Virus record (IMG/VR): IMGVR_UViG_3300004154_000014
Coordinates: 1-63,954 of that record
Strand: one strand, 5' to 3'
Length of the DNA: 63,954 bases
From: a virus
Taxonomy: Duplodnaviria > Caudoviricetes
Part shown: one piece after another, positions 1-63,954 of the stretch
How positions within the stretch are numbered: position 1 is the first letter of the stretch
Layout of the letters: each line of letters begins with the position of its first letter
The notes under the pieces: generated by a model
Seen by the model: only the letters and a program-made list of their open reading frames with translations
What the model was told of the DNA's origin: nothing
The model's database searches: none
Translations under genes and position numbers: made by a program

Positions 1-1
1 G

Positions 2-574
2 CCGACCGGCACCATCAGCCTGAGCCTGGCCAACAACGCCTCCAACGGCATCGAGCCGAGTTTCGCCCACAGCTACCTGCGCAACGTCATCAAGGACGGC
101 AAGAAGTCCAAGGAGCAGGTCGAGGTGATGAGCTACGAGCTGCTCGCCTACCGCACCCTGGTCAATCCGGACGCCAGCCTGGAAGACCTGCCGGCGAGCT
201 TCGTCTCCAGCGACACCATCCCGGCCAAGGCCCATGTGCTGATCCAGGCTGCCGCCCAGAAGTGGATCGACTCGTCGATCTCCAAGACGGTCAATGTGCC
301 CACGGATTACCCCTTCGAGGATTTCCAGGACCTGTACCTGTTCGCCTACGAGCACAAGCTCAAGGGCTGCACCACCTTCCGCTACAACCCAGAGGCCTTT
401 AGCGGCGTGCTGGTGAAGCAGGCGGACCTGGCCAACACCACCTACGAGTTCGATCTCGAGGACGGCACCACGGTGCGCCTACAGGGCGACGAGAAGGTCC
501 TCTACGACGGTGAGAGCCATGTCGTGGCCAATCTCTTCGACGCAATTAAAGAAGGCTATTACGGCAAGTTCTGA
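2..574 (+). CDS. nrdJa: Class II (B12-dependent) ribonucleotide reductase large subunit, C-terminal part (5'-truncated by window)
   Basis: Frame open from window start: PTGTISLSLANNASNGIEP, AAAQKWIDSSISKTVN, LKGCTTFR motifs; followed by NrdJb-like gene. Confidence 0.92.
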   Translation, partial: PTGTISLSLANNASNGIEPSFAHSYLRNVIKDGKKSKEQVEVMSYELLAYRTLVNPDASLEDLPASFVSSDTIPAKAHVLIQAAAQKWIDSSISKTVNVPTDYPFEDFQDLYLFAYEHKLKGCTTFRYNPEAFSGVLVKQADLANTTYEFDLEDGTTVRLQGDEKVLYDGESHVVANLFDAIKEGYYGKF

Positions 575-619
575 CCCCTTCCCACGCCCTGGCCAAGCCA
601 GGGCAACAAGGACCCTTCC

Positions 620-1333
620 ATGAAAGAAATCAGCAGCAAAATCGTCGGCTTGCGCGTGGCCTCCAACGAAGCCAGAAAGGAAATCTTTCCGTCCATGGTC
701 CCCGACCACGATCCCCTCACCAGCCGCATCGACCGGCGTCCCGACGGTGCCCTGGAAGCGGTGGCCGAGAAGATCGACTACCACACCCAGGAAGGCCGCA
801 AACGGGTCTACCTGGTGGTGAGCTTCATGCCGGTCGAGGGCTGGCTGGATGGCGCTCCCGTGAGCCTGGAGCGCCCCGTGGAGTTCTTCGTGCCCGGAGG
901 CCTCTCCAGCGAGCACCAGTGGGTCACCGCGACCATGCGCAGCCTCTCCCTGGCTGCTCGTGCCGGCTTCGTTGCCAAGGCCCTCCAGGACCTTCGCAAG
1001 GTGGTCTGGGACAAGGGGCCGGTGCGTCTGGGCGTCAATGCCCATGGCAAGCCCCTGTACCACAACAGCGAGGTTGCCGCGATCGCCTGGAGCCTCCAGC
1101 AGATCCTGATTCGTCGCGGATTCCTCAGCGAGGACGGCAGCCCTCGGCAAGCCAGGGAAATCATCTTCTCGGCACTCTACCCCGAGCAGGGGACAGTAGA
1201 AGGAGCGACCCCCACGCCACCTCCGGTGGCTGCGGGTAGCGTGGTGGAAACCTGTCCCGAATGCCGGGGCGACATGGTGTTGATGGACGGTTGCGCCACC
1301 TGCATCGACTGTGGTCACAGCAAGTGCGGTTGA
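620..1333 (+). CDS. nrdJb: NrdJb-like small partner of split class II RNR (TSCPD-like domain + C-terminal Zn ribbon)
   Basis: RPVEFF motif, C-terminal CPEC...DGCATCIDCGHSKCG; directly downstream of nrdJa as in Pseudomonas. Confidence 0.82.
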   Translation: MKEISSKIVGLRVASNEARKEIFPSMVPDHDPLTSRIDRRPDGALEAVAEKIDYHTQEGRKRVYLVVSFMPVEGWLDGAPVSLERPVEFFVPGGLSSEHQWVTATMRSLSLAARAGFVAKALQDLRKVVWDKGPVRLGVNAHGKPLYHNSEVAAIAWSLQQILIRRGFLSEDGSPRQAREIIFSALYPEQGTVEGATPTPPPVAAGSVVETCPECRGDMVLMDGCATCIDCGHSKCG

Positions 1334-1350
1334 ACCCCCTTTGACTCCCC

Positions 1351-1651
1351 CCTCCCTTCACAGGCCGAGCAGTGCGCGAGGGCGCGCAGCGACCCGAGCA
1401 AGCACGGCGCCGAGGCCTGTGAAGGGAGGTAGAAGTAATACCTCCCTCTATTACCTCTTCATTCCTTTCCTCCCGGTCCCTGCCCAAATCCCCTTCCTGT
1501 CCTTTGCCGGTGCTCGCTTCGCTGCGCGCCGGCAGGACCGGGGATTTGGGCAGGGACCGGGGAACCCCTCTTTTCCCTCTGTCCCGCAAAGCGAGGGCAG
1601 GGGAAAAGTTCGCCGTCGAGAAAGCGAAGACGGGGAAGCAGGGGTTCCCCC
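1351..1651. repeat. Non-coding cluster of long inverted repeats
   Basis: Perfect 16-bp IR 1351-1366/1414-1429; perfect 22-bp IR 1472-1493/1540-1561; a third branched stem GGAACCCCT...AGGGGTTCC at ~1561-1649. Confidence 0.85.
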
Positions 1652-1690
1652 TTTATATATGGGACGTACTGGAAGTTATAAAGGACTGCC

Positions 1691-2134
1691 ATGCTTATTC
1701 CAATTGATCATACAAAAATCGTTACTCCCGATTACCCCATCGACAGCATGCCGACCCTCTCGGCACGCCTGGGCAAAGCCGGCTGCGCACGCATTCGCCA
1801 AGCCCAAACCCCGGCAAGACCGGAGAGAAAACACGGCAAGCGGATCGTCAATCGTCACCTGGCTTCCATGCAGGCGGTTACCCCGCATGCCAGCGGCCCC
1901 ATCGACGACATCCTGGCCGGCATCGCCCGACTGGACTGGGGAAGCGACAAGCCCCTCAGCACCGGAATTCTCTATGCACTCCTGCAGTGCCTGGAGACCT
2001 TCACGACCCCTGTCGTGATGGAGATGCTCGCTACGCAGGAACGGCGAGCGCAGAAGTACATCAAGGCCCTGGAGCTGTGCCTGACCGCCCTGGACCGGCA
2101 GTGGGCGCCGCAAGCAAATGCAGGGAGTCGCTGA
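1691..2134 (+). CDS. Hypothetical phage protein
   Basis: 147-aa ORF with AAGGA RBS, phage-like codon use. Confidence 0.65.
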   Translation: MLIPIDHTKIVTPDYPIDSMPTLSARLGKAGCARIRQAQTPARPERKHGKRIVNRHLASMQAVTPHASGPIDDILAGIARLDWGSDKPLSTGILYALLQCLETFTTPVVMEMLATQERRAQKYIKALELCLTALDRQWAPQANAGSR

Positions 2135-2185
2135 CCCCCCACATAGAATCCTTCGCCGTCATCCCTCATCCGTAGTAAGGCAGTC

Positions 2186-2605
2186 ATGAACCAGAAACCT
2201 GTACCCACCTGTCATGCCACCCACCGCCATCTGCGTACCGGCGGCCACCCTCTCAACCCTTCGGATGCGATCGCAGCATCCCCGGTGCTGACCGACGCAG
2301 AGTTGGACGCCTACCTGTTGAGGACCGGGTCCTCCGGACCCTCCGACGACGATGCCGAGCTGGAGAAGCAGGCAGTCCCGTACAGCCACTACTTCAAGAA
2401 CGTCCAGGGGCTGGTAGTGATCGACGTGTATCGCGTCATCGAGCTTTGGCAGGTCCCTGCCGGCCCTCTCGACCATGCCTTGAAGAAGATCCTCAACCTC
2501 GGCCAGCGCGGCGGCAAAGACGCCATCCAGGACATCACCGAAGCCCGTGATTCCCTCAATCGCTGGCTGGAGATGCGCAGCGAAGACGCGGCCCTCGGCC
2601 GATAA
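2186..2605 (+). CDS. Hypothetical phage protein (DUF3310-like C-terminus); true start may be further downstream
   Basis: HYFK..IDVYRV..HALKKIL..GQRGGKDAIQDITEARDSL pattern. Confidence 0.6.
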   Translation: MNQKPVPTCHATHRHLRTGGHPLNPSDAIAASPVLTDAELDAYLLRTGSSGPSDDDAELEKQAVPYSHYFKNVQGLVVIDVYRVIELWQVPAGPLDHALKKILNLGQRGGKDAIQDITEARDSLNRWLEMRSEDAALGR

Positions 2606-2649
2606 CCCACCCTCCCTGCGGGGAGGGTAACCTCCCCAAGGACCCTCCC

Positions 2650-3624
2650 ATGCTCTACACCAACCAGACCAAGATCCCGCTCTCCATGGCCGTGTTCCTG
2701 GCCACCGACTACTACGACTACCAGCCCGGGGCGATGAGCGCGACCAGCCTGCTCAAGCCCCTGCGCCAGCTCCTGCTGGCCGAGCGGGTGCCTCCGGCCC
2801 AGCGGGTGGTCGACATCGCCGAGCTGGCCAAGTCGCGGATGGGCACCGCCTACCACGACGCCATCGAGAAGGCCTGGAAAAGCAACTACGTCCAGGCCAT
2901 GAAGCGGCTCGGCTACAAGGACGCGATCATCGATCGCATCCGCATTAATCCCGAACCAGGGACCCTACGCCCGGGCGACATCCCGGTCTACATGGAAGAG
3001 CGGATGTTTCGGGAGATCGACGGCCAGGTCATCAGCGGCAAGCCCGACTTCATCGGCAACGGCCGTCTCGAGGACTACAAGTCCACCTCCGTCTACTCCT
3101 GGCTTCATGGCCGCAACGACTGGAAGTACCGGATGCAGGGCAGCATCTACCGCTGGCTTGATCCGAAGAAGATCACCGAGGAGGTGATGGCCATCCAGTT
3201 CCTGTTCACCGACTGGCAGAAATCCTCCGCCAAGGCCGATCCGCAGTACCCGCAGAACCTCACCCAGCACAAGGAGTACCCGCTGTTCTCCCTGGAGGAA
3301 ACCGAGGAATTCATCCGCACCCAGGTTTACCGCTATCAGCACTTCAAGAACGTCCCGGAAGCCAGCCTGCCCCTGTGTACGAACGAAGACCTGTGGCGCA
3401 AGCCCACGGTCTGGAAGTTCTACGGCAAGCCCGATGCCAAGCGGGCCACCAAGGTCTTCGAGGACAAGGCCAAGGCCTACAGCCATTGCGCCAAAGAGGG
3501 CAAGGGCGTCGGCGTCGTCAAGGAAGTTCCCGGGGAAGTGGCCGCCTGCCTGTACTGCTCGGGCTTCGATCTCTGCACCCAGAAAGACGCCCTGATCAGG
3601 TCGGGCGAACTCAAACTTGCCTAG
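2650..3624 (+). CDS. PD-(D/E)XK / Cas4-like exonuclease (N4 gp42-like)
   Basis: MGTAYHDAIE, ISGKPD..LEDYKSTS nuclease motifs, C-terminal CLYC..C; sits before primase as in N4. Confidence 0.8.
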   Translation: MLYTNQTKIPLSMAVFLATDYYDYQPGAMSATSLLKPLRQLLLAERVPPAQRVVDIAELAKSRMGTAYHDAIEKAWKSNYVQAMKRLGYKDAIIDRIRINPEPGTLRPGDIPVYMEERMFREIDGQVISGKPDFIGNGRLEDYKSTSVYSWLHGRNDWKYRMQGSIYRWLDPKKITEEVMAIQFLFTDWQKSSAKADPQYPQNLTQHKEYPLFSLEETEEFIRTQVYRYQHFKNVPEASLPLCTNEDLWRKPTVWKFYGKPDAKRATKVFEDKAKAYSHCAKEGKGVGVVKEVPGEVAACLYCSGFDLCTQKDALIRSGELKLA

Positions 3625-3633
3625 GAGGCTATC

Positions 3634-5784
3634 GTGATTCCTGTCCAATCGATGCAACACCATCCGCTCAGCGAGCAGCTGGTGCAGGTCCTGGTCGACC
3701 GTACCCAGAACCAGAACCCGTTGTTCTTCCGGGTTCTGGTCGGCTACTACTTCTCGGTGGTGGCCAGCCACATGCGCTGCCAGATCAACACCCCCGACCG
3801 CGGCCTGATCCCGGTCAACATGTTCGCCATCAACCTGATGCCCTCCGGCGCCGGCAAGGGCCACTCGACTGGGATCATGGAGGACGAGGTCGTCCACCTG
3901 TTCCGCCAGACCTTCATGGAGGTCACCTTCCCGACCCTGGCCAACGACAACATACCGACCTTGGCGGTCAAGCGCGCCACCCGCAAGTCGACCGACCCGG
4001 ACGACGAACTCAAGCTGGTCACCAAGGAGTTCAACCAAACCGGCGAGATGGTCTTCGGCTTCGACTCCGGCACCGCACCGGCGGTCAAGCAACTGCGTCA
4101 CAAGTGCCTGATGGCCAACGCCGGCTGCGTCAACCTGCAGATGGACGAGATCGGCTCCAACCTGATGGCCAACACCGAGGTGCTCAATGCCTTCCTCGAG
4201 CTGTTCGACAAGGGAATGATCAAGTCCAAGTTGACCAAGAACACCTCGGAGAACACCCGGGTGGAGGAGATCAAGGGCGCCACCCCGACCAACATGATGC
4301 TCTACGGCACCCCGGTGAAACTGCTCAACGGCAGCAAGACCGAGGAGGAGCTGATGTCCTTCCTGGACACCGGCTACGCCCGCCGCTGCTTCTTCGGTTA
4401 CTCCCTGGTTTCCCATCGCCGGCAGGACCTGACTCCCCAGGAGGTCTTCGACCTGATGACCAACCCGTCCACCAACCTGTTCCTCGAGCAGTTGGCGGAC
4501 AAGCTGGAACGGCTGGCCAACATCATCAACGTGCGCAAGAAACTGGTGATGGCCAAGGACACTTCGCTGCTGTTGATCGAGTACAAGCTCGACTGCGAGA
4601 AGCGTGCCGAGGCCCTGGCCGACCACGAGGAATCCAGGAAGGCCGAGATCAGCCACCGCTACTTCAAGGCGCTCAAGTTGGCCGGGGCCTATGCCTTCGT
4701 CGACGAGTCGCCAGAGCTGACCCAGGATCACCTGCTGGCGGCGATCAAGCTCGCCGAGGAATCCGGAGAAGCCTTCGACATGCTGCTCACCAGGGACCGT
4801 CCCTACGTCAAGCTGGCCAAGTACATCGCCAGCGTGAACCGGGAAGTGACCCAGGCCGACCTGGTCGAGGATCTGCCCTTCTACCGGGGCAGCGCCAGCG
4901 CCCGCTCCGACCTCATGCAGCTGGCGATCAGCTGGGGCTACCGCAACAACATCATCGTCAAGAAGTCCTTCCAGGACGGCATCGAGTTCCTGCGCGGCGA
5001 GAGCCTCAAGGAGACCGATCTGAAAGAGATCATCCTGGCGTTCAGCGACGACATGACCACCGGCTACCGCAACGAGCTAGCCCCCTTCGACAAGCTCCAC
5101 CAGATGACCCAGGTCAACGGCCTGCACTGGGTCACCCACCATCTCAAGGACGGCTATCGCAACGAGGAGAGTGCGGCGCCTGGCTTCAATCTGATCGTCA
5201 TCGACGTGGACGGCACCTGCAACCTGAGCACGGCCAAGTTGGTGCTCAAGGATTACAAGGCGCTGTACTACACCACCAAGCGCCATACCGAGAAGGAGAA
5301 CCGCTTCCGGATCATCTTGCCCACCAGCCATGTGCTCAAGCTCGATGCCAAGGATTACAAAGAGTTCATGAACAACATCTACCAGTGGCTGCCGTTCCCG
5401 GTCGACGACCAGACCGATCAACGCGCTCGCAAGTGGCTGACCCATCCGGGCCACTACGAGTACACCGAGGGCCAGACGATCGACGTGCTGCCGCTCATCC
5501 CGAAAACCGACAAGAACGAACAGCGCAAGGCTCAGCTGGATTCCCAGCAGGCCATGGACGCCCTCGAGCGCTGGGTGATCAACAACACCGGCGACGGCAA
5601 CCGCAACAACATGCTGCTGCGCTTCGCAATGATCCTCGTCGATGCCGGCTTCGACTTCGAGTCCACTCGCCTGAAGGTGATGGCCCTGAACGACAAGCTG
5701 CCCGACAAGCTCGACGAGGCCGAGATCCTCGGCTCGATCATGATCACCGTCGGCAAGGCCCTGGCCAAACGTGCCGCGCCTTAA
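3634..5784 (+). CDS. DNA primase (N4 gp43-like), N-terminal P-loop region and C-terminal PriCT-like domain
   Basis: PSGAGKGHS, MDEIG, VIDVDG, YTTKRH..RFRIILP, GNRNNMLLR; N4 synteny. Confidence 0.85.
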   Translation: MIPVQSMQHHPLSEQLVQVLVDRTQNQNPLFFRVLVGYYFSVVASHMRCQINTPDRGLIPVNMFAINLMPSGAGKGHSTGIMEDEVVHLFRQTFMEVTFPTLANDNIPTLAVKRATRKSTDPDDELKLVTKEFNQTGEMVFGFDSGTAPAVKQLRHKCLMANAGCVNLQMDEIGSNLMANTEVLNAFLELFDKGMIKSKLTKNTSENTRVEEIKGATPTNMMLYGTPVKLLNGSKTEEELMSFLDTGYARRCFFGYSLVSHRRQDLTPQEVFDLMTNPSTNLFLEQLADKLERLANIINVRKKLVMAKDTSLLLIEYKLDCEKRAEALADHEESRKAEISHRYFKALKLAGAYAFVDESPELTQDHLLAAIKLAEESGEAFDMLLTRDRPYVKLAKYIASVNREVTQADLVEDLPFYRGSASARSDLMQLAISWGYRNNIIVKKSFQDGIEFLRGESLKETDLKEIILAFSDDMTTGYRNELAPFDKLHQMTQVNGLHWVTHHLKDGYRNEESAAPGFNLIVIDVDGTCNLSTAKLVLKDYKALYYTTKRHTEKENRFRIILPTSHVLKLDAKDYKEFMNNIYQWLPFPVDDQTDQRARKWLTHPGHYEYTEGQTIDVLPLIPKTDKNEQRKAQLDSQQAMDALERWVINNTGDGNRNNMLLRFAMILVDAGFDFESTRLKVMALNDKLPDKLDEAEILGSIMITVGKALAKRAAP

Positions 5785-5863
5785 AGACCTATGGGGGGTG
5801 GCTCCGCCACCTCTCGCCCTTTCCAAGAAACTCTTCAAGCAGGCTTTCACAGGAGGTGCCGAG

Positions 5864-6310
5864 ATGGACACTGATGTCCATATCTACAGCGAGTACCGGA
5901 TGGGCGATGAGTGGCACGCCCATGCCGCCCATACCTTCAAAAAGGATGTCGACTCCGAATGGCCCGAAGTGAGTTTGAATCCCTTCGAGCCATTCACCGA
6001 CAGGGACTATTACCTATTCGGCCTGCTCGCCGGCGTGAAAAAGCACACCTCTGTAGCTACCCCAGCCAAAGGCTTCCCCGAGGACACCAGCGAGGAGGTA
6101 CGCGAGGTCTATGAGAGCTGGGGCAACGATGCCCATACCCCGAGCTACATGACCCTCCAGGAGCTAAAGCAGAAGGCCGTGGAGCTGCTCCTGCTGCCCG
6201 ACACCGGCGAGCGCGAGCATCTGCTTGCCAAGCTGACAATCGGCATCGACAGCTTCGGCCCCGACGCCGTCCCGGAAGACCATCGCCTGGTCTACTGGTT
6301 TGATAATTGA
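5864..6310 (+). CDS. Hypothetical phage protein
   Basis: AGGAGG RBS; RDYYLFGLLAGV..KGFPED..HTPSY..RLVYWFDN resembles a common phage family. Confidence 0.75.
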   Translation: MDTDVHIYSEYRMGDEWHAHAAHTFKKDVDSEWPEVSLNPFEPFTDRDYYLFGLLAGVKKHTSVATPAKGFPEDTSEEVREVYESWGNDAHTPSYMTLQELKQKAVELLLLPDTGEREHLLAKLTIGIDSFGPDAVPEDHRLVYWFDN

Positions 6311-6318
6311 GGAATCCC

Positions 6319-7056
6319 ATGACCGCCGTCAATGACCACCTGATCCTCCTTGGCGGCAAGTCCGCCGGAGGCAAGTCCGCCTCGCTGCGCAACTTGCGCA
6401 ATCCCGAACGAGTGCTTTACCTAAACTGCGAGTCGGGCAAGAAACTTCCCTTCCAGGCCAAGTTCAAGCAGATCACCATCACCAATCCCGAACAAGTATA
6501 TGAGGCCTTCACCTTTACCTCACCGGGCAATCCCGGTCACGACAAGTACGACGTGATCATCATCGATACCCTGACCTACTTGCTGGACATGTACGAGTCG
6601 ATCTTCGTGTTCAACTCGGTCAATACCCAGAAGGCCTGGGGAGACTTCGCGCAATACTTCAAGAACTTGATGCAGCAGTTTGTTGCCAAGTCCGACAAGA
6701 AAGTTGTATTCCTCGCCCATACCCTGGGTGACTACAACGAAAACGAGATGCAGATGGAAACCAAGGTACCGGTGAAAGGCGCCTTGAAGAACAACGGCAT
6801 CGAGTCGTACTTCTCGATTGTGATCAGTGCGAAAAAGATGCCGGTTACCCGGCTGCAAGACTACAGTTCGTCGCTGCTCACCATTACGCCGGAGGAAGAG
6901 GCGCTGGGTTTCAAACATGTCTTCCAGACGAAGTTGACCAAAGACACTGTCGGCGAGCGCCTGCGTGGCCCAATGGGGCTGTTTGCGACCCAGGAAACAT
7001 TTACGGACAACGACCTCCAGTTGATTCTCGATCGACTGGACACTTACTACGCTTGA
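6319..7056 (+). CDS. AAA / Sak4-like ATPase (N4 gp44-like)
   Basis: Walker A GKSAGGKS, YLNCESGK, IIIDTLT; immediately upstream of SSB. Confidence 0.85.
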   Translation: MTAVNDHLILLGGKSAGGKSASLRNLRNPERVLYLNCESGKKLPFQAKFKQITITNPEQVYEAFTFTSPGNPGHDKYDVIIIDTLTYLLDMYESIFVFNSVNTQKAWGDFAQYFKNLMQQFVAKSDKKVVFLAHTLGDYNENEMQMETKVPVKGALKNNGIESYFSIVISAKKMPVTRLQDYSSSLLTITPEEEALGFKHVFQTKLTKDTVGERLRGPMGLFATQETFTDNDLQLILDRLDTYYA

Positions 7057-7069
7057 TGAGGAAAGAGTT

Positions 7070-7798
7070 ATGTCTCTGCTGAATGCACTCAACCACGAAG
7101 ACAAAGGTATCCAGGGCGAAGAGGATCGCCTGGGTGGAGGCCGCGTCTGGGACTCCGGTATCTACCCGGTCAAGGTCAGCCTGGCTTACCTGCAGAAATC
7201 CGCCGGCGGTGCCCTGGGCCTGTTCCTGGTCTTCAAGAACGCCGAGAACAAGGAACTCAAGGCTACCCTGTGGATGACCTCCGGCAACGAGAAGGGCTGC
7301 AAGCCCTACTTTGAGAAGGACGGCGAGAAGAAGTACCTGCCTGGCTTCATCCAGGCCAAGGCACTGGCGCTGCTGACCTGCGGGCGCGAGATCGCCCAGC
7401 TCGGTACCGAGATGAAGATGGTGAAAATCTACAACTACGATGCCAAGACCGAAGTGCCGACCCAGGTCGAGGTGGTCACCGAGCTGCTCGACAAGGAGAT
7501 CCTCGCCGGCGTGGTCAAGCAGGTGGTCGACAAGAACGTGAAGAACGGCAACGGTCAGTACGTCGCCTCCGGGGAAACCCGCGAGGAGAACGAGATCGAC
7601 AAGTTCTTCCGCGCCCGCGACCGCATGACCGTCACCGAGATCATGGGCAAGGCCGAGACCGCCGCCTTCGCCGACACCTGGGAAAAGCGCTGGAAGGGTG
7701 AAGTCAACAACCGTGCCCGCGGCGCCTCCGGCACTGCCGGTGCTCCAGGTGCCAAGACTGCAGCTTCTCCTGCGGTCGCCTCCGGCCTGTTCGCCTGA
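7070..7798 (+). CDS. ssb: Single-stranded DNA-binding protein (N4 gp45-like)
   Basis: EEDRLGGG..SGIY..AY..SAGGA, YLPGF, GETREENEIDKFF, C-terminal SGLFA; N4 synteny. Confidence 0.85.
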   Translation: MSLLNALNHEDKGIQGEEDRLGGGRVWDSGIYPVKVSLAYLQKSAGGALGLFLVFKNAENKELKATLWMTSGNEKGCKPYFEKDGEKKYLPGFIQAKALALLTCGREIAQLGTEMKMVKIYNYDAKTEVPTQVEVVTELLDKEILAGVVKQVVDKNVKNGNGQYVASGETREENEIDKFFRARDRMTVTEIMGKAETAAFADTWEKRWKGEVNNRARGASGTAGAPGAKTAASPAVASGLFA

Positions 7799-7856
7799 TC
7801 CCCTCCCAGAGGCCCTGCGGGGCCTCTACCTCCCCCGAAATTGGAATACCGCTACC

Positions 7857-8264
7857 ATGACCGACCCGATCGTCAAGACCGAACAGGATGCCGAACAAGC
7901 CATCCAGGCTGCCGGCGCCACTCAAGGCCCTCGCATTACCCCCGAGCACATCGATGCCCTGATGGATCGCGTCAGTGTCGCCGTGCTGTACGTGGAAGGT
8001 ACCCGCCTGTTCCAGGCCATGGCCTTCCTCGACAACGATTACTTCCTGGCTTCGGGATTCAGCGCCTGTGTCTCACCGGAGAACTTCCGCCCCGAACTGG
8101 GCGAGGAATTCGCTGTGCGCAACGCCACCCGCAATGCCCGCGAGAAGCTCTGGGAGCTGGAGTCCTATGGGCTCTGGCAGAAGCTCCAGGCCGAGAAGCA
8201 AGCGGCTGCCACTGCAGCTCCAGAACCGGTCGAAGGCGACGGCATCGCCCCGATCGTGGAGTAG
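7857..8264 (+). CDS. Phage gp49/gp66-family protein
   Basis: RITPEHID..GFSACVSPENF..ELG..AREKLWELESY. Confidence 0.75.
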   Translation: MTDPIVKTEQDAEQAIQAAGATQGPRITPEHIDALMDRVSVAVLYVEGTRLFQAMAFLDNDYFLASGFSACVSPENFRPELGEEFAVRNATRNAREKLWELESYGLWQKLQAEKQAAATAAPEPVEGDGIAPIVE

Positions 8265-8266
8265 CC

Positions 8267-8863
8267 ATGGCGACCCTGCGCGTCGTCGGTATGGACCCCA
8301 GCATGACCAACTGGGGCCTGGCTGCTGCCACTCTCGACCTGGACGGACTGCAGTTGCACAACCCGCGCCTGCAGGTGGTCCAGCCAGTGAAGCCAAAAGG
8401 CAAACAGTCACGGGTCAACAGCATCGACCTCGAAGTAGCACGCCAGCTGTTCAAGGTGGTCTATCCGGCCATCCTGGACGCCCAGGCGATCTTCGTCGAG
8501 GTTCCGGTTGGCAGCCAGTCGGCTGCATCGATGAAGTCCTACGGGATGTGCGTGGGCCTACTGGGCGCCCTCCGGGCGCTCGGCGTGCCGTTCTTCGAAG
8601 TGACTGCCAGCGAGGTCAAGCTCGCCGGCACACGCGACAAGAACGCCAGCAAGAAGGCGATGATCGCCTCGGCGCTCCAGAGCTACCCCCAGGCCAACTG
8701 GCCTACCTACAAGAAGAACGGTGCAACCCTGGTCTCGGAAACCAATGCCGAGCACATGGCCGACGCCCTCTTCGCCATCCATGCCGGCACCCAGTTGCCG
8801 GCCTTTCAACAGTACCTGGCCATCCTCAACGGCCCTATTCAACTCAAGGAAACTGCTGCATGA
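8267..8863 (+). CDS. RuvC-like Holliday junction resolvase
   Basis: VVGMDPSMTNWG, FVEVP, EHMADA acidic triad. Confidence 0.82.
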   Translation: MATLRVVGMDPSMTNWGLAAATLDLDGLQLHNPRLQVVQPVKPKGKQSRVNSIDLEVARQLFKVVYPAILDAQAIFVEVPVGSQSAASMKSYGMCVGLLGALRALGVPFFEVTASEVKLAGTRDKNASKKAMIASALQSYPQANWPTYKKNGATLVSETNAEHMADALFAIHAGTQLPAFQQYLAILNGPIQLKETAA

Positions 8864-9300
8864 AAATCCAACTGAACCAAGACGAAATCGAAGTCGCCGT
8901 CCGCAACTATGTGAGCGAGATGGGCATCAACATTGTCGGCAAGGCGGTCGAAGTGAACTTCACTTCCGGCCGCGGCGAGCGTGGTCTGACCGCCGATCTG
9001 GACATCGTCGAGTTGCCGGCCGCCACTGTTGGCGTCCCCTTCGTCAAGGCTACTGCCGGCGAAACCACCGGCAAAGCCGCCACTAACGTGGTGGCACTGA
9101 CCGGCAAGGGCGAGACCAAGGCTGTCGTAGCTGCCGAAACGGTCAATCCGTTCGTGGCCGAAGCCGCCGTGGCGACGGTCGCCGAGGAACAACCCCATGT
9201 CGCCGAAGAAGCCCCTGTCCTTGAGGACCCGAAGGAACCCGACGAGCCTGTGGTCGAAGAAGGTGCCGAGCCGGCCGACACCGTCAACCTGTTCGCCTAA
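8860..9300 (+). CDS. Hypothetical N4-like protein with acidic tail
   Basis: ATGA overlap with resolvase; MKIQLNQDEIEVAVRNYV..FTSGRG; ends NLFA. Confidence 0.75.
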   Translation: MKIQLNQDEIEVAVRNYVSEMGINIVGKAVEVNFTSGRGERGLTADLDIVELPAATVGVPFVKATAGETTGKAATNVVALTGKGETKAVVAAETVNPFVAEAAVATVAEEQPHVAEEAPVLEDPKEPDEPVVEEGAEPADTVNLFA

Positions 9301-9303
9301 GCC

Positions 9304-9492
9304 ATGAAGGAATGGCTGACCCTCGCCGGTCAGGTGCTGCTGGCAGCACTGATCGTCGCAGTAGCCATCGGGGTGGGCTTCGTGCTCACCCTTTTTTCTT
9401 CCGTGATCACCTTCCTGGCTATCGGACTGTGCGCCCTCGGCGGGCTAGTATTACTGGCCCGGGAATGGCGTGACCACCTAACGCGGAAATAG
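9304..9492 (+). CDS. Small membrane protein (2 predicted TM)
   Basis: 62-aa hydrophobic ORF directly after previous gene. Confidence 0.65.
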   Translation: MKEWLTLAGQVLLAALIVAVAIGVGFVLTLFSSVITFLAIGLCALGGLVLLAREWRDHLTRK

Positions 9493-9561
9493 CGTCAGGT
9501 TCCAAGGAGGGCCTAGGTCTCACCGGGCTCTCCCCTCAACTACTTGCTCCTGAAAACTACA

Positions 9562-10164
9562 ATGAACGAGCCATCCGAAACACCGAAACAACAGGAGTTG
9601 TTGGAAGCGCAGACCCAGTGGTTTCACGTCTTCAAGGCGATGATCGAGCAGGGTGACGTGGCCAAGATGGGGCCGCATGCCTTCACGGTCTATGTCGTGA
9701 TCAAGGCCCATACCAATTTCTCGACTGGCCATGCCTTCCCCGGGATTGACGTAATCGCCGAGAAATCCGGGGTCTCCGTCGCGCAGGTAAAGCGCGAACT
9801 GAAAACCCTGGAAGCAGCCGGCTACATCACCAAGGAAAAGCGTGGGCGGTCCAACCATTACATCTTGCGCGAGAAGATCAACGTCACCGACGCACATGGC
9901 CGCCCGCAAGCCGTAGCCACCTGGGACTACCTGCCCAGCAGTGTCCAGCATGCCGTGGCCGACCTGAAAAACGTGCTGGTGTCCGGTGACCTGGCCGGCG
10001 CCAAGGTCGTGCATATCGAGCGCTTGCAGGTGAACGTCACCCACCTGCATGACAACGCGATGAACTTCAACGTGCAGGAGTTCACGGCGGATCTGGAGAA
10101 GCTGCCCAAAGCCATGCGGGACAAGCTGCTGGCCAACTGGAAAAGCCAGCAGGATGACGAGTGA
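9562..10164 (+). CDS. Winged-HTH (HTH_36-like) protein, putative plasmid/phage replication initiator (Rep)
   Basis: AFTVYVVIKAHTNFSTGHAFPGIDVIAEKSGVSVAQVKRELKTLEAAGYITKEKRGRSNHY typical of initiator N-termini; followed by origin-like DNA. Confidence 0.7.
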   Translation: MNEPSETPKQQELLEAQTQWFHVFKAMIEQGDVAKMGPHAFTVYVVIKAHTNFSTGHAFPGIDVIAEKSGVSVAQVKRELKTLEAAGYITKEKRGRSNHYILREKINVTDAHGRPQAVATWDYLPSSVQHAVADLKNVLVSGDLAGAKVVHIERLQVNVTHLHDNAMNFNVQEFTADLEKLPKAMRDKLLANWKSQQDDE

Positions 10165-10172
10165 GCAGACCG

Positions 10173-10350
10173 TCAGAGTTATACACAGCTCAGTGTGATA
10201 CGTATCAGCCTGAGACTTGTCGAACCTGAATAGGTCTCACCCTGACACCAATACTCCCCGAATAGGTGTCAGGGTGAGCCCCTAAAAAGAAAGATGTAAA
10301 AGCTTAAAAAGATCGCAGCGGAGCCCTCCGGCCCCGCCACGTTATCCACA
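10173..10350. other. Putative plasmid-type replication origin (DnaA boxes + iteron-like boxes + AT-rich tract)
   Basis: TTATACACA 10179-10187 and TTATCCACA 10342-10350; TCA-N3-TGA at 10190, 10205, 10237, 10269; 14-bp IR 10236-10249/10265-10278; A-rich tract 10283-10311. Confidence 0.72.
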
Positions 10351-13300
10351 TCACTCGCTGAACAGACCCATCCCCACTTTCAGTGTGACCAGCTCGTCGA
10401 GCGACTCCGGGTATTTCAGGACGCTCCCGTTGAGCGGATTGCCGAACTGGTTGAACACATGCCCGTCCATCACCGACTGCATGCTGCTGAAATACCCTTC
10501 CAGGGTTCCCAGCATCAGCGCCTTGGCCGGGTTCTCGCGGAACATCCGCAGCAGCACCTTCTGAATCCGGATGTAGTATTTGGTGAACATCAGGATGCCC
10601 TTGTCGTTCAGGTACTGGATTACCCGATGGCTCGGGATGTCGTAGTTGATGAACGCATCGGAGACCGTCTCCACGGCCTGCTCATGGGCCATCGGCTGGT
10701 TGCTGCGCCCGACCAGGTGCTGGTAGAGCGTGTAGCGGGCCATGAAGTCCGACAGCTGGGTGCCCTGTCCGAGCAGTCGGTAGAGCGGCGTGTCGTGGGC
10801 GACGTAGAGCGTCTTGCCCAAATCCTTGACGAAGCCAGGCAGGTTGCGGGTCTTCTTCTCCAGGTAGGCCAGCGCCTGTCCCCGGTAGCTGTAGGGATCG
10901 TCCTCCACCGAGACATCCTCGACGATCGACGGCAGCAGGCCTTCCTCGATCAGCTTGCCGACCGGATTGCGCGCCAGCGCATCGCGCAGCTCCACTACCC
11001 GCTGACGCAGCTCGTCCACCCCGCCCACCAGGTAGCCGGCATCGAGCATGCTCTGCAGCTTGACCAACTCGTGGGTATCGCGCCGGTAAGCCAGCGCCCC
11101 CTGCAAGGCGATCCGGTGGTGCTTGAGCACGTCCGCCGGCGACACCCCTTCCCACAGCAGCTGCGTCAAGTTCGACTGCATGTTGCCCAGCAAGGTCAGG
11201 CCCGACTTCACCACGATGATGTCCTTGGCTTCCCCCACCAGCGTCTCGACGATGCCTTCCCCCTGGCGAATCCTTACCGCCGCCTTCTCCCCGAATACCG
11301 CCTCCCCAAACATCACCACCAGATTTTCCCAAGTCGAGCGCAGCTCCGGGTCCTTGTCGAAGGCACTCGACAGGCTCGGCTTGCGGTACCCGAACACCAG
11401 GTCCAGCAGATCGCTGCGCACCAGCATCAGGTCTTCGCCCCACACTGCCCGGATCTTCTCCTTGGTCTGCTGAGGCAGCATGATCCAGGCCTCCCTGGCT
11501 TCGCTGTCGGGGCTGGTCGGGCTGACCTCCACATAGGCTTCCGGACGCTCGGCATATTCCTTGAGGTACTGCTCATGCAGAGCCTCCACCGTGCGATCGT
11601 TCTGCTCGCGCCCGCTCTCCTTGTCGAACAGGTTGCCGGCCATCACCCCGAGCACCTGGTCCATGGTGTCGGTGCGCTCGAGCAGTCGATCCTTGTTCTC
11701 CTCGCTCATCATGTAGCGGTAGTTGACCACCTGCCCCTGGGCATTCACGACCGGCAGCATTCGCCGCTGGGTCGACTTACCCGGATGGTAGGCCTCGCTA
11801 GCGGCGAACAACGCCGCGATCTCCTGCGCACGCTGGCGTGCCACTCGACCGTTGAGGCGAGTGCGGTACTTGCTCGGCTGCTCGGTAAGAAACGAGTTGA
11901 CCCCGCTGTGCAGCTCCCGCCCCCGGGTCTTGTCACCGGTGAAGGAAATCACCCCCGACTGGTAGGCCTGGGTACCGCCGTGCTTGAGCACATGCACATA
12001 CCGCAGGGCCTGGTCGGGATCGGCCGGGTCGACATGCACCGGATGCTCCAGGCGCACGTACCCGGACGCCACCAGCTGGTCAGCCACCTGCCCACCAGCC
12101 ACTTGCAGGTCGGTGTTGGGATTGAAGATTTCCGGTACGAAGCCCTGCAGGCGCAGCGCCTCGCTGCCACCGAACAAGCGCTGGGCCGACTGCTTCTGCA
12201 GCTCGCGGTGAGTCAGCAGGGTCAGCAGCGCACCGTTCTCGTTACCTCGTGCCAGCTCGCTGTTGAGCACCTGCCCGGCCATGGCCCGGTAGGCCATGTC
12301 GGTGTAGGACAGCGCCAGCAGGGCCTGCAGGCTGTCTAGCGCCGGTACCGCCAGCTCGACCTCGGCCTGAGACAGCTTGCCGGCCCGGGGCGTCCCGGCC
12401 AGGCTGGCGATGTTCAGGGTGTTGCTCATCACATGCGGCCCGACCACCAGCCCGGTGGCCTTGTAGTAGGCCAGGTCCTTCACCTGCCGAATGTAGTAGC
12501 GCCCCATCTGCCCGAGCTTGCGCACCCGTGCGATGTGCTCGGCGAGGGTCTTCTCGAGTTCCTGCGGATCGTTGATCAGCCGGGCGATGCCCTCGATCCC
12601 GTAACCGTCCAGCAGCGCCTGCAGATCGGTACGCAGCAGCACCTTGCTGAGCGCCGTCTTGTGCTCGCGGGTGAGGTCCTCGCCCTCGTTGGCATAGCTC
12701 TCGGCGATCAGCTTGCTCACATCGCCGATGATCCCCTTGCGCTGCTGCTCGAGCTGCTTGGTCACCCGCGACAGGGTGTAGGCATACTGCGTCGCCTCGC
12801 TAGCACCCCTGGTTTCGTTGACCAGTCCGGCCACCACGCCCAGGCGTCCCGGGAAGTGGGCATCGCGCAGCCGCTGCAAGCCGTCCATCAGGTAGTTCAG
12901 TCGCGCCGGCGCCGCTGCCCCCGGCAGCTTACCCATCACCCGGATGATGCCCTGGCTGGATTCGCGGAAGAACTTGGTCTTGCCGAGGGTCTCCAGATGG
13001 CTGCGCACTTCCTTGCTGGCACTTTCCAGCAGGCTGTCGAAGCGATCGGCCAGGGTCCCCTGGCTGCGCTGCATCAGGGCGTAGCGGCGCTTGGCCTCGA
13101 TGTCCACCAGCTGGTCGACCAGGTTGCCCAGGCGAATGTCCTGGCGCTCGCCGGCCGAGACGTTGGCCAGCTTGTTGCCGAGCCCATCGAGCAGATCCTC
13201 GAACAGGCTGCGCAGCTTCTCGAACCAGCCCATCGCCGCCCAGTCGCGTACCGCCACCTCGGCCGTCAGCTGGCCCATCTTCGCTTGCAAGGGCTCGTAG

Positions 13301-16300
13301 ACCAGCCCCAGGGCGACGAACCGGGCCAGGTAATCCGACCGTCCCTTGCTGCCCGCCGAGGCCTTGAAGACGAAGTCCCACTGCCCCTGCGCCGTCTGCT
13401 TGGCCACCGGCGAAGCCAGGAACCAATCGCCTGCGTAGAAGTCCTCTGGCTTGACCTGCTGGCGCGCTTCACGAAACAGCTCCTGCAGGCGGCGGTAGGC
13501 CACGCTCGATACCCCGTTCTCCTGCTCCAGGGCCGCCTTCACGGTAGCCTCGACCTGCTCCAGTACATAGGCCTCGGCTTCGCTGAACGGCAGGCCGGAA
13601 GCCAGGGAAGCACTGGCGAACGGCAGCTGCCCGGTGTACAGGGTCTTGAGGTAGACATCGGTCGGGGTCAGCGCCTGGTTCTGCTGACGCTGGACCTTGA
13701 AGCTACCGAACGGTCCATGCAGCTCGGTGACAATGCCATCGAGCAGGCCAAGCAGTCGCTCGCGGCGCGTCCCGTTCAGAACGGTCTGGCCGTACTGCTC
13801 GAGCGCTTCGAAGATTTCCACCGTGCCCAGCTCCAGCGCCGCCGTAGCAGCCTGGGCCGAAGGGCTGGCCATTGCCAGGGTGCGTACCCCGACCGCCGGC
13901 CGCAGCGAGGCCTCCTTGTAAAGTCCGGAGACGTTCTTGACCAACAGGGCCATCCCGGTCTTGTGAACCTTCTGCGGCGACAGCCCGCTGCCGGCGAAGA
14001 GCAGATCGATCAGCGTGCGGATGAAGGCGTTCACCCCGGTGATCAGCGAGTTCTTCGCCGTCGACTGGTTGAGGGTGATCCGCTTGAGCACCTGCTCCTG
14101 GAAGTCCTGGTTGGTCATCCCCCAGGCGACCAGCTCGTCGACATTGGCCACCGCCGGCCCGAACTGGTTGCCCAGTCCCTGCTCGTTCACGTAGGCCGCA
14201 GCCTTGCGGCGGATCTCCTCGAGGTTGCGTACCAGCTCCCAGACCTGGGGAGAACTGCCGTCCTGGCCCCGTTGGATCACTCCGGCGATCGAGGCGTGGA
14301 CCAGTTCGTGGAGCAGCAGCTCGGCGTTGATCCCGGCATGACGGAACTGTGCACCCTTGACGAAGATTTGCCCTTGGCCGTTGCGCACCTCGTACCAGCC
14401 GCGGAACCCGGTCACGCCCTGGGACGCGCTGACCGTCGGATCGGTGGCCGGTGTCACGTAACGTACCGTCAGGTTGCGGTCGATCACCTTGGCCACTGCC
14501 TTGAGCAATTCGGCATTGGCACCGGTCAGCCGGCCCTTGAGCAGACCCATGACCCGACCCACCGGCATCTCCGGCTGGGCAGCGAGCGCCTGCTCGAGTT
14601 CTGCATCGACCTCGAACAACGGCGTGCCCAGCTCGCCCCAGTGATTGACAGCCTCCCTGGCTTGCTCGGTTACTGCCTGCAGCACGTAGGCCGCTTCCCG
14701 GGGCGCCAGCACTTCGTTGGCTGCCGTCTCCAGCGCCTGGTTGTGCTCGAGCATCTGCTGCTGAACCTCGACCACCCGGGCCTGGACCTCGGTCAGGACA
14801 TTCGGTGCCCGAGCAGCTGCCGCCACTGCAGTCACCTGCGGCACGCTGGCCGGCGCCTGTATCGGGACCGCCTGGTCTTCCTGTAGCTCGGTCGAGGCCT
14901 CTACTGGCCTACCTGGCAGCAGGGCATCCAGCTCGGCAGCCTGCAGGCGCATCGATTCCCGCACCTGGGGCGACAGCTCGGCCTGCAGACGGCGGGCCTC
15001 CTGGCGCTGCTCTTCGGTGACCTCGTAGGCACCCCCTTCGAACGCATACTGGTCGACGATCGCCAGGTTGGCGGCGTTGTCCAGCTTGGCCCATTGGGCG
15101 TCGTAGGCCATCCGAGTCACCCGTTGCAGGACGAACTCCGCCGGCCCAAGGCCGCTGTTGACATACTCCTCCACCACTTCCTTGCCCATCCGGGTCATCA
15201 CTGACTGCAGGGCTGCGGCCATCGACTCGCGCAAGCCAGGAGAGTTATCCCGGGCCAGCAGATCGAGGGCACCCACGATGCTGCGCTCCCAGACCTCCTG
15301 GATTTCCAGCGGACCCGAGTAGCCGATCAGACGGTCGTAGAGGCTGGCGTTGTAGGCCCGCGCCATCTCCTGCATGCGCCCCACCCCGGTACCGCCGGCA
15401 TCATGCAGGTTGAGCACGTCCATCTTGCCGTAGACCCCCACCGCCGTAGCGCTGTCCAGCGAGTGGGTATCGAGGATCATCGGCGACACGCCGGGACTCT
15501 CATCGCCCCGGGCAATCCCCGAGAAGCGGCCAGTGGAGAATGCCGAAGGCTTGCCATCCATTCCGGTCAGCGCCAGCTCGCGGCCAAACTTGGTCTCGAT
15601 GCTGTAGGCCAGATCGTCGGTCAGGCTGGTGCCCCGCTTGGTCAGGTACAGCCCCGACGCCAGGTTGTCCGAAGCACGCGACATCGCAGTGTGCAGGACC
15701 GGCGCCAGCTTGCTGAGCTGGTTGCGGATGTCCTGGTCCTGCTGGCGAGTGATGTCGTGGATCGGCGTCGGCTGCTTGTCCCGGATCACCGTCTCGATAC
15801 CCTTCCTGGCTTTGTCGCGGTAGTGCCGGTAGGCCCCGTCGAACAGCCCGAAGGCTGCCTGGGCCGTCTGGTTGAACACATGCCGGCGCTCGATGAACAC
15901 CGCGAAGTTGCCCCGCAGGGTATCGGCGACGCTCACCCCGACGGTATTGACGAAGACATTGCGCAAGGCTGCGACCTGCTGGGGCGACAGGCTGAACTCC
16001 ATCGCCTGTTCCAGGGTCATCGCCGTGTCGAGCTTGGCCGACTTGTGCTTGGCCTGGGCCAGCAGCAGATTGACGGTCTCCAGCAATGGCCGGAGCTTGG
16101 TCGGGTCTCCCCCGTTGGCCAGCTTCTCCAGGTTCACGTAGAACTTGTCGACGAACTCGTCGGCCATGTTGCTGATCGCGTTGTCGATCCCCGACCCGAA
16201 GACCATCGCCGTCAGCGGGGTCTTGATCATCTTGCGGCCATCCGAGGTGACCTTGCCGTCGCTGTCGTTGTAGGGCTTGCCGGTCAGCCGGTAGATCCCC

Positions 16301-19300
16301 TCGAGCATGCTGCGCAGGTTGGGGCTCTGCTCCACCATCCGTTGCAGGCCTTCATTGACCTTGGCGATCGTGGCCTCGTAGAGATCGAGGTTGCCGCCCT
16401 GTCCCCGCCAGAGGTTGTAATTGCGGGTACCGTCGGTCAGCGAGTAGAAGCCACCCCGGTTGAGGGTCTGGAAGCTCGCCGCCCCCATGGCGAACAGGCT
16501 GAGCATCGGCCCGTTGGTAACCCCGTCGACCTCGCCCATCATCTGCACGGTGAAGGTCTTCTGCCCGGTGGCCTTGGCCTGGGCATAGTGGACCAGCCCG
16601 ACCAGTGCATCGAAGCTGTGGAAGTTCTCTCCCCCCTTGGCCACGGCCAGGCGAATCCGGTCCTGCTCGGCAGAGGTCAGCTCGCCTTCCCCGTACAGAC
16701 CCTTGCGCAGCGCCGAGACACCGGCGCGGATCACCGGATCGGCCAGCAGGCCCTGGAGCTTTTCCAGCGACTCAAGGTTGGCCATCTTGTCGGTCTTGAT
16801 CCCCAGACCCTCGGCCACCTGTAGCTTGAAGCCCTCCATCGAGGCCTCGTCGTCTACCGTGATCTCGGTCTCCCAGTCCTTCATGTAGAGCATGTGCCGA
16901 TGTACCTTGCTCGTCTGCGGATTGACCAGGTTGGTCTTGAACCCTACCCGCTGCGGCTTCCAGACGCTGGTCTCGAAGTACATGCCGAACCCGATGTCGT
17001 CCTCGCTGTCGCTGGTCAGCTGGTGCACGAAGTCGTCGAAGTTCTCGATCTGGCGCAGCAGGTCGTCGTTCTTGGCGATCGTCGAGGCGCGATGCTCCTT
17101 GTGCAGCTGCTTGCCATCGACACCTACCCCGCCAGCCAGCTCCAGAAGAGTCTGCCGGTCAAGCTTCTGCCAGAGCTTCCAGTTGTCCTGGCGGACGAAG
17201 AAGGGCGTGGACTGGACCTTCTCCAGGGCCATCGCCAGTTCCTGGGGCACCTCCTGGTTGGTCCGCTTGGCGAACTGCTGGGTGAAGGGAATCGGCTCGA
17301 AGCTCGGCTCGATCATCCCGTCCTCGGTGCCGAACAGCTTGCCCAGCACACCCTGGGTACCGACGCTGCTCTTGTAGATCGAGGTGGCCAGCTTGCTGGC
17401 TTCCCTGGTTCCCGGCTCGCGGGCGATGCGCAGGAAGTACACCCGACGCTTGCCGACCTCTTCCCACTCCTTGGCCGGGCGCTGGGCCTGGGCTTCCTTG
17501 GTCAGCGTGAAACGGTCCAGGGTGGCCTGGGATACCTCGCTGCGCTGGACCAGCTTCTGCTGCACCAGCAGGGCCATCACCTGGGCACCCAGCGCCTGCT
17601 CCAGACGGGACTGCTCGTTGACGAAGGCATTGGCCTTGGGTTGCAGACCGAGCGCTTCCATCACCCGCTGGCCGAACGAGAGCACGGCGAGCTTCTCCCG
17701 GCTGCCGACATGCCCCAGAGCAGCAACCATCGCCGGGGTGACGTAGGCATCGTCGTCACGCCCAAGGATGGCGTTGATCTCGTCGGCAGTGTTGGATGGC
17801 TTGCTGGCGTTCTCGGCGACCCAGCTGAATGCCGCATAGCTGATCGCCGTGGCCAGGTTCTCGTCGATCAAACCGTTCTCGTCGAGGAAATCCTGAATCG
17901 GGTCCTTGTAGTTGTGCTCGCGCTGGTTCGCCGGGCGCTGGAACAGGTTGGCCTGGATCTCCTGGCGCCAGTCGCCGGCCAGCTCGCGGAACTTGCCGAT
18001 CACCCCCAGCTGCTTGTCGTCGGGCGCAAAACCGAGGAAGTCCTCGAGGATGGCCCGACCTTCGCGCAGGGCACCGAGGAAATCGCCCACCGAAGCCAGG
18101 GGACGCAAGGTGGCGGCGTTGGCCCTGCCGGCCCGCTGCTCGAACTGCTGGGCGGTACGGTTGCCAGTGCGATAGTCCAGTCCGCTGTCCCGCTGGAACA
18201 GGGAGAGAGTTCCTTTCCTGGTTTCCGCCGGAGCGTCTCCTACCGGCTGCTCCTCCACAGGCGTAGATTCGACCGGAGACTGGTCCAGTACAGCAGCCAT
18301 CTCGCCAGGCACTGCCTCGGGTACCAGCGGCGCAGGGGCTTCTGCGACAGGGGCTTGAACGGATTGCTCAACGGCCGGAGTTGCTACCGGCACCGGCTCA
18401 ATCCCGGCGGCCGGTGCTTGTGTCGCCGGGATCTCCTGGGCGGGAACAGCACCGGCCGCCGGGACAGGCTGGTCCGGTACCGAAGCTGCCGCCGGCGCGA
18501 ACACCACATCGAAGCCGGCCTGCAACTCACGACTGGCTGCCCGCAACGCTTGTGCCTCGGCAACGATCCCGTCGACCAGTGGTCCGCTGCGGGCGCCGAT
18601 CTCCAGTCCCCCGTTGGCACGCAGCTCTTCCCGGCTCAGGGTCAGAGGCGCGATCTCCCACTGGCCGTTGCCGGCCGAGGTCATTTGCAGGCTTTCCCCG
18701 GAACTGCGTGCCTGCCGATAGGCCTGCACCGCCTGGCGGGCCTTGACCGAATGGACCTGGGCGAAAGTGCGCAGACCATCGATCTGAGTGCGTGCTGCTG
18801 CCGGGTCGCCGGACGAGACCGCCTGACGGAAGCCAGACCGGTAATCGGAAATCCCTAGGTAGCCCTGCTTGCGGTTACCCAGCAGCACATCCTGGTTCAC
18901 TCCCTGCAGACCCTTGGCCTGGTTCTCCGCCTGTCGGCTGGACGAGAGCATCCGCAGGTACTGGCGCTGGGGCGTGCTCAGGCCATTGGTTTCGTTGTCG
19001 GCCAGCTCGCTGAGCTGGGTATCGCTGAATGCTCCCGGGCTGCGCATTGCCAGAGTGATGACCTGGTCAGTAGCTTGCTGGCGTGCCTCCGGGGCCACCT
19101 CGCCTTCCGGTGCACTGACCTGCTGCAGCAGCCCATCCATCTGCTCGGAGGAAGGACGCACCAAGGCTTCCATCCGGGCGCGCTGCTCGCGGGCGACGCT
19201 CAGGCTCTTGTCCAGGGCAGCGACTTCCTTGCGCTGCTTGGTGGCATCGCCGGCAGTCTTCCGGTGATCGTCCAGGGTTGCCTTGACCAGGTCGATCGAC

Positions 19301-20901
19301 TCGGTCAGATCCGCCCGGGTCTGCTGGTCCTGCGGATCGGTGTTGGCCAGCATCTCCTGCAAGCCGGTCAACTGAGCCTGACTGGCCTTGACTTCCTCGT
19401 CGCTGAGGGTGCTGTCGAGGACCTTCTGCAGCTGACCGCGTCTGGCTTCCAGATTTCCGATTACGGCGTCTGCCTGCGCCAGGTTGTCGGCTTGCTTGAG
19501 CGGATCGTCCTTGCCGTCACGGGTCGCCTTGAACAACTCGCCCATCGACTGCAGGGCAGTCTTCTGCGCCGTGGTCACTCCCGATTCCTCGGTAGTACGG
19601 ATGCCGATCTTCTCGCCCTGGCGAGCGGCTTCGGATACCGCCTGGGCACCGCTGGTCATCGCCCCGCCGACCAGCCCGCCGATCGCTGCCCCCTGGTAGA
19701 TGTCCATCGCGGTGGCCGGCTTGTTGGTGGCCACGCCTTCGGCATAGGTCTGGAAGCCCTCGGTGGCTGCCTCACTGCCCGTACCCTTGATGGTGGCACC
19801 GACACCGCGGCCTGCCGAAGCCAGCAAGGTATCGGCACCGGCCTTGGTACCCGCCTTGCCAAACATCCCAAGGATCGAGGCATCGCCGACCAGCTCGGCA
19901 GCCCCGGCAGCCAGCGCATGCCCGGCCATCGAGTAGAGCTGATCCTCCGGTGGCAGCGCGCCATCGTTCTGCTTGGCGTAGTTCTCGATCCCCTGGCTGA
20001 AGGTGTCCAGGGCGTAGCTGCCGTTCATCGCAGTCATCGCCAGCTTGCCGGTGGCGCTCACCGCCAGCTGGGGAATGTTCTCGGTCAGGTAGCTGCGCAC
20101 CCCGTCCGGATTGTTGATCCCGGCCTTGATCGCATTGACCATCAGATCGGCTGCTGCCGGCACACCCTCGCGCAGGCCCTGAACCACTTCGCCGTCGCTG
20201 AGCTTGTCCCAGGCCTTGCCCAGGGTCTTGAGGTTTTCCTTGCTGCCCCCGGCAGCCAGATCGCTGGTCAGGTTGTTGCGCGATTCGTTCCAGACCAAAC
20301 CAGAGAGGTCGAAGAAGTTGCGCACCTTGCCCGAGGCTTCGCGCAGGGTCCGGGCATTGTCGAGGACCTCGCGGTTGTTGGTGCCGAGGTTCTGCGGCTG
20401 ATCGAGCAGGGTCTTGTCCTGCGCGGCCTGGGCATTCTCCGCGGCCCGCACGGCATCCATCTGTGGATCGGCGATCGGAGTAATGCCGTGACCGGTGTCC
20501 ATCGGCTGACCGAAGCCCTGCTGCTCGCGGGACCAAGCCTGACGTGCCGCCTCTGGGGTGTTGAATTCCTGGATTGCCGCGACCGCTTCCAGAGGCGCAG
20601 CCACCCCCCAGCCGGCCAGTCGGCTCAGGCCATTGAGCAACTCGGCCGATGCATTGACCGCCGTGCCGGCATAGCCTTCGGGATCGATACCGAAGTCCTG
20701 AACCACCTGACCGAGCAGAGAATCGTTAAGGTTGCGCTGATATTGCGCCTGGGTTGCCTGGAGGGCCTGCACTTTGCGCTGCTGCGCCTCGGCGACCTTC
20801 TGACGTTTGGAAGCGAACTCCCCCCGAGAGGGAGGAGCATAAGGATTGTCCTGATTCGACAGTGCAGCGAAATAGGCGTCTACATCAAATTGATCGGCCA
20901 T
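10351..20901 (-). CDS. Virion-encapsidated RNA polymerase (N4 gp50-like vRNAP), 3516 aa
   Basis: Size; apparently Cys-free by eye; motifs GEVDGVTNG (A), RKMIKTPLTAMVFGSG (B), LNLHDA (C), NPQTSKVHR. Confidence 0.97.
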   Translation of the reverse strand: MADQFDVDAYFAALSNQDNPYAPPSRGEFASKRQKVAEAQQRKVQALQATQAQYQRNLNDSLLGQVVQDFGIDPEGYAGTAVNASAELLNGLSRLAGWGVAAPLEAVAAIQEFNTPEAARQAWSREQQGFGQPMDTGHGITPIADPQMDAVRAAENAQAAQDKTLLDQPQNLGTNNREVLDNARTLREASGKVRNFFDLSGLVWNESRNNLTSDLAAGGSKENLKTLGKAWDKLSDGEVVQGLREGVPAAADLMVNAIKAGINNPDGVRSYLTENIPQLAVSATGKLAMTAMNGSYALDTFSQGIENYAKQNDGALPPEDQLYSMAGHALAAGAAELVGDASILGMFGKAGTKAGADTLLASAGRGVGATIKGTGSEAATEGFQTYAEGVATNKPATAMDIYQGAAIGGLVGGAMTSGAQAVSEAARQGEKIGIRTTEESGVTTAQKTALQSMGELFKATRDGKDDPLKQADNLAQADAVIGNLEARRGQLQKVLDSTLSDEEVKASQAQLTGLQEMLANTDPQDQQTRADLTESIDLVKATLDDHRKTAGDATKQRKEVAALDKSLSVAREQRARMEALVRPSSEQMDGLLQQVSAPEGEVAPEARQQATDQVITLAMRSPGAFSDTQLSELADNETNGLSTPQRQYLRMLSSSRQAENQAKGLQGVNQDVLLGNRKQGYLGISDYRSGFRQAVSSGDPAAARTQIDGLRTFAQVHSVKARQAVQAYRQARSSGESLQMTSAGNGQWEIAPLTLSREELRANGGLEIGARSGPLVDGIVAEAQALRAASRELQAGFDVVFAPAAASVPDQPVPAAGAVPAQEIPATQAPAAGIEPVPVATPAVEQSVQAPVAEAPAPLVPEAVPGEMAAVLDQSPVESTPVEEQPVGDAPAETRKGTLSLFQRDSGLDYRTGNRTAQQFEQRAGRANAATLRPLASVGDFLGALREGRAILEDFLGFAPDDKQLGVIGKFRELAGDWRQEIQANLFQRPANQREHNYKDPIQDFLDENGLIDENLATAISYAAFSWVAENASKPSNTADEINAILGRDDDAYVTPAMVAALGHVGSREKLAVLSFGQRVMEALGLQPKANAFVNEQSRLEQALGAQVMALLVQQKLVQRSEVSQATLDRFTLTKEAQAQRPAKEWEEVGKRRVYFLRIAREPGTREASKLATSIYKSSVGTQGVLGKLFGTEDGMIEPSFEPIPFTQQFAKRTNQEVPQELAMALEKVQSTPFFVRQDNWKLWQKLDRQTLLELAGGVGVDGKQLHKEHRASTIAKNDDLLRQIENFDDFVHQLTSDSEDDIGFGMYFETSVWKPQRVGFKTNLVNPQTSKVHRHMLYMKDWETEITVDDEASMEGFKLQVAEGLGIKTDKMANLESLEKLQGLLADPVIRAGVSALRKGLYGEGELTSAEQDRIRLAVAKGGENFHSFDALVGLVHYAQAKATGQKTFTVQMMGEVDGVTNGPMLSLFAMGAASFQTLNRGGFYSLTDGTRNYNLWRGQGGNLDLYEATIAKVNEGLQRMVEQSPNLRSMLEGIYRLTGKPYNDSDGKVTSDGRKMIKTPLTAMVFGSGIDNAISNMADEFVDKFYVNLEKLANGGDPTKLRPLLETVNLLLAQAKHKSAKLDTAMTLEQAMEFSLSPQQVAALRNVFVNTVGVSVADTLRGNFAVFIERRHVFNQTAQAAFGLFDGAYRHYRDKARKGIETVIRDKQPTPIHDITRQQDQDIRNQLSKLAPVLHTAMSRASDNLASGLYLTKRGTSLTDDLAYSIETKFGRELALTGMDGKPSAFSTGRFSGIARGDESPGVSPMILDTHSLDSATAVGVYGKMDVLNLHDAGGTGVGRMQEMARAYNASLYDRLIGYSGPLEIQEVWERSIVGALDLLARDNSPGLRESMAAALQSVMTRMGKEVVEEYVNSGLGPAEFVLQRVTRMAYDAQWAKLDNAANLAIVDQYAFEGGAYEVTEEQRQEARRLQAELSPQVRESMRLQAAELDALLPGRPVEASTELQEDQAVPIQAPASVPQVTAVAAAARAPNVLTEVQARVVEVQQQMLEHNQALETAANEVLAPREAAYVLQAVTEQAREAVNHWGELGTPLFEVDAELEQALAAQPEMPVGRVMGLLKGRLTGANAELLKAVAKVIDRNLTVRYVTPATDPTVSASQGVTGFRGWYEVRNGQGQIFVKGAQFRHAGINAELLLHELVHASIAGVIQRGQDGSSPQVWELVRNLEEIRRKAAAYVNEQGLGNQFGPAVANVDELVAWGMTNQDFQEQVLKRITLNQSTAKNSLITGVNAFIRTLIDLLFAGSGLSPQKVHKTGMALLVKNVSGLYKEASLRPAVGVRTLAMASPSAQAATAALELGTVEIFEALEQYGQTVLNGTRRERLLGLLDGIVTELHGPFGSFKVQRQQNQALTPTDVYLKTLYTGQLPFASASLASGLPFSEAEAYVLEQVEATVKAALEQENGVSSVAYRRLQELFREARQQVKPEDFYAGDWFLASPVAKQTAQGQWDFVFKASAGSKGRSDYLARFVALGLVYEPLQAKMGQLTAEVAVRDWAAMGWFEKLRSLFEDLLDGLGNKLANVSAGERQDIRLGNLVDQLVDIEAKRRYALMQRSQGTLADRFDSLLESASKEVRSHLETLGKTKFFRESSQGIIRVMGKLPGAAAPARLNYLMDGLQRLRDAHFPGRLGVVAGLVNETRGASEATQYAYTLSRVTKQLEQQRKGIIGDVSKLIAESYANEGEDLTREHKTALSKVLLRTDLQALLDGYGIEGIARLINDPQELEKTLAEHIARVRKLGQMGRYYIRQVKDLAYYKATGLVVGPHVMSNTLNIASLAGTPRAGKLSQAEVELAVPALDSLQALLALSYTDMAYRAMAGQVLNSELARGNENGALLTLLTHRELQKQSAQRLFGGSEALRLQGFVPEIFNPNTDLQVAGGQVADQLVASGYVRLEHPVHVDPADPDQALRYVHVLKHGGTQAYQSGVISFTGDKTRGRELHSGVNSFLTEQPSKYRTRLNGRVARQRAQEIAALFAASEAYHPGKSTQRRMLPVVNAQGQVVNYRYMMSEENKDRLLERTDTMDQVLGVMAGNLFDKESGREQNDRTVEALHEQYLKEYAERPEAYVEVSPTSPDSEAREAWIMLPQQTKEKIRAVWGEDLMLVRSDLLDLVFGYRKPSLSSAFDKDPELRSTWENLVVMFGEAVFGEKAAVRIRQGEGIVETLVGEAKDIIVVKSGLTLLGNMQSNLTQLLWEGVSPADVLKHHRIALQGALAYRRDTHELVKLQSMLDAGYLVGGVDELRQRVVELRDALARNPVGKLIEEGLLPSIVEDVSVEDDPYSYRGQALAYLEKKTRNLPGFVKDLGKTLYVAHDTPLYRLLGQGTQLSDFMARYTLYQHLVGRSNQPMAHEQAVETVSDAFINYDIPSHRVIQYLNDKGILMFTKYYIRIQKVLLRMFRENPAKALMLGTLEGYFSSMQSVMDGHVFNQFGNPLNGSVLKYPESLDELVTLKVGMGLFSE

Positions 20902-20933
20902 CTCTAAGTCCTGGATAAAGATGGCCGCTAGTG

Positions 20934-22529
20934 TCAGTTATTCAACAGGGAATTCAAAAATTCGCGTTCAGAATTGCGAATACCGTTCTCCTGATTAAAG
21001 CGAGTTCCGATGGAACGGGTATTGCCGATATGGGTACTCGTCTCACTGCGGATCTGTTGTTGGTGAACATTGAAGGCATTGATCCCTTCCTGGTACTTCG
21101 AGAGGAAGTTGGGATCTTGCTTGACCAACTGTTCGGCCAACTTTGTGAAGTCCGCACCGACACCACTGTAATTGTCCTTGACCTGGTTGAGAATCAACTG
21201 AGCCATCCCCGGCGTTACGGTGATATGTTCGCTACTGCCATCCTTCTGCTTGATCTCGATCCCCGTATTGAGCGCATTCATCACGCTCTTGACCAGGTCT
21301 TCCCGTTCGCCACTGTTGAGCCCCACCGGATCGAACTTGCTCGAGTCGCCGATGAAGCTGGTCAGGTCGGCTGCCGTGGCATAGGGATCGAAGGCCTTGT
21401 CCGCCGCATACGGGTTGCCTTCCTTGAGGCGCTGGTACTCGCGGTCGATCGAGGCCACCGCACTTTCGTAGCGGGTGTTCTCCGGCGTCAAGGTCTTGTC
21501 CAGGCGGGCCTTGTCCTCCGGGGTGTAGCGGATACCCTGACCCACCAGTCCGGCCACCTGCTGCCCGGCCTGAACCATGGTCGAGACCGGCAGGTGCGGG
21601 ATGGTCGCCAGCTGGCGCTGCAGGGTATCCAGCACCGAGGTACTCGAGGGAGGCGGTGCAACCCCGGCGGCCTTGAGCGCCTGACCGAAGGCCTGGGTCT
21701 GGGCGATGGTCATGTTCTGGCGGTCCACCGTGCCGTTGATCATCGGCATGCCCATCTCGGTGCCGAGCTTGTTGATGGTGTCCCAGGTCGCCTGATCGGC
21801 GTTGAGCTGGGTCGCCACAGTGCTCTGCAACAGCTGGGTGGCCGCATCCTCGGCCTGGTTGCGCTCCTTCTGCCGCCCGCGCTCGTACTGGTTCCAGGCC
21901 AGCCCTTCCCGGCCGATCTGCATCTGCAGGCTGTGGCTGGCGCCGGCCCGGGCATTGGCCTGCTCAGCGCGCGATTCCCCGGCGGCCTTGTAGCGGCGGT
22001 CGAGCTGGTTGCCCTCGATGGCGTAGATGTCACCCAGCACCGCGGCATTGTTCATCAGGTCGGCGGAACTGGCCTGCTGCCGGGCACCCTGCACGTCACC
22101 TCCTCTGGCTTGGGTAAGGACGCTGTCGATGAACTCCCGTTCGTTGCGGGTGCGCTGGGCATCCTGGAAGCGCGCCGTCTGGTCGAGCTGCTGCTGCAGG
22201 GCCGAGACCCGGACATCGCCGGCGCCCCGCACCGCCTTCGCATCGATATTGCCTCCCAGCTGACTGCGCAGCTGGGTCAGTGCTCCGCCGGCGCCCATAG
22301 CCTGTTGTAGCTGGGCTGGATCGGTGTACCCGCTGACCGCATCCAGGTAGGTGTTGGTGTTGTTCTCCCCCTGGATCTGCCAGTTGGTATCGGCCAGCGT
22401 GCGCTGGTTCTCGATAGCCTTGCCGAGTGCCCCGAAGCCAGAATTGAAACTCTGTTGGGCACCGGCGAGGAGGGCTGCCGGGTTCAATCCGGCGGACCCG
22501 ACGTTCCGCCAGGTGATAGGTTCGGCCAT
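20934..22529 (-). CDS. Virion internal/ejection protein (N4 gp51-like)
   Basis: MAEPITWRNV N-terminus; position just upstream of vRNAP. Confidence 0.75.
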   Translation of the reverse strand: MAEPITWRNVGSAGLNPAALLAGAQQSFNSGFGALGKAIENQRTLADTNWQIQGENNTNTYLDAVSGYTDPAQLQQAMGAGGALTQLRSQLGGNIDAKAVRGAGDVRVSALQQQLDQTARFQDAQRTRNEREFIDSVLTQARGGDVQGARQQASSADLMNNAAVLGDIYAIEGNQLDRRYKAAGESRAEQANARAGASHSLQMQIGREGLAWNQYERGRQKERNQAEDAATQLLQSTVATQLNADQATWDTINKLGTEMGMPMINGTVDRQNMTIAQTQAFGQALKAAGVAPPPSSTSVLDTLQRQLATIPHLPVSTMVQAGQQVAGLVGQGIRYTPEDKARLDKTLTPENTRYESAVASIDREYQRLKEGNPYAADKAFDPYATAADLTSFIGDSSKFDPVGLNSGEREDLVKSVMNALNTGIEIKQKDGSSEHITVTPGMAQLILNQVKDNYSGVGADFTKLAEQLVKQDPNFLSKYQEGINAFNVHQQQIRSETSTHIGNTRSIGTRFNQENGIRNSEREFLNSLLNN

Positions 22530-22532
22530 GGT

Positions 22533-23051
22533 TTAGACCCCGTTTTGCTTCATGTACTCGGACACCGACTGATAGGCCCCCGGATTGCTCGCTACGCGAG
22601 CCCGCTGGCGATCTTCCAGGGCGGTGTTGACGGTCTGGCGCTGGGTGTTGAAGTTCAGGTTGAACTGGCGCTGCTGCTCGTCGAAGGACTGCTTGGCCAG
22701 CTGGTACTGCTGGTAGCCCATGAAGGCTCCACCGATTCCCTGCGCCGCACCCAGGGCCAGGTTGCCCCAGCCGTTGACCTGCATGCGGGTAGTCGGATCG
22801 CGGTAGCCCACCAGCTGGTCGAGGAAACTCGGTTGCCAGCCGGCCCCGGCGCCTGCCACCGCAGCAGCCCCTGCTTGCTGACCGTTGGATGCCAGGGCAT
22901 TGCCCCAGACACTTCCGCCGATATTGAGCGGAGAGGCTGCCGCTTCCACCGGGGAATAACTTCCCGGCGCCACGCCATTATTATTTCCGCCCGCATTGAA
23001 CCAACTCCCGACATTGGAAGTTAGGTTCGGAATGAAATCAGACAATGCCAT
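22533..23051 (-). CDS. Virion structural/ejection protein (N4 gp52-like)
   Basis: Gly/Ala-rich; C-terminal NTALEDRQRARVASNPGAYQSVSEYM; synteny. Confidence 0.75.
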   Translation of the reverse strand: MALSDFIPNLTSNVGSWFNAGGNNNGVAPGSYSPVEAAASPLNIGGSVWGNALASNGQQAGAAAVAGAGAGWQPSFLDQLVGYRDPTTRMQVNGWGNLALGAAQGIGGAFMGYQQYQLAKQSFDEQQRQFNLNFNTQRQTVNTALEDRQRARVASNPGAYQSVSEYMKQNGV

Positions 23052-25347
23052 TGAAGTGTTCCCCCAGCGTGTCGTTGATACTGGGCAGTTGCAACTGCAA
23101 GTCGTAATACTCCGACATTGCGGCAATACCCAGGGAGCCTATGTTACCTGCGTGGACCGTCCGCAAATAAAAATTCGCCGGTGTTTCATTAAGCAAGGTC
23201 ATCGGCTGCAAGTTGACCATCTCCAGCGGATCAATAGTGATTCCGGTATCGAGCAACTTGCGGGTTTCGTCGAGCAGATCCTGTTGTTCCAGGGCGTAGT
23301 CCTGGAAGTCCATCATGTCGTCCTGCAGCCCGGTAAGGTCTTCTTGGTAGGCCTGCGCCGAAGCCCGGGTCAATCCGTTGGAGGCCTGCAAGAGATTCTG
23401 CGCCCAGGTCGCGCTGTTGGGCATGTCGCTACCGAAGTAGACCGCCGCCGCCACCACCGCGGCGATGGCCCCGACCACCAGCGCTACGTCGCCTCCCACC
23501 GCTTCGGTGAACAGTTTGAGGCCGTACTGGATGACGATTGACATCACCAACCGGGTAAGGATCGCCGCCGCCAGGGCGGAGGCCGTCATCGAAGCCAGGG
23601 CAGTCCAGATCGCCGAGGCCCCACCCATCGAGACCACCGTGACCACGATCGCCACCACGATCACCACGGCCTTGAACCAGCCGCTCTGGTACCACTTCAC
23701 CTTGATGGTGATCCGGGTATTGAAGACGTAGTGCATCGAGCGGGCATACAGCTCCTCCCGGTCGATCAGCTGGACGGTGTCGATCAGCGCCCGGTCGATC
23801 GGAATCAGCAGGCAGTCGTCCCCGGTCTTGCCGGTGTAGGTGTGCTTGCCGTAGATGTGGTAGCGCAGTCGCGGATCGTAGACCACGATCTCGTCGTAGT
23901 AGAGCGCGTTGATCTGCCGGCGGTACCAGTGGTGATCGGTGTTGACGGTGGTCGGAACCACCACGGTAGAGCCATCCGACTTGCGCTTGATGTAGCTGCT
24001 GGTGACGTACTTGCTGCCGGTGCCGCTGGAGTGCGAGCCCACTGCTCCGATGCTGCCGGCGATCCGTCGCTTGCCGATTCCCCGGTAGCTCAGGGTGAAC
24101 TTGAAGGCCTGGTCCTGGAAGACGATCGCCTGACCTGCCCGCGAGGTGTAGGCGTCGTAGGCACCGGTTGCTCCGACCAGGTCCACCGGCTGGGCCGAGT
24201 TGAAATAGAGCAGGTCGAAGTGGTCGAACAGGTAGCTTCGCTCCACCTCGCTGGTAGCGTTGGCCGGTACCGCAAAGACCATGATCGCCTGTTCGATGTC
24301 GTTGATGTCGGGGTTCTCATGGATCGCATCGACGGTCGCCTGGAAGTCCATGTCGAGCTTGCGCAGCATCTCCTTGGAGGTCTTGTAGAGGTCGGTGTTG
24401 CGCACCGCCGTGCGGCCCATGTTCTCGTCGTCGAGCCGGAAGTAGACGAAGGGGAAGTAGCGCCCCAGCTCGGCGTAACTGGTGTTGCGGATGTTGTCGA
24501 CCGCCGGATAGGTGCCGGCCCCGTCGAGGTAGGTCCAGAACCCGGTATGCCAGACCGCCACCTCGGGCGTCATGCCCACCGCCGGGGTGATCACTTCCTT
24601 CCAGCGGTAGCGCACCTGGTAGTAGTCAGCGTCCTCATCGAAACCAGAGATAGGAATCTGCAGGGTGGCAGACCGCGCGGCTGCCCCCGGCGCGGTCTGC
24701 CAGACGTAGCGCACTTCCACGTAGTCCTCGGTGCCGTCCTCGTCGACCTGCCAGGGCGTGAAGCTGCGGTACTCCCCCAGGGCACCGCCGACCTGGGCCG
24801 GGCGCTGGGGCGTATAGCCGGCCCGGGGCGAGGTGCCCCACTGGTCCAGTTCCCCCGGATCGGCCTCGTCGATGGTTGCCTGCGAGTACACCGCGATCAT
24901 GTCGTCGAGGTAGACCGGACTGCCCACACTGGCAGAGAGCACCGTCAGCTCGTTGCTGTCGGCCACGTAGCCGTAGCTCTCGACCAGGGCCTGCCAGGCG
25001 ACGTGCAGGGAATTGATCCCGGCGAACTGGAAATAGTCGGTGGTGACGGTGTGGCCGATCAGCAGTTCGATGGTTTGCTCGACGATGTCCTGGCCTTCCA
25101 GGCTGGTGGTCAGCGTGCTGTACGGCAAGCCCAGGGGATAGTGATCCTCGGCATAGTCGTAGAACCGCTCGGCCTTGAACGCCATCGAGGCCACCAGATC
25201 CTCAAGCAGGTAGGCGGAAATATCGCCGTCCTGCATGATCGCCTTGATCACCCCGGTCTTGCTCGACTGGGGCAGCTGGTCGTCCTCGATGATCCGCATG
25301 ACCTCGGTGTGGACGACGGTCTTCTTCTTGCTGCCGAACAGGCCCAT
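23038..25347 (-). CDS. Virion structural protein (N4 gp53-like)
   Basis: MGLFGSKKKT start, KVKWYQSGWFK followed by hydrophobic segments; synteny. Confidence 0.75.
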   Translation of the reverse strand: MGLFGSKKKTVVHTEVMRIIEDDQLPQSSKTGVIKAIMQDGDISAYLLEDLVASMAFKAERFYDYAEDHYPLGLPYSTLTTSLEGQDIVEQTIELLIGHTVTTDYFQFAGINSLHVAWQALVESYGYVADSNELTVLSASVGSPVYLDDMIAVYSQATIDEADPGELDQWGTSPRAGYTPQRPAQVGGALGEYRSFTPWQVDEDGTEDYVEVRYVWQTAPGAAARSATLQIPISGFDEDADYYQVRYRWKEVITPAVGMTPEVAVWHTGFWTYLDGAGTYPAVDNIRNTSYAELGRYFPFVYFRLDDENMGRTAVRNTDLYKTSKEMLRKLDMDFQATVDAIHENPDINDIEQAIMVFAVPANATSEVERSYLFDHFDLLYFNSAQPVDLVGATGAYDAYTSRAGQAIVFQDQAFKFTLSYRGIGKRRIAGSIGAVGSHSSGTGSKYVTSSYIKRKSDGSTVVVPTTVNTDHHWYRRQINALYYDEIVVYDPRLRYHIYGKHTYTGKTGDDCLLIPIDRALIDTVQLIDREELYARSMHYVFNTRITIKVKWYQSGWFKAVVIVVAIVVTVVSMGGASAIWTALASMTASALAAAILTRLVMSIVIQYGLKLFTEAVGGDVALVVGAIAAVVAAAVYFGSDMPNSATWAQNLLQASNGLTRASAQAYQEDLTGLQDDMMDFQDYALEQQDLLDETRKLLDTGITIDPLEMVNLQPMTLLNETPANFYLRTVHAGNIGSLGIAAMSEYYDLQLQLPSINDTLGEHFNGIV

Positions 25348-25363
25348 GAAATCTCCCCCCATG

Positions 25364-25389
25364 AAAAAAGGGGAGCCAGGCTCCCCTTG
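25364..25389 (-). terminator. Rho-independent terminator
   Basis: GGGGAGCC/GGCTCCCC stem + T-run on minus strand. Confidence 0.65.
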
Positions 25390-25405
25390 TTCGTTGCTAC
25401 CTGGC

Positions 25406-26323
25406 TTAGAGGCCGACGCTGCTCAGCAGCCCGTTGATCGCCTGGCCGATCGTCGCATCGTCGAGCTTGTTGGTGCTGTCGGCCACGGTAGCGCTGTCGG
25501 TGGTGCGCCGGACGTTCCAGGTATCGACCAGGAGCTTGACCGCCTTGTGGGTGGCGTCCTGGCCGAAGCCGGTGATCTGCGCCTGATAGAGCCCTTTCTG
25601 GCGCCCGATGACCGAGTTCTCGTCGACCCCCATCTCGACCGTCTGGGCCTTCTCGGTGGTCTTCTTCTGCTCGATCAGCGCCGTCTCCGACACCGTGCGC
25701 AGCTTCTGCTCCATGGTCAGGTCGTACTCGGCGCGCAGCTTGCACTCCTGGGCGATCAGCACGGTGTTCTCGGTGACCGCATTGGTGGTCTGCTGTTGTG
25801 CCAGGAGCTTTTGCTGATTGACCAGGTTGGTATCGGCGGTGAGCTTGGTCTGCTGGAGCAGCATGGTCGCGTTTTCAGTGACCAGGTTGGTGGTCTGCTG
25901 CTCGGTCTGCAGCTTCTCGCTCTGCAGGTTGAGCAGCTGCTGATTGACCAGCGCGATGTCCACCGAGAGCTTGTCCTGCTGCAGGAGCATGGTCGCATTC
26001 TCGGTCAGCGCATTCAGTCGCTGTTGCTCGAGCAGATCGGTCTGGGCCTGGATCTGCAGGATCTGTGCAGTCTGGGCTTCGATCTGCTTTTGCAGCAGCT
26101 GGGCTTCGAGGTCGGTCTTCTGCTGGTTGAGCAGGAACTGCAGGGAGATGCTGAGCACCTGGTTTAAGCCACCCAGGTACACGTCGGCATACTCCGGACC
26201 CTTGATGCGACCACGCCCGAACTCCTCGTCAAGGTGGGCACGGGCCGCCCGCATCAGGGTATCGAAGACACCATTGCCACCAGTGGCCGCCTGGGTGAGG
26301 TCGGAGATCGTGATCGCAGTCAT
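25406..26323 (-). CDS. Virion structural protein (N4 gp54-like), Gln-rich coiled coil with internal repeats
   Basis: GNGVFDTLM..GRIKGPEYADVYLG; repeated TENATMLLQQ; synteny. Confidence 0.78.
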   Translation of the reverse strand: MTAITISDLTQAATGGNGVFDTLMRAARAHLDEEFGRGRIKGPEYADVYLGGLNQVLSISLQFLLNQQKTDLEAQLLQKQIEAQTAQILQIQAQTDLLEQQRLNALTENATMLLQQDKLSVDIALVNQQLLNLQSEKLQTEQQTTNLVTENATMLLQQTKLTADTNLVNQQKLLAQQQTTNAVTENTVLIAQECKLRAEYDLTMEQKLRTVSETALIEQKKTTEKAQTVEMGVDENSVIGRQKGLYQAQITGFGQDATHKAVKLLVDTWNVRRTTDSATVADSTNKLDDATIGQAINGLLSSVGL

Positions 26324-26327
26324 GGGC

Positions 26328-26912
26328 TTACTCGCCTACCCCGCCGGCCAGGGCCTGCTGGCGGGCCAGCTCGGCGATTTCCTTCTCGGTCAGCGGCGGC
26401 AGGACCTCGATGGCGAACTCGCGGATCAGCTTGCCGCGGCGGGTCTTGAGGCCGTTGTTCGGGCCGCCGCGAAGGATCTCGGTGTAGAACACCTGGCACA
26501 TCCGATCGCGCAGCTGCTCGTAGATGATGTGTGGGACGTGGTACGGCGCACCGTCGAACGGTACGTATTTCTTGAAGGTGCCCACGGCGGCGTTGGACGC
26601 AGTGATCACCTCGCCCGGCCACTCACGCTTGGCGGGGTTCATGCAGGTCAGGCTGATGCGTACCAGGCGAGCCGCTTCGTCTTTCCGGCGCCGGCGAGCA
26701 CGCTCGGGACTCTCGGCGAATTCGACCACCTTGACCTCCTGACTTTCGTCGGGATCAGCCTGGTTGGTCAGGCGGGCATTGAGCTTCTCGCGCAGCTTCT
26801 CCACCCCGATGGAGGGATGAAAGCTGATACCCATCAGGGTGGCACGTTCTTTGAGGACGGTAAGCTCGTCGGGCATTTCCAGTTCAAGCTCATCAACAGG
26901 GGTATCGGTCAT
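26328..26912 (-). CDS. N4 gp55-like protein
   Basis: LKERATLMGISFHPSIGVEKLREK, CMNPAKREWPGE, LPPLTEKE; downstream of capsid gene. Confidence 0.78.
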   Translation of the reverse strand: MTDTPVDELELEMPDELTVLKERATLMGISFHPSIGVEKLREKLNARLTNQADPDESQEVKVVEFAESPERARRRRKDEAARLVRISLTCMNPAKREWPGEVITASNAAVGTFKKYVPFDGAPYHVPHIIYEQLRDRMCQVFYTEILRGGPNNGLKTRRGKLIREFAIEVLPPLTEKEIAELARQQALAGGVGE

Positions 26913-26932
26913 GGCACTGCTCCTGAATCAAG

Positions 26933-26961
26933 AAAAAGGGAGGGGTGGTAACCACCCCTCC
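26933..26961 (-). terminator. Rho-independent terminator after major capsid gene
   Basis: GGAGGGGTGG/CCACCCCTCC stem followed by T-run on minus strand. Confidence 0.75.
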
Positions 26962-26971
26962 GCTTAGAGGG

Positions 26972-28372
26972 TTACAGCTTGGCAGCGGTCTTGATCAGGC
27001 CGATGCGCTCAGGACGCAGGGCCATGAACCCGTAGTACCACTTGATCGACATGAAGCCGGTCTCGCCGTAGGGATCGGTACGATCCGCCACGCCCTCGCC
27101 GGGCTTCTTGTTGTAGATGGTGAACTTCACGCTCTTGCCGTCGGTCTGGAAACCGATGGTGGTGAAGGACGCATCGCCAACCACCAGCATCGGGAACACG
27201 TCGTAGCGGCTGTTGGTCTCGTAGTGGGTGGCGGTGCCCGAGGCGTCGCCGCCGGCACCAGACCACTTGAGCATCTCCGGCACGATCACGATGCGGAACT
27301 TGTCGATCGCACCTTCTTCGCCGGTCAGGACGTTGCCCGCAGAGGCGTACTGCTGGACCGGGATGAACGCCGGATTGCCGTGCAGGTCGACCATCTCCTT
27401 GAGGGTCGGCAGCAGCTCGGAGCCACAGTAGAGCACCCGGCAGGACGGGACGGTCTTGGTGTCGACCATGCGCGAGCCGGTGATCACCGTGGTGTGCTTG
27501 GGCGTGCGGTTGTTGTCCAGGTCGATGCCCAGGCGCATCAGGTCGCCGTAGGTGACCACATCGGTAGCATCGATGGTGGCGTTGGTGGTGGCGTTGCCCG
27601 CGTAGCGGATGACCCCAGCTGCGTTGATCAGGTCGATCTGCAGCATGTCCTCGGTCAGCTCGTTGGCACCGTTCAGCATCTCGCGGTTGACGTGCATCAT
27701 CAGTTCCGCGTCGCTGTCGAAGTCCAGGGACTCCTGGGTGTACTCGCTGAAAAAGCCCATCTTCTCGAAGGTGCCTTCCAGCTCCAGGCGCTTGTAGCCG
27801 ACACGGTTGACACGGCCACCGGTCTCGGACAGCAGTGGCAGCTTGCCGGTGATGGTGCCGATGTCCTTGGACGAGCCGTAGAGGTAGCCCGAAGCTTGAA
27901 GGGAATGGGAACCCAGGAAGGAAGCCAGGGCGGTATTGGCCTGGGCCTGGGTGCCACCATCGACGATGCTCTGGCTGAGGGTCACGGTCCACGGAGTGAC
28001 CGAGCCGGTCTTCACCGCCACGCCAGACTTGATGGCGTTGGCCGCAGCAGCTGCAGCAGTGGCGTCGGCCTCGACCGCATAGGTCCAGACCAGCTTCGGA
28101 AACACCACCGAATACTTGGTGTTGTCGATGGTCACGCCGGCGGCATCGATGCCCTGGTCGTTGATGTTGCGATCATCGAGCAGCGGCATGTAGTGGTAGC
28201 GCTTGATCTTCTTGCCCATGTTCTTGGGCATCGCAGTGGTATCGGCCAGCTGGCTGAAATACTGCTCTTTTTTCAGCTCGATCAGCGCCTGCTTCTGCCA
28301 GTAGAACTCGACCTGCTGAACGCCAATGGACGATTGCGTGCCGCCGGCGGGATCGTTGTATTGCATACCCAT
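26972..28372 (-). CDS. Major capsid protein (N4 gp56-like)
   Basis: [61 protein letters not shown]. Confidence 0.95.
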
Positions 28373-28384
28373 GAGAGATACCTA

Positions 28385-29566
28385 TCAGAATCGTGGTTGT
28401 GCGAGCTTGCTGAACTCTTCGTCACTGAGGCTGAGCGGGTTGAAATCCGCTTTCTTGCCTGCCGACGCCGGAGCCGTCTTGGTCGGACTGGCTGCCCGCT
28501 TCATGTCCTTCACCTGTTTGGGATCGGGCTTGTTCGTAGTTGGCGACTCGGTCTTCTTCACCGGCGGAGTTTGTTGCCCCTGGGCGCCCAGGTGGGCAAA
28601 TCCACCACGTTGATGAATCGCGTCCCCCACTTGCTGATAAGCTTCCAGATCCGACAAACCAACTAGCCGGCCCAGCATACGTTCCCGTTCAACCGTACCA
28701 CTCACCAGGTCATATATGCCGCTTTGCATGTGGCTATTGATGACGCGAAGCACGTTCGGATTGTCGGTGACCAACTGCTTACTTTTCCGGTCCCATTCTT
28801 TGCCGACCACGTTCAACATGCGCTGGTAGTGCTCGGAGTCCGAGATGTCCTGCAGTACCGAGTCCAGTGCAAGTTCACGATCGTCGACCGAATACTGGGT
28901 TGCCTGGTATTCGCCGGCTTTCTCATCCATATCCAGCGGATCAACTCCGCTGTCTTTCACGAGTTTCGCAACCGCCGCTGGGTTCTTCTTATCCAGGTCG
29001 ATCAAGAAACTCAGCTTGTTCTCGTCGAGGAGTCCATTATTTTCCAGGAGTTTCAGGACCTTCAAATTTGGTTTGATGGCCTGCATTTTCTTCTGGTAGT
29101 TAGCCCCCATCTGCATGAGAGCAATAACATCATCAGGAGACTCCAGTCGAATCTCCTTACCGTTGGCCTTGAAGGGTGCGAAGATTCGTTCGTAGGCTGC
29201 CTTGTAATCCGGGTCGGCAACCGGAGTCTGGAGCCCTTCATCAGCCGGCTTGTCGGCAGTGGCGGCAGGCGCAGCGGGGAGTTTTTCGGTACCTTGCGGG
29301 AGGGCCTTGCCAGCGGCTTCGACCCCTTCGGTTTCGCTGCCATCCCCTTGATTCCCCTCATCTTCGCCAGGAGGGTTTTCTTCCTCTTCCTCACCCGTAA
29401 CCACCCCACCGTCACCGGCATCGCCGGCGACGACTGCGTCGTCTTGGGCGCCGGTTACCGGTGGGGTGGTTACGGGCGGAGTGGTCTCTTCTTCAACTTC
29501 CAGCAGTTGTGCCGGGTCGAAGTTCAGAAGTTCCTCATCGCTCATTTCCAGTACGGAGCGGGCCAT
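28385..29566 (-). CDS. N4 gp57-like protein (scaffold-like)
   Basis: Acidic N-terminus, PFKANGK..LMQMGANY, ends LSDEEF; upstream of capsid gene. Confidence 0.8.
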   Translation of the reverse strand: MARSVLEMSDEELLNFDPAQLLEVEEETTPPVTTPPVTGAQDDAVVAGDAGDGGVVTGEEEEENPPGEDEGNQGDGSETEGVEAAGKALPQGTEKLPAAPAATADKPADEGLQTPVADPDYKAAYERIFAPFKANGKEIRLESPDDVIALMQMGANYQKKMQAIKPNLKVLKLLENNGLLDENKLSFLIDLDKKNPAAVAKLVKDSGVDPLDMDEKAGEYQATQYSVDDRELALDSVLQDISDSEHYQRMLNVVGKEWDRKSKQLVTDNPNVLRVINSHMQSGIYDLVSGTVERERMLGRLVGLSDLEAYQQVGDAIHQRGGFAHLGAQGQQTPPVKKTESPTTNKPDPKQVKDMKRAASPTKTAPASAGKKADFNPLSLSDEEFSKLAQPRF

Positions 29567-29895
29567 TATTCAGCGCCCTCTTCCGAGTAATTTTCCGCCT
29601 CGTCGTAATCTTCCAGGGCCTTCTCGCCGAGCATGGCGAAGTGGTTGATCACGCCGAAGTAACTGTTCAGGTTGCCGATCGCATCGATCTGCAGAATGAT
29701 GCTTGCCTGCTTCTCGGGAGTTTGCATCGACTCGTGCGCTTTGAGATGGACAAGGCGCACCGGTTCATCGCGCAGGTAACCCTTGACAACAATCCGCTGG
29801 AAGTCGGGGTTCTGCTTCAAGCGCTCCAGAGCGCGAGCATTCTCCACATATTCGCGGGCTTGTTCTTTGCTGATTTCGTGATTGGGCAGGCTCAT
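29566..29895 (-). CDS. N4 gp58-like small head-morphogenesis protein
   Basis: ALERLKQNPDFQRIVVKGY; lies between portal and gp57-like gene. Confidence 0.72.
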   Translation of the reverse strand: MSLPNHEISKEQAREYVENARALERLKQNPDFQRIVVKGYLRDEPVRLVHLKAHESMQTPEKQASIILQIDAIGNLNSYFGVINHFAMLGEKALEDYDEAENYSEEGAE

Positions 29896-29961
29896 GGAAG
29901 TTCCTTGGTTCAACGAATGGCGCGACCCTAATACAGAACTAGGGCCGCATGCACATTTTTC

Positions 29962-32121
29962 TTACTTGCCTGCCGGCTTGGCTTTGATCTGCTCTTTCTT
30001 GTGCTCGTTGTCCAACACTTTAAGTTGCGCTTGCGACCTGGCTTGCTCGCCTTGTTTCTGCAAGTCGCGCTCCTGTTTCACCCCACTTTCCTGTTCCACG
30101 AAGTCCAAGTTCTTCTGGTCGGTATCGGCGTCGAGATTCTCTTTCTTGGCACTTGCCAGCGGAATGTTGGCACGGTCGAGTTCGGCCCGGGCGATATAGG
30201 CCTGGGTCTGCGCCTGCTCTTTGGCCAACTGTGCTTCCTTGAGTGCCATCTCCAGTTCCATCAGCCGTTGCTGAGTGGGGTCGGGTTGAGGCTGGAATTC
30301 CAGGATACGGTGGGCCAGATCCGGCATCTTCCTGAGCTTGGCGATCTCGGCCAGAACCATCCGGGTGAATTCCCCGTCCATGTTGTTGCCAGTGGTCTGC
30401 AGCATGAACGCCAGTTGCTCGGCCTTGTTGTTGTCTTCCTCGGCCGTGGAGATCGACAGCACCAGGTCGAAGTTGCCCGGCAGGTCGTCGCGGCGCACGG
30501 TGACGAACTGCTCTTCGGTGATTCGGACCACTTCCTCTTCGCTGAGGAATACCGCGTTCATCGCCAGGATCTTGCGGCCAATCTCTACCACCCCTTCGGA
30601 GAGCCGGCGCAGCAGGCCCAGCTCGCGCTTGCTGGCCGCATCCAGAGCGCCGCGGATACCGGCGGCGACATCCCCAAGCGACTGGCTGCCCAGGCCCTGA
30701 CTGAATGCCTTGACCCCGGTGATCGCCTCGGCCTCCATGTTCTGCTGCATCAACACGAACTGGGCCGACTGGGGGATCTCCGGGTAGGTGAACATGTGGA
30801 AGACTTCCTGGGGTGCCACCCCTGGGTTGAATTCGAAGTCCTCACCATTGACGAACTTGCGGCGGTTGTTGGCGTCCAGGGCATCCTTGCGCATACCGAC
30901 CTGACCGTTGGCCGCCCGGCCGAGGATGTCGATCATCCCGCGGGTGACCGCGCCGGCGATCTTCTGATTGTCCTCGAGGAGTGCACCGTCCGGTTCGCCA
31001 TGGGTGTTGCGACGAACCGGCAGGTATTGCTTGATCACGAAGGGCAGGGCTTTATCCGGAAAGGGATTCTCTTCCATTCGGATACAGATGCTGCCTACCC
31101 ATGCGGCGACGATTGGCTTAACCAGACCAGTACCATCAATATCCCAATATCCCCAATACTCATAAACAATAAATTTCTTGCGAGCCTGGTCAGAGAAGTT
31201 GAAGGTCTGAGTACCAGTGTTCGTAGCATGGTCGGGCTCTCCCAGGATGGAGTTGTTGTCGATCTGAATCTTCTCGAGATTCTTGTAGCGACCGTCCGCT
31301 TTGAGGATCGACAGCGACGACTCGTAACGATGGATGATGAACCCGGCCTTGCTGAGGTCCCACTTGCAGGTCGGATCGATGATCACGTTACGGCTGTCGC
31401 AGACCTCGACGGTTGGCTGATTGAGGAGAGTACGGGTTTTGGCCCGCTTCTCCCAACCGGTGATCACCGGGCGATGAGGGGTCCCGGAGGCCACCGACAT
31501 CTTCAAGGCCGACTGCCATTCCTCACTGGTTTCAGACTGATACCGCCCCGGATCGCTCGCCTGCAGCTGCTGCAGTTCGGCGAGGGTCTGGGCTGCCATC
31601 GGATCTGGGACGAACTCGACGTTGGGCTCCTCGGCGAGGTACTCCTCTTCCCGATTGTCCCAGCCCACTTTGACGATCACCGTACCCTCATCCACCGCGG
31701 TACGCACGTACTCGTCGATGAAGGCCACCTTGCCGAGCTTGGTGTTGAATTGGTTGTTGAGCAGCAGTTGGTTCTGCTCCGCCCGGGCCTTGTCGTCCCA
31801 GGTCACCGGCTTGACCTTGAACAGATCCGGGGTGCTCAGGAAGGGTTCGGTCAATGCCGGATAGCGCCACTCGGCCTGTTTGCGAATCAGCTTTGGAACG
31901 ACCCCCGAATGACCGGGCGCCGGTTTGACAGCTGCCTTACCGGTGCCATTGAAGTTGTCCATCCACTCGTTGATCTTGCGCACCTGAACTTCGTGGTGCT
32001 GGCGCGAGTCCTCATAGTCCTGTTTCAAGTTGTTCAAGGTGGGTTCGTTCTTCCACCCGGTCATCTTCACAGGTTCGATTTCCAACCTATTTTCCAGTTT
32101 AAAATTGGCCAATTCCATCAC
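29962..32121 (-). CDS. Portal protein (N4 gp59-like)
   Basis: WKNEPTL..PKLIRKQAEWRYPALTEPFL, LDFVEQESGVKQER. Confidence 0.93.
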   Translation of the reverse strand: MMELANFKLENRLEIEPVKMTGWKNEPTLNNLKQDYEDSRQHHEVQVRKINEWMDNFNGTGKAAVKPAPGHSGVVPKLIRKQAEWRYPALTEPFLSTPDLFKVKPVTWDDKARAEQNQLLLNNQFNTKLGKVAFIDEYVRTAVDEGTVIVKVGWDNREEEYLAEEPNVEFVPDPMAAQTLAELQQLQASDPGRYQSETSEEWQSALKMSVASGTPHRPVITGWEKRAKTRTLLNQPTVEVCDSRNVIIDPTCKWDLSKAGFIIHRYESSLSILKADGRYKNLEKIQIDNNSILGEPDHATNTGTQTFNFSDQARKKFIVYEYWGYWDIDGTGLVKPIVAAWVGSICIRMEENPFPDKALPFVIKQYLPVRRNTHGEPDGALLEDNQKIAGAVTRGMIDILGRAANGQVGMRKDALDANNRRKFVNGEDFEFNPGVAPQEVFHMFTYPEIPQSAQFVLMQQNMEAEAITGVKAFSQGLGSQSLGDVAAGIRGALDAASKRELGLLRRLSEGVVEIGRKILAMNAVFLSEEEVVRITEEQFVTVRRDDLPGNFDLVLSISTAEEDNNKAEQLAFMLQTTGNNMDGEFTRMVLAEIAKLRKMPDLAHRILEFQPQPDPTQQRLMELEMALKEAQLAKEQAQTQAYIARAELDRANIPLASAKKENLDADTDQKNLDFVEQESGVKQERDLQKQGEQARSQAQLKVLDNEHKKEQIKAKPAGK

Positions 32122-32166
32122 CCGCGGCTGATTAATGCCGCAATACTACTGACCCTTGGAGAGTTC

Positions 32167-32589
32167 ATGAAAATCCAGAAACTACGCGATATTCGCCTGC
32201 CAGAAAGAGCCACCCAATACTCTGGCGGCTACGACATCTACATGCCCGAAGACGGCACTATCGGTGGGATGTTCGGCCCTGCGAAAGTGGGGCTGGGATT
32301 TGCCACCGCTATTCCACCTGGCTTCGTCGCCCTGCTGTTGCCGCGTTCCGGTTGCGGTTCCAAGTTCGGTGTGGAGTTGCAGAACACCTGCGGCGTCATC
32401 GATGCCGACTACCGCGGGGAATGGTTTGCCACCTTGCGCACCAAGAACGGCGAAAAGTTCAGCTGGGAAAAAGGTGAGCGTGTATTGCAGATGATCCTGG
32501 TCCCGGTGATTACTCCAGATTTGGAAGTGGTCGACTCGTTGGATGAAACTTCCCGTGGCGCCGGAGGACTGGGCAGCACCGGGCGTTAA
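32167..32589 (+). CDS. dut: Trimeric dUTPase
   Basis: SGGYDI, PRSG, GVIDADYRGE, RGAGGLGSTG motifs. Confidence 0.95.
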   Translation: MKIQKLRDIRLPERATQYSGGYDIYMPEDGTIGGMFGPAKVGLGFATAIPPGFVALLLPRSGCGSKFGVELQNTCGVIDADYRGEWFATLRTKNGEKFSWEKGERVLQMILVPVITPDLEVVDSLDETSRGAGGLGSTGR

Positions 32590-32608
32590 TTCCTATCGAG
32601 GGTAATCC

Positions 32609-33037
32609 ATGATCCAGCAGTACATCGGCAGCAAACTTATCCAGGCCCAGGCCATGAACCGTCAGACCTATAACGACTACCGAAACTGGCAACTTCCCGA
32701 CGATGAGAACGGTAGTGACGAAGGCTACCTGGTCGAGTACCTGGATGGTGGCAAACCCAATCACCCGGAGCATGTTGGCTACATCAGCTGGTCCCCAAAG
32801 GAGCAGTTCGACAAGGCCTATATGCTGGTTGGCAAGATTGATCACCTACCACCATTCCATCAGCGTCTGATCGCCGAGAAAACCCAGTTGGATGACAAGA
32901 TCATCAAACTGAGCGCCTTCCTGGGTACCACTGCCTTCTACGCACTGAGTGCCCAAGCAGCCGAGTTGCTTCATACCCAGCTGCACTGGATGGAAAGGTA
33001 TTCTGACACCCTTGGGCAACGCATTGCCCAACTGTAA
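32609..33037 (+). CDS. Hypothetical phage protein
   Basis: YIGSKLIQA..GYLVEY..YISWSPKEQFDKAY + coiled-coil tail, a common phage family. Confidence 0.75.
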   Translation: MIQQYIGSKLIQAQAMNRQTYNDYRNWQLPDDENGSDEGYLVEYLDGGKPNHPEHVGYISWSPKEQFDKAYMLVGKIDHLPPFHQRLIAEKTQLDDKIIKLSAFLGTTAFYALSAQAAELLHTQLHWMERYSDTLGQRIAQL

Positions 33038-33067
33038 AACGACAGCCCCAGGGATGGGGCCATTACA

Positions 33068-33511
33068 TCAATAGGTGTTGCACAGGGTTTGACCAGCTAC
33101 CCGGTTGCAGTAGGTCTGCCTGGGCCGATTATTGATCATGTTCTGCAGGGATTCCTGCTGGTCCTGGGCATTTTGATTATGGGTATCGATCTGACGGGTG
33201 CGCTCGGATACCCACATGGCGAACTTGTTGCAGGCTTCACGGCTGACTGTCGGGAAGTTTTGTTCGGTTACCTGCAGTTGTGTGGTCATTCGGCTCAGAT
33301 CATACCGATATGCATTGAGATCCGACTTGATATAAGCGACCCCCAATGAGGCGCTCTCGGGGCTGGTGTAACCCAGTGTCCCGCATTTGGTACCACCCAC
33401 TATTTCTTGTGCTGCTACGGCATAGCCGGCATCAGGTAACTCGGGACGGGGTGTGGAAGCGCAGCCCACCAGCAGTAGCGTGCTGCACAATCCCAGCGAT
33501 TTCAACGTCAT
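33068..33511 (-). CDS. Putative lipoprotein
   Basis: Signal peptide with lipobox LLVG-C; C-terminal TYCNRVAGQTLCNTY. Confidence 0.72.
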   Translation of the reverse strand: MTLKSLGLCSTLLLVGCASTPRPELPDAGYAVAAQEIVGGTKCGTLGYTSPESASLGVAYIKSDLNAYRYDLSRMTTQLQVTEQNFPTVSREACNKFAMWVSERTRQIDTHNQNAQDQQESLQNMINNRPRQTYCNRVAGQTLCNTY

Positions 33512-33573
33512 TGCGCTCTTTCCATGAGGGGAGGCGGTCATGGTAGCCAAGCCCTCCCCTCCACCACAACGCC

Positions 33574-34287
33574 TTACACCCAACCGTTGCGGTACAGGCG
33601 GTAGTTCTCGAGGCCTTCCCGCAGTTCGTTACCCTGGCTTTCCAGGCGCTGACAGGAGGCCTCGAACAGGGCCATGTAGTTGTTCCCCTCATGGAAATCG
33701 TCGGTGATCCCGCCCGGGTTGTGTAGGCGCCAGGCCACGTAGAACAGTAGGGCCTCCAGGTGGGTCCACGGCAGCTCCACCTCCACGTTCGCCGGATTCC
33801 AGCCCAGGCCCCCATGCATGATTCGCGGCGCCGCTGCCCGGTAGAACACCTCCACGTAGTCCCCCTTGACCTCGGCCGGCACGATCACCGTCTGCATCGT
33901 CAGCGCGTGCAAGCTGCCGGTGAAGCTCTGGTGGCCAAGCTCCAGCTCGCAACCATCCTCCCGGTAGACCCGCTCGATCTTGAGCAGGCGGTCGTCGGTG
34001 AAGGGCTCGGCGCTGTCGTCCAGGTACTGCACCGCCTCGCTCGAAGAGGTATTGGACTGGGCGAAACGCTCGGCCAACAGGTAGCTCTCCTGTCCTTCCT
34101 GCCGCACCACCCGGACGCTTCCCAGGCGCAGCAGGAAGCGTTTGTGCAGCTCGAGCACCCCGAGGTTCACCGAGTTGAGCACCTTGACCTGCAAGGCGCC
34201 GGTGAGGCCCAGGGTTTCATTGCCCCCGGCGGCCATCTGCCACAGCTCGCCGTGGGTCAGTTGGTTGAAGATTTCTTGCAGTTTCAT
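33574..34287 (-). CDS. Head-tail adaptor-like virion protein (N4 gp67-like)
   Basis: MKLQEIFNQLTHGEL..ELHKRF, ends RNGWV; next to TerL as in N4. Confidence 0.78.
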   Translation of the reverse strand: MKLQEIFNQLTHGELWQMAAGGNETLGLTGALQVKVLNSVNLGVLELHKRFLLRLGSVRVVRQEGQESYLLAERFAQSNTSSSEAVQYLDDSAEPFTDDRLLKIERVYREDGCELELGHQSFTGSLHALTMQTVIVPAEVKGDYVEVFYRAAAPRIMHGGLGWNPANVEVELPWTHLEALLFYVAWRLHNPGGITDDFHEGNNYMALFEASCQRLESQGNELREGLENYRLYRNGWV

Positions 34288-34293
34288 GGGACC

Positions 34294-35919
34294 TCACACG
34301 ATATAGGAAGACATTCGGCTTGATTCTTGCATTCCAGTGTCCATCTCCCAAATCCCCGAATTGTCCTTGGACATTTCCAGATCCTGGGTCGGGCGCCAGC
34401 TCTTGAGCGCCGAGAGCATCGAGATACTGTCAATAAAGTCATCATGCTTGCTCTTGAAGCCAGCTGGGGAAGCCAGGGAGAGTTCGCTGTACATCTCCAG
34501 CATCACCGGCAGTTCCTTGAACTCGATCGGGAAGAACACCTTGTGCAGCTTGAACTGTGGGACCATGGTCTGGAACCGCACCAGCTTGTTGGTGTTGGGC
34601 CTGATCCCCGGCATGGCTCCGTTGTTGTCCGAGGCCAGGTTGAAGAAGATGTTGCGGTTCATCATCTCGTTCTGAATCCAGCGCACGAATCCCCCCTGCT
34701 GTCCGCTCACCTCGATCCCCACCTCCAGGGGTCGGTAGGTCGAAACCAGACGGAACAGATCGTCGATGGTCACATCCATCAGTTGGCGCTTGCAGATCCC
34801 GTCCACCCAGAACCAGTCCCCGTTCGCACTGTAGGCCCAGACACTGATCACGCAGAAGTCAGCCGATTGCTTCTCGCTGGTGGCGAAGTCGGTGGTGATG
34901 TACCAGTTGAAGAAGCCCTTGTTCCTGACCACATTGCCATGGCGGTACCAGCCAATCTCATGGTCCTGGATCAACCGATCCTCGGCGGACATGATCCGCA
35001 GCATCAGCTCCTGGTTGAAGGTGTCGACCTTGCCAGCCTTCACTGACTGGTCGTACTTTAGCTTCACGTAGTCGTAGTTGAAGCGGTCGTCCCAGGCTCC
35101 CTTGAATTCCTCCCGCGTGCAGGGGAAGCGCTCGCACACCGGATAGACGTTGACCTTCCAGGCTCCCGACTCGATCGCCTTGTACAGCGGGTCCCTGGCA
35201 TTGAACGGGGTTCCCGACCAAATGATCTTGTTGCGCTTGGGGTGCAGGGCGTAGTCGATCGCCTTGTAGACCGTGGCCTCGATGCTGGCGATCACCGTTT
35301 CCGAACGGGCATCCTCGTCCGAGAGCAGGTCGTCGAGCACTGCCAGCTGGGGTCGCTTGCCCATCTCCTTGGAACCCCGTACCCCGGTCTTGGCCCCGTA
35401 GCCCTTGACGATGAACACGTTGCCATCCCGGTTGCGGAACTCCCAGCGGATGTCGGTGAAGCGGATTTCCGGGATGTAATGCCTGAGAAAATCGCTATTT
35501 TCCCAGCGAAATTCCAGGTTTTTCCGCATGTTTTTCACGCCGTTTTCGATCGAATCTGACACGTAAAGGGCCAGATCCACCTTGCCGAAACCAGGCAGCA
35601 CACCGTAGACACCCAGGTAGAGAAACAGGTATTCCCCCAGCAGGGTGGTCTTGGCAGCCCCCCGGAACACCATGTTGGCGATCCGTGGCGTATCCCCAGC
35701 CACCTGGTCCAGCATCCGGTAGTGGAGTACCGGAGTCTTGTTCTCTTCCCCGGCCTCCCCGTTCACCAGCTTGATGAAGGCCACGAATTCCAGGGCGAAG
35801 TCACTGGGGATGTATCCCGGGTCATCCCCGTAGAACGCTTCGTTCAGCCAATCCTCAACGGACTTCGCAGCCAGCACATCCGCCACTGCCGAAGCCAGAG
35901 GGGAAAGAGTGGGCATCAC
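34294..35919 (-). CDS. terL: Terminase large subunit (N4 gp68-like)
   Basis: FRGAAKTT, AVLDDL Walker B, SGTPF, TTDFATS nuclease motif, HDDFIDSIS. Confidence 0.95.
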   Translation of the reverse strand: MMPTLSPLASAVADVLAAKSVEDWLNEAFYGDDPGYIPSDFALEFVAFIKLVNGEAGEENKTPVLHYRMLDQVAGDTPRIANMVFRGAAKTTLLGEYLFLYLGVYGVLPGFGKVDLALYVSDSIENGVKNMRKNLEFRWENSDFLRHYIPEIRFTDIRWEFRNRDGNVFIVKGYGAKTGVRGSKEMGKRPQLAVLDDLLSDEDARSETVIASIEATVYKAIDYALHPKRNKIIWSGTPFNARDPLYKAIESGAWKVNVYPVCERFPCTREEFKGAWDDRFNYDYVKLKYDQSVKAGKVDTFNQELMLRIMSAEDRLIQDHEIGWYRHGNVVRNKGFFNWYITTDFATSEKQSADFCVISVWAYSANGDWFWVDGICKRQLMDVTIDDLFRLVSTYRPLEVGIEVSGQQGGFVRWIQNEMMNRNIFFNLASDNNGAMPGIRPNTNKLVRFQTMVPQFKLHKVFFPIEFKELPVMLEMYSELSLASPAGFKSKHDDFIDSISMLSALKSWRPTQDLEMSKDNSGIWEMDTGMQESSRMSSYIV

Positions 35920-36605
35920 GGCTGGGGCTCCTGGTCGATCACCAGACGCTGCCCGGCTACCTCCTTGGCATCCAGCGCCCCGGCTGCCAGCATCTGCTTC
36001 TGCTGGGCCACCAGATCCATCACTGCCGCTCGCAGGTTGCCGATCGCCCCGTCGTCCTTCACCCCGATGTCCAGTTGCACCTTGCTGGTTTCCGGCATCT
36101 TCAAGTGGGTGAGCAGGGAGTTGGCCGCATCGGTCCTGACCTTCTCGCTCTGGGCCGTCAGCATCAGGTCGGCCTGCACATTGAGTGCCTTCTGGTAGAG
36201 GTCCTGGTTTAACACGTAGTGCGGCGTCAGGGTCTGCTCGAAAATCTGCATCACCAACTTCGACTTGTTGTAGGCGGTGATGTAACTGGCGATGTCCTTG
36301 CTCGCTACCCCACGCATGACGAATGACTGGTAGCGATCGGGGAAGGTCTTGATATACGCATCGGTGTTGGTGCAGCCCATCAACTTGTGGCTGACATACT
36401 TCACCGCATTGATGTAGTCGGGCATCCGGAACTTGCCGTTCTGCATCACCGAGGTGTAGCCAAGCAGATTGTCCCGGTAGTTCTCGAACATGTCCGGATC
36501 ACTGAGCAAGTCGGTGATCTGTTTGATCAGGTCGGGATTGATGGACTTCTTGAGGGAAGGCGGCAGCACTTCCTTGAACTGCTCGATGGTCATGGAAATG
36601 GACAT
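35916..36605 (-). CDS. N4 gp69-like protein (probable terminase small subunit)
   Basis: YINAVKYVSHKLMG, SEKVRTDAANSLLTHLK; overlaps terL start. Confidence 0.8.
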   Translation of the reverse strand: MSISMTIEQFKEVLPPSLKKSINPDLIKQITDLLSDPDMFENYRDNLLGYTSVMQNGKFRMPDYINAVKYVSHKLMGCTNTDAYIKTFPDRYQSFVMRGVASKDIASYITAYNKSKLVMQIFEQTLTPHYVLNQDLYQKALNVQADLMLTAQSEKVRTDAANSLLTHLKMPETSKVQLDIGVKDDGAIGNLRAAVMDLVAQQKQMLAAGALDAKEVAGQRLVIDQEPQP

Positions 36606-36659
36606 GGGATACCTCGCTCCACTGGATAGCGGAATGGTACGAGGCTGCAAAAGCAAACC

Positions 36660-36900
36660 AGAAATCAGGATTAAGGAGTGAAGGGGTAGGGGAAATTTTC
36701 TGCAGAATTTTTTGGAGGGAAGTTGGGGAAACGAAGAGGGAAGAAGCGAGAGTAGTGGGAATGAAGTCGGAGGGTCTGGTGATTTTTTATTTTTGGAGAC
36801 GAATGCTGGACTGGGCCTGGAAGCGTAAAAGCAAAACCACCCCCCCCCCTATCTCCACTTAGTTACCCTCCACGTACCCACTCCCCTGCCAAGTACCACG
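36660..36900. other. Probable genome-end / terminal repeat region (late block meets early block)
   Basis: Divergent junction between gp69-like gene and early genes, where N4-like genomes terminate; purine-rich then C-rich sequence with C-run ~36840-36849. Confidence 0.5.
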
Positions 36901-36909
36901 CTGCGCTCA
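36899..36909 (+). promoter_or_regulatory. Repeated early promoter-like motif CGCTGCGCTCA (copy 1)
   Basis: Identical 11-mer at 36899, 37348, 38204, 38857; template strand reads GC-GCA-GC, like the GNA-triloop core of N4 vRNAP promoters. Confidence 0.65.
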
Positions 36910-36962
36910 AGCGACGGAGGTGTGACGACGCCTTCATCATCCCTTACTCTGGAGTATTCCCC

Positions 36963-37205
36963 ATGTTCAACATGCTCGCTCAACTGTGGTCCATGCTTGC
37001 CATTGCATTCGGTGCAGGTCAGAAGGGCGCCAATGCTCTCGACAACGTCATGACCCTTGCCGAAGAGGCCAGTCAGAATCTCCTTATCGAATCCCGCATG
37101 GAGCGCAAGGCCAAGCTTAACAAGCTGCAGACCAAACTCGGTATCAGTGCCGAGGATATGGCTGCCATGTCCCAGATACGCAAGCCCGAAGAAGAAGACG
37201 CCTAA
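36963..37205 (+). CDS. Early hypothetical protein
   Basis: GGAG RBS, follows promoter motif. Confidence 0.7.
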   Translation: MFNMLAQLWSMLAIAFGAGQKGANALDNVMTLAEEASQNLLIESRMERKAKLNKLQTKLGISAEDMAAMSQIRKPEEEDA

Positions 37206-37347
37206 GTAACTACTCCCTGACTACGGTCGGGGAGTAACCCTTTTACACAACACCACACAACACACCGGAGACAGACAGATCCAAGGAAGTAGCACCCACT
37301 TCCCTCCTATATCCCATCACGCTTATTCCCCTCGAGTAGCCTGCACA

Positions 37348-37358
37348 CGCTGCGCTCA
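37348..37358 (+). promoter_or_regulatory. Repeated early promoter-like motif (copy 2)
   Basis: CGCTGCGCTCA followed by 12-bp hairpin and TCCCTTAC. Confidence 0.65.
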
Positions 37359-37408
37359 GGGACTGGAGTCATGTGAACTCCAGTCCCTTACAGTAGAGGA
37401 GAAGAGCG

Positions 37409-37627
37409 ATGAGCAAGTGCCACTTGAGTGTCCAGATCCAGCCTGTGGAGTTCACCAGCAAGAAGACACGAGTGCCGGTGAAGTTATACAAGGCGAGCTT
37501 CTATAGAGAAGAAGAAGATGGGGGATTGAGTAGCGGAGTATATATCCGAGACCAATTCCTAACTTCTTCCGAAATTCACTCCTTCACCACTTCCCTCATT
37601 CGAGATGGCATCCACATCCGATACTGA
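37409..37627 (+). CDS. Early hypothetical protein
   Basis: GAGGAG RBS, follows promoter motif. Confidence 0.6.
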   Translation: MSKCHLSVQIQPVEFTSKKTRVPVKLYKASFYREEEDGGLSSGVYIRDQFLTSSEIHSFTTSLIRDGIHIRY

Positions 37628-37747
37628 CCCGATACCCAATCGCCTCACCCCGATATACTCCGATCCCATGGGGGCCTACTCCGTAGGCTCCTTCGCCTAG
37701 TTCCCCAGAGAAGTCTCCATGACGACCTCGCCCCAACCCTTTCCCAA

Positions 37748-38146
37748 GTGGATCTACTTCACAATCTCGGCTGCTGGTGTGTTGCTCCACCATGGCCTGA
37801 TCTGGCCAGAGGACCTCCCGATGCTCAAGCGCCAGCTCGAACACGGCCAGATCCTCGAGACAGGAATCCTCCACTGATGGACGCCTACCACAACAGCCAC
37901 GTCTTGCGGTACCGCTACAACCTGATGCGAATGGACCTGCTACTGGGCGATAAGGATGCAGCCCTATTGCACTTCCTCTACATCAAGCGTGAGGCCTACG
38001 CGATCATCCGAGCCCTCGATGAATCTGCAGAATCAACCATGATCAAAATCCTCAAACATGAGTTCCCTGTGGGTATCAATACCTGGGAGGAGTTCTGCCT
38101 CCATCACCTGCCCTACAAGACCCACACCACCAAGCTCTTCTCCTGA
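37748..38146 (+). CDS. Hypothetical protein (start uncertain)
   Basis: ORF in early block with plausible C-terminal half. Confidence 0.4.
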   Translation: MDLLHNLGCWCVAPPWPDLARGPPDAQAPARTRPDPRDRNPPLMDAYHNSHVLRYRYNLMRMDLLLGDKDAALLHFLYIKREAYAIIRALDESAESTMIKILKHEFPVGINTWEEFCLHHLPYKTHTTKLFS

Positions 38147-38203
38147 CCCCCATCGCTGGCCCCAATCCCTTGCCATTCATACCCTCTGGGCACTGGCTTC
38201 TCT

Positions 38204-38214
38204 CGCTGCGCTCA
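38204..38214 (+). promoter_or_regulatory. Repeated early promoter-like motif (copy 3)
   Basis: CGCTGCGCTCA upstream of Drc-like gene. Confidence 0.65.
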
Positions 38215-38268
38215 AGGGGTGGATGGGCGAAGACCCTCCATTCACATCCCTTACCTAGGAGAAACACC

Positions 38269-38553
38269 ATGGCTTTCCTCAAAGATAACGAAACCACTGG
38301 CAGCAACGGTTCCAACAGCAAGAAAGAAGACTGGCAGGCCGATGCCTTCCTGAACTTCTACCTGCCCGACCGCTCGGGTGAGCGACGCAAGATCGGCTCC
38401 ATTCCGTTGAAGAAATCCCGCCAGACTGACAAGCAGCTGATCGACCGTCTCAGCGCCGATCCCTCGCTGTCCCAAAAGCTCCTCGAACGCATGGTCTGCG
38501 AGTACAACTCCGCGGAGCTGGACGAGACCAAGAAGCTGGACTTGGACTTCTAA
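38269..38553 (+). CDS. Drc-like ssDNA-binding RNAP II cofactor (functional analogue of N4 gp2)
   Basis: ADAFLNFYLPDRSG..KIGSIPL..KLDLDF resembles LUZ7 Drc as recalled; early position upstream of RNAP II genes. Confidence 0.65.
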   Translation: MAFLKDNETTGSNGSNSKKEDWQADAFLNFYLPDRSGERRKIGSIPLKKSRQTDKQLIDRLSADPSLSQKLLERMVCEYNSAELDETKKLDLDF

Positions 38554-38603
38554 CTCACATGGGCAGGCCTTCAGGTCTGCCCGTCCTTTTCATGGAGCAC
38601 CCC

Positions 38604-38798
38604 ATGGATACCTACACCCTCACCTACTTCACCGCAGACGGTAAGCCTGCCGAGTACCAGGTCCAGGCCTACAGCGCCAGCTATGCCGTCATCCTGACTG
38701 GCCAGTGGATCATGAACCACCACAACACCATTCACCGCCCGGCCCTCTATGGCCCCAAGGGCGAGGAGATCATGCCTGCCGGCGAAATCTGGTTCTGA
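38604..38798 (+). CDS. Small hypothetical protein
   Basis: GGAG RBS, 64 aa. Confidence 0.55.
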   Translation: MDTYTLTYFTADGKPAEYQVQAYSASYAVILTGQWIMNHHNTIHRPALYGPKGEEIMPAGEIWF

Positions 38799-38802
38799 TT
38801 TC

Positions 38803-38835
38803 TCGATCACCCTTCGGGGTGGTCGACCCTTTTTT
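38803..38835 (+). terminator. Rho-independent terminator (UUCG loop)
   Basis: TCGATCACCC-TTCG-GGGTGGTCGA + T-run. Confidence 0.75.
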
Positions 38836-38856
38836 CCTTCCCCCGACAGACAGGCT

Positions 38857-38867
38857 CGCTGCGCTCA
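38857..38867 (+). promoter_or_regulatory. Repeated early promoter-like motif (copy 4)
   Basis: CGCTGCGCTCA directly after a terminator, upstream of RNAP II operon. Confidence 0.65.
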
Positions 38868-38912
38868 TGGTGTGGCGTGCGCTCGTGCATGCCTGAAACC
38901 AGGAGACAGACA

Positions 38913-39656
38913 ATGGCCATCCTCAACAAGCACCACGGCAGCATCCCGGCAGATGCCATCTACATCGGCCGTGGCAGCAAGTGGGGCAATCCCCATGTGA
39001 TAGGCCAGCATGGCAACCGCGACGAAGTCTGTGATGCCTACGAGCGTGACCTACAGGCCAAGATCCGGGCCGGATCGATTCCACTCAAAGACCTCGCTGC
39101 CCTCCATGGCAAGGACCTGGTGTGCTTCTGCATGCCACAACGCTGCCATGGGGAAAGCCTGGTCAAGGCTGCCCGCTGGGCATATGACCAACTGCAAGCC
39201 AAGGAGTTACCCGTGACAGAACCTACCCCTGCATCCCGTCCCGAGTTCAAGCTGATCGTGGCCGGCGGTCGGGACTTCGACAAGTACCAGCGCCTGGTAG
39301 ACGAAGTCACTCGCCTGGCTGAGAACGAGCTGAAAGCCTTCGATGTAAGCATCGTCTCCGGCATGGCCAAGGGTGCCGACCGCCTGGCCTACCACTTCGC
39401 CAAGAGCAATGGCATCAAGGTCTACGAGATGCCCGCCGACTGGGATACCCATGGCAAGCGAGCTGGCTTCCTGCGCAACGAAGCCATGGCAGCCATGGCC
39501 GATGGTCTGCTGGCCTTCTGGGACGGTCAGTCCCGTGGCACCGCCCACATGATCGAGACCATGAAGGCCCTCAAGAAATCCACCCGGGTGGTTCGCTACG
39601 ACACCCCGCCGGCGGTGAAGGCCGGACTGTTCATCCCCAACGAAACTAAGGAGTGA
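38913..39656 (+). CDS. DUF4326-like domain fused to YspA-like SLOG domain
   Basis: YIGRGSKWGNP..GKDLVCFCMPQRCHGE + LIVAGGRDF..VSGMAKGAD..AGFLRNEAM..FWDGQSRGT. Confidence 0.8.
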   Translation: MAILNKHHGSIPADAIYIGRGSKWGNPHVIGQHGNRDEVCDAYERDLQAKIRAGSIPLKDLAALHGKDLVCFCMPQRCHGESLVKAARWAYDQLQAKELPVTEPTPASRPEFKLIVAGGRDFDKYQRLVDEVTRLAENELKAFDVSIVSGMAKGADRLAYHFAKSNGIKVYEMPADWDTHGKRAGFLRNEAMAAMADGLLAFWDGQSRGTAHMIETMKALKKSTRVVRYDTPPAVKAGLFIPNETKE

Positions 39657-39659
39657 ACC

Positions 39660-40628
39660 ATGCAACTGACCATGCTGCCCCGTGATCTGCAACGGGCCAA
39701 CGAGTACCGCTTCAACCGCCATGCCGTGGACCGCTACATCGAGATGGAGCTGCGCGCCGAGCCTGCGATCATGGAACGCCATGGCAAGGCCGTAGGGCTC
39801 GTTGAAGCGTGGTTGGCTACCGACCACTACCCCAGCAAGAACGAACGCCTCCTACCCCTGCTGCAGCTCGATACAGAGGCATTGGTGATGGACATCCTCA
39901 TCGCCTCGGCCTACTGCCAGATCCCCGAGACCCTGGTCTGTGTCAGCGCCAAGATCGCCAGCCGGCTTGGATTCTCGGACAAACCCACTGGGGTAAAGAC
40001 CGCTGCTGAGCTTTTGGCACTGGTCTGCGAGGTGGATCTGTACGACATCTTCAAGGTGTCCAAGTACGGCACCACCCTGGTCAAGAGCAAGCTCGGCTTC
40101 TCCGACCAGCTGATGACCTACATCGCCAACTGCCGCTACCTGCCACCCATGGTCTGTGAGCCCAACGAGGTGACCAGCAACATGGACAGCGCCCACCTCA
40201 CCGTGGGTAAGTCCAGCCTGATCTGCGGCAAGGGTAACCACCATGAAGGCAACATCTGCCTGGACATCATCAACCTGCAAAACCAGGTGCCCTTCCGCCT
40301 GTCCCTGGAAATGCTCTGCACCATGGACGAGCAGAAGCCCAGCAAGTTGGAGATCGAGGATCTCACCGACTTCGACAGCCCCGAGGCCAATGAGCTGCGC
40401 GAGCGTCTCGAGCAGTGGGAGCTGTTCCGTAACGAGAGCTACGAGCTTTACAAGCTGATGGCCCTGCAGCGCAACCGCTTCTTCCTGACCCACAAGGTCG
40501 ACAAGCGTGGACGCCTGTATCCGCAGGGCTACCACATCACCTACCAAGGCACTGCCTTCAAAAAAGCCATCGTCGAGCTGTATGACGAAGAAGTGGTGGA
40601 AGGCGTGCCCGATCACCTGCGTACCTGA
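39660..40628 (+). CDS. RNA polymerase II subunit 1 (N4 gp15-like)
   Basis: YLPPMVCEP, THKVDKRGRLYPQGYHITYQG (T7-like N-terminal half). Confidence 0.9.
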   Translation: MQLTMLPRDLQRANEYRFNRHAVDRYIEMELRAEPAIMERHGKAVGLVEAWLATDHYPSKNERLLPLLQLDTEALVMDILIASAYCQIPETLVCVSAKIASRLGFSDKPTGVKTAAELLALVCEVDLYDIFKVSKYGTTLVKSKLGFSDQLMTYIANCRYLPPMVCEPNEVTSNMDSAHLTVGKSSLICGKGNHHEGNICLDIINLQNQVPFRLSLEMLCTMDEQKPSKLEIEDLTDFDSPEANELRERLEQWELFRNESYELYKLMALQRNRFFLTHKVDKRGRLYPQGYHITYQGTAFKKAIVELYDEEVVEGVPDHLRT

Positions 40629-40714
40629 TCCAACCTCCGCTGTAACCAAAACCAGAAAACTACAAGGCCCATCCGGGGCCTCTCTGGACCTGCGCCCATT
40701 TCTAGGAGAATCTC

Positions 40715-41971
40715 ATGGAAACCTTCACCGGATTCGAGTACCTGCTGATCGATGCCTGCAACACCTTCGGCAACGACAAGTGGCTGTTCCGTGATCGGAT
40801 TCAGTGGACCCTGGACCACCTGGATCAACTCGAGGACATGGTCCCGCAAGCCGAGACCAAGCCCTTGTTCCTCAAGGCCGTGCAGGCCATTCGCAAGGCT
40901 CAGACCGGGCAACCCTCCGGTCACCTGGTGGCCTTCGATGCCTGCTGTTCTGGCTTGCAGATCATGTCGGCCCTAACCGGCTGCGTGAACGGCGCCAGCG
41001 CGACCGGCCTGATCGATCCCGATCGCCGAGCCGATGCCTACACCGAGGGTACCGACCGCATGGGCGAGATCCTCGGCGGGACCATCGTGATGGACCGGGG
41101 ACCGGTGAAGAAGGCGGTGATGACTGCTTTCTACGGCTCGAAGAAGACGCCCCGCGATCTGTTCGGGTCGGACACCCCCGAGCTGAGTGCGTTCTATCAG
41201 ATGCTCAAGGAAATGGCCCCGGGCGCCACCGACCTGCTGGAAGTGCTGCGCGACAGCTGGAAATCCGATGCCCTGGTGCATGAGTGGACGCTGCCCGACG
41301 GCTTACATGCTCGCGTCAAGGTGATGGTCACCAAGCAGGTGCCCATCGAGGTGGACGAACTCGATCACCTGACCTTCGAATACCAGTTCGACGAGAACGA
41401 GCCGGTGAAGCGTGGAGTCGCCAACATCGCCAACGTGGTCCACTCCATCGATGCCTACCTGCTGCGCTCGCTGCTCAGGCGCTGCAACTACGACCACTCC
41501 CAGGCCTACTTTGCCTTGAAGTGCATGGAAGCCGAGAAGCTCTCGCGCCACCTGGGGCTAAGCCAGGAGATCGAACTCGACGAGTTCTGGTACCCGGAGT
41601 GGCACACCCTGTGCAAATCCTGGCAGCGCAACGGCATGGCCGATGTGGCGATCCTGCCCTACATCAACCGCGACACCGTGACTGGCATGAAGGATGCCCA
41701 TTTGAGCGCCCTGCTCAAGGTGGTCAACCAGATGCTGACCTACAAGCCCTTTCCGGTGGTGACCATCCACGACAGCTTCGCGGCCCACCCCAACAACGTG
41801 AACTGGGTGCGCCACTGGTACAAGGAACTGCTCGCCGAGCTGGCCGAGAGTCGGATCATCGACGACATCCTCAGTCAGCTCTACGGCTTCTCTGGAACCT
41901 TTTCGCGCAAGTGTGAAGACCTGTCGAGGCTGGCCGAGAAGATCCGCGCCAGCAACTACGCACTCTCCTGA
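40715..41971 (+). CDS. RNA polymerase II subunit 2 (N4 gp16-like)
   Basis: FDACCSGLQ (motif A), KKAVMTAFYGS (B), ANVVHSIDA, TIHDSF (C). Confidence 0.93.
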   Translation: METFTGFEYLLIDACNTFGNDKWLFRDRIQWTLDHLDQLEDMVPQAETKPLFLKAVQAIRKAQTGQPSGHLVAFDACCSGLQIMSALTGCVNGASATGLIDPDRRADAYTEGTDRMGEILGGTIVMDRGPVKKAVMTAFYGSKKTPRDLFGSDTPELSAFYQMLKEMAPGATDLLEVLRDSWKSDALVHEWTLPDGLHARVKVMVTKQVPIEVDELDHLTFEYQFDENEPVKRGVANIANVVHSIDAYLLRSLLRRCNYDHSQAYFALKCMEAEKLSRHLGLSQEIELDEFWYPEWHTLCKSWQRNGMADVAILPYINRDTVTGMKDAHLSALLKVVNQMLTYKPFPVVTIHDSFAAHPNNVNWVRHWYKELLAELAESRIIDDILSQLYGFSGTFSRKCEDLSRLAEKIRASNYALS

Positions 41972-42016
41972 GTAGAGGGGGCGGCCTTCCGGCCGCTCCT
42001 TCCCTGCCCCACCTGC

Positions 42017-42043
42017 GGACCCTTCGGGGTCTGCCCCTTTTTT
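42017..42043 (+). terminator. Rho-independent terminator (UUCG loop)
   Basis: GGACCC-TTCG-GGGTCT then CCCC and T-run. Confidence 0.7.
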
Positions 42044-42156
42044 CAAGCCAGGAGACAGTCTCGAGACTTCTCGAAAGACTTCTCCGGAAAGGGGTACCGA
42101 TATTCTAGGTACCCGAAAAACTGCTCATTCGACGATATACAGCCGAGGCCCTATCT

Positions 42157-42462
42157 ATGTCCCAACGCAAACTCAGCGATGCCCAGAAAGGGCAGATCGC
42201 CTATGCCTTCATCAACAAGCTGCTTGACCGCAGTGAATTGGCCGAGAAATACCAAGTCAGCCGGCGCACCATCGATCGTGTCCTCCTGGAGAAGGAGGCC
42301 GTGGAAGCCTGCGTGCGCCCCACCGAACAGGATCGAGAGTTCCTCAAGATCCTCAAGAGCCACGTCATCACCCCGGGGCAGCTGGAGTTCCTGCTGCGCA
42401 AGAACAAGGTCAAGATCAACACCAAGAGGCAGGCCGACTATGGCTACAAAGCAACCACATGA
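42157..42462 (+). CDS. Small HTH-containing protein
   Basis: RSELAEKYQVSRRTIDRVL. Confidence 0.7.
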   Translation: MSQRKLSDAQKGQIAYAFINKLLDRSELAEKYQVSRRTIDRVLLEKEAVEACVRPTEQDREFLKILKSHVITPGQLEFLLRKNKVKINTKRQADYGYKATT

Positions 42463-42637
42463 GGCCGTAGTGCCTCAGACCCTATGGCCCACCCTGGGCA
42501 GCCTGAACGAAGCGGTGGAGCACATCGTCGGTTTACTGCCTCTGGTTTCCCGCAACGACCTGGTCGCTGCCCTGGGTACTTACCACAACACCCTGCTGCA
42601 TGTTCAGCACCAGCAGAGACAGTCTCATGGTCATTGA
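42440..42637 (+). CDS. Small hypothetical protein
   Basis: LWPTLGSLNEAV..ALGTYHNTLL; overlaps both neighbours. Confidence 0.55.
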   Translation: MATKQPHEAVVPQTLWPTLGSLNEAVEHIVGLLPLVSRNDLVAALGTYHNTLLHVQHQQRQSHGH

Positions 42638-42812
42638 CCTCGACGAGCGCCAGCTGGCCTGTGTGCTGGCAGGCCTCCGCCTGCTCCAACGTAGCCCCTC
42701 AAATGAACTGCCCAGGGACATAGCCTACATTGCCAGTGGCGAGGACGAGTTCGAAGTTCTTAACGAGGATGAGATCGACGAGCTGTGTTTCTTCATTAAC
42801 TACACCGAGTAA
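42627..42812 (+). CDS. Small hypothetical protein
   Basis: LACVLAGLRLLQ..EIDELC. Confidence 0.55.
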   Translation: MVIDLDERQLACVLAGLRLLQRSPSNELPRDIAYIASGEDEFEVLNEDEIDELCFFINYTE

Positions 42813-42817
42813 GTAAT

Positions 42818-43018
42818 ATGGATGCTTTTGTTCTCTCTAGCTGTGTACTTTGTGCCTCCGCTTTTGCTGGTTATGTCGTAGGTGGGTCTGTGGGTAAAGA
42901 CGCACTAGCCAAAGGCTGTGTCGAACAAAGCGAAATGACTGTACGGAAAACCGTTTATTTCTGTAGGCCACTGGCTTATTCGGTAAATGGTGTCCGCTTC
43001 AACTTTAAAGAGCAGTAA
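42818..43018 (+). CDS. Small membrane protein
   Basis: N-terminal hydrophobic helix; locally AT-richer. Confidence 0.5.
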   Translation: MDAFVLSSCVLCASAFAGYVVGGSVGKDALAKGCVEQSEMTVRKTVYFCRPLAYSVNGVRFNFKEQ

Positions 43019-43046
43019 GTTCATTTTGAATATCTAGGAAACTTTC

Positions 43047-45053
43047 ATGCCCAACTTCAAACAATTTGCTGAACAAGTTCATGCTCGCTTTGTCGAGATG
43101 TCCCAGCATGAACTCTTCACCGTCGAGATGGACCGCGACGAACTCTTCACCGTATACCTGAATGCCTTTCCGGTAGGTACCAACGAAGTGTTCCGCGAGC
43201 GCACCGAACATGATTGTTCGTGCTGCAAACAGTTCATCCGTAACTTGGGCCATGTCGTCGCCATTGTCGACGGCATTATCCAGACTGTCTGGGATGTGGA
43301 GTTGGATACCAACTATCCCTACAACGTGGTGACTTCTGTTCTGAGCAACTATGTGAAGAACAAAACAATCGCTGGACTGTTCCGCACCAAGGAACGCCAG
43401 TATGGACAAGAGGTCAACTACGAGCAGACGGCCCAGGGTGTGCTCACCTGGCACCACTTCCATGGCCGGGTCAGCGATAAGCATTTCTTCCACTCTCCGG
43501 AACAAGCCAAGGGCGAGTGGGCCGGACGTGTCCAGGTGCTTCGCCGCGGCCTGGAAGAACTGGCGCCCAGTGCCTTCGAAACGGTCATCGAGCTGATCGA
43601 GGCCAAAACCCTGTACCGCGGGGAAGAATTCCTCGCCACCCTCAAAGACTTCCAAGCCGTGCAGGCAAACTATCGGAAGCTGGACAACCAGCAACGCGAG
43701 AGTTTCGTCTGGGTACATGGCGGCCCGTCTCGGATCGCTGGCCTGCGTAATTCAGCAATCGGTACCCTTCTTCAGGATCTTTCCACCGGCGTGGAACTGG
43801 AACGTGCTGTGCGCTCCTTCGAGAGCAAGGTGGCGCCGACCAACTACAAGCGCCCGACTGCACTGATCACTCCGCGGATGATCCAGGACGCGATGAAGAC
43901 CATCGACCAGCTGGGCCTGGAGCCATCCCTGACTCGTCGGCATGCAACCCTCCATGACCTCTCGGTGAACAACGTCCTCTGGGTCGACCGCGAGGTGCGA
44001 AACCAGATGAAAGACAGTCTCACCACCCTGCTGATGAAGACCGCGGTGATGCCCAAGCTCAGCCAGCAGCCGGATAGGGAGGTGGGCATCGACACCTTCA
44101 TGAAAGAGATAGTGCCCAACGCCCGGGAGCTGTCGCTCTACGTGACCAACCGGCACCTGGCGAACTTCGTCAGCCTGACCGCGCCCCAGGAAGACAACGT
44201 GAAACCGCTGTTCAAGTGGGACAACCCCTTCGCCTGGAGCTACGACGGCAACGTCACCGATGCGATCAAGGAGCGCGTCAAGAAAGCCGGTGGCAACACC
44301 GATGCCCATCTGCGCATCAGCCTGGCCTGGTTCAACACCGACGACCTGGACCTGCACGTCGTCGATCCGCAGGGCACCGAAATCTACTTCCTCAACAAGC
44401 GATCACGCTACGGCACGCTCGACGTGGACATGAACGCAGGCTACGGCACCACGCGCGAGCCGGTGGAGAACGTGGTCTTCAGCAGCAACCTGCCCGACGG
44501 CGAGTACAAGGTTTTCGTCCACCAGTACAACCGCCGTGAAACTGCGGATGTCGGCTTCACTCTTGAAGTCGAGCACCTGGGCAAGATCAAGCAGCTGAGC
44601 TATCCGCTGGCAGTCGACCGGAAGGCAGCGATCCAGGCCGTTACTCTGGTCCTGTACAAAGGGAAGATCGCCCATCTCACCCACCACTATGCAATGACCG
44701 GCCAAGGGATTTCCCAGGAGAAATGGGGAATCAAGACCGAGGACTATGTCCGCGTGTCGACCCTGATGCACAGCCCCAACCACTGGGACGGCGAGCAGAC
44801 CGGCAACAAGCACTGGTTCTTCATGCTCGAAGGCTGCCGCAATCCCGACCCGGTGCGCGGATTCTCCAACGAGTTCCTGCGCGCCGCCCTCGACAAGCAC
44901 CGCAAGGTCTTCGAGGTACTGGCCAACAAGACCCTCTGCCAACCAGCCGACCAGCAGCTGAGCGGCCTGGGTTTCTCGTCCACCCGCGGCGATACCGTCA
45001 AGGTCCGTGCCCGGATCGGCAGCTTCATCCACACCTACAACATCGCCTTCTAA
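43047..45053 (+). CDS. Large conserved phage protein with YfaP/DUF2135-like domain
   Basis: EHDCSCCKQF N-terminus; LRISLAWFNTDDLDLHV..LDVDMN..PVENV. Confidence 0.75.
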   Translation: MPNFKQFAEQVHARFVEMSQHELFTVEMDRDELFTVYLNAFPVGTNEVFRERTEHDCSCCKQFIRNLGHVVAIVDGIIQTVWDVELDTNYPYNVVTSVLSNYVKNKTIAGLFRTKERQYGQEVNYEQTAQGVLTWHHFHGRVSDKHFFHSPEQAKGEWAGRVQVLRRGLEELAPSAFETVIELIEAKTLYRGEEFLATLKDFQAVQANYRKLDNQQRESFVWVHGGPSRIAGLRNSAIGTLLQDLSTGVELERAVRSFESKVAPTNYKRPTALITPRMIQDAMKTIDQLGLEPSLTRRHATLHDLSVNNVLWVDREVRNQMKDSLTTLLMKTAVMPKLSQQPDREVGIDTFMKEIVPNARELSLYVTNRHLANFVSLTAPQEDNVKPLFKWDNPFAWSYDGNVTDAIKERVKKAGGNTDAHLRISLAWFNTDDLDLHVVDPQGTEIYFLNKRSRYGTLDVDMNAGYGTTREPVENVVFSSNLPDGEYKVFVHQYNRRETADVGFTLEVEHLGKIKQLSYPLAVDRKAAIQAVTLVLYKGKIAHLTHHYAMTGQGISQEKWGIKTEDYVRVSTLMHSPNHWDGEQTGNKHWFFMLEGCRNPDPVRGFSNEFLRAALDKHRKVFEVLANKTLCQPADQQLSGLGFSSTRGDTVKVRARIGSFIHTYNIAF

Positions 45054-45069
45054 GCCAAGGAAAAACCTC

Positions 45070-45471
45070 ATGAATATCTTTGAACAAGCCAGCCGGCAGA
45101 AGCTCCGTTTCGAGACCCATCGCGGCATTCTCTCCGTCGAGGACCTCTGGGACCTCAAGCTGCAATCCCGTGATGGTTTCGATCTAGACACCCTGGCCAG
45201 GAAGACCAACCACCAGCTGCGTGAGCTGACCGAAGAAAGCTTTGTCGAGACCAGCGTCAATCCGGCCAAGGTCACTCTGGAACTGAAGCTTGAGATCCTC
45301 AAGCACATCATCCAGGTCAAGCTCGAAGAGCGCGATGCCAAGACCAAGGCCGCCGAACGGGCCGTGGAGCGCCAGCGTCTGCTGGAAGCCCTCGAGCAGA
45401 AGAAGGGTGAGGAACTCAACGCCCTCTCCGCCGAGGAAATCCAGAAGCGAATCCTCGCGCTCAACAACTGA
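45070..45471 (+). CDS. Conserved phage coiled-coil protein
   Basis: FEQASRQKLRF..LSVEDLWDL; AAGGA RBS. Confidence 0.75.
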   Translation: MNIFEQASRQKLRFETHRGILSVEDLWDLKLQSRDGFDLDTLARKTNHQLRELTEESFVETSVNPAKVTLELKLEILKHIIQVKLEERDAKTKAAERAVERQRLLEALEQKKGEELNALSAEEIQKRILALNN

Positions 45472-45517
45472 TCCATCCGGGGAGACGTGGCCTCCCCTCT
45501 TTTTTTAGGAGATTCCC

Positions 45518-46546
45518 ATGGCCGAACTCAACGCCGTATCCCTCAAGCAAGCCAAATCCCAAGTCGTCCTCGCTCTCAAAGCCGGCCTGGTGCCGATGCT
45601 CTGGGGCTCGCCGGCGATTGGCAAGTCCTCGTTGATCCACCAGATCGCCAAGGAATTCGGCCTCAAGGTCATCGACCTGCGCCTCTCTCAGTGTGAGCCG
45701 ACCGACCTGCTGGGCTTTCCGAGCATCGTCGGCGGACGCTCCAGCTACGTCCCCATGGACACCTTCCCGCTCGAAGGTGACGAAGTGCCCAAGGGCTACC
45801 GGGGCTGGCTGCTGCTGCTCGATGAGCTGCCCTCGGCCAGTCGTGCCGTTCAGGCCGCCAGCTACAAGCTGATCCTCGATCGCATGGTGGGCACCCACAA
45901 GCTCCATTCCAAGGTCTCGATCGCTGCCGCCGGCAACCTGCTGACCGACAACGCCATCGTCGAGGAAATGAGCACCGCGCTGCAGAGCCGGATGGTCCAC
46001 TACGTCATCAAGATCAATCCCAAGGACTGGCTGGAATGGGCCGTGGAGAAAGGCATCGATCACCGCATCGTGTCCTACATCAACTACCGCCCAGACATGC
46101 TCTACACCTTCGACCCGGACCACACCGACAAGACCTACGGCTCGCCGAGAACCTGGGAATTCATCGACAGGATCGGCCTGGCCAACAAGGGCGAAATCAG
46201 CCGGGAGATCCTGCCAACCCTCGGCGGAGCGATCTCCTTCGGTCTGGCCAACGAGTTCCTGGTGTTCTGCGACATCTACACCAACCTGGTGAAGGTCGAG
46301 GAGATCATCCACGCGCCGGATACCGCCCGGGTACCCACCCAGCCGAACATCCTGTTCGCCCTGACCGGGATGCTCAGCTACCACATGAGCGTCGAGAACG
46401 CCGAGGTGCTGATGAAGTACATCGCTCGCCTGCCCATCGAGTTCCAGATCATCACCCTGCGCCAGGGCATCCTGCGCGACAGCGGGGTGAAGGGCTTGAA
46501 GCCCGTGCAGGAATGGGTTGCCACCAACGCCAGCGCAATGTTCTGA
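45518..46546 (+). CDS. MoxR-like AAA+ ATPase (N4 gp24-like)
   Basis: GSPAIGKS, LLLLDEL, AAGN, SPRTWE. Confidence 0.88.
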   Translation: MAELNAVSLKQAKSQVVLALKAGLVPMLWGSPAIGKSSLIHQIAKEFGLKVIDLRLSQCEPTDLLGFPSIVGGRSSYVPMDTFPLEGDEVPKGYRGWLLLLDELPSASRAVQAASYKLILDRMVGTHKLHSKVSIAAAGNLLTDNAIVEEMSTALQSRMVHYVIKINPKDWLEWAVEKGIDHRIVSYINYRPDMLYTFDPDHTDKTYGSPRTWEFIDRIGLANKGEISREILPTLGGAISFGLANEFLVFCDIYTNLVKVEEIIHAPDTARVPTQPNILFALTGMLSYHMSVENAEVLMKYIARLPIEFQIITLRQGILRDSGVKGLKPVQEWVATNASAMF

Positions 46547-46554
46547 GGTGAACC

Positions 46555-47031
46555 ATGGGAGATCGCGTAGGCGTTACCCTGACCATTCTGGCTTGCCACC
46601 AGGCACAAGCCGAATCCTTGATGACAAATGATGGCGAAGTGGAGGGTTGGTATCCCTCTGAAGAAGATGGTGAAGCGCTGCTGGTCTACACCTTCACCGA
46701 GGTCAACTACGGCGAGCTGATTTGTTGTACAGCCTTCCGTAAAGCTGGCATTCCCTACCATACCGAGTGGGATGCCGGTGGTGGATTCCAGGCCGGTAAG
46801 GAATTCTCCCGTTACACCAAAAACGGTGAGAATCGCAAGAACGTAGTCGATGCTGACACCCTCAACCCCACTCTGGAGTCTCTCGAGAAGATCCTTGTCA
46901 ACCCAGAGCCCCTGGAGAATCTGCGTAGATACCTGACTGGATTCCGTGCGCTCTATCGTCCGCTCCCCTGGGCAAACCAGGAGGAGTACGCCAAGCGTTT
47001 TCTGGCCCTGCAGCTGATCGACCCTTCGTGA
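46555..47031 (+). CDS. Hypothetical protein
   Basis: GAGG RBS, tightly packed in operon. Confidence 0.65.
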   Translation: MGDRVGVTLTILACHQAQAESLMTNDGEVEGWYPSEEDGEALLVYTFTEVNYGELICCTAFRKAGIPYHTEWDAGGGFQAGKEFSRYTKNGENRKNVVDADTLNPTLESLEKILVNPEPLENLRRYLTGFRALYRPLPWANQEEYAKRFLALQLIDPS

Positions 47032-47324
47032 GATACCACTGCCGGTGCCGCCAGTGCGGTACCCGGCAGGTCCTGTCCCGTCCCCCTGACACCTATCGAT
47101 CCGTTCCCCGCTGCCGCTCCTGTGGCGAGCGGAAGCTGCGCCTGGATCGCTGGATGAACGAACGCGATACCCCGGCCATGACCTGCCGCTGCGACGGCTA
47201 CCACCATCCCCACCGACGTGGCTCGCTGCGCTGCAACTACCAACCCGATGGCGAGTGGAAAACCCATGAGCAATTTCAGGCCCTCTGGCTTCAAGACGAG
47301 GAGCCCTGCTACGAGTTCGAATAG
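47028..47324 (+). CDS. Cys/His-rich putative zinc-finger protein
   Basis: GTGA overlap; CRQC, CRSC, CRCDGYHHPHRRGSLRC. Confidence 0.6.
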   Translation: MRYHCRCRQCGTRQVLSRPPDTYRSVPRCRSCGERKLRLDRWMNERDTPAMTCRCDGYHHPHRRGSLRCNYQPDGEWKTHEQFQALWLQDEEPCYEFE

Positions 47325-47335
47325 GAATATCACGA

Positions 47336-47539
47336 GTGAAACACCCCATACCTCCCGAGGCGGTACAGGGTGCGTCCCGCACCCGCTATGGCAGTCCGGC
47401 CTCGCTCTACGGGCGAGTGACCATCGCCGGACACACCTTCCTCTACCACCGACGCACCGACGTGCTGGTGCGCCTGGACCTCTACAACGCCTATGTGAAA
47501 GCCCTGAAAGAAACCAGAGGGCTAGGGAGTATTCAATGA
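47336..47539 (+). CDS. Small hypothetical protein
   Basis: Fills gap; ATGA overlap with next gene. Confidence 0.5.
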   Translation: MKHPIPPEAVQGASRTRYGSPASLYGRVTIAGHTFLYHRRTDVLVRLDLYNAYVKALKETRGLGSIQ

Positions 47540-48717
47540 TCGATCATGATCTGCTCGAGCAAGCCGGCAAGGCACTGGCCAAGGCCAAGATCGCCCTGAT
47601 GGCCCGGCCCCAATGCACCTTCATCACCACCATCGTCCTGTCGATGCACCACGTCTGGGACGAGACGATCCCCACCGCCTGCACCAATGGCCTGGAGATC
47701 CGTTTCAATCCGGCGTTCTTCCTGAGCCAGAGTCCGGAGATCCGGGCCTCGATCCTTGCCCACGAAGGCTGGCACCCGGCCCTGCAGCACTGTGGCCCCG
47801 ACCGCATGGCCAACCGCGATCCGGAAATCTGGAACTACGCGGCCGACTACGTGGCGAACCTGCTGCTCAAGCAGGACAACTTCGCCATTGGTGCCGGCTG
47901 GCTGCTCGACGACAAGTACGAGGGCTGGGGTACCGAGCAGGTCTACAAGGACCTGATCGCCAATCCCCCACCACCCTCCAAGGGAGGTAATGGCAGTTCC
48001 AGCGGCAGCGGCGGACTGGGCAGGGACATCGTGACCACCCCGCCGGATTCCTCATCCCCTCAAAATGGCGAGACCCTGCCGCCCAGCCAGCAGATCCACA
48101 ACATGATCATGCGGGCCAACATGATGGCGCAGATGGCCGGGGACAACCCGGGCAAGATTCCCCAGGAAATCCAGATTTACCTGGAGAGCTTCCTCAAGCC
48201 CAAGCTGCCCTACGGCACGCTGTTGCGCCGCTACGTCAACGGCTTCGCCAAGGTCGACCACAGCTGGCGCAAACCCAATCGGCGGTTCTTCCCCGAGTAC
48301 CACCTGCCGACCCTGCACAGCGAGCACCTGGAATCCTTCGCCGCGGCGATCGACGTGTCCAGCTCGGTGCGCGATGCCCAGTTCCAGCAACTGGTTTCCG
48401 AAGTGAAAAGCGCCCTGGTGGTGGTCAAGCCCCAGCAGATGACCCTGTTGCAGTTCAACACCCAGATCACCCGGGAGAACAAGCTGCGCACCCTCAACGA
48501 GCTGCGCCAGGTGAAGTTCATCGGCCGCGGTGGTACCGACGTGTGCCCGGTCCTGGAATGGGCCAAGACCCACAAGCCCAAGCTGTTGCTGATTTTCAGC
48601 GATGGCTACTTCGGCTTGCCCAGCGATCTGGACCCCGGCATGCCAGTGCTCTGGGTCATCTACAACAACCCCAAGTTCACGGCCCCCTTCGGCCGCGTCA
48701 TCCATTTCAACCTGTGA
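47536..48717 (+). CDS. DUF2201-like metallopeptidase + VWA domain protein (N4 gp25-like)
   Basis: TACTNG, AHEGWH (HExxH), AIDVSSS MIDAS-like, GRGGTD, FSDGY; partner of MoxR ATPase. Confidence 0.88.
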   Translation: MIDHDLLEQAGKALAKAKIALMARPQCTFITTIVLSMHHVWDETIPTACTNGLEIRFNPAFFLSQSPEIRASILAHEGWHPALQHCGPDRMANRDPEIWNYAADYVANLLLKQDNFAIGAGWLLDDKYEGWGTEQVYKDLIANPPPPSKGGNGSSSGSGGLGRDIVTTPPDSSSPQNGETLPPSQQIHNMIMRANMMAQMAGDNPGKIPQEIQIYLESFLKPKLPYGTLLRRYVNGFAKVDHSWRKPNRRFFPEYHLPTLHSEHLESFAAAIDVSSSVRDAQFQQLVSEVKSALVVVKPQQMTLLQFNTQITRENKLRTLNELRQVKFIGRGGTDVCPVLEWAKTHKPKLLLIFSDGYFGLPSDLDPGMPVLWVIYNNPKFTAPFGRVIHFNL

Positions 48718-48724
48718 GGCTTGT

Positions 48725-49981
48725 ATGACCATATTGCTCGAGGATCTCAACGAAGGTCAGCGAGCAGGCTACGACGCCGTCGTGCAGTGGATGCTCGATC
48801 CCGGCTCGCCGATCTTCGTGATCAGCGGCGGTGCCGGGACCGGCAAATCCACCCTGATGCGTGCCCTGCTCGACAACCTCCCCACCGTCAACCAGACGAT
48901 CAAGTTGATCGACCCAACCCACAAACCCCTCGACACCGTTCTGACCGCCACCACCCATCCGGCTGCCGACAACCTGGCAGCGATCGCTGGACAGGGGGTA
49001 AGAACCATCCAGTCCCTGCTGGGTCTTCGTCCCCAGCGCGACTACGCCACCGGCGAAACGTACCTGGCAGTCAGGCAAGGTGCCGAGTTGCAGTACGACC
49101 GATTGATCGTCCTCGACGAGGGCAGCTTCGTCGACACCTTCCTGCTACGCCACATGATGCAGCGCACCGAGCGTTGCAAGTTTCTGGTGCTCGGCGATCC
49201 CTTCCAGCTGACCCCACCCAAGTCCACCGGCTGCCCGCTGTTCGAGCGCAATTATCCCGGTATCGAGTTGACCGAGATCATGCGCCAAGCTGCTGACAAT
49301 CCACTGATGCAGGTCTCAATGATGTTCCGCGAGACCGTGCGTACTGGGCAGTTCTTCAAGATCGTGCCCGACGGACAGGCGATCTGCCGGCTGAGCGACG
49401 ACGAGTTCAAGCAGGCGATCATCGACGAGTTCACCGATCCGGGCTGGACCTCGACGCGCTCGAAGATCCTCACTTACACCAACAACCGCTCGATCATGTA
49501 CAACGCCTTCATTCAGGAACAGCTGAGCGGCGTGCAGCAGTTCAGTCCCGGCGACTATGCGGTGGTCAACTCCTTCGTGCAGGGCCACGGTTTCGTCCTC
49601 AACAACAACGAGACCGTGCTGATCCAGGCAATCGAGCCGGCCACCGAACTGGCTACCCCTGGCTTCAAGGTGATGGTCGTCGCCGGCAGCAAGACCCTCG
49701 AGCTGTTCATGCCGGCCTCCCCCAAGCTCTATGAGAAAGCCCTGCGCGAAGCCCGTGCCCAGGACGCCTGGAATGCCGTGCAGAACATCGAGCGCAGCTG
49801 GGTCGACCTGCGGGCGGCCTATTCCTCGACGATCAACAAAAGCCAGGGCCGGACCTTCGACCGGGTCTACATCGACCTTAGCGACATCGGCACCTGCCGC
49901 CACAAGATCACCCTGGCCCGCCTGCTTTACGTGGCATTCAGCCGAGCGCGCTACCAGGTCTTCCTGCGCGGAGACATCTGA
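48725..49981 (+). CDS. SF1 Dda/RecD-like DNA helicase
   Basis: GGAGTGKS, VLDEGS, GDPFQL, TINKSQGRTF, YVAFSRAR. Confidence 0.92.
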   Translation: MTILLEDLNEGQRAGYDAVVQWMLDPGSPIFVISGGAGTGKSTLMRALLDNLPTVNQTIKLIDPTHKPLDTVLTATTHPAADNLAAIAGQGVRTIQSLLGLRPQRDYATGETYLAVRQGAELQYDRLIVLDEGSFVDTFLLRHMMQRTERCKFLVLGDPFQLTPPKSTGCPLFERNYPGIELTEIMRQAADNPLMQVSMMFRETVRTGQFFKIVPDGQAICRLSDDEFKQAIIDEFTDPGWTSTRSKILTYTNNRSIMYNAFIQEQLSGVQQFSPGDYAVVNSFVQGHGFVLNNNETVLIQAIEPATELATPGFKVMVVAGSKTLELFMPASPKLYEKALREARAQDAWNAVQNIERSWVDLRAAYSSTINKSQGRTFDRVYIDLSDIGTCRHKITLARLLYVAFSRARYQVFLRGDI

Positions 49982-49990
49982 GGACACCCC

Positions 49991-50413
49991 ATGAACACGC
50001 TCACTCCCTTCTGCAACAAGTGCCAGGGCTTTTCCGAGAAAACCAGTGGTGCCGTGATCTACCCTCATCGAGAGGACCTGCACCACAAACTCTTCTACCG
50101 CTGTCCGACCTGCGGGGACTACGTCGGCGGGCACGAGAAGACCGGCAAGCCCTACGGGACCCTTGCCGACGCCGAACTGCGTCAACTCCGAATGGAAGCC
50201 CACACCCTTTTCGACCCTCTCTGGGAAGGGGAGCTGTGGCGTGCCCAGGCCTTCGGCAGCGGCAAGACCAGCAAGAACAAGATCCGCAAGAGCTACTACG
50301 AGAAATTGGCCGAGGCCATGCGCCTGGCTATCGACGACTGCCATATCGCGCTCTTCGACAAGGACCAATGCCGCCAAGCGATCGCATTGTGCCAATCGGG
50401 AGCGCTGACCTAA
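49991..50413 (+). CDS. DUF3268-like zinc-finger protein
   Basis: CNKC..CPTCGDYVGGH..GTLADAELRQLR..CHIALF. Confidence 0.75.
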   Translation: MNTLTPFCNKCQGFSEKTSGAVIYPHREDLHHKLFYRCPTCGDYVGGHEKTGKPYGTLADAELRQLRMEAHTLFDPLWEGELWRAQAFGSGKTSKNKIRKSYYEKLAEAMRLAIDDCHIALFDKDQCRQAIALCQSGALT

Positions 50414-50427
50414 ACCAGGAAACAACC

Positions 50428-50955
50428 ATGCCCACTCCCGCTCCGGTCCACGATCCAAAGATCAAACAACAACTAAAGGACGCCCTCTACGAGCTGCTCT
50501 ACCAACCGGTGCAGCGGCGCTTCAAGGAGCGTCTGGATGCAATCATCCGGCACAACGTCCAGCTGCTCTCCTCGCCCTTCGAGGCTTTCACCTACAAGGG
50601 GGAGGTCTACAAGATCGATCCCCAGGCGCGGGTACCCCTGCATCTGGATCGGCTGGACTCGAGCCTGCGTCCGATCATGGACAGCTACCTGGCGGAAGTG
50701 GAGAAGCTCAACCGTGAAGAACTTCCCTTCGCGGTGGGTTACATCACCAAAGTCCTCAACGCCTCGAACGACCTCCACGACTACATCAAGCTGCTCCCCG
50801 AATCGTTGCATCCAGTCATCCAGCAGGCCATCGACCGATGCCCCTGCCGGACGGAACACCTGGGCGCCGACGAAGTGAAGCAGTTTCAGGCGGACAATGA
50901 TCGGGAGCTGCAGATCCTCAAGCAGCGCCTGCTCCACAACCTCCTGTTGCCGTGA
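50428..50955 (+). CDS. Hypothetical protein (N4 gp38-like position)
   Basis: AGGA RBS; lies between helicase and DNA polymerase. Confidence 0.7.
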   Translation: MPTPAPVHDPKIKQQLKDALYELLYQPVQRRFKERLDAIIRHNVQLLSSPFEAFTYKGEVYKIDPQARVPLHLDRLDSSLRPIMDSYLAEVEKLNREELPFAVGYITKVLNASNDLHDYIKLLPESLHPVIQQAIDRCPCRTEHLGADEVKQFQADNDRELQILKQRLLHNLLLP

Positions 50956-50974
50956 GGTCTCATCAGGAGCTTCC

Positions 50975-53056
50975 ATGCGTCATCTGTCCTTCAAGGAATC
51001 GGCTACCTACCCGGTCGCCCTGCTGCTCAAACCCAACGCCTTCCTCCAGTCCGAAATCCTCCGCCACTACGGCGAACCCCTGGCAGCCGCCGGCATACCC
51101 CTCGACGATCTGATCGCCATGACCCTGGACAACCCGTCCGAGGGCAAGCTGACCGTGAAGTTCGCCAAGGAGTATGCCGACAAGCTGCTCCAGGCCCTCG
51201 ATACTGTGGACACCCGGCTGCTCTATTGCACCGACGCTACCTACTTCAAGGTGCTCACCAAGCAGACCAAGGCCGAGCCCCACCTGGGCTATGCCCTGCC
51301 CTGTGCCCTGCCTGGCTTCGAACACATGCAGGTGGTACTGGGCATCGGCTACCCGAGCCTGTTCTACAACCCGGCGCTGTCAGCTAAGCTCGACCTCTCG
51401 CTCAAGGCCTTGGTTGGGCAGTACGCTGGCAACTACCGACCACCGGGAGAGGGCATCATCCACCACGCCGAGTACCCCGCGAGCGTGGTGGAGATCAAGG
51501 CGGCACTGGACAAGCTGCACCAGTACCCCTACCTGGCAGCCGACATCGAGGCATTCAGCCTCAACCATTGGCTGGCTGGGATCGGCTCGATATGTTTTAC
51601 GTGGAACACTCATGAAGGCCTGGCCTTTCTGATCGACTACGTACCCCTCGCCGAGCCGGTTTGGGACAACCCCAAGAAGCAAACCACCGGGCAATTCGGC
51701 CAGCAAGTCTTCAACCCCGAAGTGCGTGCCCTGTTGCGTGAATTCTTCGAGACCTACCGGGGCACCTTGCGCTGGCACCGGGCAAGCTTCGACCTCAAGG
51801 TACTGATCTACCAGCTGTGGATGTCCTCGATCGACGATACCGCCGGGCTGCTACGGGGCCTGGAGGTGATGACCCGACACTTCGACGACACCCTGGTGAT
51901 CACCTACCTGGCCACCAACAGTTGTGCTGGCAACGAACTGGGCCTGAAAGCCAATGCCCACGAGTTCGCCGGCAACTGGGCCAACGAGGAGATCAAGGAC
52001 ATCCGGCGGATCAAGCCAGGTGAGCTACTGCAGTACAACCTGGTCGACGGCTTGTCCACCAACTACGTCTTCGACAAGCACTACCCGACCCTGGTCGCCG
52101 ACCAGCAGGAGGAGCTTTACCAGGGCTTCATGAAAGACAGCTTGCGGGTGCTGATCCAGACCATGCTGACCGGGATGCCGGTCAAGCCGGCGCGGGTCCA
52201 GGAGGTCAAGGAGATCCTCGAGACCAAGCGTGACGAGCTGTTCGACAGCATCGTCGCCAACCCCCTGGTCAAGGCGCTCAATCTGGTGTTCCAGAAGAAA
52301 GCCCAGGAGGCCGCCAACGCCAAGCTGAAGGTCAAGCAACACCCACTGGAACATTTCAGCGGCGTGATCTTCAACCCGGGCAGTCCGCAACAGGTTCAGT
52401 ACCTGCTCTACGAGCAGATGGGCCTGCCGGTGCTCGACAAGACCGACAGCGGGCAGCCGTCCACCGGCGGCGATACCCTGGCCAAGCTGATCCACCACAC
52501 CGAGGTGCCAGCCTACAAGGCGGTGATCCAGGCCCTGATCGACCTCTCCGGGGTGGTCAAGATCCTCTCTTCATTCATCCCGGCGCTGGAAGGTGCGGTG
52601 CCGATCCCGGGCACCGAGTACGCCCTGCTGTTCGGTAACTTCAACCTCGGCGGTGCGGTCTCCGGCCGGCTTTCCTCCTCGGACCCCAACCTGCAGAACC
52701 TGCCGGCCAAAGGCCTCTGGGGCAAGCTGATCAAGTCCTGCTTCATCGCTGCCCCGGGCTGGCTGTTCGCCGGATCAGACTTTGCCAGCCTTGAGGACCG
52801 CATCAACGCCCTGTTGACCAAGGACAGAAACAAACTGCGTGTGTACACGGATGGGTTCGACGGCCATTGCCTGCGAGCCTTTGCTTATTTTCCTAGTGAG
52901 TTGCCTGGGATAACCCAGGCCCAAGAAACTGATCGCTGTTTCCGGATCACGATAAAGGGCCAAACTTTTCTATGTAAAAGTGGGGACTTTATTATAACCT
53001 CAGCGGGAGAGCACATTCCAGTAGAGCAGTTTTATGATTCCTATCAAAGAGTATGA
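50975..53056 (+). CDS. Family A DNA polymerase, N-terminal fragment (3'-5' exonuclease + motif A)
   Basis: AADIEAF exo I, YNLVDG exo III, SGRLSSSDPNLQNLP, GSDFASLEDRI, DGHCLRA; ends before motif B. Confidence 0.92.
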   Translation: MRHLSFKESATYPVALLLKPNAFLQSEILRHYGEPLAAAGIPLDDLIAMTLDNPSEGKLTVKFAKEYADKLLQALDTVDTRLLYCTDATYFKVLTKQTKAEPHLGYALPCALPGFEHMQVVLGIGYPSLFYNPALSAKLDLSLKALVGQYAGNYRPPGEGIIHHAEYPASVVEIKAALDKLHQYPYLAADIEAFSLNHWLAGIGSICFTWNTHEGLAFLIDYVPLAEPVWDNPKKQTTGQFGQQVFNPEVRALLREFFETYRGTLRWHRASFDLKVLIYQLWMSSIDDTAGLLRGLEVMTRHFDDTLVITYLATNSCAGNELGLKANAHEFAGNWANEEIKDIRRIKPGELLQYNLVDGLSTNYVFDKHYPTLVADQQEELYQGFMKDSLRVLIQTMLTGMPVKPARVQEVKEILETKRDELFDSIVANPLVKALNLVFQKKAQEAANAKLKVKQHPLEHFSGVIFNPGSPQQVQYLLYEQMGLPVLDKTDSGQPSTGGDTLAKLIHHTEVPAYKAVIQALIDLSGVVKILSSFIPALEGAVPIPGTEYALLFGNFNLGGAVSGRLSSSDPNLQNLPAKGLWGKLIKSCFIAAPGWLFAGSDFASLEDRINALLTKDRNKLRVYTDGFDGHCLRAFAYFPSELPGITQAQETDRCFRITIKGQTFLCKSGDFIITSAGEHIPVEQFYDSYQRV

Positions 53057-53747
53057 AGTGCAATACACCATTGCTGAAAATGGTGATGTCACCCGTAGGG
53101 AAACAGGGCGGATACTCCGCCCTAGTCTCAATAAGCAAACAGGTTATCTGTATGTTGGGTTGTGGAAGCACAACATTGGTAAGACGTTTGCTGTACATCG
53201 GCTGGTTGCTGAGCATTACATTTCCAATCCAGCAAACAAACCTTTCGTCAATCACAAAGACAGTATAAGAACCAATCCGCACAAGGATAATCTGGAATGG
53301 TGTACTCAAGGGGAAAATATACTCCACGGGTATGCCCAAGGATTCATGAGCCAGGAGAATCGCCGGAATTTCAAAGACTTCGAGTTGGATCTGCTTCTTC
53401 AATCCGTCCTTGCTGGAGAGACTATGACAACTCTCGCATCGGCTGCTGACGTGGGCTTAGGGCGACTGACGATCAACTTGCGTAAATATGCGGATACTGC
53501 TGGATTACTTGAAAAATTTCTGGAGGAGTTGTACCGACAAAAGTGTGAAAGGAACGCGCAGGCCAACGTGAATAAACGCAGACCTATTCTGCAGTGGACA
53601 ATCCAAGGCACTCTAGTATCGGAGCATGAAAGTGCAACAGCTGCTGCTAGAACTCTGGGGCGTTCTTCTGCAGGTTCTATATTCAATGCCCTTAATCCCG
53701 GTAAGACTCAGCAGAAGGCTTTTGGTTACTTATGGACATTCAAGTAA
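53034..53747 (+). mobile_element. Free-standing HNH homing endonuclease inserted in the DNA polymerase gene
   Basis: VHRLVAEHYI..VNHKDSIRTNPHKDNLEWCTQGENILH; NUMOD-like C-terminus; AT-richer than genome; overlaps both polymerase fragments. Confidence 0.9.
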
Positions 53748-53860
53748 ACGGTGACTTCTCAATAGAAGAAGTCACCACAGATATATTCAACGTCTTTCAA
53801 ATTAACCGGATTAAAAAGGAGTATGGGGCTCTTCGAGATGAATCGAAGAGCCCCACTTGA
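53732..53860 (+). CDS. DNA polymerase middle fragment (42 aa, first half of motif B)
   Basis: Manual translation MDIQVNGDFSIEEVTTDIFNVFQINRIKKEYGALRDESKSPT-stop; not in ORF track (<60 aa). Confidence 0.8.
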   Translation: MDIQVNGDFSIEEVTTDIFNVFQINRIKKEYGALRDESKSPT

Positions 53861-54537
53861 CTTTCCTCCTTACCTACGGAGGTTCCTGGCGCGGCTTGAT
53901 GGCCAACCTCGGCTGGCCCAAAGAGAAAGCCCTGCGTATTGAGGCCAACTACCACGCGCTGTACGTCGAGTCCGACGAGTGGGTGAAAGCCAAGATCGAC
54001 GAAGCCGCCCGGCTGGGTTACGCCACCTCGGCCTTTGGACTGCGCATCCGGGCACCCTTGTTGACCCAGACCCTGCGGGGGAGGGCCAAGTGTCCCCATG
54101 AGGCGGAAGCCGAAGCCAGGACGCTTGGAAATGCCATCAGTGGCCAGTCCTATGGCCTGCTGACCAACCGGGCCGCCAACGCCTTCATGGCCAAGGTCTG
54201 GGCCTCGCCCTACCGGTTGGACATCCTCCCCGTGGCGTTCATCCACGATGCGATCTACCTGCTGATCCGCAGCCGTCCGGAGATCGTCGAGTGGGTTAAC
54301 CGCGAGCTGATCACCGAGATGCGATGGCAGGAGCTGCCGGAGATCACCCATGACCAGGTCAAGCTGGGCGCCGAACTGGACTTGTTCTATCCCAGCTGGG
54401 CCTACCCGGTCACCCTGCCCAACGGTGCCGATGCCGCCACCATTCTCGAACGCTGCCAGGCCCACCGGGACGAGCTGCACGAGAAGGGTGTTTTGCCTGC
54501 TTTACCCACGAAGAAAACCCCCATGTCTACCCCCTGA
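53857..54537 (+). CDS. DNA polymerase C-terminal fragment (second half of motif B + motif C)
   Basis: TFLLTYGG, RTLGNAISGQSYG, FIHDAIY. Confidence 0.9.
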   Translation: MTFLLTYGGSWRGLMANLGWPKEKALRIEANYHALYVESDEWVKAKIDEAARLGYATSAFGLRIRAPLLTQTLRGRAKCPHEAEAEARTLGNAISGQSYGLLTNRAANAFMAKVWASPYRLDILPVAFIHDAIYLLIRSRPEIVEWVNRELITEMRWQELPEITHDQVKLGAELDLFYPSWAYPVTLPNGADAATILERCQAHRDELHEKGVLPALPTKKTPMSTP

Positions 54538-54582
54538 CTGGCGTCCTGTATGGACGCAGAAATACCCTCAAGGAACCCCGCC

Positions 54583-54918
54583 ATGAAAGAAGTTTCCGCC
54601 CTGCGTGCTGTCTCCGTTTTGCTGATCGCTGCGGCTGCCGTCGCCATCAGCGCCCAACGGGCCAAGGCTGCCGACACCCTGCCGATCCGCAACGCCCAGA
54701 TCGTCGACACCGCCCATGAAAGCTGGCTGGTGGCGACTCTGGTCAACACCACCCAGACCATACTCGATCACCCGGCCGTCACCTTCACGGTCGATGGCCA
54801 GCAGGTAGTGGTCGCCGGCCCGACGCTGGAAAGCGGTCAGGCCTGGCGCATCCGCCACCGCCTCGAAAAGAAACCCCAGGCGCTGACCGGCGCCTATGCC
54901 ACCTACGAAATCCGGTGA
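54583..54918 (+). CDS. Putative exported protein
   Basis: Signal-peptide-like N-terminus ending AKA-A; beta-rich mature part. Confidence 0.65.
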   Translation: MKEVSALRAVSVLLIAAAAVAISAQRAKAADTLPIRNAQIVDTAHESWLVATLVNTTQTILDHPAVTFTVDGQQVVVAGPTLESGQAWRIRHRLEKKPQALTGAYATYEIR

Positions 54919-54999
54919 GGAACCACTATATGCAAGGTCACCACACCAAGGCTCGGCTTCGCCTGCGAGGCGTTCCGCTCAAACCAGGGGAAAAAATCG

Positions 55000-55317
55000 A
55001 TGGGTCCTGATGATCTGCTGGGCTACCTAAGCCCGCAGCAGATCCGCCAGCTGCTCGATGCCGGCGCCGTGAAGCTGCTCTACACCGTCTGCGAAAACCC
55101 TAAGCACCTGGGCGACATCTCAGTCATGCACTGGTTTGACCGGAACGACATCGAGATCGCCCACCAGACCGCCCTAAACAATCCGATTTTCTACCGCCGC
55201 TCCTGGGGCGGATGGGTGGATAATCGACCGGGCTATCGACGGTCCTACCGCTGGAACCTGTTCGTCGACAGCCCGGAAGAGCTATCGGATGCGGCGATCT
55301 CCTACCGCGTTGTCTGA
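55000..55317 (+). CDS. Hypothetical protein (possibly frameshifted from ATG 54930)
   Basis: 105-aa ORF; upstream RBS+ATG at 54930 is out of frame across GGGGAAAAAA. Confidence 0.55.
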   Translation: MGPDDLLGYLSPQQIRQLLDAGAVKLLYTVCENPKHLGDISVMHWFDRNDIEIAHQTALNNPIFYRRSWGGWVDNRPGYRRSYRWNLFVDSPEELSDAAISYRVV

Positions 55318-55393
55318 ACCAAGCTGGACACCACCGCCCAGCCGTCCATAGACTGCTAAAGACCCGCGACTACTTACAGGAGAGGGCCACTCG

Positions 55394-55651
55394 ATGACCT
55401 CTGAGAACTCTGAACTCGACCACGACCACATCGTCGCTCAAATAGCGAAACTCATGGCCGAAACCGGCAAGCTGAACTCCGAGAATGAAAAGCTCCGCGA
55501 GGAGTCGCGCAAGCTGAACGCCGAGCACGAGAAGCTGCAGGCAGAAGCCCTGAAAATAACCAGAGAAACCTTCTGGTATCCGATGGCCATCGCCAGCGCG
55601 CTGGTCGGATCTGTGGCCGGGATCACCCTCGCCTTGAGCAAGCTGATATGA
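55394..55651 (+). CDS. Coiled-coil protein with C-terminal TM
   Basis: IAKLMAETGKLN heptads, WYPMAIAS hydrophobic tail. Confidence 0.7.
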   Translation: MTSENSELDHDHIVAQIAKLMAETGKLNSENEKLREESRKLNAEHEKLQAEALKITRETFWYPMAIASALVGSVAGITLALSKLI

Positions 55652-55890
55652 CCGAAGACGTGCGTTCCGCCCAGATCCACCAGGCGTATGACGCGCTGGA
55701 AGATGAGCTGCCGGGCTATCTGGTCACCATGCTCAAGCTGTTCTGCCTGCGGGAGCTGATGGGTGACTCGATGCACCAGGAGCTTGAGGCGCTGATCAAG
55801 GGCCTCGACGAAGACGGAGAACTGGAGGAGGGGGTTGCCGATAGCGCCCTGCTCCTCATCGAGGGCCTTCCGCTCCCTACCACCCCCTGA
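55648..55890 (+). CDS. Hypothetical acidic protein
   Basis: ATGA overlap. Confidence 0.6.
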   Translation: MTEDVRSAQIHQAYDALEDELPGYLVTMLKLFCLRELMGDSMHQELEALIKGLDEDGELEEGVADSALLLIEGLPLPTTP

Positions 55891-55903
55891 CCCCGAGGAC
55901 CCT

Positions 55904-56140
55904 ATGCAAGCCTTCAAAATTGTCGCCAATACCGAAGTTCCGGAAGCGGTCGGCGAGACCGTCAACCTGAACACCTATCTGCAGGGGTCGAGCTACTTCA
56001 GCGCGATCCTTCACAATGACGAGGTGCCCGGTCGGCTCGCCGGGGCTAAAGCCCACCTGCAGGAACACTTCGGGGCCTGGTGCCAGGCACGGATCACCCT
56101 ATCGGCGGTGGAGTGCGAGATCGAGCCGAGCGATCCCTGA
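55904..56140 (+). CDS. Hypothetical protein
   Basis: GAGGA RBS; followed by terminator. Confidence 0.6.
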   Translation: MQAFKIVANTEVPEAVGETVNLNTYLQGSSYFSAILHNDEVPGRLAGAKAHLQEHFGAWCQARITLSAVECEIEPSDP

Positions 56141-56169
56141 CGTCCGTCCCATTACACCTGCTGTACCGG

Positions 56170-56194
56170 AACCCGCCCGCGTGGCGGGTTTTTT
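56170..56194 (+). terminator. Rho-independent terminator
   Basis: AACCCGCC..GGCGGGTT + T-run. Confidence 0.8.
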
Positions 56195-56308
56195 CTGACC
56201 GCTTGACGGCTTTCCATCAAATAATGCCTGGTTAGCGCCAACTTTCTGAATTTGTCCGACTGGGCATATCCTCCCCCTAACTTACCGATTTACCCAAAGG
56301 AGAACTGC

Positions 56309-57205
56309 GTGAAATCGAAACTTGCAATCGGCTTTTTCGTTGCCGGCATGACAGGCGCCGGCCTTGCACTGGCCGCCCCCGATACCCGGGATATGGTCAA
56401 GTCCATCCAGACCCAGGGCTGGTTCAAGACCTGCCCGGGCATCATGGCCAGCCTGAGCGCCATGCCGGAACCGTCCGACCATGCCAGTGATACCTGGCGT
56501 GACTTCGTGCTGCTGCGCGCCGGCTGCCTGACTGAGGAACACCGGGAAGTCGAGGCGATCGCCTTCGTTAAGTCCCGGATGGCAGCCACTGGCCGGCGCG
56601 ATGCGAACCTGCTGAACTTCCTCGGAATCAGCCAACTGCGTGCCGGCAAGGACCAGGAGGCCATCGCCAGCTTCGAGGAAGCCCTGCAATACGGTGTCCA
56701 CGACCTCACCAAGAAGGCGATCTACAGCAAGATGGCCGGGGCCTACACTAAGATCGCCAGCCAAACCGGTAGCCGCGACCCTGAGCTGATGGCCAAAGCC
56801 GAGCAATATGGCCAACTCGCCGTCGACCACAACACCGGTCGTGGCGATCCGAGCATTTCCGCCCAGCTAGCGACCATTAAGGCACTGCGCGAGGACTATG
56901 CCGGGGCGATCCGCCTGTTCGACGATGCCCTGGCCCGCAACACCGCCTACCCCCACTGGAAATCGGAGAACATGCGCAAGGTCATGCAGGCCGAGTTCAC
57001 CATGGGTAAAGGTCAAGCGCTGTACAACCAGGGCGCCAAGACCCAAGGAGCTGCGCTGATGGCCCAGGCTGTCGAGATCGCTCCGACCGACAACCTCAAG
57101 ACCGTGATGAGCGCTTTGCGCGAAGTCACCCTCAACCCAGTCCCGGCCGGGCAACTGCCCGAGATCCTTTTGGTACCCTCTGTTCCTCTCGATGAAGACG
57201 TATAA
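56309..57205 (+). CDS. Exported TPR-repeat protein
   Basis: AAGGAG RBS + GTG; signal peptide ending ALA-A; TPR-like LLNFLGISQLRAGKDQEAIASFEEALQY and EDYAGAIRLFDDALA. Confidence 0.78.
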   Translation: MKSKLAIGFFVAGMTGAGLALAAPDTRDMVKSIQTQGWFKTCPGIMASLSAMPEPSDHASDTWRDFVLLRAGCLTEEHREVEAIAFVKSRMAATGRRDANLLNFLGISQLRAGKDQEAIASFEEALQYGVHDLTKKAIYSKMAGAYTKIASQTGSRDPELMAKAEQYGQLAVDHNTGRGDPSISAQLATIKALREDYAGAIRLFDDALARNTAYPHWKSENMRKVMQAEFTMGKGQALYNQGAKTQGAALMAQAVEIAPTDNLKTVMSALREVTLNPVPAGQLPEILLVPSVPLDEDV

Positions 57206-57215
57206 GGAAAGCTCT

Positions 57216-57380
57216 ATGAAAAAATTGTTCGCTGCCTCCTTGCTGCTGACCGGTCTACTGGTCAGCACCATGAGCATGGCCGGCTACCAGTCGGCGATGA
57301 TCCAACGGTGCGATGCAGTGGGTCACTGCTACGTGGTCAATGAACCCTGGGATACCAACCCGCCGCCCTGCTGGATCTGA
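57216..57380 (+). CDS. Small exported peptide (54-aa precursor, 3 Cys in mature part)
   Basis: AAGGA RBS; MKKLFAASLLLTGLLVSTMSMA signal peptide; followed by terminator. Confidence 0.72.
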   Translation: MKKLFAASLLLTGLLVSTMSMAGYQSAMIQRCDAVGHCYVVNEPWDTNPPPCWI

Positions 57381-57398
57381 TTTAAAGGATGGTCCACC

Positions 57399-57425
57399 AA
57401 GCCCGCTTGCGCGGGCTTTTTTTTT
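57399..57425 (+). terminator. Rho-independent terminator
   Basis: AAGCCCGC-TTGC-GCGGGCTT + long T-run. Confidence 0.85.
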
Positions 57426-57439
57426 GCCTGGAGAAATAT

Positions 57440-57859
57440 ATGTGCAAGATCACCACCGCCATGCTGGTCGTCAGCCTGGGCAAGATCGCGTATCACCGGA
57501 TGGACACCGGCCAGATCAACTTCCCCGAGGATCTGGGCATCCCCCTCGATCGCTTCCTCGGTGGCTGCCTGATCGCTGCAGAAGCTGCTGGCGACCTGCT
57601 CGACCAGGTGGTCGACTAGGACAGCTACCATGCCCTGCCCGAGACCGGCTGTTTCAGCTACGACCTCCTCAAGGTCGGTGTGCTCGATGAGTCCCATCCA
57701 GAAAGCTGGTCAGCCCACACAGACCTGGCCACCTACCTGAGCCTACACCTGTCACCAACCGACTGGTACTCGCTGGCCGAGAACCATCGAGTACCGCAGG
57801 GACTCTGTCATCACACCACGGCCTGGCTGTGTGCCCGCGGCATCCCCTTGAAACCATAG
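57440..57859 (+). pseudogene. Hypothetical gene with in-frame amber at 57617-57619
   Basis: GGAG RBS + ATG 57440; frame stays open 79 codons past TAG to TAG 57857-57859. Confidence 0.55.
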
Positions 57860-57878
57860 AAGATAATCGAGAAGGTTT

Positions 57879-58150
57879 AACCATGAATTAATTGAACATG
57901 AACCATGATTCACCAGTACACGAACCATGATCTAGTGAGCCATGACTCTCATGGAATCGTGATTCAGTAGATCATGATCATGTGATTACTGGTTTCATGG
58001 TTCATGTAACAATTGTTCATAGATCAGTAGTTCATGGTTCATGTTTCACGGATTGGCATTCCCTTAAACACGAATTCATGAGCCGGTGAGTCATGGTTAG
58101 GGGTTCAATAACTATGAGTTCATGAGGTAGCATCTCATGGTTCATGATCT
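57879..58150. repeat. parS/parH-like centromere array (AACCATGA / TCATGGTT, CATG-core repeats)
   Basis: Many copies, direct in the left half and inverted in the right half, AT-rich, immediately upstream of parA; further copies at ~59141-59156. Confidence 0.8.
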
Positions 58151-58165
58151 CGTACAGGACCACAC

Positions 58166-58810
58166 ATGATCACAATCATCGGGAGCAACAAGGGCGGGGC
58201 AGGGAAGACCACCACGGCCACCAACATCGCTGTTTGGCTAGCCAAACAGGGAAAAGAGGTATGCCTGGTCGATGCTGATCCGCAGCGATCCGCCTGCCAG
58301 TGGTACGCGGAACGTGAGGATGCTGGAATTGAGCCAGCAATCATCCTGATCGAGCGCCGGGACAATATCTCCAGTGCCCTCAAGTCACTCGGCGAAAAAT
58401 ATGCCCACGTCATCGTCGACGTGGCGGGCCGGAATAGCCGTGAGCTGATCACCGGCGCTGCTGCTGCAGATCTGGTCATCGCCCCGCATCAGGCCAGTCA
58501 GTTTGATCTCAACACCATGGCCGAGCTACAGGAGCAGATCATTCGAGTCCGAGACCTTAACCCTGATCTGCGGGTCCTGGCTTACCACACCATGGCCAGC
58601 ACCAACCCTTCCGTTCGTGAAACTGAGCGGAAGGAGTTCCTGACCTTCATAGCCGAGATCCCCGAGATCGAGGTGATCAATGCGGTCGGCTACTACCGCA
58701 AGGTCTATCGGGATGTGATCGTCACAGGGCGGTCGGTCATCGAGTCCGACAACCCAAGCGCCGTCGCTGAAATCGAAGCTCTTTGCCAGGAAGTATTCCC
58801 CCATGGTTAA
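58166..58810 (+). CDS. parA: ParA (type Ib, ParF-like) partition ATPase
   Basis: Deviant Walker A KGGAGKTT, LVDADPQRS, VIVDVAG; 214 aa with no N-terminal HTH. Confidence 0.93.
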   Translation: MITIIGSNKGGAGKTTTATNIAVWLAKQGKEVCLVDADPQRSACQWYAEREDAGIEPAIILIERRDNISSALKSLGEKYAHVIVDVAGRNSRELITGAAAADLVIAPHQASQFDLNTMAELQEQIIRVRDLNPDLRVLAYHTMASTNPSVRETERKEFLTFIAEIPEIEVINAVGYYRKVYRDVIVTGRSVIESDNPSAVAEIEALCQEVFPHG

Positions 58811-59147
58811 ACCACTCAGCGCTCGCGCAAACGCAAAACCTACCCTGGACCAGGACAAGCTGGAGAAGCTGACTACCGAGCTGGTCGACCGGCCTTTCGG
58901 CGGAGAGGTAAGCCAGAAGGAAAATTCCCTGGTCCTCGAGGTCAAGTCCGAGGCCTCGGCTCCAGAACAAAAGACGGAGAAGCCGGCACGGGTCAAGCGC
59001 CGATCGATCACCATCAGCCTTCCCGAATCGCAGATCGTTGCGCTGGAATATGCGGCTGTAGAGAACAAATATGCCGCCGGCAATGAGCCGTCCACCGTCA
59101 GCGCCATCATTTCGAAAGCATTGACCGACGCTGGCTACAAACCATGA
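58803..59147 (+). CDS. ParG-like small centromere-binding partner (putative RHH)
   Basis: Overlaps parA end; low-structure N-terminus + RSITISLPES..TVSAIISKAL ribbon-helix-helix-like C-terminus. Confidence 0.72.
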   Translation: MVKPLSARANAKPTLDQDKLEKLTTELVDRPFGGEVSQKENSLVLEVKSEASAPEQKTEKPARVKRRSITISLPESQIVALEYAAVENKYAAGNEPSTVSAIISKALTDAGYKP

Positions 59148-59224
59148 ACCATGAATTACGGTATCGTGATCTACCAGAACAGGAACCATTAGAGTTTTTC
59201 TAGTACACCTGGCCGTACCGCCCG

Positions 59225-59248
59225 AGCCCGCCCCGCGCGGGCTTTTTT
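59225..59248 (+). terminator. Rho-independent terminator after par operon
   Basis: AGCCCGC..GCGGGCT + T-run. Confidence 0.8.
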
Positions 59249-59408
59249 GCGCCCCGCGGCGTCTCCCCTGGGATAACGCCGGCTTATCAATTCTTAGCGC
59301 CAGCTATGAGCTGGCGCTTTGCTATCTGTATTTCGTACTGTGGTACGTACCACATACCAATTACATACCGAATCGTCCCTGACTTATATCAAGTGGAGAA
59401 CCCTAGCC

Positions 59409-59873
59409 ATGGGCTACACCCATTATTACGACCAGCAGCGCACCGTCCCGCCCGAGCAATGGACGCTGATCTGCGACGGCTTTCGTCAGCTACTGGTCTT
59501 CTCGCTGCTGGAAGGCAAAACCCTGCCCATCCAACGCGAGCTGGACAATCCTTCCCCCGCGGAAATCGATGAAGAGATAATCGCCTTCAACGGGATCGGC
59601 AATGATGGGCATGAAACCATGGTGCTGCGACGCCAGCTCGTAGCGTTTGCCGGGAACGCCGGCCCCCCCTCTATCCATAACTTCCAGTGCTGCAAGACCA
59701 ACCGCAAACCCTACGACCTGGCAGTCACCGCCCTGCTGGTGATCGCCGACTACTATTCCCCGTGCAGCTGGGAAATTTCCAGCGACGGTGGATCGGAGGG
59801 CTTCAACGAGGCTCTTGCCATGGTCCTGGGAATGCTCCCCAATGTTCACAACCCCCACAGGATTAGCACATGA
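59409..59873 (+). CDS. Hypothetical phage protein
   Basis: MGYTHYY..IAFNG..HET..CKTNRKPYDLAV..ISSDG, a common phage family. Confidence 0.75.
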   Translation: MGYTHYYDQQRTVPPEQWTLICDGFRQLLVFSLLEGKTLPIQRELDNPSPAEIDEEIIAFNGIGNDGHETMVLRRQLVAFAGNAGPPSIHNFQCCKTNRKPYDLAVTALLVIADYYSPCSWEISSDGGSEGFNEALAMVLGMLPNVHNPHRIST

Positions 59874-60088
59874 ACCTGGTTTGCTCAGTCAAGGAAGACG
59901 ACAACCTCTTCTCACTGGATGAATTCCGCGAAGGTTGTCTCAATGGATTATTCATCGACGACGACGGCACTGGCTATTACAGCAATGGCGTAGAATACCA
60001 AACCGAACAGTCGGCCCAGCCCGGCTCGATCTGTCGCGGTGAACATGCCCCCACCTGGGCCACCCATGTGGTCTGGTTCAACAACTGA
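59870..60088 (+). CDS. Small hypothetical protein
   Basis: ATGA overlap; FIDDDGTGYY..THVVWFN. Confidence 0.65.
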   Translation: MNLVCSVKEDDNLFSLDEFREGCLNGLFIDDDGTGYYSNGVEYQTEQSAQPGSICRGEHAPTWATHVVWFNN

Positions 60089-60111
60089 TACTTCCTGCAC
60101 CCAGCAGACAG

Positions 60112-60312
60112 GTGTTGCAGGAATTCTTCAAGGAACTTCCGATGACTGCCCTGCAGCGCCTGGCTCTCAACGAGTTGATCAATGCCATCAAGTTGGCCTC
60201 GATCAGCCATGCCTGGAATTTTATGCCCGAAGAACGCCAGCATGAACTTCTCAGGCTTCTTCCGGTGATTCAGACCGAACTCGACAAACCCGAAGAAACT
60301 GTCGAAAGTTGA
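60112..60312 (+). CDS. Small hypothetical protein
   Basis: Fills gap in operon; start uncertain. Confidence 0.5.
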   Translation: MLQEFFKELPMTALQRLALNELINAIKLASISHAWNFMPEERQHELLRLLPVIQTELDKPEETVES

Positions 60313-60386
60313 CACTTGCCTGTTTAACTGCTTGTCCTCTTCTTATACACTTCGCGGCGACTACCATAAACCGCGAGGTGTTTGTT

Positions 60387-60590
60387 ATGGCGCTCCCCTA
60401 TATCACCGACAACGTAATCGTAGGCAATGGCGAAGTTGTAGCACGACCGACCCAGCAAGGCCTCTGTTACATCCTGCCGGGTAAGGGAGAAACGTATGAT
60501 CGGCAGGAAGCCGTTGCCCATGCTACCCAACTCGATCAACTGATCAGCCGTAACTTGCACAAGTACAACCGCAGACTTTTTCGTCGTTGA
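60387..60590 (+). CDS. Small hypothetical protein (DUF1317-like)
   Basis: GAGG RBS; YILPG..EAVAHA. Confidence 0.55.
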   Translation: MALPYITDNVIVGNGEVVARPTQQGLCYILPGKGETYDRQEAVAHATQLDQLISRNLHKYNRRLFRR

Positions 60591-60641
60591 ACCGGCAGTT
60601 CCCTACAATGGGTCATCTGCCAACTACGAAGGAGTCTCCCC

Positions 60642-60959
60642 ATGCCCTGGGGTAACAATCCGGATTTTCTCAGCCTACTTGGCGCCTTCCTCATCAGTTT
60701 GATTTCCGGCTTCATTTCGATTGCCCAGCGAATTGCCCGTGGGTATCAGGCGAATATTCTCTGGGTCGCCTCGGAGTTTCTCGCTGCAATTCTCTGCGGT
60801 TATTTGATGTGGGATGTTTATCCGATCGTCGCCCCCACGCTGCCCAATTGGGCCACCTTGCCGGTCATGGTGGCCCTGGCTTCCCATGTTGGTGGTCGCT
60901 CGTTCCAGGTGCTTGAGCTGGCTATTCTCAAGCGGTATCGTACCGATACATCTGTTTAA
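60642..60959 (+). CDS. Putative holin (LydA-like, 3 TM)
   Basis: LISLISGFISIAQRI, EFLAAILCGY, LASHVGGRS, basic C-terminus. Confidence 0.72.
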   Translation: MPWGNNPDFLSLLGAFLISLISGFISIAQRIARGYQANILWVASEFLAAILCGYLMWDVYPIVAPTLPNWATLPVMVALASHVGGRSFQVLELAILKRYRTDTSV

Positions 60960-60978
60960 TCCGTTGTTTCTTCCTAGA

Positions 60979-61014
60979 TCCGCCTGTCCCTCGTGGCCAG
61001 GCGGTTTTTTTTTT
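60979..61014 (+). terminator. Rho-independent terminator
   Basis: CCGCCTG..CAGGCGG + long T-run. Confidence 0.8.
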
Positions 61015-61030
61015 GCCCGAGGAAATTCCC

Positions 61031-61282
61031 ATGATGCTGACTCCCCGGCAGGTCGAGTGCTGCCTGTGTTTCCGCGAGCGTGCCCTGCGCTGTGCTGCCA
61101 GCCAGGACGAGCTGCACCGTGCCTTCTACTTCGCCCTCGACGACATCGACCAGGCCTACCGCCTGGGTGCTATCAGCGCCCTCGAGCGCCACACCTACAC
61201 CTTCCACCTGAGCCGGCTCAACCGTGCCCGCCGGGCTGCCTTCGACCCCTGTTCCACCCCCCAGGAGAAAACCCCATGCTGA
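61031..61282 (+). CDS. Hypothetical protein
   Basis: GAGGA RBS. Confidence 0.55.
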   Translation: MMLTPRQVECCLCFRERALRCAASQDELHRAFYFALDDIDQAYRLGAISALERHTYTFHLSRLNRARRAAFDPCSTPQEKTPC

Positions 61283-61653
61283 AAGCCCTGCTGTCCCTCT
61301 TCAAGCGCAAGAAACCCACACCCGCTGCTAAGCCCCAGGCCACCCCCAGCGGACGCCGTGAGCCCCGGCTGGGTACTACTCGCGTAGGCCACCAGCGCAA
61401 GGACCAGGCACCGGTCTTCGACGATCCCTTCACCAACCCAGCCCATCAGCTGAATCCCCAGAGTCTGGCGCTCCAGGCTCACACCCTCAACGCCCTGACC
61501 GACGATGAGCCGGCACGCCGCAGTCACTCCCCCGCTCCTTGCCACGGCAGCGTTTACGGTGGAGGCAGCTACGGCAGCTCTGATTCGAGTAGCAGTTCAT
61601 CCTCCAGCGACAGTGGTTCCAGCTGCTCGGGCGGAAGTTCGAGCTGCGACTGA
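61276..61653 (+). CDS. Hypothetical protein with Ser/Gly-rich tail
   Basis: AGGAG RBS; ends SSDSSSSSSSSDSGSSCSGGSSSCD. Confidence 0.65.
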   Translation: MLKALLSLFKRKKPTPAAKPQATPSGRREPRLGTTRVGHQRKDQAPVFDDPFTNPAHQLNPQSLALQAHTLNALTDDEPARRSHSPAPCHGSVYGGGSYGSSDSSSSSSSSDSGSSCSGGSSSCD

Positions 61654-61689
61654 CCTATTTCACCTTCCACCTCTAAACCAGGAATCACC

Positions 61690-62385
61690 ATGCCCCTCAA
61701 TAGCCTGATCGAGCTGCACAAGTTCAACTTCACCGGTAGCGAAGTCGATACCGACGGCTTCGCCAAGACCCATTGGAATCCGAAGGTTCTGCCCAACGGC
61801 AACCTGGAGGAAACCCCCGAAGGCACCCTGGAACTCTGGGCGCCGACCAAGGGCGCCACCACCCCGGGCTCGAAGAAGACCCGCTCGGAATTCCGTGAAG
61901 TCCAGGAAGGTGTCGAGGACGAATTCAACTGGCAGATTGGCCAGTTCGACCAGTTCCTCAAGGTCACCCTGTTGATCGAGAAGGTCACCCCCGGCGGGCG
62001 GGTGTGTATCGGCCAGGTGCATGTCATCGACAACGACCGTCCACCGATCAAGATCGTGGTGGATGCCAACACCCGCAAGCTGCGGCTGATGTACCGCACC
62101 ACCTTCAATCAGCCGACCGATGTCGGCGAGACCCTGCTGGCCAACCTCGACCTGAGCAAAGCGATCGCCTACTCGCTGCACGTCACCCCTGGCGGAACGG
62201 TCTCGGTCAGCGTCTCCAACAATGGCGTCAGCGCCACCCTTGCCAAGCAGCTCGATGGCAGCTGGGCTTACCGCTGGCTATACTTCAAGGCCGGGATCTA
62301 CAACCAGGACGAGGCCACCGCCGATACCCTGGAAGAGTACGGCACCCATGCCTACCTGACCCGCCTGCTGATTACCCGCACCTGA
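61690..62385 (+). CDS. Polysaccharide lyase family 7 (alginate lyase)
   Basis: PL7 signature motifs RSEFRE, IGQVH, YFKAGIYNQ. Confidence 0.88.
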   Translation: MPLNSLIELHKFNFTGSEVDTDGFAKTHWNPKVLPNGNLEETPEGTLELWAPTKGATTPGSKKTRSEFREVQEGVEDEFNWQIGQFDQFLKVTLLIEKVTPGGRVCIGQVHVIDNDRPPIKIVVDANTRKLRLMYRTTFNQPTDVGETLLANLDLSKAIAYSLHVTPGGTVSVSVSNNGVSATLAKQLDGSWAYRWLYFKAGIYNQDEATADTLEEYGTHAYLTRLLITRT

Positions 62386-62494
62386 CCTCCAAGGGCCGGG
62401 GTTGCCGGCCCCCATCCCTTATGTTCGCACCTGTATATTGTCTGGCTGCCGGCCCGCGCCGGCGGTGCGGCACCCTTTTGCATGGAGAAACGAT

Positions 62495-63649
62495 ATGACC
62501 AACGAAACGACAGCGCCGGCGCAGAGCCTGCACGACCAGATAATGCGCCTGCCGACTGACGCGACCAAGTTTTTCGGAGACATCGAAGAACTGCTCGCCT
62601 ACAAGGCGGGCCACCGTGACGCCTGCCACGCAGCCGCTGAGCTTGCCGCGGGGTATGAGGCTGACGCCCGGCAGGCCGCCCCGGTGGCCGTGCCTGATGA
62701 TCTGCGCGCCAAGGCGGAAAATTTCGTAGCCAGGATGCGCAAAGGCGCGGAGGGCGACCGGGCGGCAGAAAGAGAACTCGAAGGCGAAGACGCTGATGAG
62801 GCGCAGGCTTGTGCGGTTCAGGCGTACATACAAGAGGCTGCCGCTTCCATGGTCGAGCAGTTGCTCGCCGCCGCGCCGACCCCGCCCGCTGGTCCGTGGG
62901 AATTCCCATGCACCCCGCCAGCGCCGGAGACAGACGAATCCATTGCGGCTGACTGTTACGAGAGCATCGCCGACGTACTCAACACTGAGCCAGGCTGGTC
63001 GGTACTGGAGCATGTCGAGTGGATGAAGGAGCTTCTTGGGCAGGCTAGCGAGTACCTGCACGACGTACCGGAAAGCTCAGTCGGTGGCAGCGATGTAGCG
63101 GTTGAGTTGTGTCAACGAATGCGCCTTTGCCTGGCCGGTAAGGCGCCAGGATACTTGGCAGCTATCGCCCCTCCAGCGCCGACCCCGCCAGGGCAGCCGG
63201 CCGCCCCCGTGGACGTGCCGGATGAGCGTGAAGCGTTCGAGCAGTGGGTCGATAGCTACGGATGGCCGATCCAGCGGAGGTCCGATGGTGACACCCGATA
63301 TTATGAGGACCCGACCACCCAACTGGGCTGGGAGGCGTGGAAAGCCCGCGCCCTACTCGCCGCAGCGCCGACCCCGCCCGAGCATACCAAGGTGCAGAAG
63401 TGCGGCTGCACGATGCGCGAGAAACTAGTCGGCGACGGCTGCCACGTCTGCAATCCTGGGCGTGCTGCGGATTTACAAGCCGAGCAGCCCGAATGCGGAT
63501 GCTGCGGGAAGACAGGTCCGTGCGATCTGGACTGCGATGCTGTCGAGAGTGTGCCGCGGGAGCTGCTGTTCAGGATCACTCGAAATGGCGGAGTCGATAC
63601 CCTGCTGGCTATAGATGAACTGCGCGACCTGCTTGGGGGTGGCGCATGA
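62495..63649 (+). CDS. Mosaic hypothetical protein of temperate-phage type
   Basis: GGAG RBS; repeated LLAAAPTPP linkers, DEREAFE..WEAWKARA module. Confidence 0.7.
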   Translation: MTNETTAPAQSLHDQIMRLPTDATKFFGDIEELLAYKAGHRDACHAAAELAAGYEADARQAAPVAVPDDLRAKAENFVARMRKGAEGDRAAERELEGEDADEAQACAVQAYIQEAAASMVEQLLAAAPTPPAGPWEFPCTPPAPETDESIAADCYESIADVLNTEPGWSVLEHVEWMKELLGQASEYLHDVPESSVGGSDVAVELCQRMRLCLAGKAPGYLAAIAPPAPTPPGQPAAPVDVPDEREAFEQWVDSYGWPIQRRSDGDTRYYEDPTTQLGWEAWKARALLAAAPTPPEHTKVQKCGCTMREKLVGDGCHVCNPGRAADLQAEQPECGCCGKTGPCDLDCDAVESVPRELLFRITRNGGVDTLLAIDELRDLLGGGA

Positions 63650-63954
63650 GCGAGGCAGTGAAGCGGTTCATATGGCGTGCGCCAATCTATGAGGCGTCTA
63701 CCGAGATGACCGACCTTTATCCTGATGGCATTCAATATGTCCTCGCCACCGACCACGACCGCATCGTCGCGGAGCTGCACGCTCAAATAGAGCGGGAGGT
63801 GAGTGCGACGAACGCAGAGTGCAATGACTGGGCACGAGAGCACGTAATGCGCATGCAGGTGATGGATGAACGCGATGCCCTGCGCGCCGAGGTCGAGCGG
63901 CTGCGGAAGGATGCGGAGCGGTATCGGTGGCTGCGCGATCATGGGGCAACTGCG
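63646..63954 (+). CDS. Ead/Ea22-like protein (3'-truncated)
   Basis: ATGA overlap; manual translation includes ERDALRAEVERLRKDAERYRWLR, open to window end. Confidence 0.7.
   Translation, partial: MSEAVKRFIWRAPIYEASTEMTDLYPDGIQYVLATDHDRIVAELHAQIEREVSATNAECNDWAREHVMRMQVMDERDALRAEVERLRKDAERYRWLRDHGATA

Follow-up and report, generated by a model that had tools for sequence, protein, structure and literature searches.

The locus described here raises the question of how an N4-like phage might be kept in its host. It was analysed as a window of 63,954 bp, the whole of an IMG/VR record, which corresponds to ~82% of a genome of ~77.8 kb. The co-occurrence of N4 hallmark genes, on which the original prediction of a phage-plasmid was built, was confirmed by homology. 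The virion RNA polymerase vRNAP (10351-20901, minus strand; 3,516 aa) shares 34% identity over 3,436 aa with an Ab09 gp50-like protein, the RNAP II subunits are encoded on the plus strand (39660-41971) by gp15-like (39660-40628) and gp16-like (40715-41971) genes, and a structural and packaging block on the minus strand (26972-35919) comprises capsid (26972-28372), gp57-like, portal (29962-32121), gp67-like, and TerL (34294-35919) genes. The phage, of whose genome the window covers the greater part, is related to Litunavirus but nearer to uncultured relatives carrying an integrase. An alginate-producing Pseudomonas or Azotobacter is its probable host, and an alginate lyase is encoded by the phage. 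The suggested check for a bacterial isolate at ~1x chromosome coverage led not to an isolate but to three freshwater metagenome runs, possibly the record's own source.

On balance, we lean towards a plasmid prophage or long-lived episome that is kept by an acquired replicon and partition (par) cassette in place of integration. As an N4-like phage persisting as a plasmid, it is a credible but unproven candidate. This reading builds on the demonstrated sequence anatomy, homology, conserved origin layout, rarity among relatives, and a precedent element; we infer that each cassette is functional, that silencing of the phage is possible, and that its genome lacks an integrase. Judged from the sequence, two self-contained plasmid modules appear to have been acquired (9.51-10.35 kb and 57.88-59.25 kb), and would most likely serve to keep an unintegrated phage genome from being lost as cells divide.

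The first module would be a DnaA-assisted iteron replicon, consisting of an HTH_36 initiator gene, a DnaA box, iterons, an AT-rich element, and a second DnaA box. Its gene (9562-10164, plus strand) encodes a winged-helix protein of 200 aa (PF13730, E 1e-10), a candidate iteron-binding replication initiator, which matches phrog_28562 at E 2e-35 and, more weakly and in its N-terminal part, replication-initiator phrogs; 766 homologues were found. The iteron-like 11-mer TAGGTCTCACC is located in the 5' leader of the gene (9514-9524, plus strand) and is identical to 10231-10241, so that the gene has an exact copy on either side, although an 11-mer present twice is weak evidence by itself. On the plus strand downstream of the gene follow a DnaA-box-like TTATACACA (10179-10187), four iteron-like sites (10188-10281; single sites at 10188-10201, 10202-10216, 10228-10249, and 10260-10281), and an AT-rich candidate DNA-unwinding element (10282-10313; 78% A+T, CTAAAAAGAAAG...CTTAAAAAGAT). 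The last two iteron-like sites form a 14-bp inverted pair 32 bp apart. A perfect DnaA box, TTATCCACA (10342-10350, plus strand), abuts the vRNAP stop codon and overlaps the region of the intrinsic vRNAP terminator (10314-10341, minus strand), a GC-rich hairpin with a minus-strand T-run that is partly conserved with homologous locus L022. The iterons of the window are thus four short sites and not a long regular array. A minus-strand ORF at 9520-10050 was rejected as the HTH gene, since it matches no family and HTH_36 is encoded on the plus strand.

Comparison with loci carrying homologous HTH_36 genes revealed a conserved layout. In the whole window TTATNCACA is matched just twice, by TTATACACA (10179) and TTATCCACA (10342); under a looser test allowing one mismatch anywhere, there was no excess of DnaA boxes (8 found versus 6.28 expected). 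Directly 3' of HTH_36 homologues, 14 TTATNCACA boxes were detected within 2,860 nt, in 7 of 11 loci, with 0.024 expected from the remainder of those loci (2 boxes in 241,779 nt). L015, L018, and L022 carry the TTATACACA box at the equivalent position after the gene, while none was found in the 260 nt scanned after the gene in L016, L023, L026, and the Acinetobacter plasmid pRBH2-3. Homologous arrays of 3-5 palindromic iteron-like repeats with ~32-33 bp spacing are present in L013, L017, and L019. The AT-rich element after the last iteron is conserved in 7 of 9 aligned loci, and so is the order of DnaA box, iterons, and AT-rich element 3' of the gene. A chance arrangement was dropped as explanation in view of this layout and the box counts.

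The genomic contexts of HTH_36 also include plasmids. In pRBH2-3, the Polaromonas plasmid pA29BJ2, L017, and L019 it occupies the third position of a ParA-small-HTH operon, and in L015 it adjoins ParA; pA29BJ2 is a non-phage plasmid, among whose listed features no replication initiator other than HTH_36 is named. For some homologues the context is an integrated one, the neighbour being an integrase in L026 and an AlpA-like gene in L022. The structure model (pLDDT 67) consists of one winged helix and a short helical tail. Because HTH_36 belongs to no curated Rep family and resembles, in fold and profile searches, generic winged-helix proteins (PerR, ArsR, MarR; TubR at E 1e-3; AspA at E 0.03), it may possibly be an operator-binding regulator or a centromere binder instead of an initiator. 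Its homologues are named in the sources solely as HTH, ArsR, or MocR regulators. A RepC domain occurs in 25% of the members of a neighbouring Atlas cluster; the RepC similarity of HTH_36, obtained via that cluster, is just a lead. The predicted Rep-like HTH gene with DnaA-box/iteron origin therefore held with respect to the gene and, by comparison, the layout; the gene itself belongs to no curated Rep family.

The second module would be a type Ib partition system, and the predicted ParA and small partner with centromere-like repeats at 57.9-59.2 kb proved to be a complete, plasmid-derived cassette. It starts upstream of parA with a centromere-like or operator array (57879-58142) of three direct AACCATGA copies at 22-bp spacing, four inverted ones, and degenerate copies. 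The type Ib ParA (58166-58810, plus strand; 214 aa) has a KGG..GKT Walker A motif and lacks an N-terminal DNA-binding domain. It matches the profiles PF13614, CbiA, MipZ, and phrog_164, and over its full length NF041546 with 133.9 bits, which is below the cut-off of 180 of that model. Its best solved relative is ParF of TP228 (full-length alignment, E 6.5e-13), and it is 66-73% identical to plasmid ParAs of Pseudomonas and Azotobacter. On one of these plasmids, pA7J1, short repeats are also located directly upstream of parA.

Overlapping parA by 8 nt, the next gene (58803-59147, plus strand) encodes a small ParG-like ribbon-helix-helix (RHH) partner of 114 aa, a putative centromere binder. It is 35-40% identical to the gene annotated as RHH/CopG directly 3' of the Pseudomonas and Azotobacter plasmid ParAs, and a weak structure model has a C-terminal beta-alpha-alpha topology. 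The partner had no match in Pfam, PHROG, or PDB; by sequence, none of the solved structures, not even ParG, is detectably similar to it. Two further tandem AACCATGA copies are located at its stop codon (59140-59154, plus strand), and a terminator-like hairpin (59224-59249, plus strand; 8-bp GC stem followed by T6), recognized by RNA fold and sequence and missing from the output of a consensus terminator scan, closes the operon. Of the 10 AACCATGA copies in the window, 9 are within 57879-59154; the whole-window expectation is 1.47, and none of 100 shuffles reached 10 copies. No sigma-70-like promoter was found ahead of HTH_36/origin or the par cassette. The cassette is part of a 4.8-kb segment between DNA polymerase and o59319 (54538-59318, plus strand), together with small ORFs and a TPR protein (56252-57205); the equivalent interval of the relative G003 has ~790 bp only.

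For the plasmid prophage, the following sequence of events can be proposed. The initiator would recruit the host replisome to the origin, independently of the phage polymerase. With the partner bound to the AACCATGA arrays, the genome copies would be segregated by ParA. The outcome would be a plasmid prophage or long-lived episome, replacing the integration of the relatives. Lesions in several genes had been taken to fit such a lifestyle. DNA polymerase is indeed encoded by two ORFs (50897-53056 and 53857-54537, together 50897-54537, plus strand) with a NUMOD4/HNH endonuclease gene (53034-53747) between them, and the RNR C-terminus is spread over two ORFs, whereas overlapping frames at 7.7-9.3 kb resemble long high-GC ORFs rather than breaks. 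In G003, DNA polymerase is unsplit (897 aa), and Rfam introns gave no match at the split. Since the split is a homing-endonuclease insertion, the proposed fit of lesions and lifestyle is not supported.

As relatives, 16 near-complete contigs of at least 60 kb from 82 N4-like loci were used. A tyrosine integrase is encoded in 13 of these 16, exceeding the Pfam cut-off in 10. These integrases favour an explanation that we consider unlikely but still plausible, namely an integrating temperate N4-like phage with its integrase in the other ~14 kb, in which rep and par would be accessory, stabilising an excised or not-yet-integrated genome, or would be host-plasmid cargo. G003, the closest collinear relative and by classification a provirus, encodes an integrase of 395 aa, at whose end an arm-binding domain is located; this integrase lies in the stretch equivalent to the ~14 kb lacking from the record, so an integrase there is possible. 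Within the 63,954-bp window, neither a tyrosine integrase nor a serine recombinase was found, in line with the original remark that no integrase is visible, and a multimer-resolution recombinase is absent as well. In G006, G008, G010, G011, G013, and G003, the integrase is located 2-10 kb downstream of the polymerase, a variable region occupied by the par-bearing insert in the window. The distance is 2-5.6 kb in G006, G008, G010, and G011, and the fact that the window has par and no integrase in this interval argues against an integrating phage. ParA (searched with a positive control) and HTH_36 were each found in 0/16 relatives and in none of the 82 loci; the concern that these genes might be common in lytic N4-like phages was thus not borne out. 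Because no relative of the integrase lineage has ParA or HTH_36, replacement of integration is favoured over addition.

We rate as improbable a lytic or, at the utmost, pseudolysogenic phage that obtained the cassettes by a recent plasmid capture, with no prophage role, for transient carriage in slow-growing cells, or for interference with resident plasmids of the same incompatibility. Such a phage would be consistent with the G+C content of the par region, which, at 0.553 in the bin 58-60 kb, is below that of the backbone, with the absence of repressor types (HTH_3, S24 peptidase) from the window, and with the isolation of the par-bearing N4-like G19 and Ab2712 from sewage as phages. The related Litunavirus Ab09 persists as a pseudolysogen for several passages without rep/par genes, as described in parts of PMC6467409, and SPO1-like virulent Bacillus phages have partition genes with no plasmid state reported in the corresponding parts of PMC7969092. 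Against this, both cassettes are intact, of full length, and equipped with cis sites, passive cargo would hardly account for two independent maintenance functions within a single genome, and an Acinetobacter element has been recorded as a closed circular plasmid from a purified clinical isolate.

That the par segment (55773-59231) was mis-joined to the phage backbone during assembly and belongs to a co-occurring plasmid is highly improbable: although it is a separate unitig of 3,459 bp in the Logan graph, bounded by branch k-mers (55772-55802; ~1.5-1.9x depth) and by 74 nt that also occur in another contig of 847 bp, its depth stays within 0-12% of the backbone over three runs differing about two-fold (43.3/78.3/89.4 versus 38.5/78.1/85.8), a JGI/IMG contig of 77,847 bp carries each of the ParA, partner, HTH, and alginate lyase proteins in identical form as well as a TerL from the same 90% cluster, and N4-like genomes that are complete and have a par locus are known (G19, pRBH2-3).

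The plasmid prophage that we favour can be compared with several known systems. Integrase-bearing 'lysogenic' N4-like viruses (Zheng et al. 2023, PMC10654107) belong to the same broad uncultured N4-like lineage with lysogeny genes; in the parts of that report concerned, the case for lysogeny is built on integrases, transposases, and DGRs, and the main text uses neither the word 'plasmid' nor 'partition'. Two phage-plasmid surveys name no N4-like type in their main texts and note few podoviruses. Like the phage-plasmids P1, D6, N15, and SSU5 and the parABS-carrying cluster A mycobacteriophages, the window combines a phage with plasmid-maintenance genes; those phages are myo- or siphoviruses whose repressors are known. 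The D6 ParA is 42.5% identical to that of the window, and ParAs of cluster A mycobacteriophages are among its homology matches. In mycobacteriophages, integrase and parABS are swapped among close relatives.

With the type Ib systems TP228 ParF-ParG-parH and pB171 par2 the window shares the small Walker ParA without DNA-binding domain and the small RHH partner, but has its own repeat motif, AACCATGA. In pB171 par2, short repeats are located both upstream and downstream, as in the window. pPS10, RK2, and P1 oriR are iteron replicons with DnaA boxes, and as in these the candidate initiator gene of the window adjoins iterons, an AT-rich stretch, and DnaA boxes. Unlike their Reps, its initiator has one winged helix and a short helical tail and belongs to no curated Rep family. 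Relatives of the modules resemble repABC in the gene order ParA, partner, initiator.

Two N4-like phages are further close parallels. Pantoea phage G19 (PV483189), for which no paper was found, has a ParA with 59% identity, an overlapping RHH partner (54% identity over 37 aa), and repeats flanking the operon. Its par locus differs in being on the opposite strand, between RNAP II and a gp24-like ATPase. An HTH_36 homologue is lacking in G19, and its annotation includes a UmuD-like gene and a MazF/PemK toxin-antitoxin pair. Among 72,556 plasmids in PLSDB, the sole N4-like record is the circular 75,126-bp pRBH2-3 of A. baumannii RBH2 (NZ_CP110465), which is ~99% identical to the sewage phage isolate vB_IME_Ab2712 (OK149216; 38,668 of 40,471 nt compared). 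pRBH2-3 may already be described in the work of Ambrose et al. on RBH2 (Plasmid, 2023). Like the window, this element has ParA, a small partner, and HTH_36 (43% identical). It differs in having all three genes together in a single operon, encoded on the opposite strand, as well as a serine recombinase; in addition, its ParA is just 35% identical (over 120 aa), the 260 nt after the HTH gene contain no DnaA box, and the host genus is another. With its ParA-small-HTH operon, and recorded both as phage isolate and as circular 75-kb plasmid, it provides a precedent for a plasmid state of N4-like phages.

The window comprises the entire IMG/VR virus record, which is 63,954 bp long, classed as 'linear', given a CheckV completeness of 82% and without flanks. 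Its 3′ end lies inside an open ORF and its 5′ end inside a ribonucleotide reductase gene, where the C-terminus of a B12-dependent (class II) enzyme, truncated by the record start, is distributed over two consecutive ORFs (2-574 and 620-1333; 2-1333 in total). The original prediction proposed checking for a circular source contig from a bacterial isolate: the record is linear, and the DNA was detected in three freshwater metagenome runs, possibly its own source, and in no isolate run. The exact proteins of ParA, its partner, the HTH protein and the alginate lyase were each present on three contigs, the longest of 77,847 bp, and a contig of 77,847 bp also bears a TerL belonging to the same 90% cluster. 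The full genome would thus have a size of approximately 77.8 kb, of which about 14 kb are absent from the window. For recovery of the missing part or a sibling record, a metagenome scan with the last full ORF returned distant fragments only, and an exact 40-mer scan of viral contigs returned none.

Genes were identified by a tblastn map against the Litunavirus relative Ab09, Pantoea phage G19 and Acinetobacter phage vB_IME_Ab2712 (Ab2712). Thereby, the vRNAP, both RNAP II subunits, gp24-, gp25- and gp37-like genes, the DNA polymerase, gp42, primase, gp44, SSB and the structural block were assigned, and the expected set of N4 hallmark genes was recovered in N4 gene order, namely giant vRNAP, two-subunit RNAP II and N4-type capsid, portal and terminase. 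The vRNAP ORF (10351-20901, minus strand) encodes 3,516 aa with 34% identity to the Ab09 gp50-like protein over 3,436 aa, while TerL shows 67% identity to Litunavirus phages of Pseudomonas aeruginosa and matches 483 phage records at E ≤ 1e-10. The plus strand carries the genes of 36963-63954 followed by those of 1-10164, and the minus strand those from 36656 back to 10351. The DNA polymerase gene (50897-54537) consists of two ORFs with a NUMOD4/HNH homing-endonuclease gene (53034-53747) between them; in G003, the closest collinear relative, it is continuous (897 aa). Rfam and tRNA scans of the window gave no matches and thus no indication of an intron in the polymerase gene. In the early region, a protein encoded at 38877-39656 has a DUF4326 domain fused to a YspA/SLOG-type domain.

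At 57.88-59.25 kb, the proposed ParA gene, small partner gene and centromere-like repeats proved to form a complete cassette with family matches and a repeat excess. ParA (58166-58810, 214 aa) matches ParA/MinD families and phrog_164; it is a small deviant-Walker protein without N-terminal DNA-binding domain and aligns over its full length to NCBIfam ParA_partition (NF041546) with 133.9 bits, under the equivalog cut-off of 180. Its best solved relative, also by a full-length match, is ParF of plasmid TP228, the archetype of type Ib partition systems, and the database proteins closest to it are ParAs encoded by plasmids from Azotobacter and Pseudomonas, with 66-73% identity across 99% of the sequence. 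The partner ORF (58803-59147, 114 aa) overlaps parA and is 35-40% identical to plasmid genes at the same position annotated as ribbon-helix-helix or CopG; with the corresponding ORF in phage G19 it shares 54% identity across 37 aa. No Pfam, PHROG or PDB match was obtained for the partner, and a word-index search for homologues found only the protein itself; its single-sequence model, of low confidence (pLDDT 60.7), ends in a strand-helix-helix (beta-alpha-alpha) topology. The octamer AACCATGA occurs ten times in the window, with a whole-window expectation of 1.47, and nine of these copies lie in the cassette: three direct at 22-bp spacing, four inverted and two in tandem at the partner stop codon. 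Downstream of the tandem copies and the partner gene lies a GC hairpin that ends in a T6 run, although a consensus terminator scan did not list it. The related plasmid pA7J1 differs in having a heptad array upstream of parA that is unlike the repeats of the window. Overall, the par locus is, as far as sequence can tell, a complete plasmid-type partition locus of type Ib.

Pfam scans of the small ORFs flanking the cassette gave nothing useful. An alginate lyase (61690-62385; PF08787, E 2e-33), which probably acts as a depolymerase, gives a hint that the host produces alginate; from this enzyme together with the plasmid affinities of the par genes, we infer that the host may be an alginate-producing Pseudomonas or Azotobacter.

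The suggested Rep-like HTH gene and DnaA-box/iteron origin at 9.5-10.35 kb gained weight through comparison across loci. The gene is located on the plus strand (9562-10164) and encodes a protein with PF13730 (HTH_36) and phrog_28562 (function unknown; E 2e-35) matches, whose N-terminus also resembles, less strongly, PHROGs of phage replication initiators and DnaD-like proteins (E 1e-10 to 1e-3). Beyond PF13730 and generic winged-helix matches, no recognised Rep family was hit. The model consists of one winged helix, and fold and profile searches gave only generic similarities (PerR, ArsR, MarR, TubR, AspA); those to TubR and AspA were too weak for claiming a centromere binder. The DNA alone made a weak case for an origin at first, because DnaA boxes with one mismatch allowed showed no excess in the window (8 observed, 6.28 expected), repeat finding gave no long iteron array and the segment 10165-10350 separates the middle operon from the convergent vRNAP gene and contains an evident terminator of the latter. 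The motif AGGTCTCACC was rejected as a window-wide operator, as its exact copies are only the two flanking the HTH gene and no one-mismatch excess exists.

For the comparison, 766 homologues of the HTH protein were collected at E ≤ 1e-5, and loci with flanks were taken from IMG/VR (5), genomes (7, of which 3 full-length ones were used) and plasmids. When the 260 nt downstream of the stop codon were scanned for 11 homologous HTH genes, 14 TTATNCACA boxes were found, distributed over seven of the 11 loci, while only two occur elsewhere in the same loci (241,779 nt), corresponding to an expectation of 0.024; the remaining four loci have no DnaA boxes in the 260 nt scanned. Apart from its two boxes at 10179 and 10342, the window contains none in 63,954 bp. 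Arrays of three to four palindromic sites at approximately 32-33 bp spacing are present in three loci, and the alignment revealed a common order of DnaA box, iteron-like sites (consensus AATAGGTnTCACCnnTGAnACC) and a conserved AT-rich element (CCCTAA...AGA...CTTAAAAAGA) in seven of nine loci. The window matches this pattern, with sites at 10188-10281 (the last two 32 bp apart) and a 78% A+T stretch at 10282-10313, besides the two boxes. After this comparison, the alternative that 10165-10350 is a mere convergent terminator zone with chance DnaA boxes was dropped. The predicted anatomy of 9.5-10.35 kb is that of a DnaA-assisted iteron origin beside its initiator gene.

Several observations count against a simple Rep label for the HTH_36 protein: its homologues are named in the sources only as HTH, ArsR or MocR regulators, some adjoin an integrase, an AlpA-like gene or capsid genes, and to these are added the single winged helix, the generic matches and the four of 11 loci without boxes. 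On the other side, the HTH_36 gene is the third gene of a ParA-small-HTH operon on pRBH2-3 (Acinetobacter), on pA29BJ2, a 104-kb catabolic plasmid of Polaromonas, and on two IMG/VR contigs (L017 and L019), and it adjoins ParA in a further locus (L015). Plasmid pA29BJ2 is non-phage, the listed features of its incomplete table name no other replication initiator, and no PLSDB replicon type is assigned to it. The gene order is that of repABC replicons; a RepC domain in 25% of the members of a neighbouring Atlas cluster is a lead only. In pA29BJ2 (3514-5340), L017 (8892-10760) and L019 (8900-10740), the operon is followed by iterons at approximately 32-33 bp and DnaA boxes, and the whole looks like an unannotated replication-partition module of repABC-like order. 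Taken together, the loci suggest a replicon family that has so far gone unannotated. It would combine an HTH_36 initiator and an AT-rich element with DnaA boxes and iterons spaced at 32-33 bp, frequently in the order ParA-partner-initiator; it is seen on plasmids, viral contigs and chromosomal islands and could be directly typed and tested.

A chimeric joining of the par segment to the phage backbone is unlikely. Logan contigs of the three runs cover 54000-63954 in three pieces of 55,771 bp (ending at 55801), 3,459 bp (55773-59231) and 4,722 bp (59203-63924), with branch k-mers at the joins and at the window end, and the 3,459-bp piece holds the par cassette together with a TPR gene. The depths of this piece (43.3, 78.3 and 89.4 in the three runs) follow those of its neighbours (38.5, 78.1 and 85.8; 39.7, 76.3 and 86.8), which together with the 77,847-bp contig argues against a chimera. 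The TPR-repeat protein is encoded at 56252-57205. The terminator region that follows the par operon (59203-59276) is shared, with three differences, with an 847-bp contig of equal depth, and the record end (63895-63954) has about 1.7x depth; both are probably repeats with other copies in the missing part.

Rep and par genes are not common among the N4-like relatives surveyed. The survey comprised 82 IMG/VR loci (1.0 Mb), namely the best 80 of 186 gp44 relatives and two polymerase relatives, and none of them had a gene related to that of the HTH protein or to one of the four ParA queries; the HTH gene was found in none of the 42 loci spanning gp44 to the vRNAP 3′ end. Among 16 near-complete relatives whose contigs reach 60 kb or more (G001-G016, loci L115-L135), 14 of them at least 90% complete, neither PF13614 (ParA type; window as positive control) nor PF13730 (HTH_36) was detected (0/16 each), and PF00589 (tyrosine integrase) was found in 13 at E ≤ 0.001, in 10 above the cut-off. 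ParA matches 110 phage-collection records, and among the 60 matches listed only G19 is N4-like, Ab2712 coming from a local search. The HTH protein matches five phage records, one of them N4-like (Ab2712). DNA searches of the phage collection returned only G19 for the par region and nothing for the rep/ori region.

As originally noted, no integrase is visible in the window: neither a tyrosine integrase nor a serine recombinase match was obtained in 63,954 bp (~82% of the genome). In four relatives (G006, G008, G010 and G011), the integrase gene follows the DNA polymerase gene at a distance of 2.1-5.6 kb, and in G013 it is located between polymerase and gp42. G003 (74,640 bp, provirus class) is collinear with the window, with identities of 78% for MCP, 69% for TerL and 68% for primase, and encodes an integrase of 395 aa with arm-binding domain at one contig end; endolysin and holin genes are located at the other. 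Between polymerase and o59319, the window carries a 4.8-kb insert including the par cassette where G003 has approximately 790 bp, which suggests that, in one variable region, partition genes have taken the place of an integrase. However, the position syntenic to the G003 integrase falls beyond o60642, inside the ~14 kb missing from the window. No repressor was found in the window, which represents all but 18% of the genome: HTH_3 and S24 gave no match, and the accessory ORFs showed no regulator families.

Phage structural genes and plasmid-type replication and partition genes are present on one replicon, their linkage being shown by the unitig depths and the 77,847-bp contig. The best-supported reading is a plasmid-type prophage, towards which we lean slightly. 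Only tentatively, and with more doubt than conviction, we propose that the phage represents an undescribed N4-like phage-plasmid type from a normally integrating lineage, in which the integrase was swapped for a DnaA-dependent iteron replicon of the unannotated HTH_36 initiator family and a ParF/ParG-type cassette. More boldly still, since transcription from the early promoters of N4 depends solely on the virion RNA polymerase, which is injected with the DNA and made from a late gene, a resident copy could stay silent without a classical repressor, which would explain the absence of a repressor match. If true, the plasmid-type lifestyle would be a second persistence route for N4-like phages, would provide the phage-plasmid field with a podovirus type of unusual transcription scheme and would bear on inferring 'obligately lytic' from integrase absence.

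Phages of the N4-like group are regarded as strictly lytic and hence preferred in phage therapy. To our knowledge, lysogeny of Schitoviridae has been proposed solely from integrases in uncultured genomes. Zheng et al. 2023 (PMC10654107) propose, on the basis of integrases and proviruses, that some N4-like viruses are lysogenic, and the words 'plasmid' and 'partition' are absent from the main text. No N4-like type is mentioned in the main text of either Pfeifer et al. 2021 (PMC7969092) or the tyPPing paper (PMC12977533); both note that podovirus phage-plasmids are few, and virulent SPO1-like phages with partition genes are treated there as doubtful. Pseudolysogeny of Litunavirus Ab09 is reported by Latino et al. 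2019 (PMC6467409). The literature searched, including that on Schitoviridae, pRBH2-3 and Pantoea phage G19, contained nothing relevant on a described N4-like phage-plasmid, and the same holds for pA29BJ2.

A portal search of 72,556 PLSDB plasmids yielded one N4-like record, the circular plasmid pRBH2-3 (75,126 bp) of A. baumannii RBH2, which shares ~99% identity with the hospital-sewage phage vB_IME_Ab2712 over 38,668 of 40,471 nt compared. The pair pRBH2-3/Ab2712 is thereby a precedent for an N4-like phage-plasmid, though from another host genus only. Like the window, pRBH2-3 carries ParA, a small ORF and an HTH_36 protein; its serine recombinase (4215-4847, 'recombinase family protein'), with a possible multimer-resolution function, has no counterpart in the window. 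Pantoea phage G19, an N4-like sewage isolate, has an annotated SpoVT/AbrB-MazF/PemK toxin-antitoxin pair and a UmuD-like protein, which are plasmid- or SOS-like. It lacks an HTH_36 homologue and is a third N4-like genome with ParA, a ribbon-helix-helix partner and flanking repeats, located at a different genome position.

Follow-up and report, generated by a model that had tools for sequence, protein, structure and literature searches.

The window analyzed here, a 63,954-nucleotide stretch of DNA from an N4-like (Schitoviridae) phage, carries at positions 57879-59190 what is likely a type Ib partition cassette, intact and of the pB171 par2 kind: a gene for a small Walker-type ATPase, a gene for a partner protein, and short repeats on both flanks of the pair. 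A sequence-only reading of the same DNA had described the region as a type Ib partition module with parA, a partner gene whose product might have a ribbon-helix-helix fold, and flanking repeats, and that description holds. To judge from the sequences compared below, a complete set of cis and trans partition elements has been acquired twice independently by N4-like phages, from plasmids of the respective host groups. The features to which we refer are as follows.

55843..59202, no strand: segment of about 3.36 kb that a co-occurring relative lacks, with 55842 joined to 59202 in runs X1, X2, and X3
57399..57428, plus strand: terminator-like hairpin with a T run (stem 57399-57418, 8 pairs, 6 of them G-C)
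57879..57946, no strand: left arm of the upstream array, 5 heptads in CCATGAA orientation on the plus strand
57948..58147, no strand: right arm of the upstream array, 12 heptads in TTCATGG orientation, starts 57948 to 58141, with three tandem pairs or triples
58166..58810, plus strand: parA, a 214-amino-acid (aa) small Walker-type partition ATPase by sequence family
58801..58813, no strand: possible lone site within the operon, where parA meets the partner gene, CATGGTTAAACC
58803..59147, plus strand: partner gene (analogue of parB/parG) for a 114-aa protein; its first 8 nt overlap parA
59140..59190, no strand: predicted downstream site, equivalent to parC2, with two exact tandem heptads (59142-59155)
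59223..59250, plus strand: terminator-like hairpin followed by six U, with an 8-bp G+C-rich stem

The N4-like character of the replicon, which had also been recognized from the sequence alone, is evident in a giant open frame of 3516 aa (10351-20901), the middle 1000 aa of which match the 3493-aa frame of Pantoea phage G19; in families phrog_2166 and phrog_2051, the N4-type RNA polymerase II subunits; in a SU10-type portal; and in structural genes about 69% identical in nucleotide sequence to those of LUZ7, KPP21, and Ka3. In this contig, which is only 82% complete, Pfam detects no integrase, repressor, or toxin-antitoxin family among the 61 other open reading frames of the window that were scanned. 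N4-like genomes are linear, with terminal repeats. Elsewhere in the window, a PHROG labelled 'toxin' matches 38170-38550 (E = 1.3e-8).

Repeat arrays and genes of the cassette

The 287 bp that precede parA (57879-58165) contain 21 copies of CATGA/TCATG, compared with 0.66 per 287 bp in the rest of the window, a count matched in none of 5000 shuffles of this stretch and one that excludes chance by far. The top 12 windows in a sliding-window ranking for the same word all fall within these 287 bp, where the G+C content is 41% (60% for the whole window). The exact 8-mer AACCATGA/TCATGGTT occurs 10 times in the 63,954 bases, and 9 of these copies lie inside 57879-59154. Heptads within one mismatch of TTCATGG, for which the background density is 3.75 per kb, number 17 in 57870-58165 and 2 in the 964 bp of coding sequence.

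The left-arm CCATGAA units start at 57881, 57896, 57903, 57925, and 57940, and the copies of AACCATGA within this arm, at 57879, 57901, and 57923, follow a period of 22 bp. Since CCATGAA units continue through 57940 and TTCATGG units begin at 57948, the orientation must switch at about 57947. The sequence-only reading had described about 270 bp of repeats, direct in the left half and inverted in the right half; the repeats, their coordinates, and the two orientations stand, but the parts are not halves, the left arm extending over about 68 bp and the right over about 200 bp. The same reading had the heptads often at a 7-nt period, and five tandem sets bear this out (57896/57903, 57994/58001, 58031/58038/58045, 58134/58141, and 59142/59149). 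Within the arms, 14 of the 15 successive spacings between heptads are 7, 15, 22, 29, or 30, and the remaining one is 46. The array as a whole is at least as large as those of the plasmid relatives read, and its right arm is the probable centromere and operator, equivalent to parC1. A pattern scan of 57200-59500 for sigma-70-type promoters found none, compared with 1.5 in shuffles.

At the other end of the cassette, the stretch 59130-59195 holds two heptads within one mismatch of TTCATGG, both of them exact, and further units that are degenerate. The tandem pair overlaps the stop codon of the partner gene (TGA, 59145-59147), so that the repeats precede parA and recur at the partner stop much as had been noted from the sequence. 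The downstream site reaches to about 59190, its 23-nt stretch at 59167-59189 being 83% like the left-arm unit at 57906-57928, and the word common to both flanks of parAB is reached in none of 1000 shuffles. Because pB171 par2 normally has sites flanking parAB both before and after, what had been called a downstream satellite is the expected second site; it is present, and it overlaps the stop, but it is no oddity. There may also be a single internal site. The sequence at 58801..58813 includes a perfect 12-nt inverted copy of 57874-57885, the first left-arm unit, and CCATGGTT lies at 58801 with one mismatch; by a rough estimate about 0.06 such pairs are expected by chance in the region, and we regard the site as only a hint.

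The cassette is a self-contained unit between terminator-like hairpins. The hairpin at 57399..57428 closes the preceding unit of small genes, upstream of the par module. The one at 59223..59250, with a minimum free energy of -19.9 kcal/mol and a z score of only -1.5, was missed by the pattern scan and is the probable end of the par transcript.

Residues 8-15 of the ParA protein form a deviant Walker A motif (NKGGAGKT), and the protein lacks a DNA-binding extension at its N terminus. It matches the Pfam families AAA_31, CbiA, MipZ, and ParA as well as phrog_164 (E = 3e-44). Among solved structures, ParF of TP228 is its best match (4dzz/5u1g, E about 7e-13); the alignment pairs residues 8-210 of the window protein with residues 9-201 of the 206-aa ParF. 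An alignment of 12 family members contains 74 invariant columns, Walker motifs included, and N8, K9, G10, G11, K14, T15, and T16 are among the invariant residues.

The partner begins with a conserved helix and a DRPFG motif (residues 17-33), continues with a long linker, and ends in a predicted ribbon-helix-helix domain (residues about 64-113). A HMMER search of 1.84 billion representatives returned 12 proteins at E <= 0.001; two long ones (2215 and 630 aa) were omitted from the alignment, and the N-terminal motif and C-terminal domain are common to all 10 that were aligned. The profile matched one solved chain, the ribbon-helix-helix antitoxin EndoAI (E = 0.023). Structure prediction had been proposed as a check on the fold, and the model, the fold search, and the homodimer score all agree with it. 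In the AlphaFold2 model, residues 70-110 (pLDDT about 90) comprise an extended stretch and two helices. The recognized rows of a wide fold search are ribbon-helix-helix proteins (CopA, PutA, NikR, Arc, omega, ParG, and pCXC100 ParB), with Z scores of 4.9 to 2.8 that are low in absolute terms; Foldseek against the PDB gave nothing at E <= 0.001, the best row being MetJ at E = 1.9. Modeled as a homodimer, the partner scores 0.66, compared with 0.00 for the best of three controls; 20 of 30 solved pairs and 1 of 23 single chains attained that mark, and the pass may reflect model memory of ribbon-helix-helix dimers already solved. Contact agreement between runs is at least 96%, pLDDT is at least 84, and residues 67-73 pair in antiparallel fashion about residue 70. 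The predicted form of the partner is a dimer of the ribbon-helix-helix type.

Plasmid relatives and a second N4-like carrier

The window ParA is 73.5% identical to the ParA of an Azotobacter plasmid, which is its sister in the tree (support 96/91), and it falls inside an eight-row group (85/96) whose other rows are all Pseudomonadaceae plasmids. Identity to the ParA of E. coli double-par plasmids is 53% over 211 aa, and that of the partner to the ParB of such a plasmid is 34% over 107 aa (pairwise E = 5e-10), the likeness spanning the entire partner. Searched by tblastn, the partner has matches in 39 plasmid records, 24 from Pseudomonas and 8 from Enterobacter, and in all 39 matches listed the homologue, often named RHH or CopG, is encoded at or just past an AAA ATPase/ParA gene. 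In plasmid relatives the cassette lies next to rep genes (TrfA in one, RepA in another). The most likely origin of the window cassette is capture from a Pseudomonadaceae plasmid.

Single-protein scans of IMG/VR gave one distant locus for ParA (24% identity) and no locus for the partner. A word-index protein search with the partner returned the window's own protein only, and tblastn against phages returned nothing at E <= 0.1, though the G19 partner is alike when the two are compared as a pair.

Flanking repeats recur among the related loci. A 6-mer present at least twice on both flanks was reached in none of 1000 shuffles at 6 of 14 loci (window included) and in 22-39 of 1000 at 6 more; support is absent at 2 of the 14 (L013 and L019) and weak at L023 (220 of 1000 shuffles). 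The repeat word varies by locus, being of the AATTATGA type in the Azotobacter plasmid and the GTATGAA type in Enterobacter and G19, and such a change from locus to locus is the expected look of sites that co-evolve with their binding protein. A pattern scan for tandem heptads returned 59 viral loci and at least 120 genome stretches, the densest of which are unrelated repeats. Among the 139 of these loci examined by tblastn (E <= 1e-3), which include 80 of the genome stretches, none had a ParA or partner relative nearby and none was a donor or twin cassette with the window's site word.

A second case is provided by Pantoea phage G19 (PV483189), a distant N4-like phage with an N4-type capsid and a 3493-aa frame that matches the window's virion polymerase, and by IMG/VR record G009, in which the same polymerase matches an open frame of 3491 aa. 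Both resemble the window in having a 214-aa ParA, 59% identical to the window's, a partner with a C-terminal domain that is alike (54% over 37 aa), and short repeats on both flanks, although their arrays are much smaller and the word is different. The cassette of this lineage lies on the strand opposite its neighbors. Because the G19 ParA is 77% identical to the ParA of a Rahnella plasmid and only 59% identical to that of the window, we conclude from the sequences that the G19 lineage acquired its par2-type pair separately. The annotation of G19 further lists a MazF/AbrB-type pair and a UmuD-like gene. The window's ParA family is present in 47 phage records, and among the 40 of 47 matches listed only G19 is shown to be N4-like, in keeping with the earlier remark that such a module is unexpected in an N4-like phage. 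Twelve of 13 IMG/VR contigs with the ParA family, several of them fragments, gave no match to a fragment of the virion polymerase, and a nucleotide search with the G19 locus gave no close relative. A limited literature search found no description of ParA or partition genes in N4-like phages or Schitoviridae.

Possible roles of the cassette

By analogy with known systems, partner dimers would sit next to one another on the TTCATGG-type heptads, binding by way of paired beta-strands and covering about 270 bp ahead of the genes and about 50 bp after them, and the upstream protein-DNA complex would also repress the operon. The conserved N-terminal motif of the partner would stimulate the ATPase of nucleoid-bound ParA-ATP; the DNA that bears the sites, in this case the phage genome itself, would thereby be spaced over the nucleoid and passed to both daughter cells. 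Binding, autoregulation, partition activity, and persistence of the phage in dividing cells (as a carrier state or pseudolysogeny) are all steps that we infer from this analogy.

N4-like phages are treated as obligately lytic and hence are favored for phage therapy and biocontrol, and we know of no documented plasmid-like state among them. We tentatively speculate that it is possible for some N4-like phages with captured cassettes to persist for many generations as low-copy extrachromosomal genomes that the cassette passes to both daughter cells. The idea would cover both this freshwater phage and the G19 lineage, with its toxin-antitoxin-type pair, and the state in question could be phage-plasmid-like or a stabilized carrier state. 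Elsewhere, partition equipment of this kind is found in phages maintained as plasmid prophages. If functional, the cassette would make the carrier state (or pseudolysogeny) of virulent phages, which is poorly understood, accessible to genetics, and 'lytic by taxonomy' would become an unsafe assumption. G19 is a cultured phage and could be used for testing persistence. In the clone counts given in one source, LUZ7 DNA was retained by 2 of 15 resistant clones of one Pseudomonas aeruginosa strain and 2 of 35 of another, and by none of 15 clones for each of three other P. aeruginosa strains (PMC8776877).

We consider it rather unlikely that the cassette is passenger DNA, a recent neutral pick-up from a plasmid that is intact only through its youth and useless to the phage. 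It does lie in a mosaic, moron-rich stretch, and a co-occurring relative skips 55843-59201; contigs from a soil run are 95-97% alike over 56368-57603 and then diverge just before the par module, and single-protein scans of IMG/VR yielded no close relative of the module. Yet both genes and 19 sites are intact, with an upstream array no smaller than in the plasmid relatives read, and the distant G19/G009 lineage, having separately acquired a par2-type pair from Enterobacterales-type plasmids, keeps that pair intact. A role in lytic growth is unlikely as well, whether ParA and its partner were to spread or anchor replicating phage DNA on the intact nucleoid through the lengthy latent period of N4-type growth or the partner were to act mainly as a repressor. 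Such a role would be consistent with sites in cis on the phage DNA, with the fact that N4-type phages spare the host nucleoid and lyse late, and, for the repressor, with the autorepression exerted by the type Ib partners ParG and omega; but active partition is needless at high lytic copy numbers, and most N4-like phages are without the cassette, G19 being the only N4-like carrier shown among the 40 of 47 matches listed. It is very unlikely that the pair or its sites serve as a weapon of incompatibility, unseating a resident plasmid that uses the same centromere. Although the closest relatives come from plasmids of the probable host group, the heptad word is unlike that of every plasmid relative read, none of the 139 tandem-heptad loci examined has a ParA or partner relative nearby, and a full cis-trans set on one molecule suggests that this molecule is itself the cargo.

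The chance that a plasmid fragment was misjoined into the phage contig is slight indeed. De Bruijn contigs in runs X1-X3 do end at 55773-55801 and 59203-59231, and a second path is present there. The 3459-bp contig between these breaks (55773-59231) has depths of 43.3, 78.3, and 89.4 in X1, X2, and X3, tracking the phage flanks in all three (38.5/39.7, 78.1/76.3, and 85.8/86.8, respectively), and these depths argue against a chimera, the three runs counting as one observation since they may be one campaign and may be the contig's source. The alternative 173-bp path is off in depth, at 64.2 versus about 78 in X2 and 67.2 versus about 86 in X3; the X1 values (37.3 versus 38.5/39.7) are too close to discriminate. 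Moreover, the words shared at the junctions are only about 30 nt long, below read length; both proteins occur on three contigs, the longest of 77,847 bp; and the remainder of the 3.36-kb segment (the TPR gene and others) is not plasmid-like. Besides the par module, this segment holds a 78-aa gene, a gene for a secreted TPR protein, and small genes, and no direct repeats were found at its two ends, the alignment of which was not meaningful. A further run, X4, covers only 9 of 30 bins and is uninformative on habitat, and the single RNA run among those listed contains 0.05 of the sequence words.

It is just as hard to credit the array as a replication origin built of iterons. Three left-arm units at 22-bp spacing look iteron-like, and the cassettes of plasmid relatives adjoin rep genes (TrfA, RepA). 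In the window, however, there is no adjacent Rep gene, the word recurs at the partner stop, and the heptad lattice fits ribbon-helix-helix binding; in relatives, moreover, the word changes along with the partner protein.

Comparison with known partition systems

Read as a partition cassette, the region can be set beside three characterized systems. By sequence and layout (site, parA, parB, site), the nearest family is the pB171 par2 type, not TP228 or pSM19035. The sequence-only reading had drawn its comparison with ParF/ParG of TP228 and delta/omega of pSM19035; this was apt insofar as ParF is the best solved relative and the heptad logic is omega-like, but the closest family lies elsewhere. 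In a pB171-like E. coli plasmid (L015) ParA is also 214 aa, parB encodes 91 aa, and parM/parR is divergent from parA, an arrangement of parM/parR with parA/parB that we take to be that of pB171 itself. As in the window, short repeats lie before parA and after parB in this double-par relative. For pB171 par2, the construct lists in one source name parC1, parA, parB, and parC2 in that sequence (PMC4270457). The window differs in its repeat word, which is of the TTCATGG type rather than the TATGAA/ATTTCAT type of pB171-like par2, in having no parMR neighbor, in a partner linker that is about 20 aa longer, and in its replicon, an N4-like phage.

TP228 ParF is the best solved relative of the window ParA (E = 6.5e-13), yet it is distant in sequence. 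ParG, in which a flexible N-terminal tail precedes the ribbon-helix-helix fold, is among the fold-search matches of the partner (1p94, Z = 4.2), but the superposition is poor (rmsd 9.4 A). The TP228 centromere consists of 4-bp boxes with an 8-bp period and is located upstream only, whereas the window has 7-nt units on both flanks. In that respect it follows the site logic of pSM19035 delta-omega, with contiguous 7-bp units, direct and inverted; in pSM19035, one ribbon-helix-helix dimer of omega occupies each 7-bp unit. Omega (1irq, 2bnw) is in the fold list at Z = 4.0, a likeness at the level of the fold, and the partner profile gave no sequence match to omega among solved chains, listing EndoAI only. 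The pSM19035 heptad word is also unlike the TTCATGG type, and omega sites are found at several promoters and do not flank one operon.

Among phages, ParA proteins of the same family occur in P1-like D6 (42.5% identity) and in phiHAP-1, VP882-type phages, and Burkholderia KS14 (25-31%). D6 has a double par layout. D6, the telomere phages (phiHAP-1 and VP882-type), and KS14 are known or annotated as plasmid prophages and, unlike the window, are not N4-like. With the cassette described here, the par2 family would gain a new heptad specificity, displayed in an unusually large, two-armed upstream array.

Components of the partition cassette

The segment that the sequence-only reading had taken for a type Ib partition module holds, between two terminator-like hairpins, the following features:

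57399-57428, terminator-like hairpin
57881-57946, left arm of the upstream array, five heptads reading CCATGAA on the plus strand
57948-58147, right arm of the upstream array, 12 heptads reading TTCATGG
58166-58810, parA, 214 aa
parA/partner junction, possible internal site, 12 nt that repeat the first left-arm unit perfectly in inverted orientation
58803-59147, partner gene, 114 aa, overlapping parA by 8 nt
59142-59155, downstream units, two heptads across the partner stop codon (59145-59147)
59223-59250, terminator-like hairpin

ParA matches the Pfam families AAA_31, CbiA, MipZ and ParA, as well as PHROG 164, "ParA-like partition protein" (E 3e-44), and among solved structures it comes closest to ParF of TP228 and to the ParA of entry 5u1g (E about 7e-13 over residues 8-210). 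Since a deviant Walker A motif is present and an N-terminal extension is absent, its sequence identifies it as a small ParA of type Ib.

The repeats lie where they had been described, upstream of parA and again over the partner's stop codon. In 57879-58165 the 5-mer CATGA/TCATG has 21 copies, compared with 0.66 per 287 bp in the rest of the window; none of 5000 shuffles of this 287-bp stretch reached the count, and the 12 top-ranked 287-bp sliding windows for its density all fall in the array region before parA. G+C content is 41% in the 287 bp preceding parA and 60% in the window. A looser pattern, WTCATGR, is found 60 times in the window versus 30.9 expected (0 of 100 shuffles), and the exact 8-mer AACCATGA/TCATGGTT has 10 copies in the window, nine of them inside 57879-59154. 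When the heptad unit is defined as TTCATGG with at most one mismatch, 17 copies lie in 57870-58165, two inside the 964 bp of coding sequence, and two, both exact, in 59130-59195. The only exact AACCATGA beyond the par region, at 38035 (38035-38061), has a one-mismatch copy 19 nt off and, given a background of 3.75 near-heptads per kb, probably arose by chance.

The mirror arrangement proposed earlier stands insofar as the upstream array changes orientation once, at about 57947; "halves" describes it loosely, because the arms measure about 68 and about 200 bp. Similarly, the claimed 7-nt period accounts for several of the spacings (15, 7, 22 and 15 in the left arm; 46, 7, 15, 15, 7, 7, 30, 15, 29, 15 and 7 in the right), the whole forming a lattice of about 7.3 bp in which certain slots are degenerate. 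The downstream site extends to about 59190; a run of 23 nt there shows 83% likeness to a left-arm unit. The 12-nt inverted copy at the parA/partner junction may be a single internal site, or it may be chance.

No family of Pfam or PHROG matched the partner. When 1.84 billion representatives were searched exhaustively with HMMER, 12 proteins came up at E <= 0.001. Ten of them were aligned, the long proteins of 2215 and 630 aa being excluded, and have in common a C-terminal block and, towards the N-terminus, a helix carrying a D[RK]P[YF]G motif. Among solved chains the partner profile matches a single one, EndoAI, a ribbon-helix-helix antitoxin (E 0.023). An AlphaFold2 model (mean pLDDT 72.7; about 90 at residues 70-110) consists of an extended stretch and then two helices. 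Foldseek gave no significant match to this model (top row MetJ, E 1.9); in an independent fold search of 48,161 chains the recognised rows were ribbon-helix-helix proteins, ParG, omega and pCXC100 ParB among them, with Z of 4.9-2.8 over about 43 residues. These values are low because the domain is small, and the weight rests on the uniformity of the list. When residues 60-114 were modelled as two copies, the dimer score was 0.66, with 0.00 for the best of three controls; 20 of 30 solved pairs attain this level, as does 1 of 23 single chains. Contact agreement was at least 96% and pLDDT at least 84. In the dimer model residues 67-73 of both chains pair antiparallel, as in a classic ribbon, although the pass may reflect memory of solved dimers. 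The fold suggested for the partner is, then, also the predicted one.

An N4-like replicon and the origin of its cassette

The window, an IMG/VR virus record of 63,954 bases, of the linear class and 82% complete, has a 3516-aa open frame of the kind found in N4-like phages, N4-like RNA polymerase II subunits, an N4-type single-strand binding protein and an SU10-type portal, and its structural genes share about 69% DNA identity with the Pseudomonas N4-like phages LUZ7, KPP21 and Ka3. A split DNA polymerase gene (50897-54537) and a holin gene flank the cassette:

50897-53056 and 53857-54537, DNA polymerase, two pieces
53034-53747, HNH endonuclease gene between the polymerase pieces
60642-60959, holin

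Elsewhere in the window, a TPR protein that looks secreted and a protein of 62 aa whose start is signal-like are encoded between terminator-like hairpins (56252-57380); a 127-aa open reading frame (38170-38550) matches PHROG 6271, "toxin", of the moron/host-takeover category (E 1.3e-8); and a 206-aa HTH_36 protein (9544-10164), with weak PHROG matches to replication-initiation proteins (O-like, DnaD-like), could be relevant to plasmid-like replication.

The whole 6-kb test stretch around the cassette is present in three freshwater runs, which may all stem from one campaign and may have supplied the contig itself. In the k-mer contigs of these runs there are breaks at 55773-55801 and 59203-59231. 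The intervening 3459-bp contig (55773-59231) has depths of 43.3, 78.3 and 89.4 in runs X1, X2 and X3, and its phage flanks 38.5/39.7, 78.1/76.3 and 85.8/86.8. A 173-bp contig (37.3, 64.2, 67.2) lies on 55773-55842 with seven differences and joins to 59202, and an 847-bp contig lies on 59203-59276 and then continues unlike the window. We read this as a related genome of the same samples that is without 55843-59201, the cassette belonging to the window's genome. Contigs of a soil run, which hold the TPR stretch with no par module behind it, are 95-97% alike over 56368-57603 and diverge just before the module. ParA and partner are recorded on three contigs, the longest of 77,847 bp. At 63895-63954, a 149-bp contig has about twice its neighbours' depth in all three freshwater runs (68.6, 126.4, 163.4), which could reflect a repeat such as a terminal repeat.

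In a maximum-likelihood tree of 15 ParAs, the window's is sister to that of an Azotobacter plasmid (support 96/91) within an eight-row group (85/96) whose other rows are all Pseudomonadaceae plasmids. The window also has an alginate lyase domain gene at 61690-62385 (Pfam Alginate_lyase2, E 2e-33), and this, with the Azotobacter/Pseudomonas kinship of ParA, points to an alginate-producing Pseudomonadaceae host.

ParA has relatives in 47 records of the phage collection; the 40 listed are mostly plasmid-prophage types (the P1-like D6, telomere phages, Burkholderia P2-like phages). The best match, at 59%, is Pantoea phage G19 (PV483189). G19 is itself N4-like: the window's polymerase fragment matches one of its open frames, 3493 aa long (E 4e-34), and its capsid has 44% identity to the window's. 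The ParA of G19 is 77% identical to Rahnella plasmid ParAs, so the two phage cassettes are separate acquisitions; on the tree it groups, without resolution, with plasmids of Rahnella, Erwinia and Actinobacillus. At 34255-35189, G19 has adjoining genes annotated as a SpoVT/AbrB protein, a PemK/MazF-like toxin and a UmuD-like protein; the AbrB/MazF-type pair and the UmuD-like gene are maintenance genes in the style of a plasmid or prophage, carried here by an N4-like phage. Among 13 IMG/VR contigs with the window's ParA family, the giant polymerase was found in one, G009 (a complete G19-like genome of 73,312 bp with direct terminal repeats), whose ParA and partner read identically to those of G19, making the two one lineage. 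The G009 record number is not of the 3300 form seen in the other loci; presumably it denotes a genome rather than a metagenome data set, and in that case the phage would have come along with a cultured isolate.

Possible persistence of the phage genome

To our knowledge, all well-studied phages with a complete set of ParA, partner and sites (P1, N15 and their relatives) use it to keep a plasmid prophage. The window's phage DNA itself carries the full set, with 19 predicted cognate sites, and its cargo would therefore be the phage DNA. We think that the cassette is functional; its most likely role would be to help keep the phage genome in cells as they divide, in a carrier state or pseudolysogeny. 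Carriage of N4-like genomes does occur: for the N4-like LUZ7, one study reports phage DNA retained by resistant clones of two P. aeruginosa strains, 2 of 15 in one and 2 of 35 in the other, and by 0 of 15 clones for each of three further strains (PMC8776877). Several points weigh against persistence: a Pfam search of the 61 other open reading frames of the window found no repressor, integrase or toxin-antitoxin family, the genome is incomplete (82%), and the sibling genome is without the segment.

The cassette is of a known kind; its replicon is the unexpected part, as the sequence-only reading had noted, and our search of the literature on N4-like phages (Schitoviridae), mostly at the level of listings, found no such partition cassette described. 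The main value of the finding is a testable idea, that some N4-like phages are able to behave like plasmids.

Kinship with plasmid par2 systems

Fourteen loci have both flanks (the window, G19, D6 and 11 plasmids; outside this set fall L007, a plasmid whose stretch runs out with the record, and the comparison loci L008 and L014) and were scored for 6-mers occurring two or more times on each side, before parA as well as around the partner stop. The observed count of such words was reached by 0 of 1000 shuffles in six loci, namely the window and plasmids of Azotobacter, P. juntendi, Enterobacter, P. aeruginosa ZPPH1 and Erwinia amylovora; in six further loci the count was reached by 22-39 of 1000 shuffles. 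Loci L013 and L019 had no flank-shared 6-mer, and that of L023 was not significant (220 of 1000). The words vary between loci, frequently at 7-nt spacing, which fits co-evolution of the sites with their ribbon-helix-helix protein.

By tblastn the partner matches 39 plasmid records (Pseudomonas 24, Enterobacter 8, others 7), at or just past an AAA ATPase/ParA gene and often labelled ribbon-helix-helix or CopG. ParA matches 2985 plasmid records at E <= 1e-20, led by an Azotobacter chroococcum plasmid (73.5%) and including, at 53%, a very large group of E. coli, Klebsiella and Salmonella plasmids. In one of these, NZ_CP106930, parM/parR diverge from parA (214 aa) and parB (91 aa), a layout that we take to be the "double par locus" of pB171. 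The partner aligns end to end with the ParB of this plasmid (34% over 107 aa); its alignment to the Azotobacter partner covers 117 aa at 36%. P1-like Escherichia phage D6 has, at 1-1622, the same double layout as NZ_CP106930, a StbA/ParM-type pair lying directly upstream of a par2-type parA and small partner.

As described in PMC4270457, par2 of pB171 comprises ParA, ParB and the ParB-binding parC, in the construct order parC1, parA, parB, parC2. This kinship and layout place the window's cassette in the par2 type. The type Ib module first proposed, with its small ParA lacking the N-terminal extension, predicted ribbon-helix-helix partner and arrays, is thereby upheld and refined, and the downstream "satellite", a real second repeat site, is better read as the second site normal for the par2 family: like the cassette described here, par2 of pB171 has sites on either side of parA/parB, parC1 and parC2 (PMC4270457).
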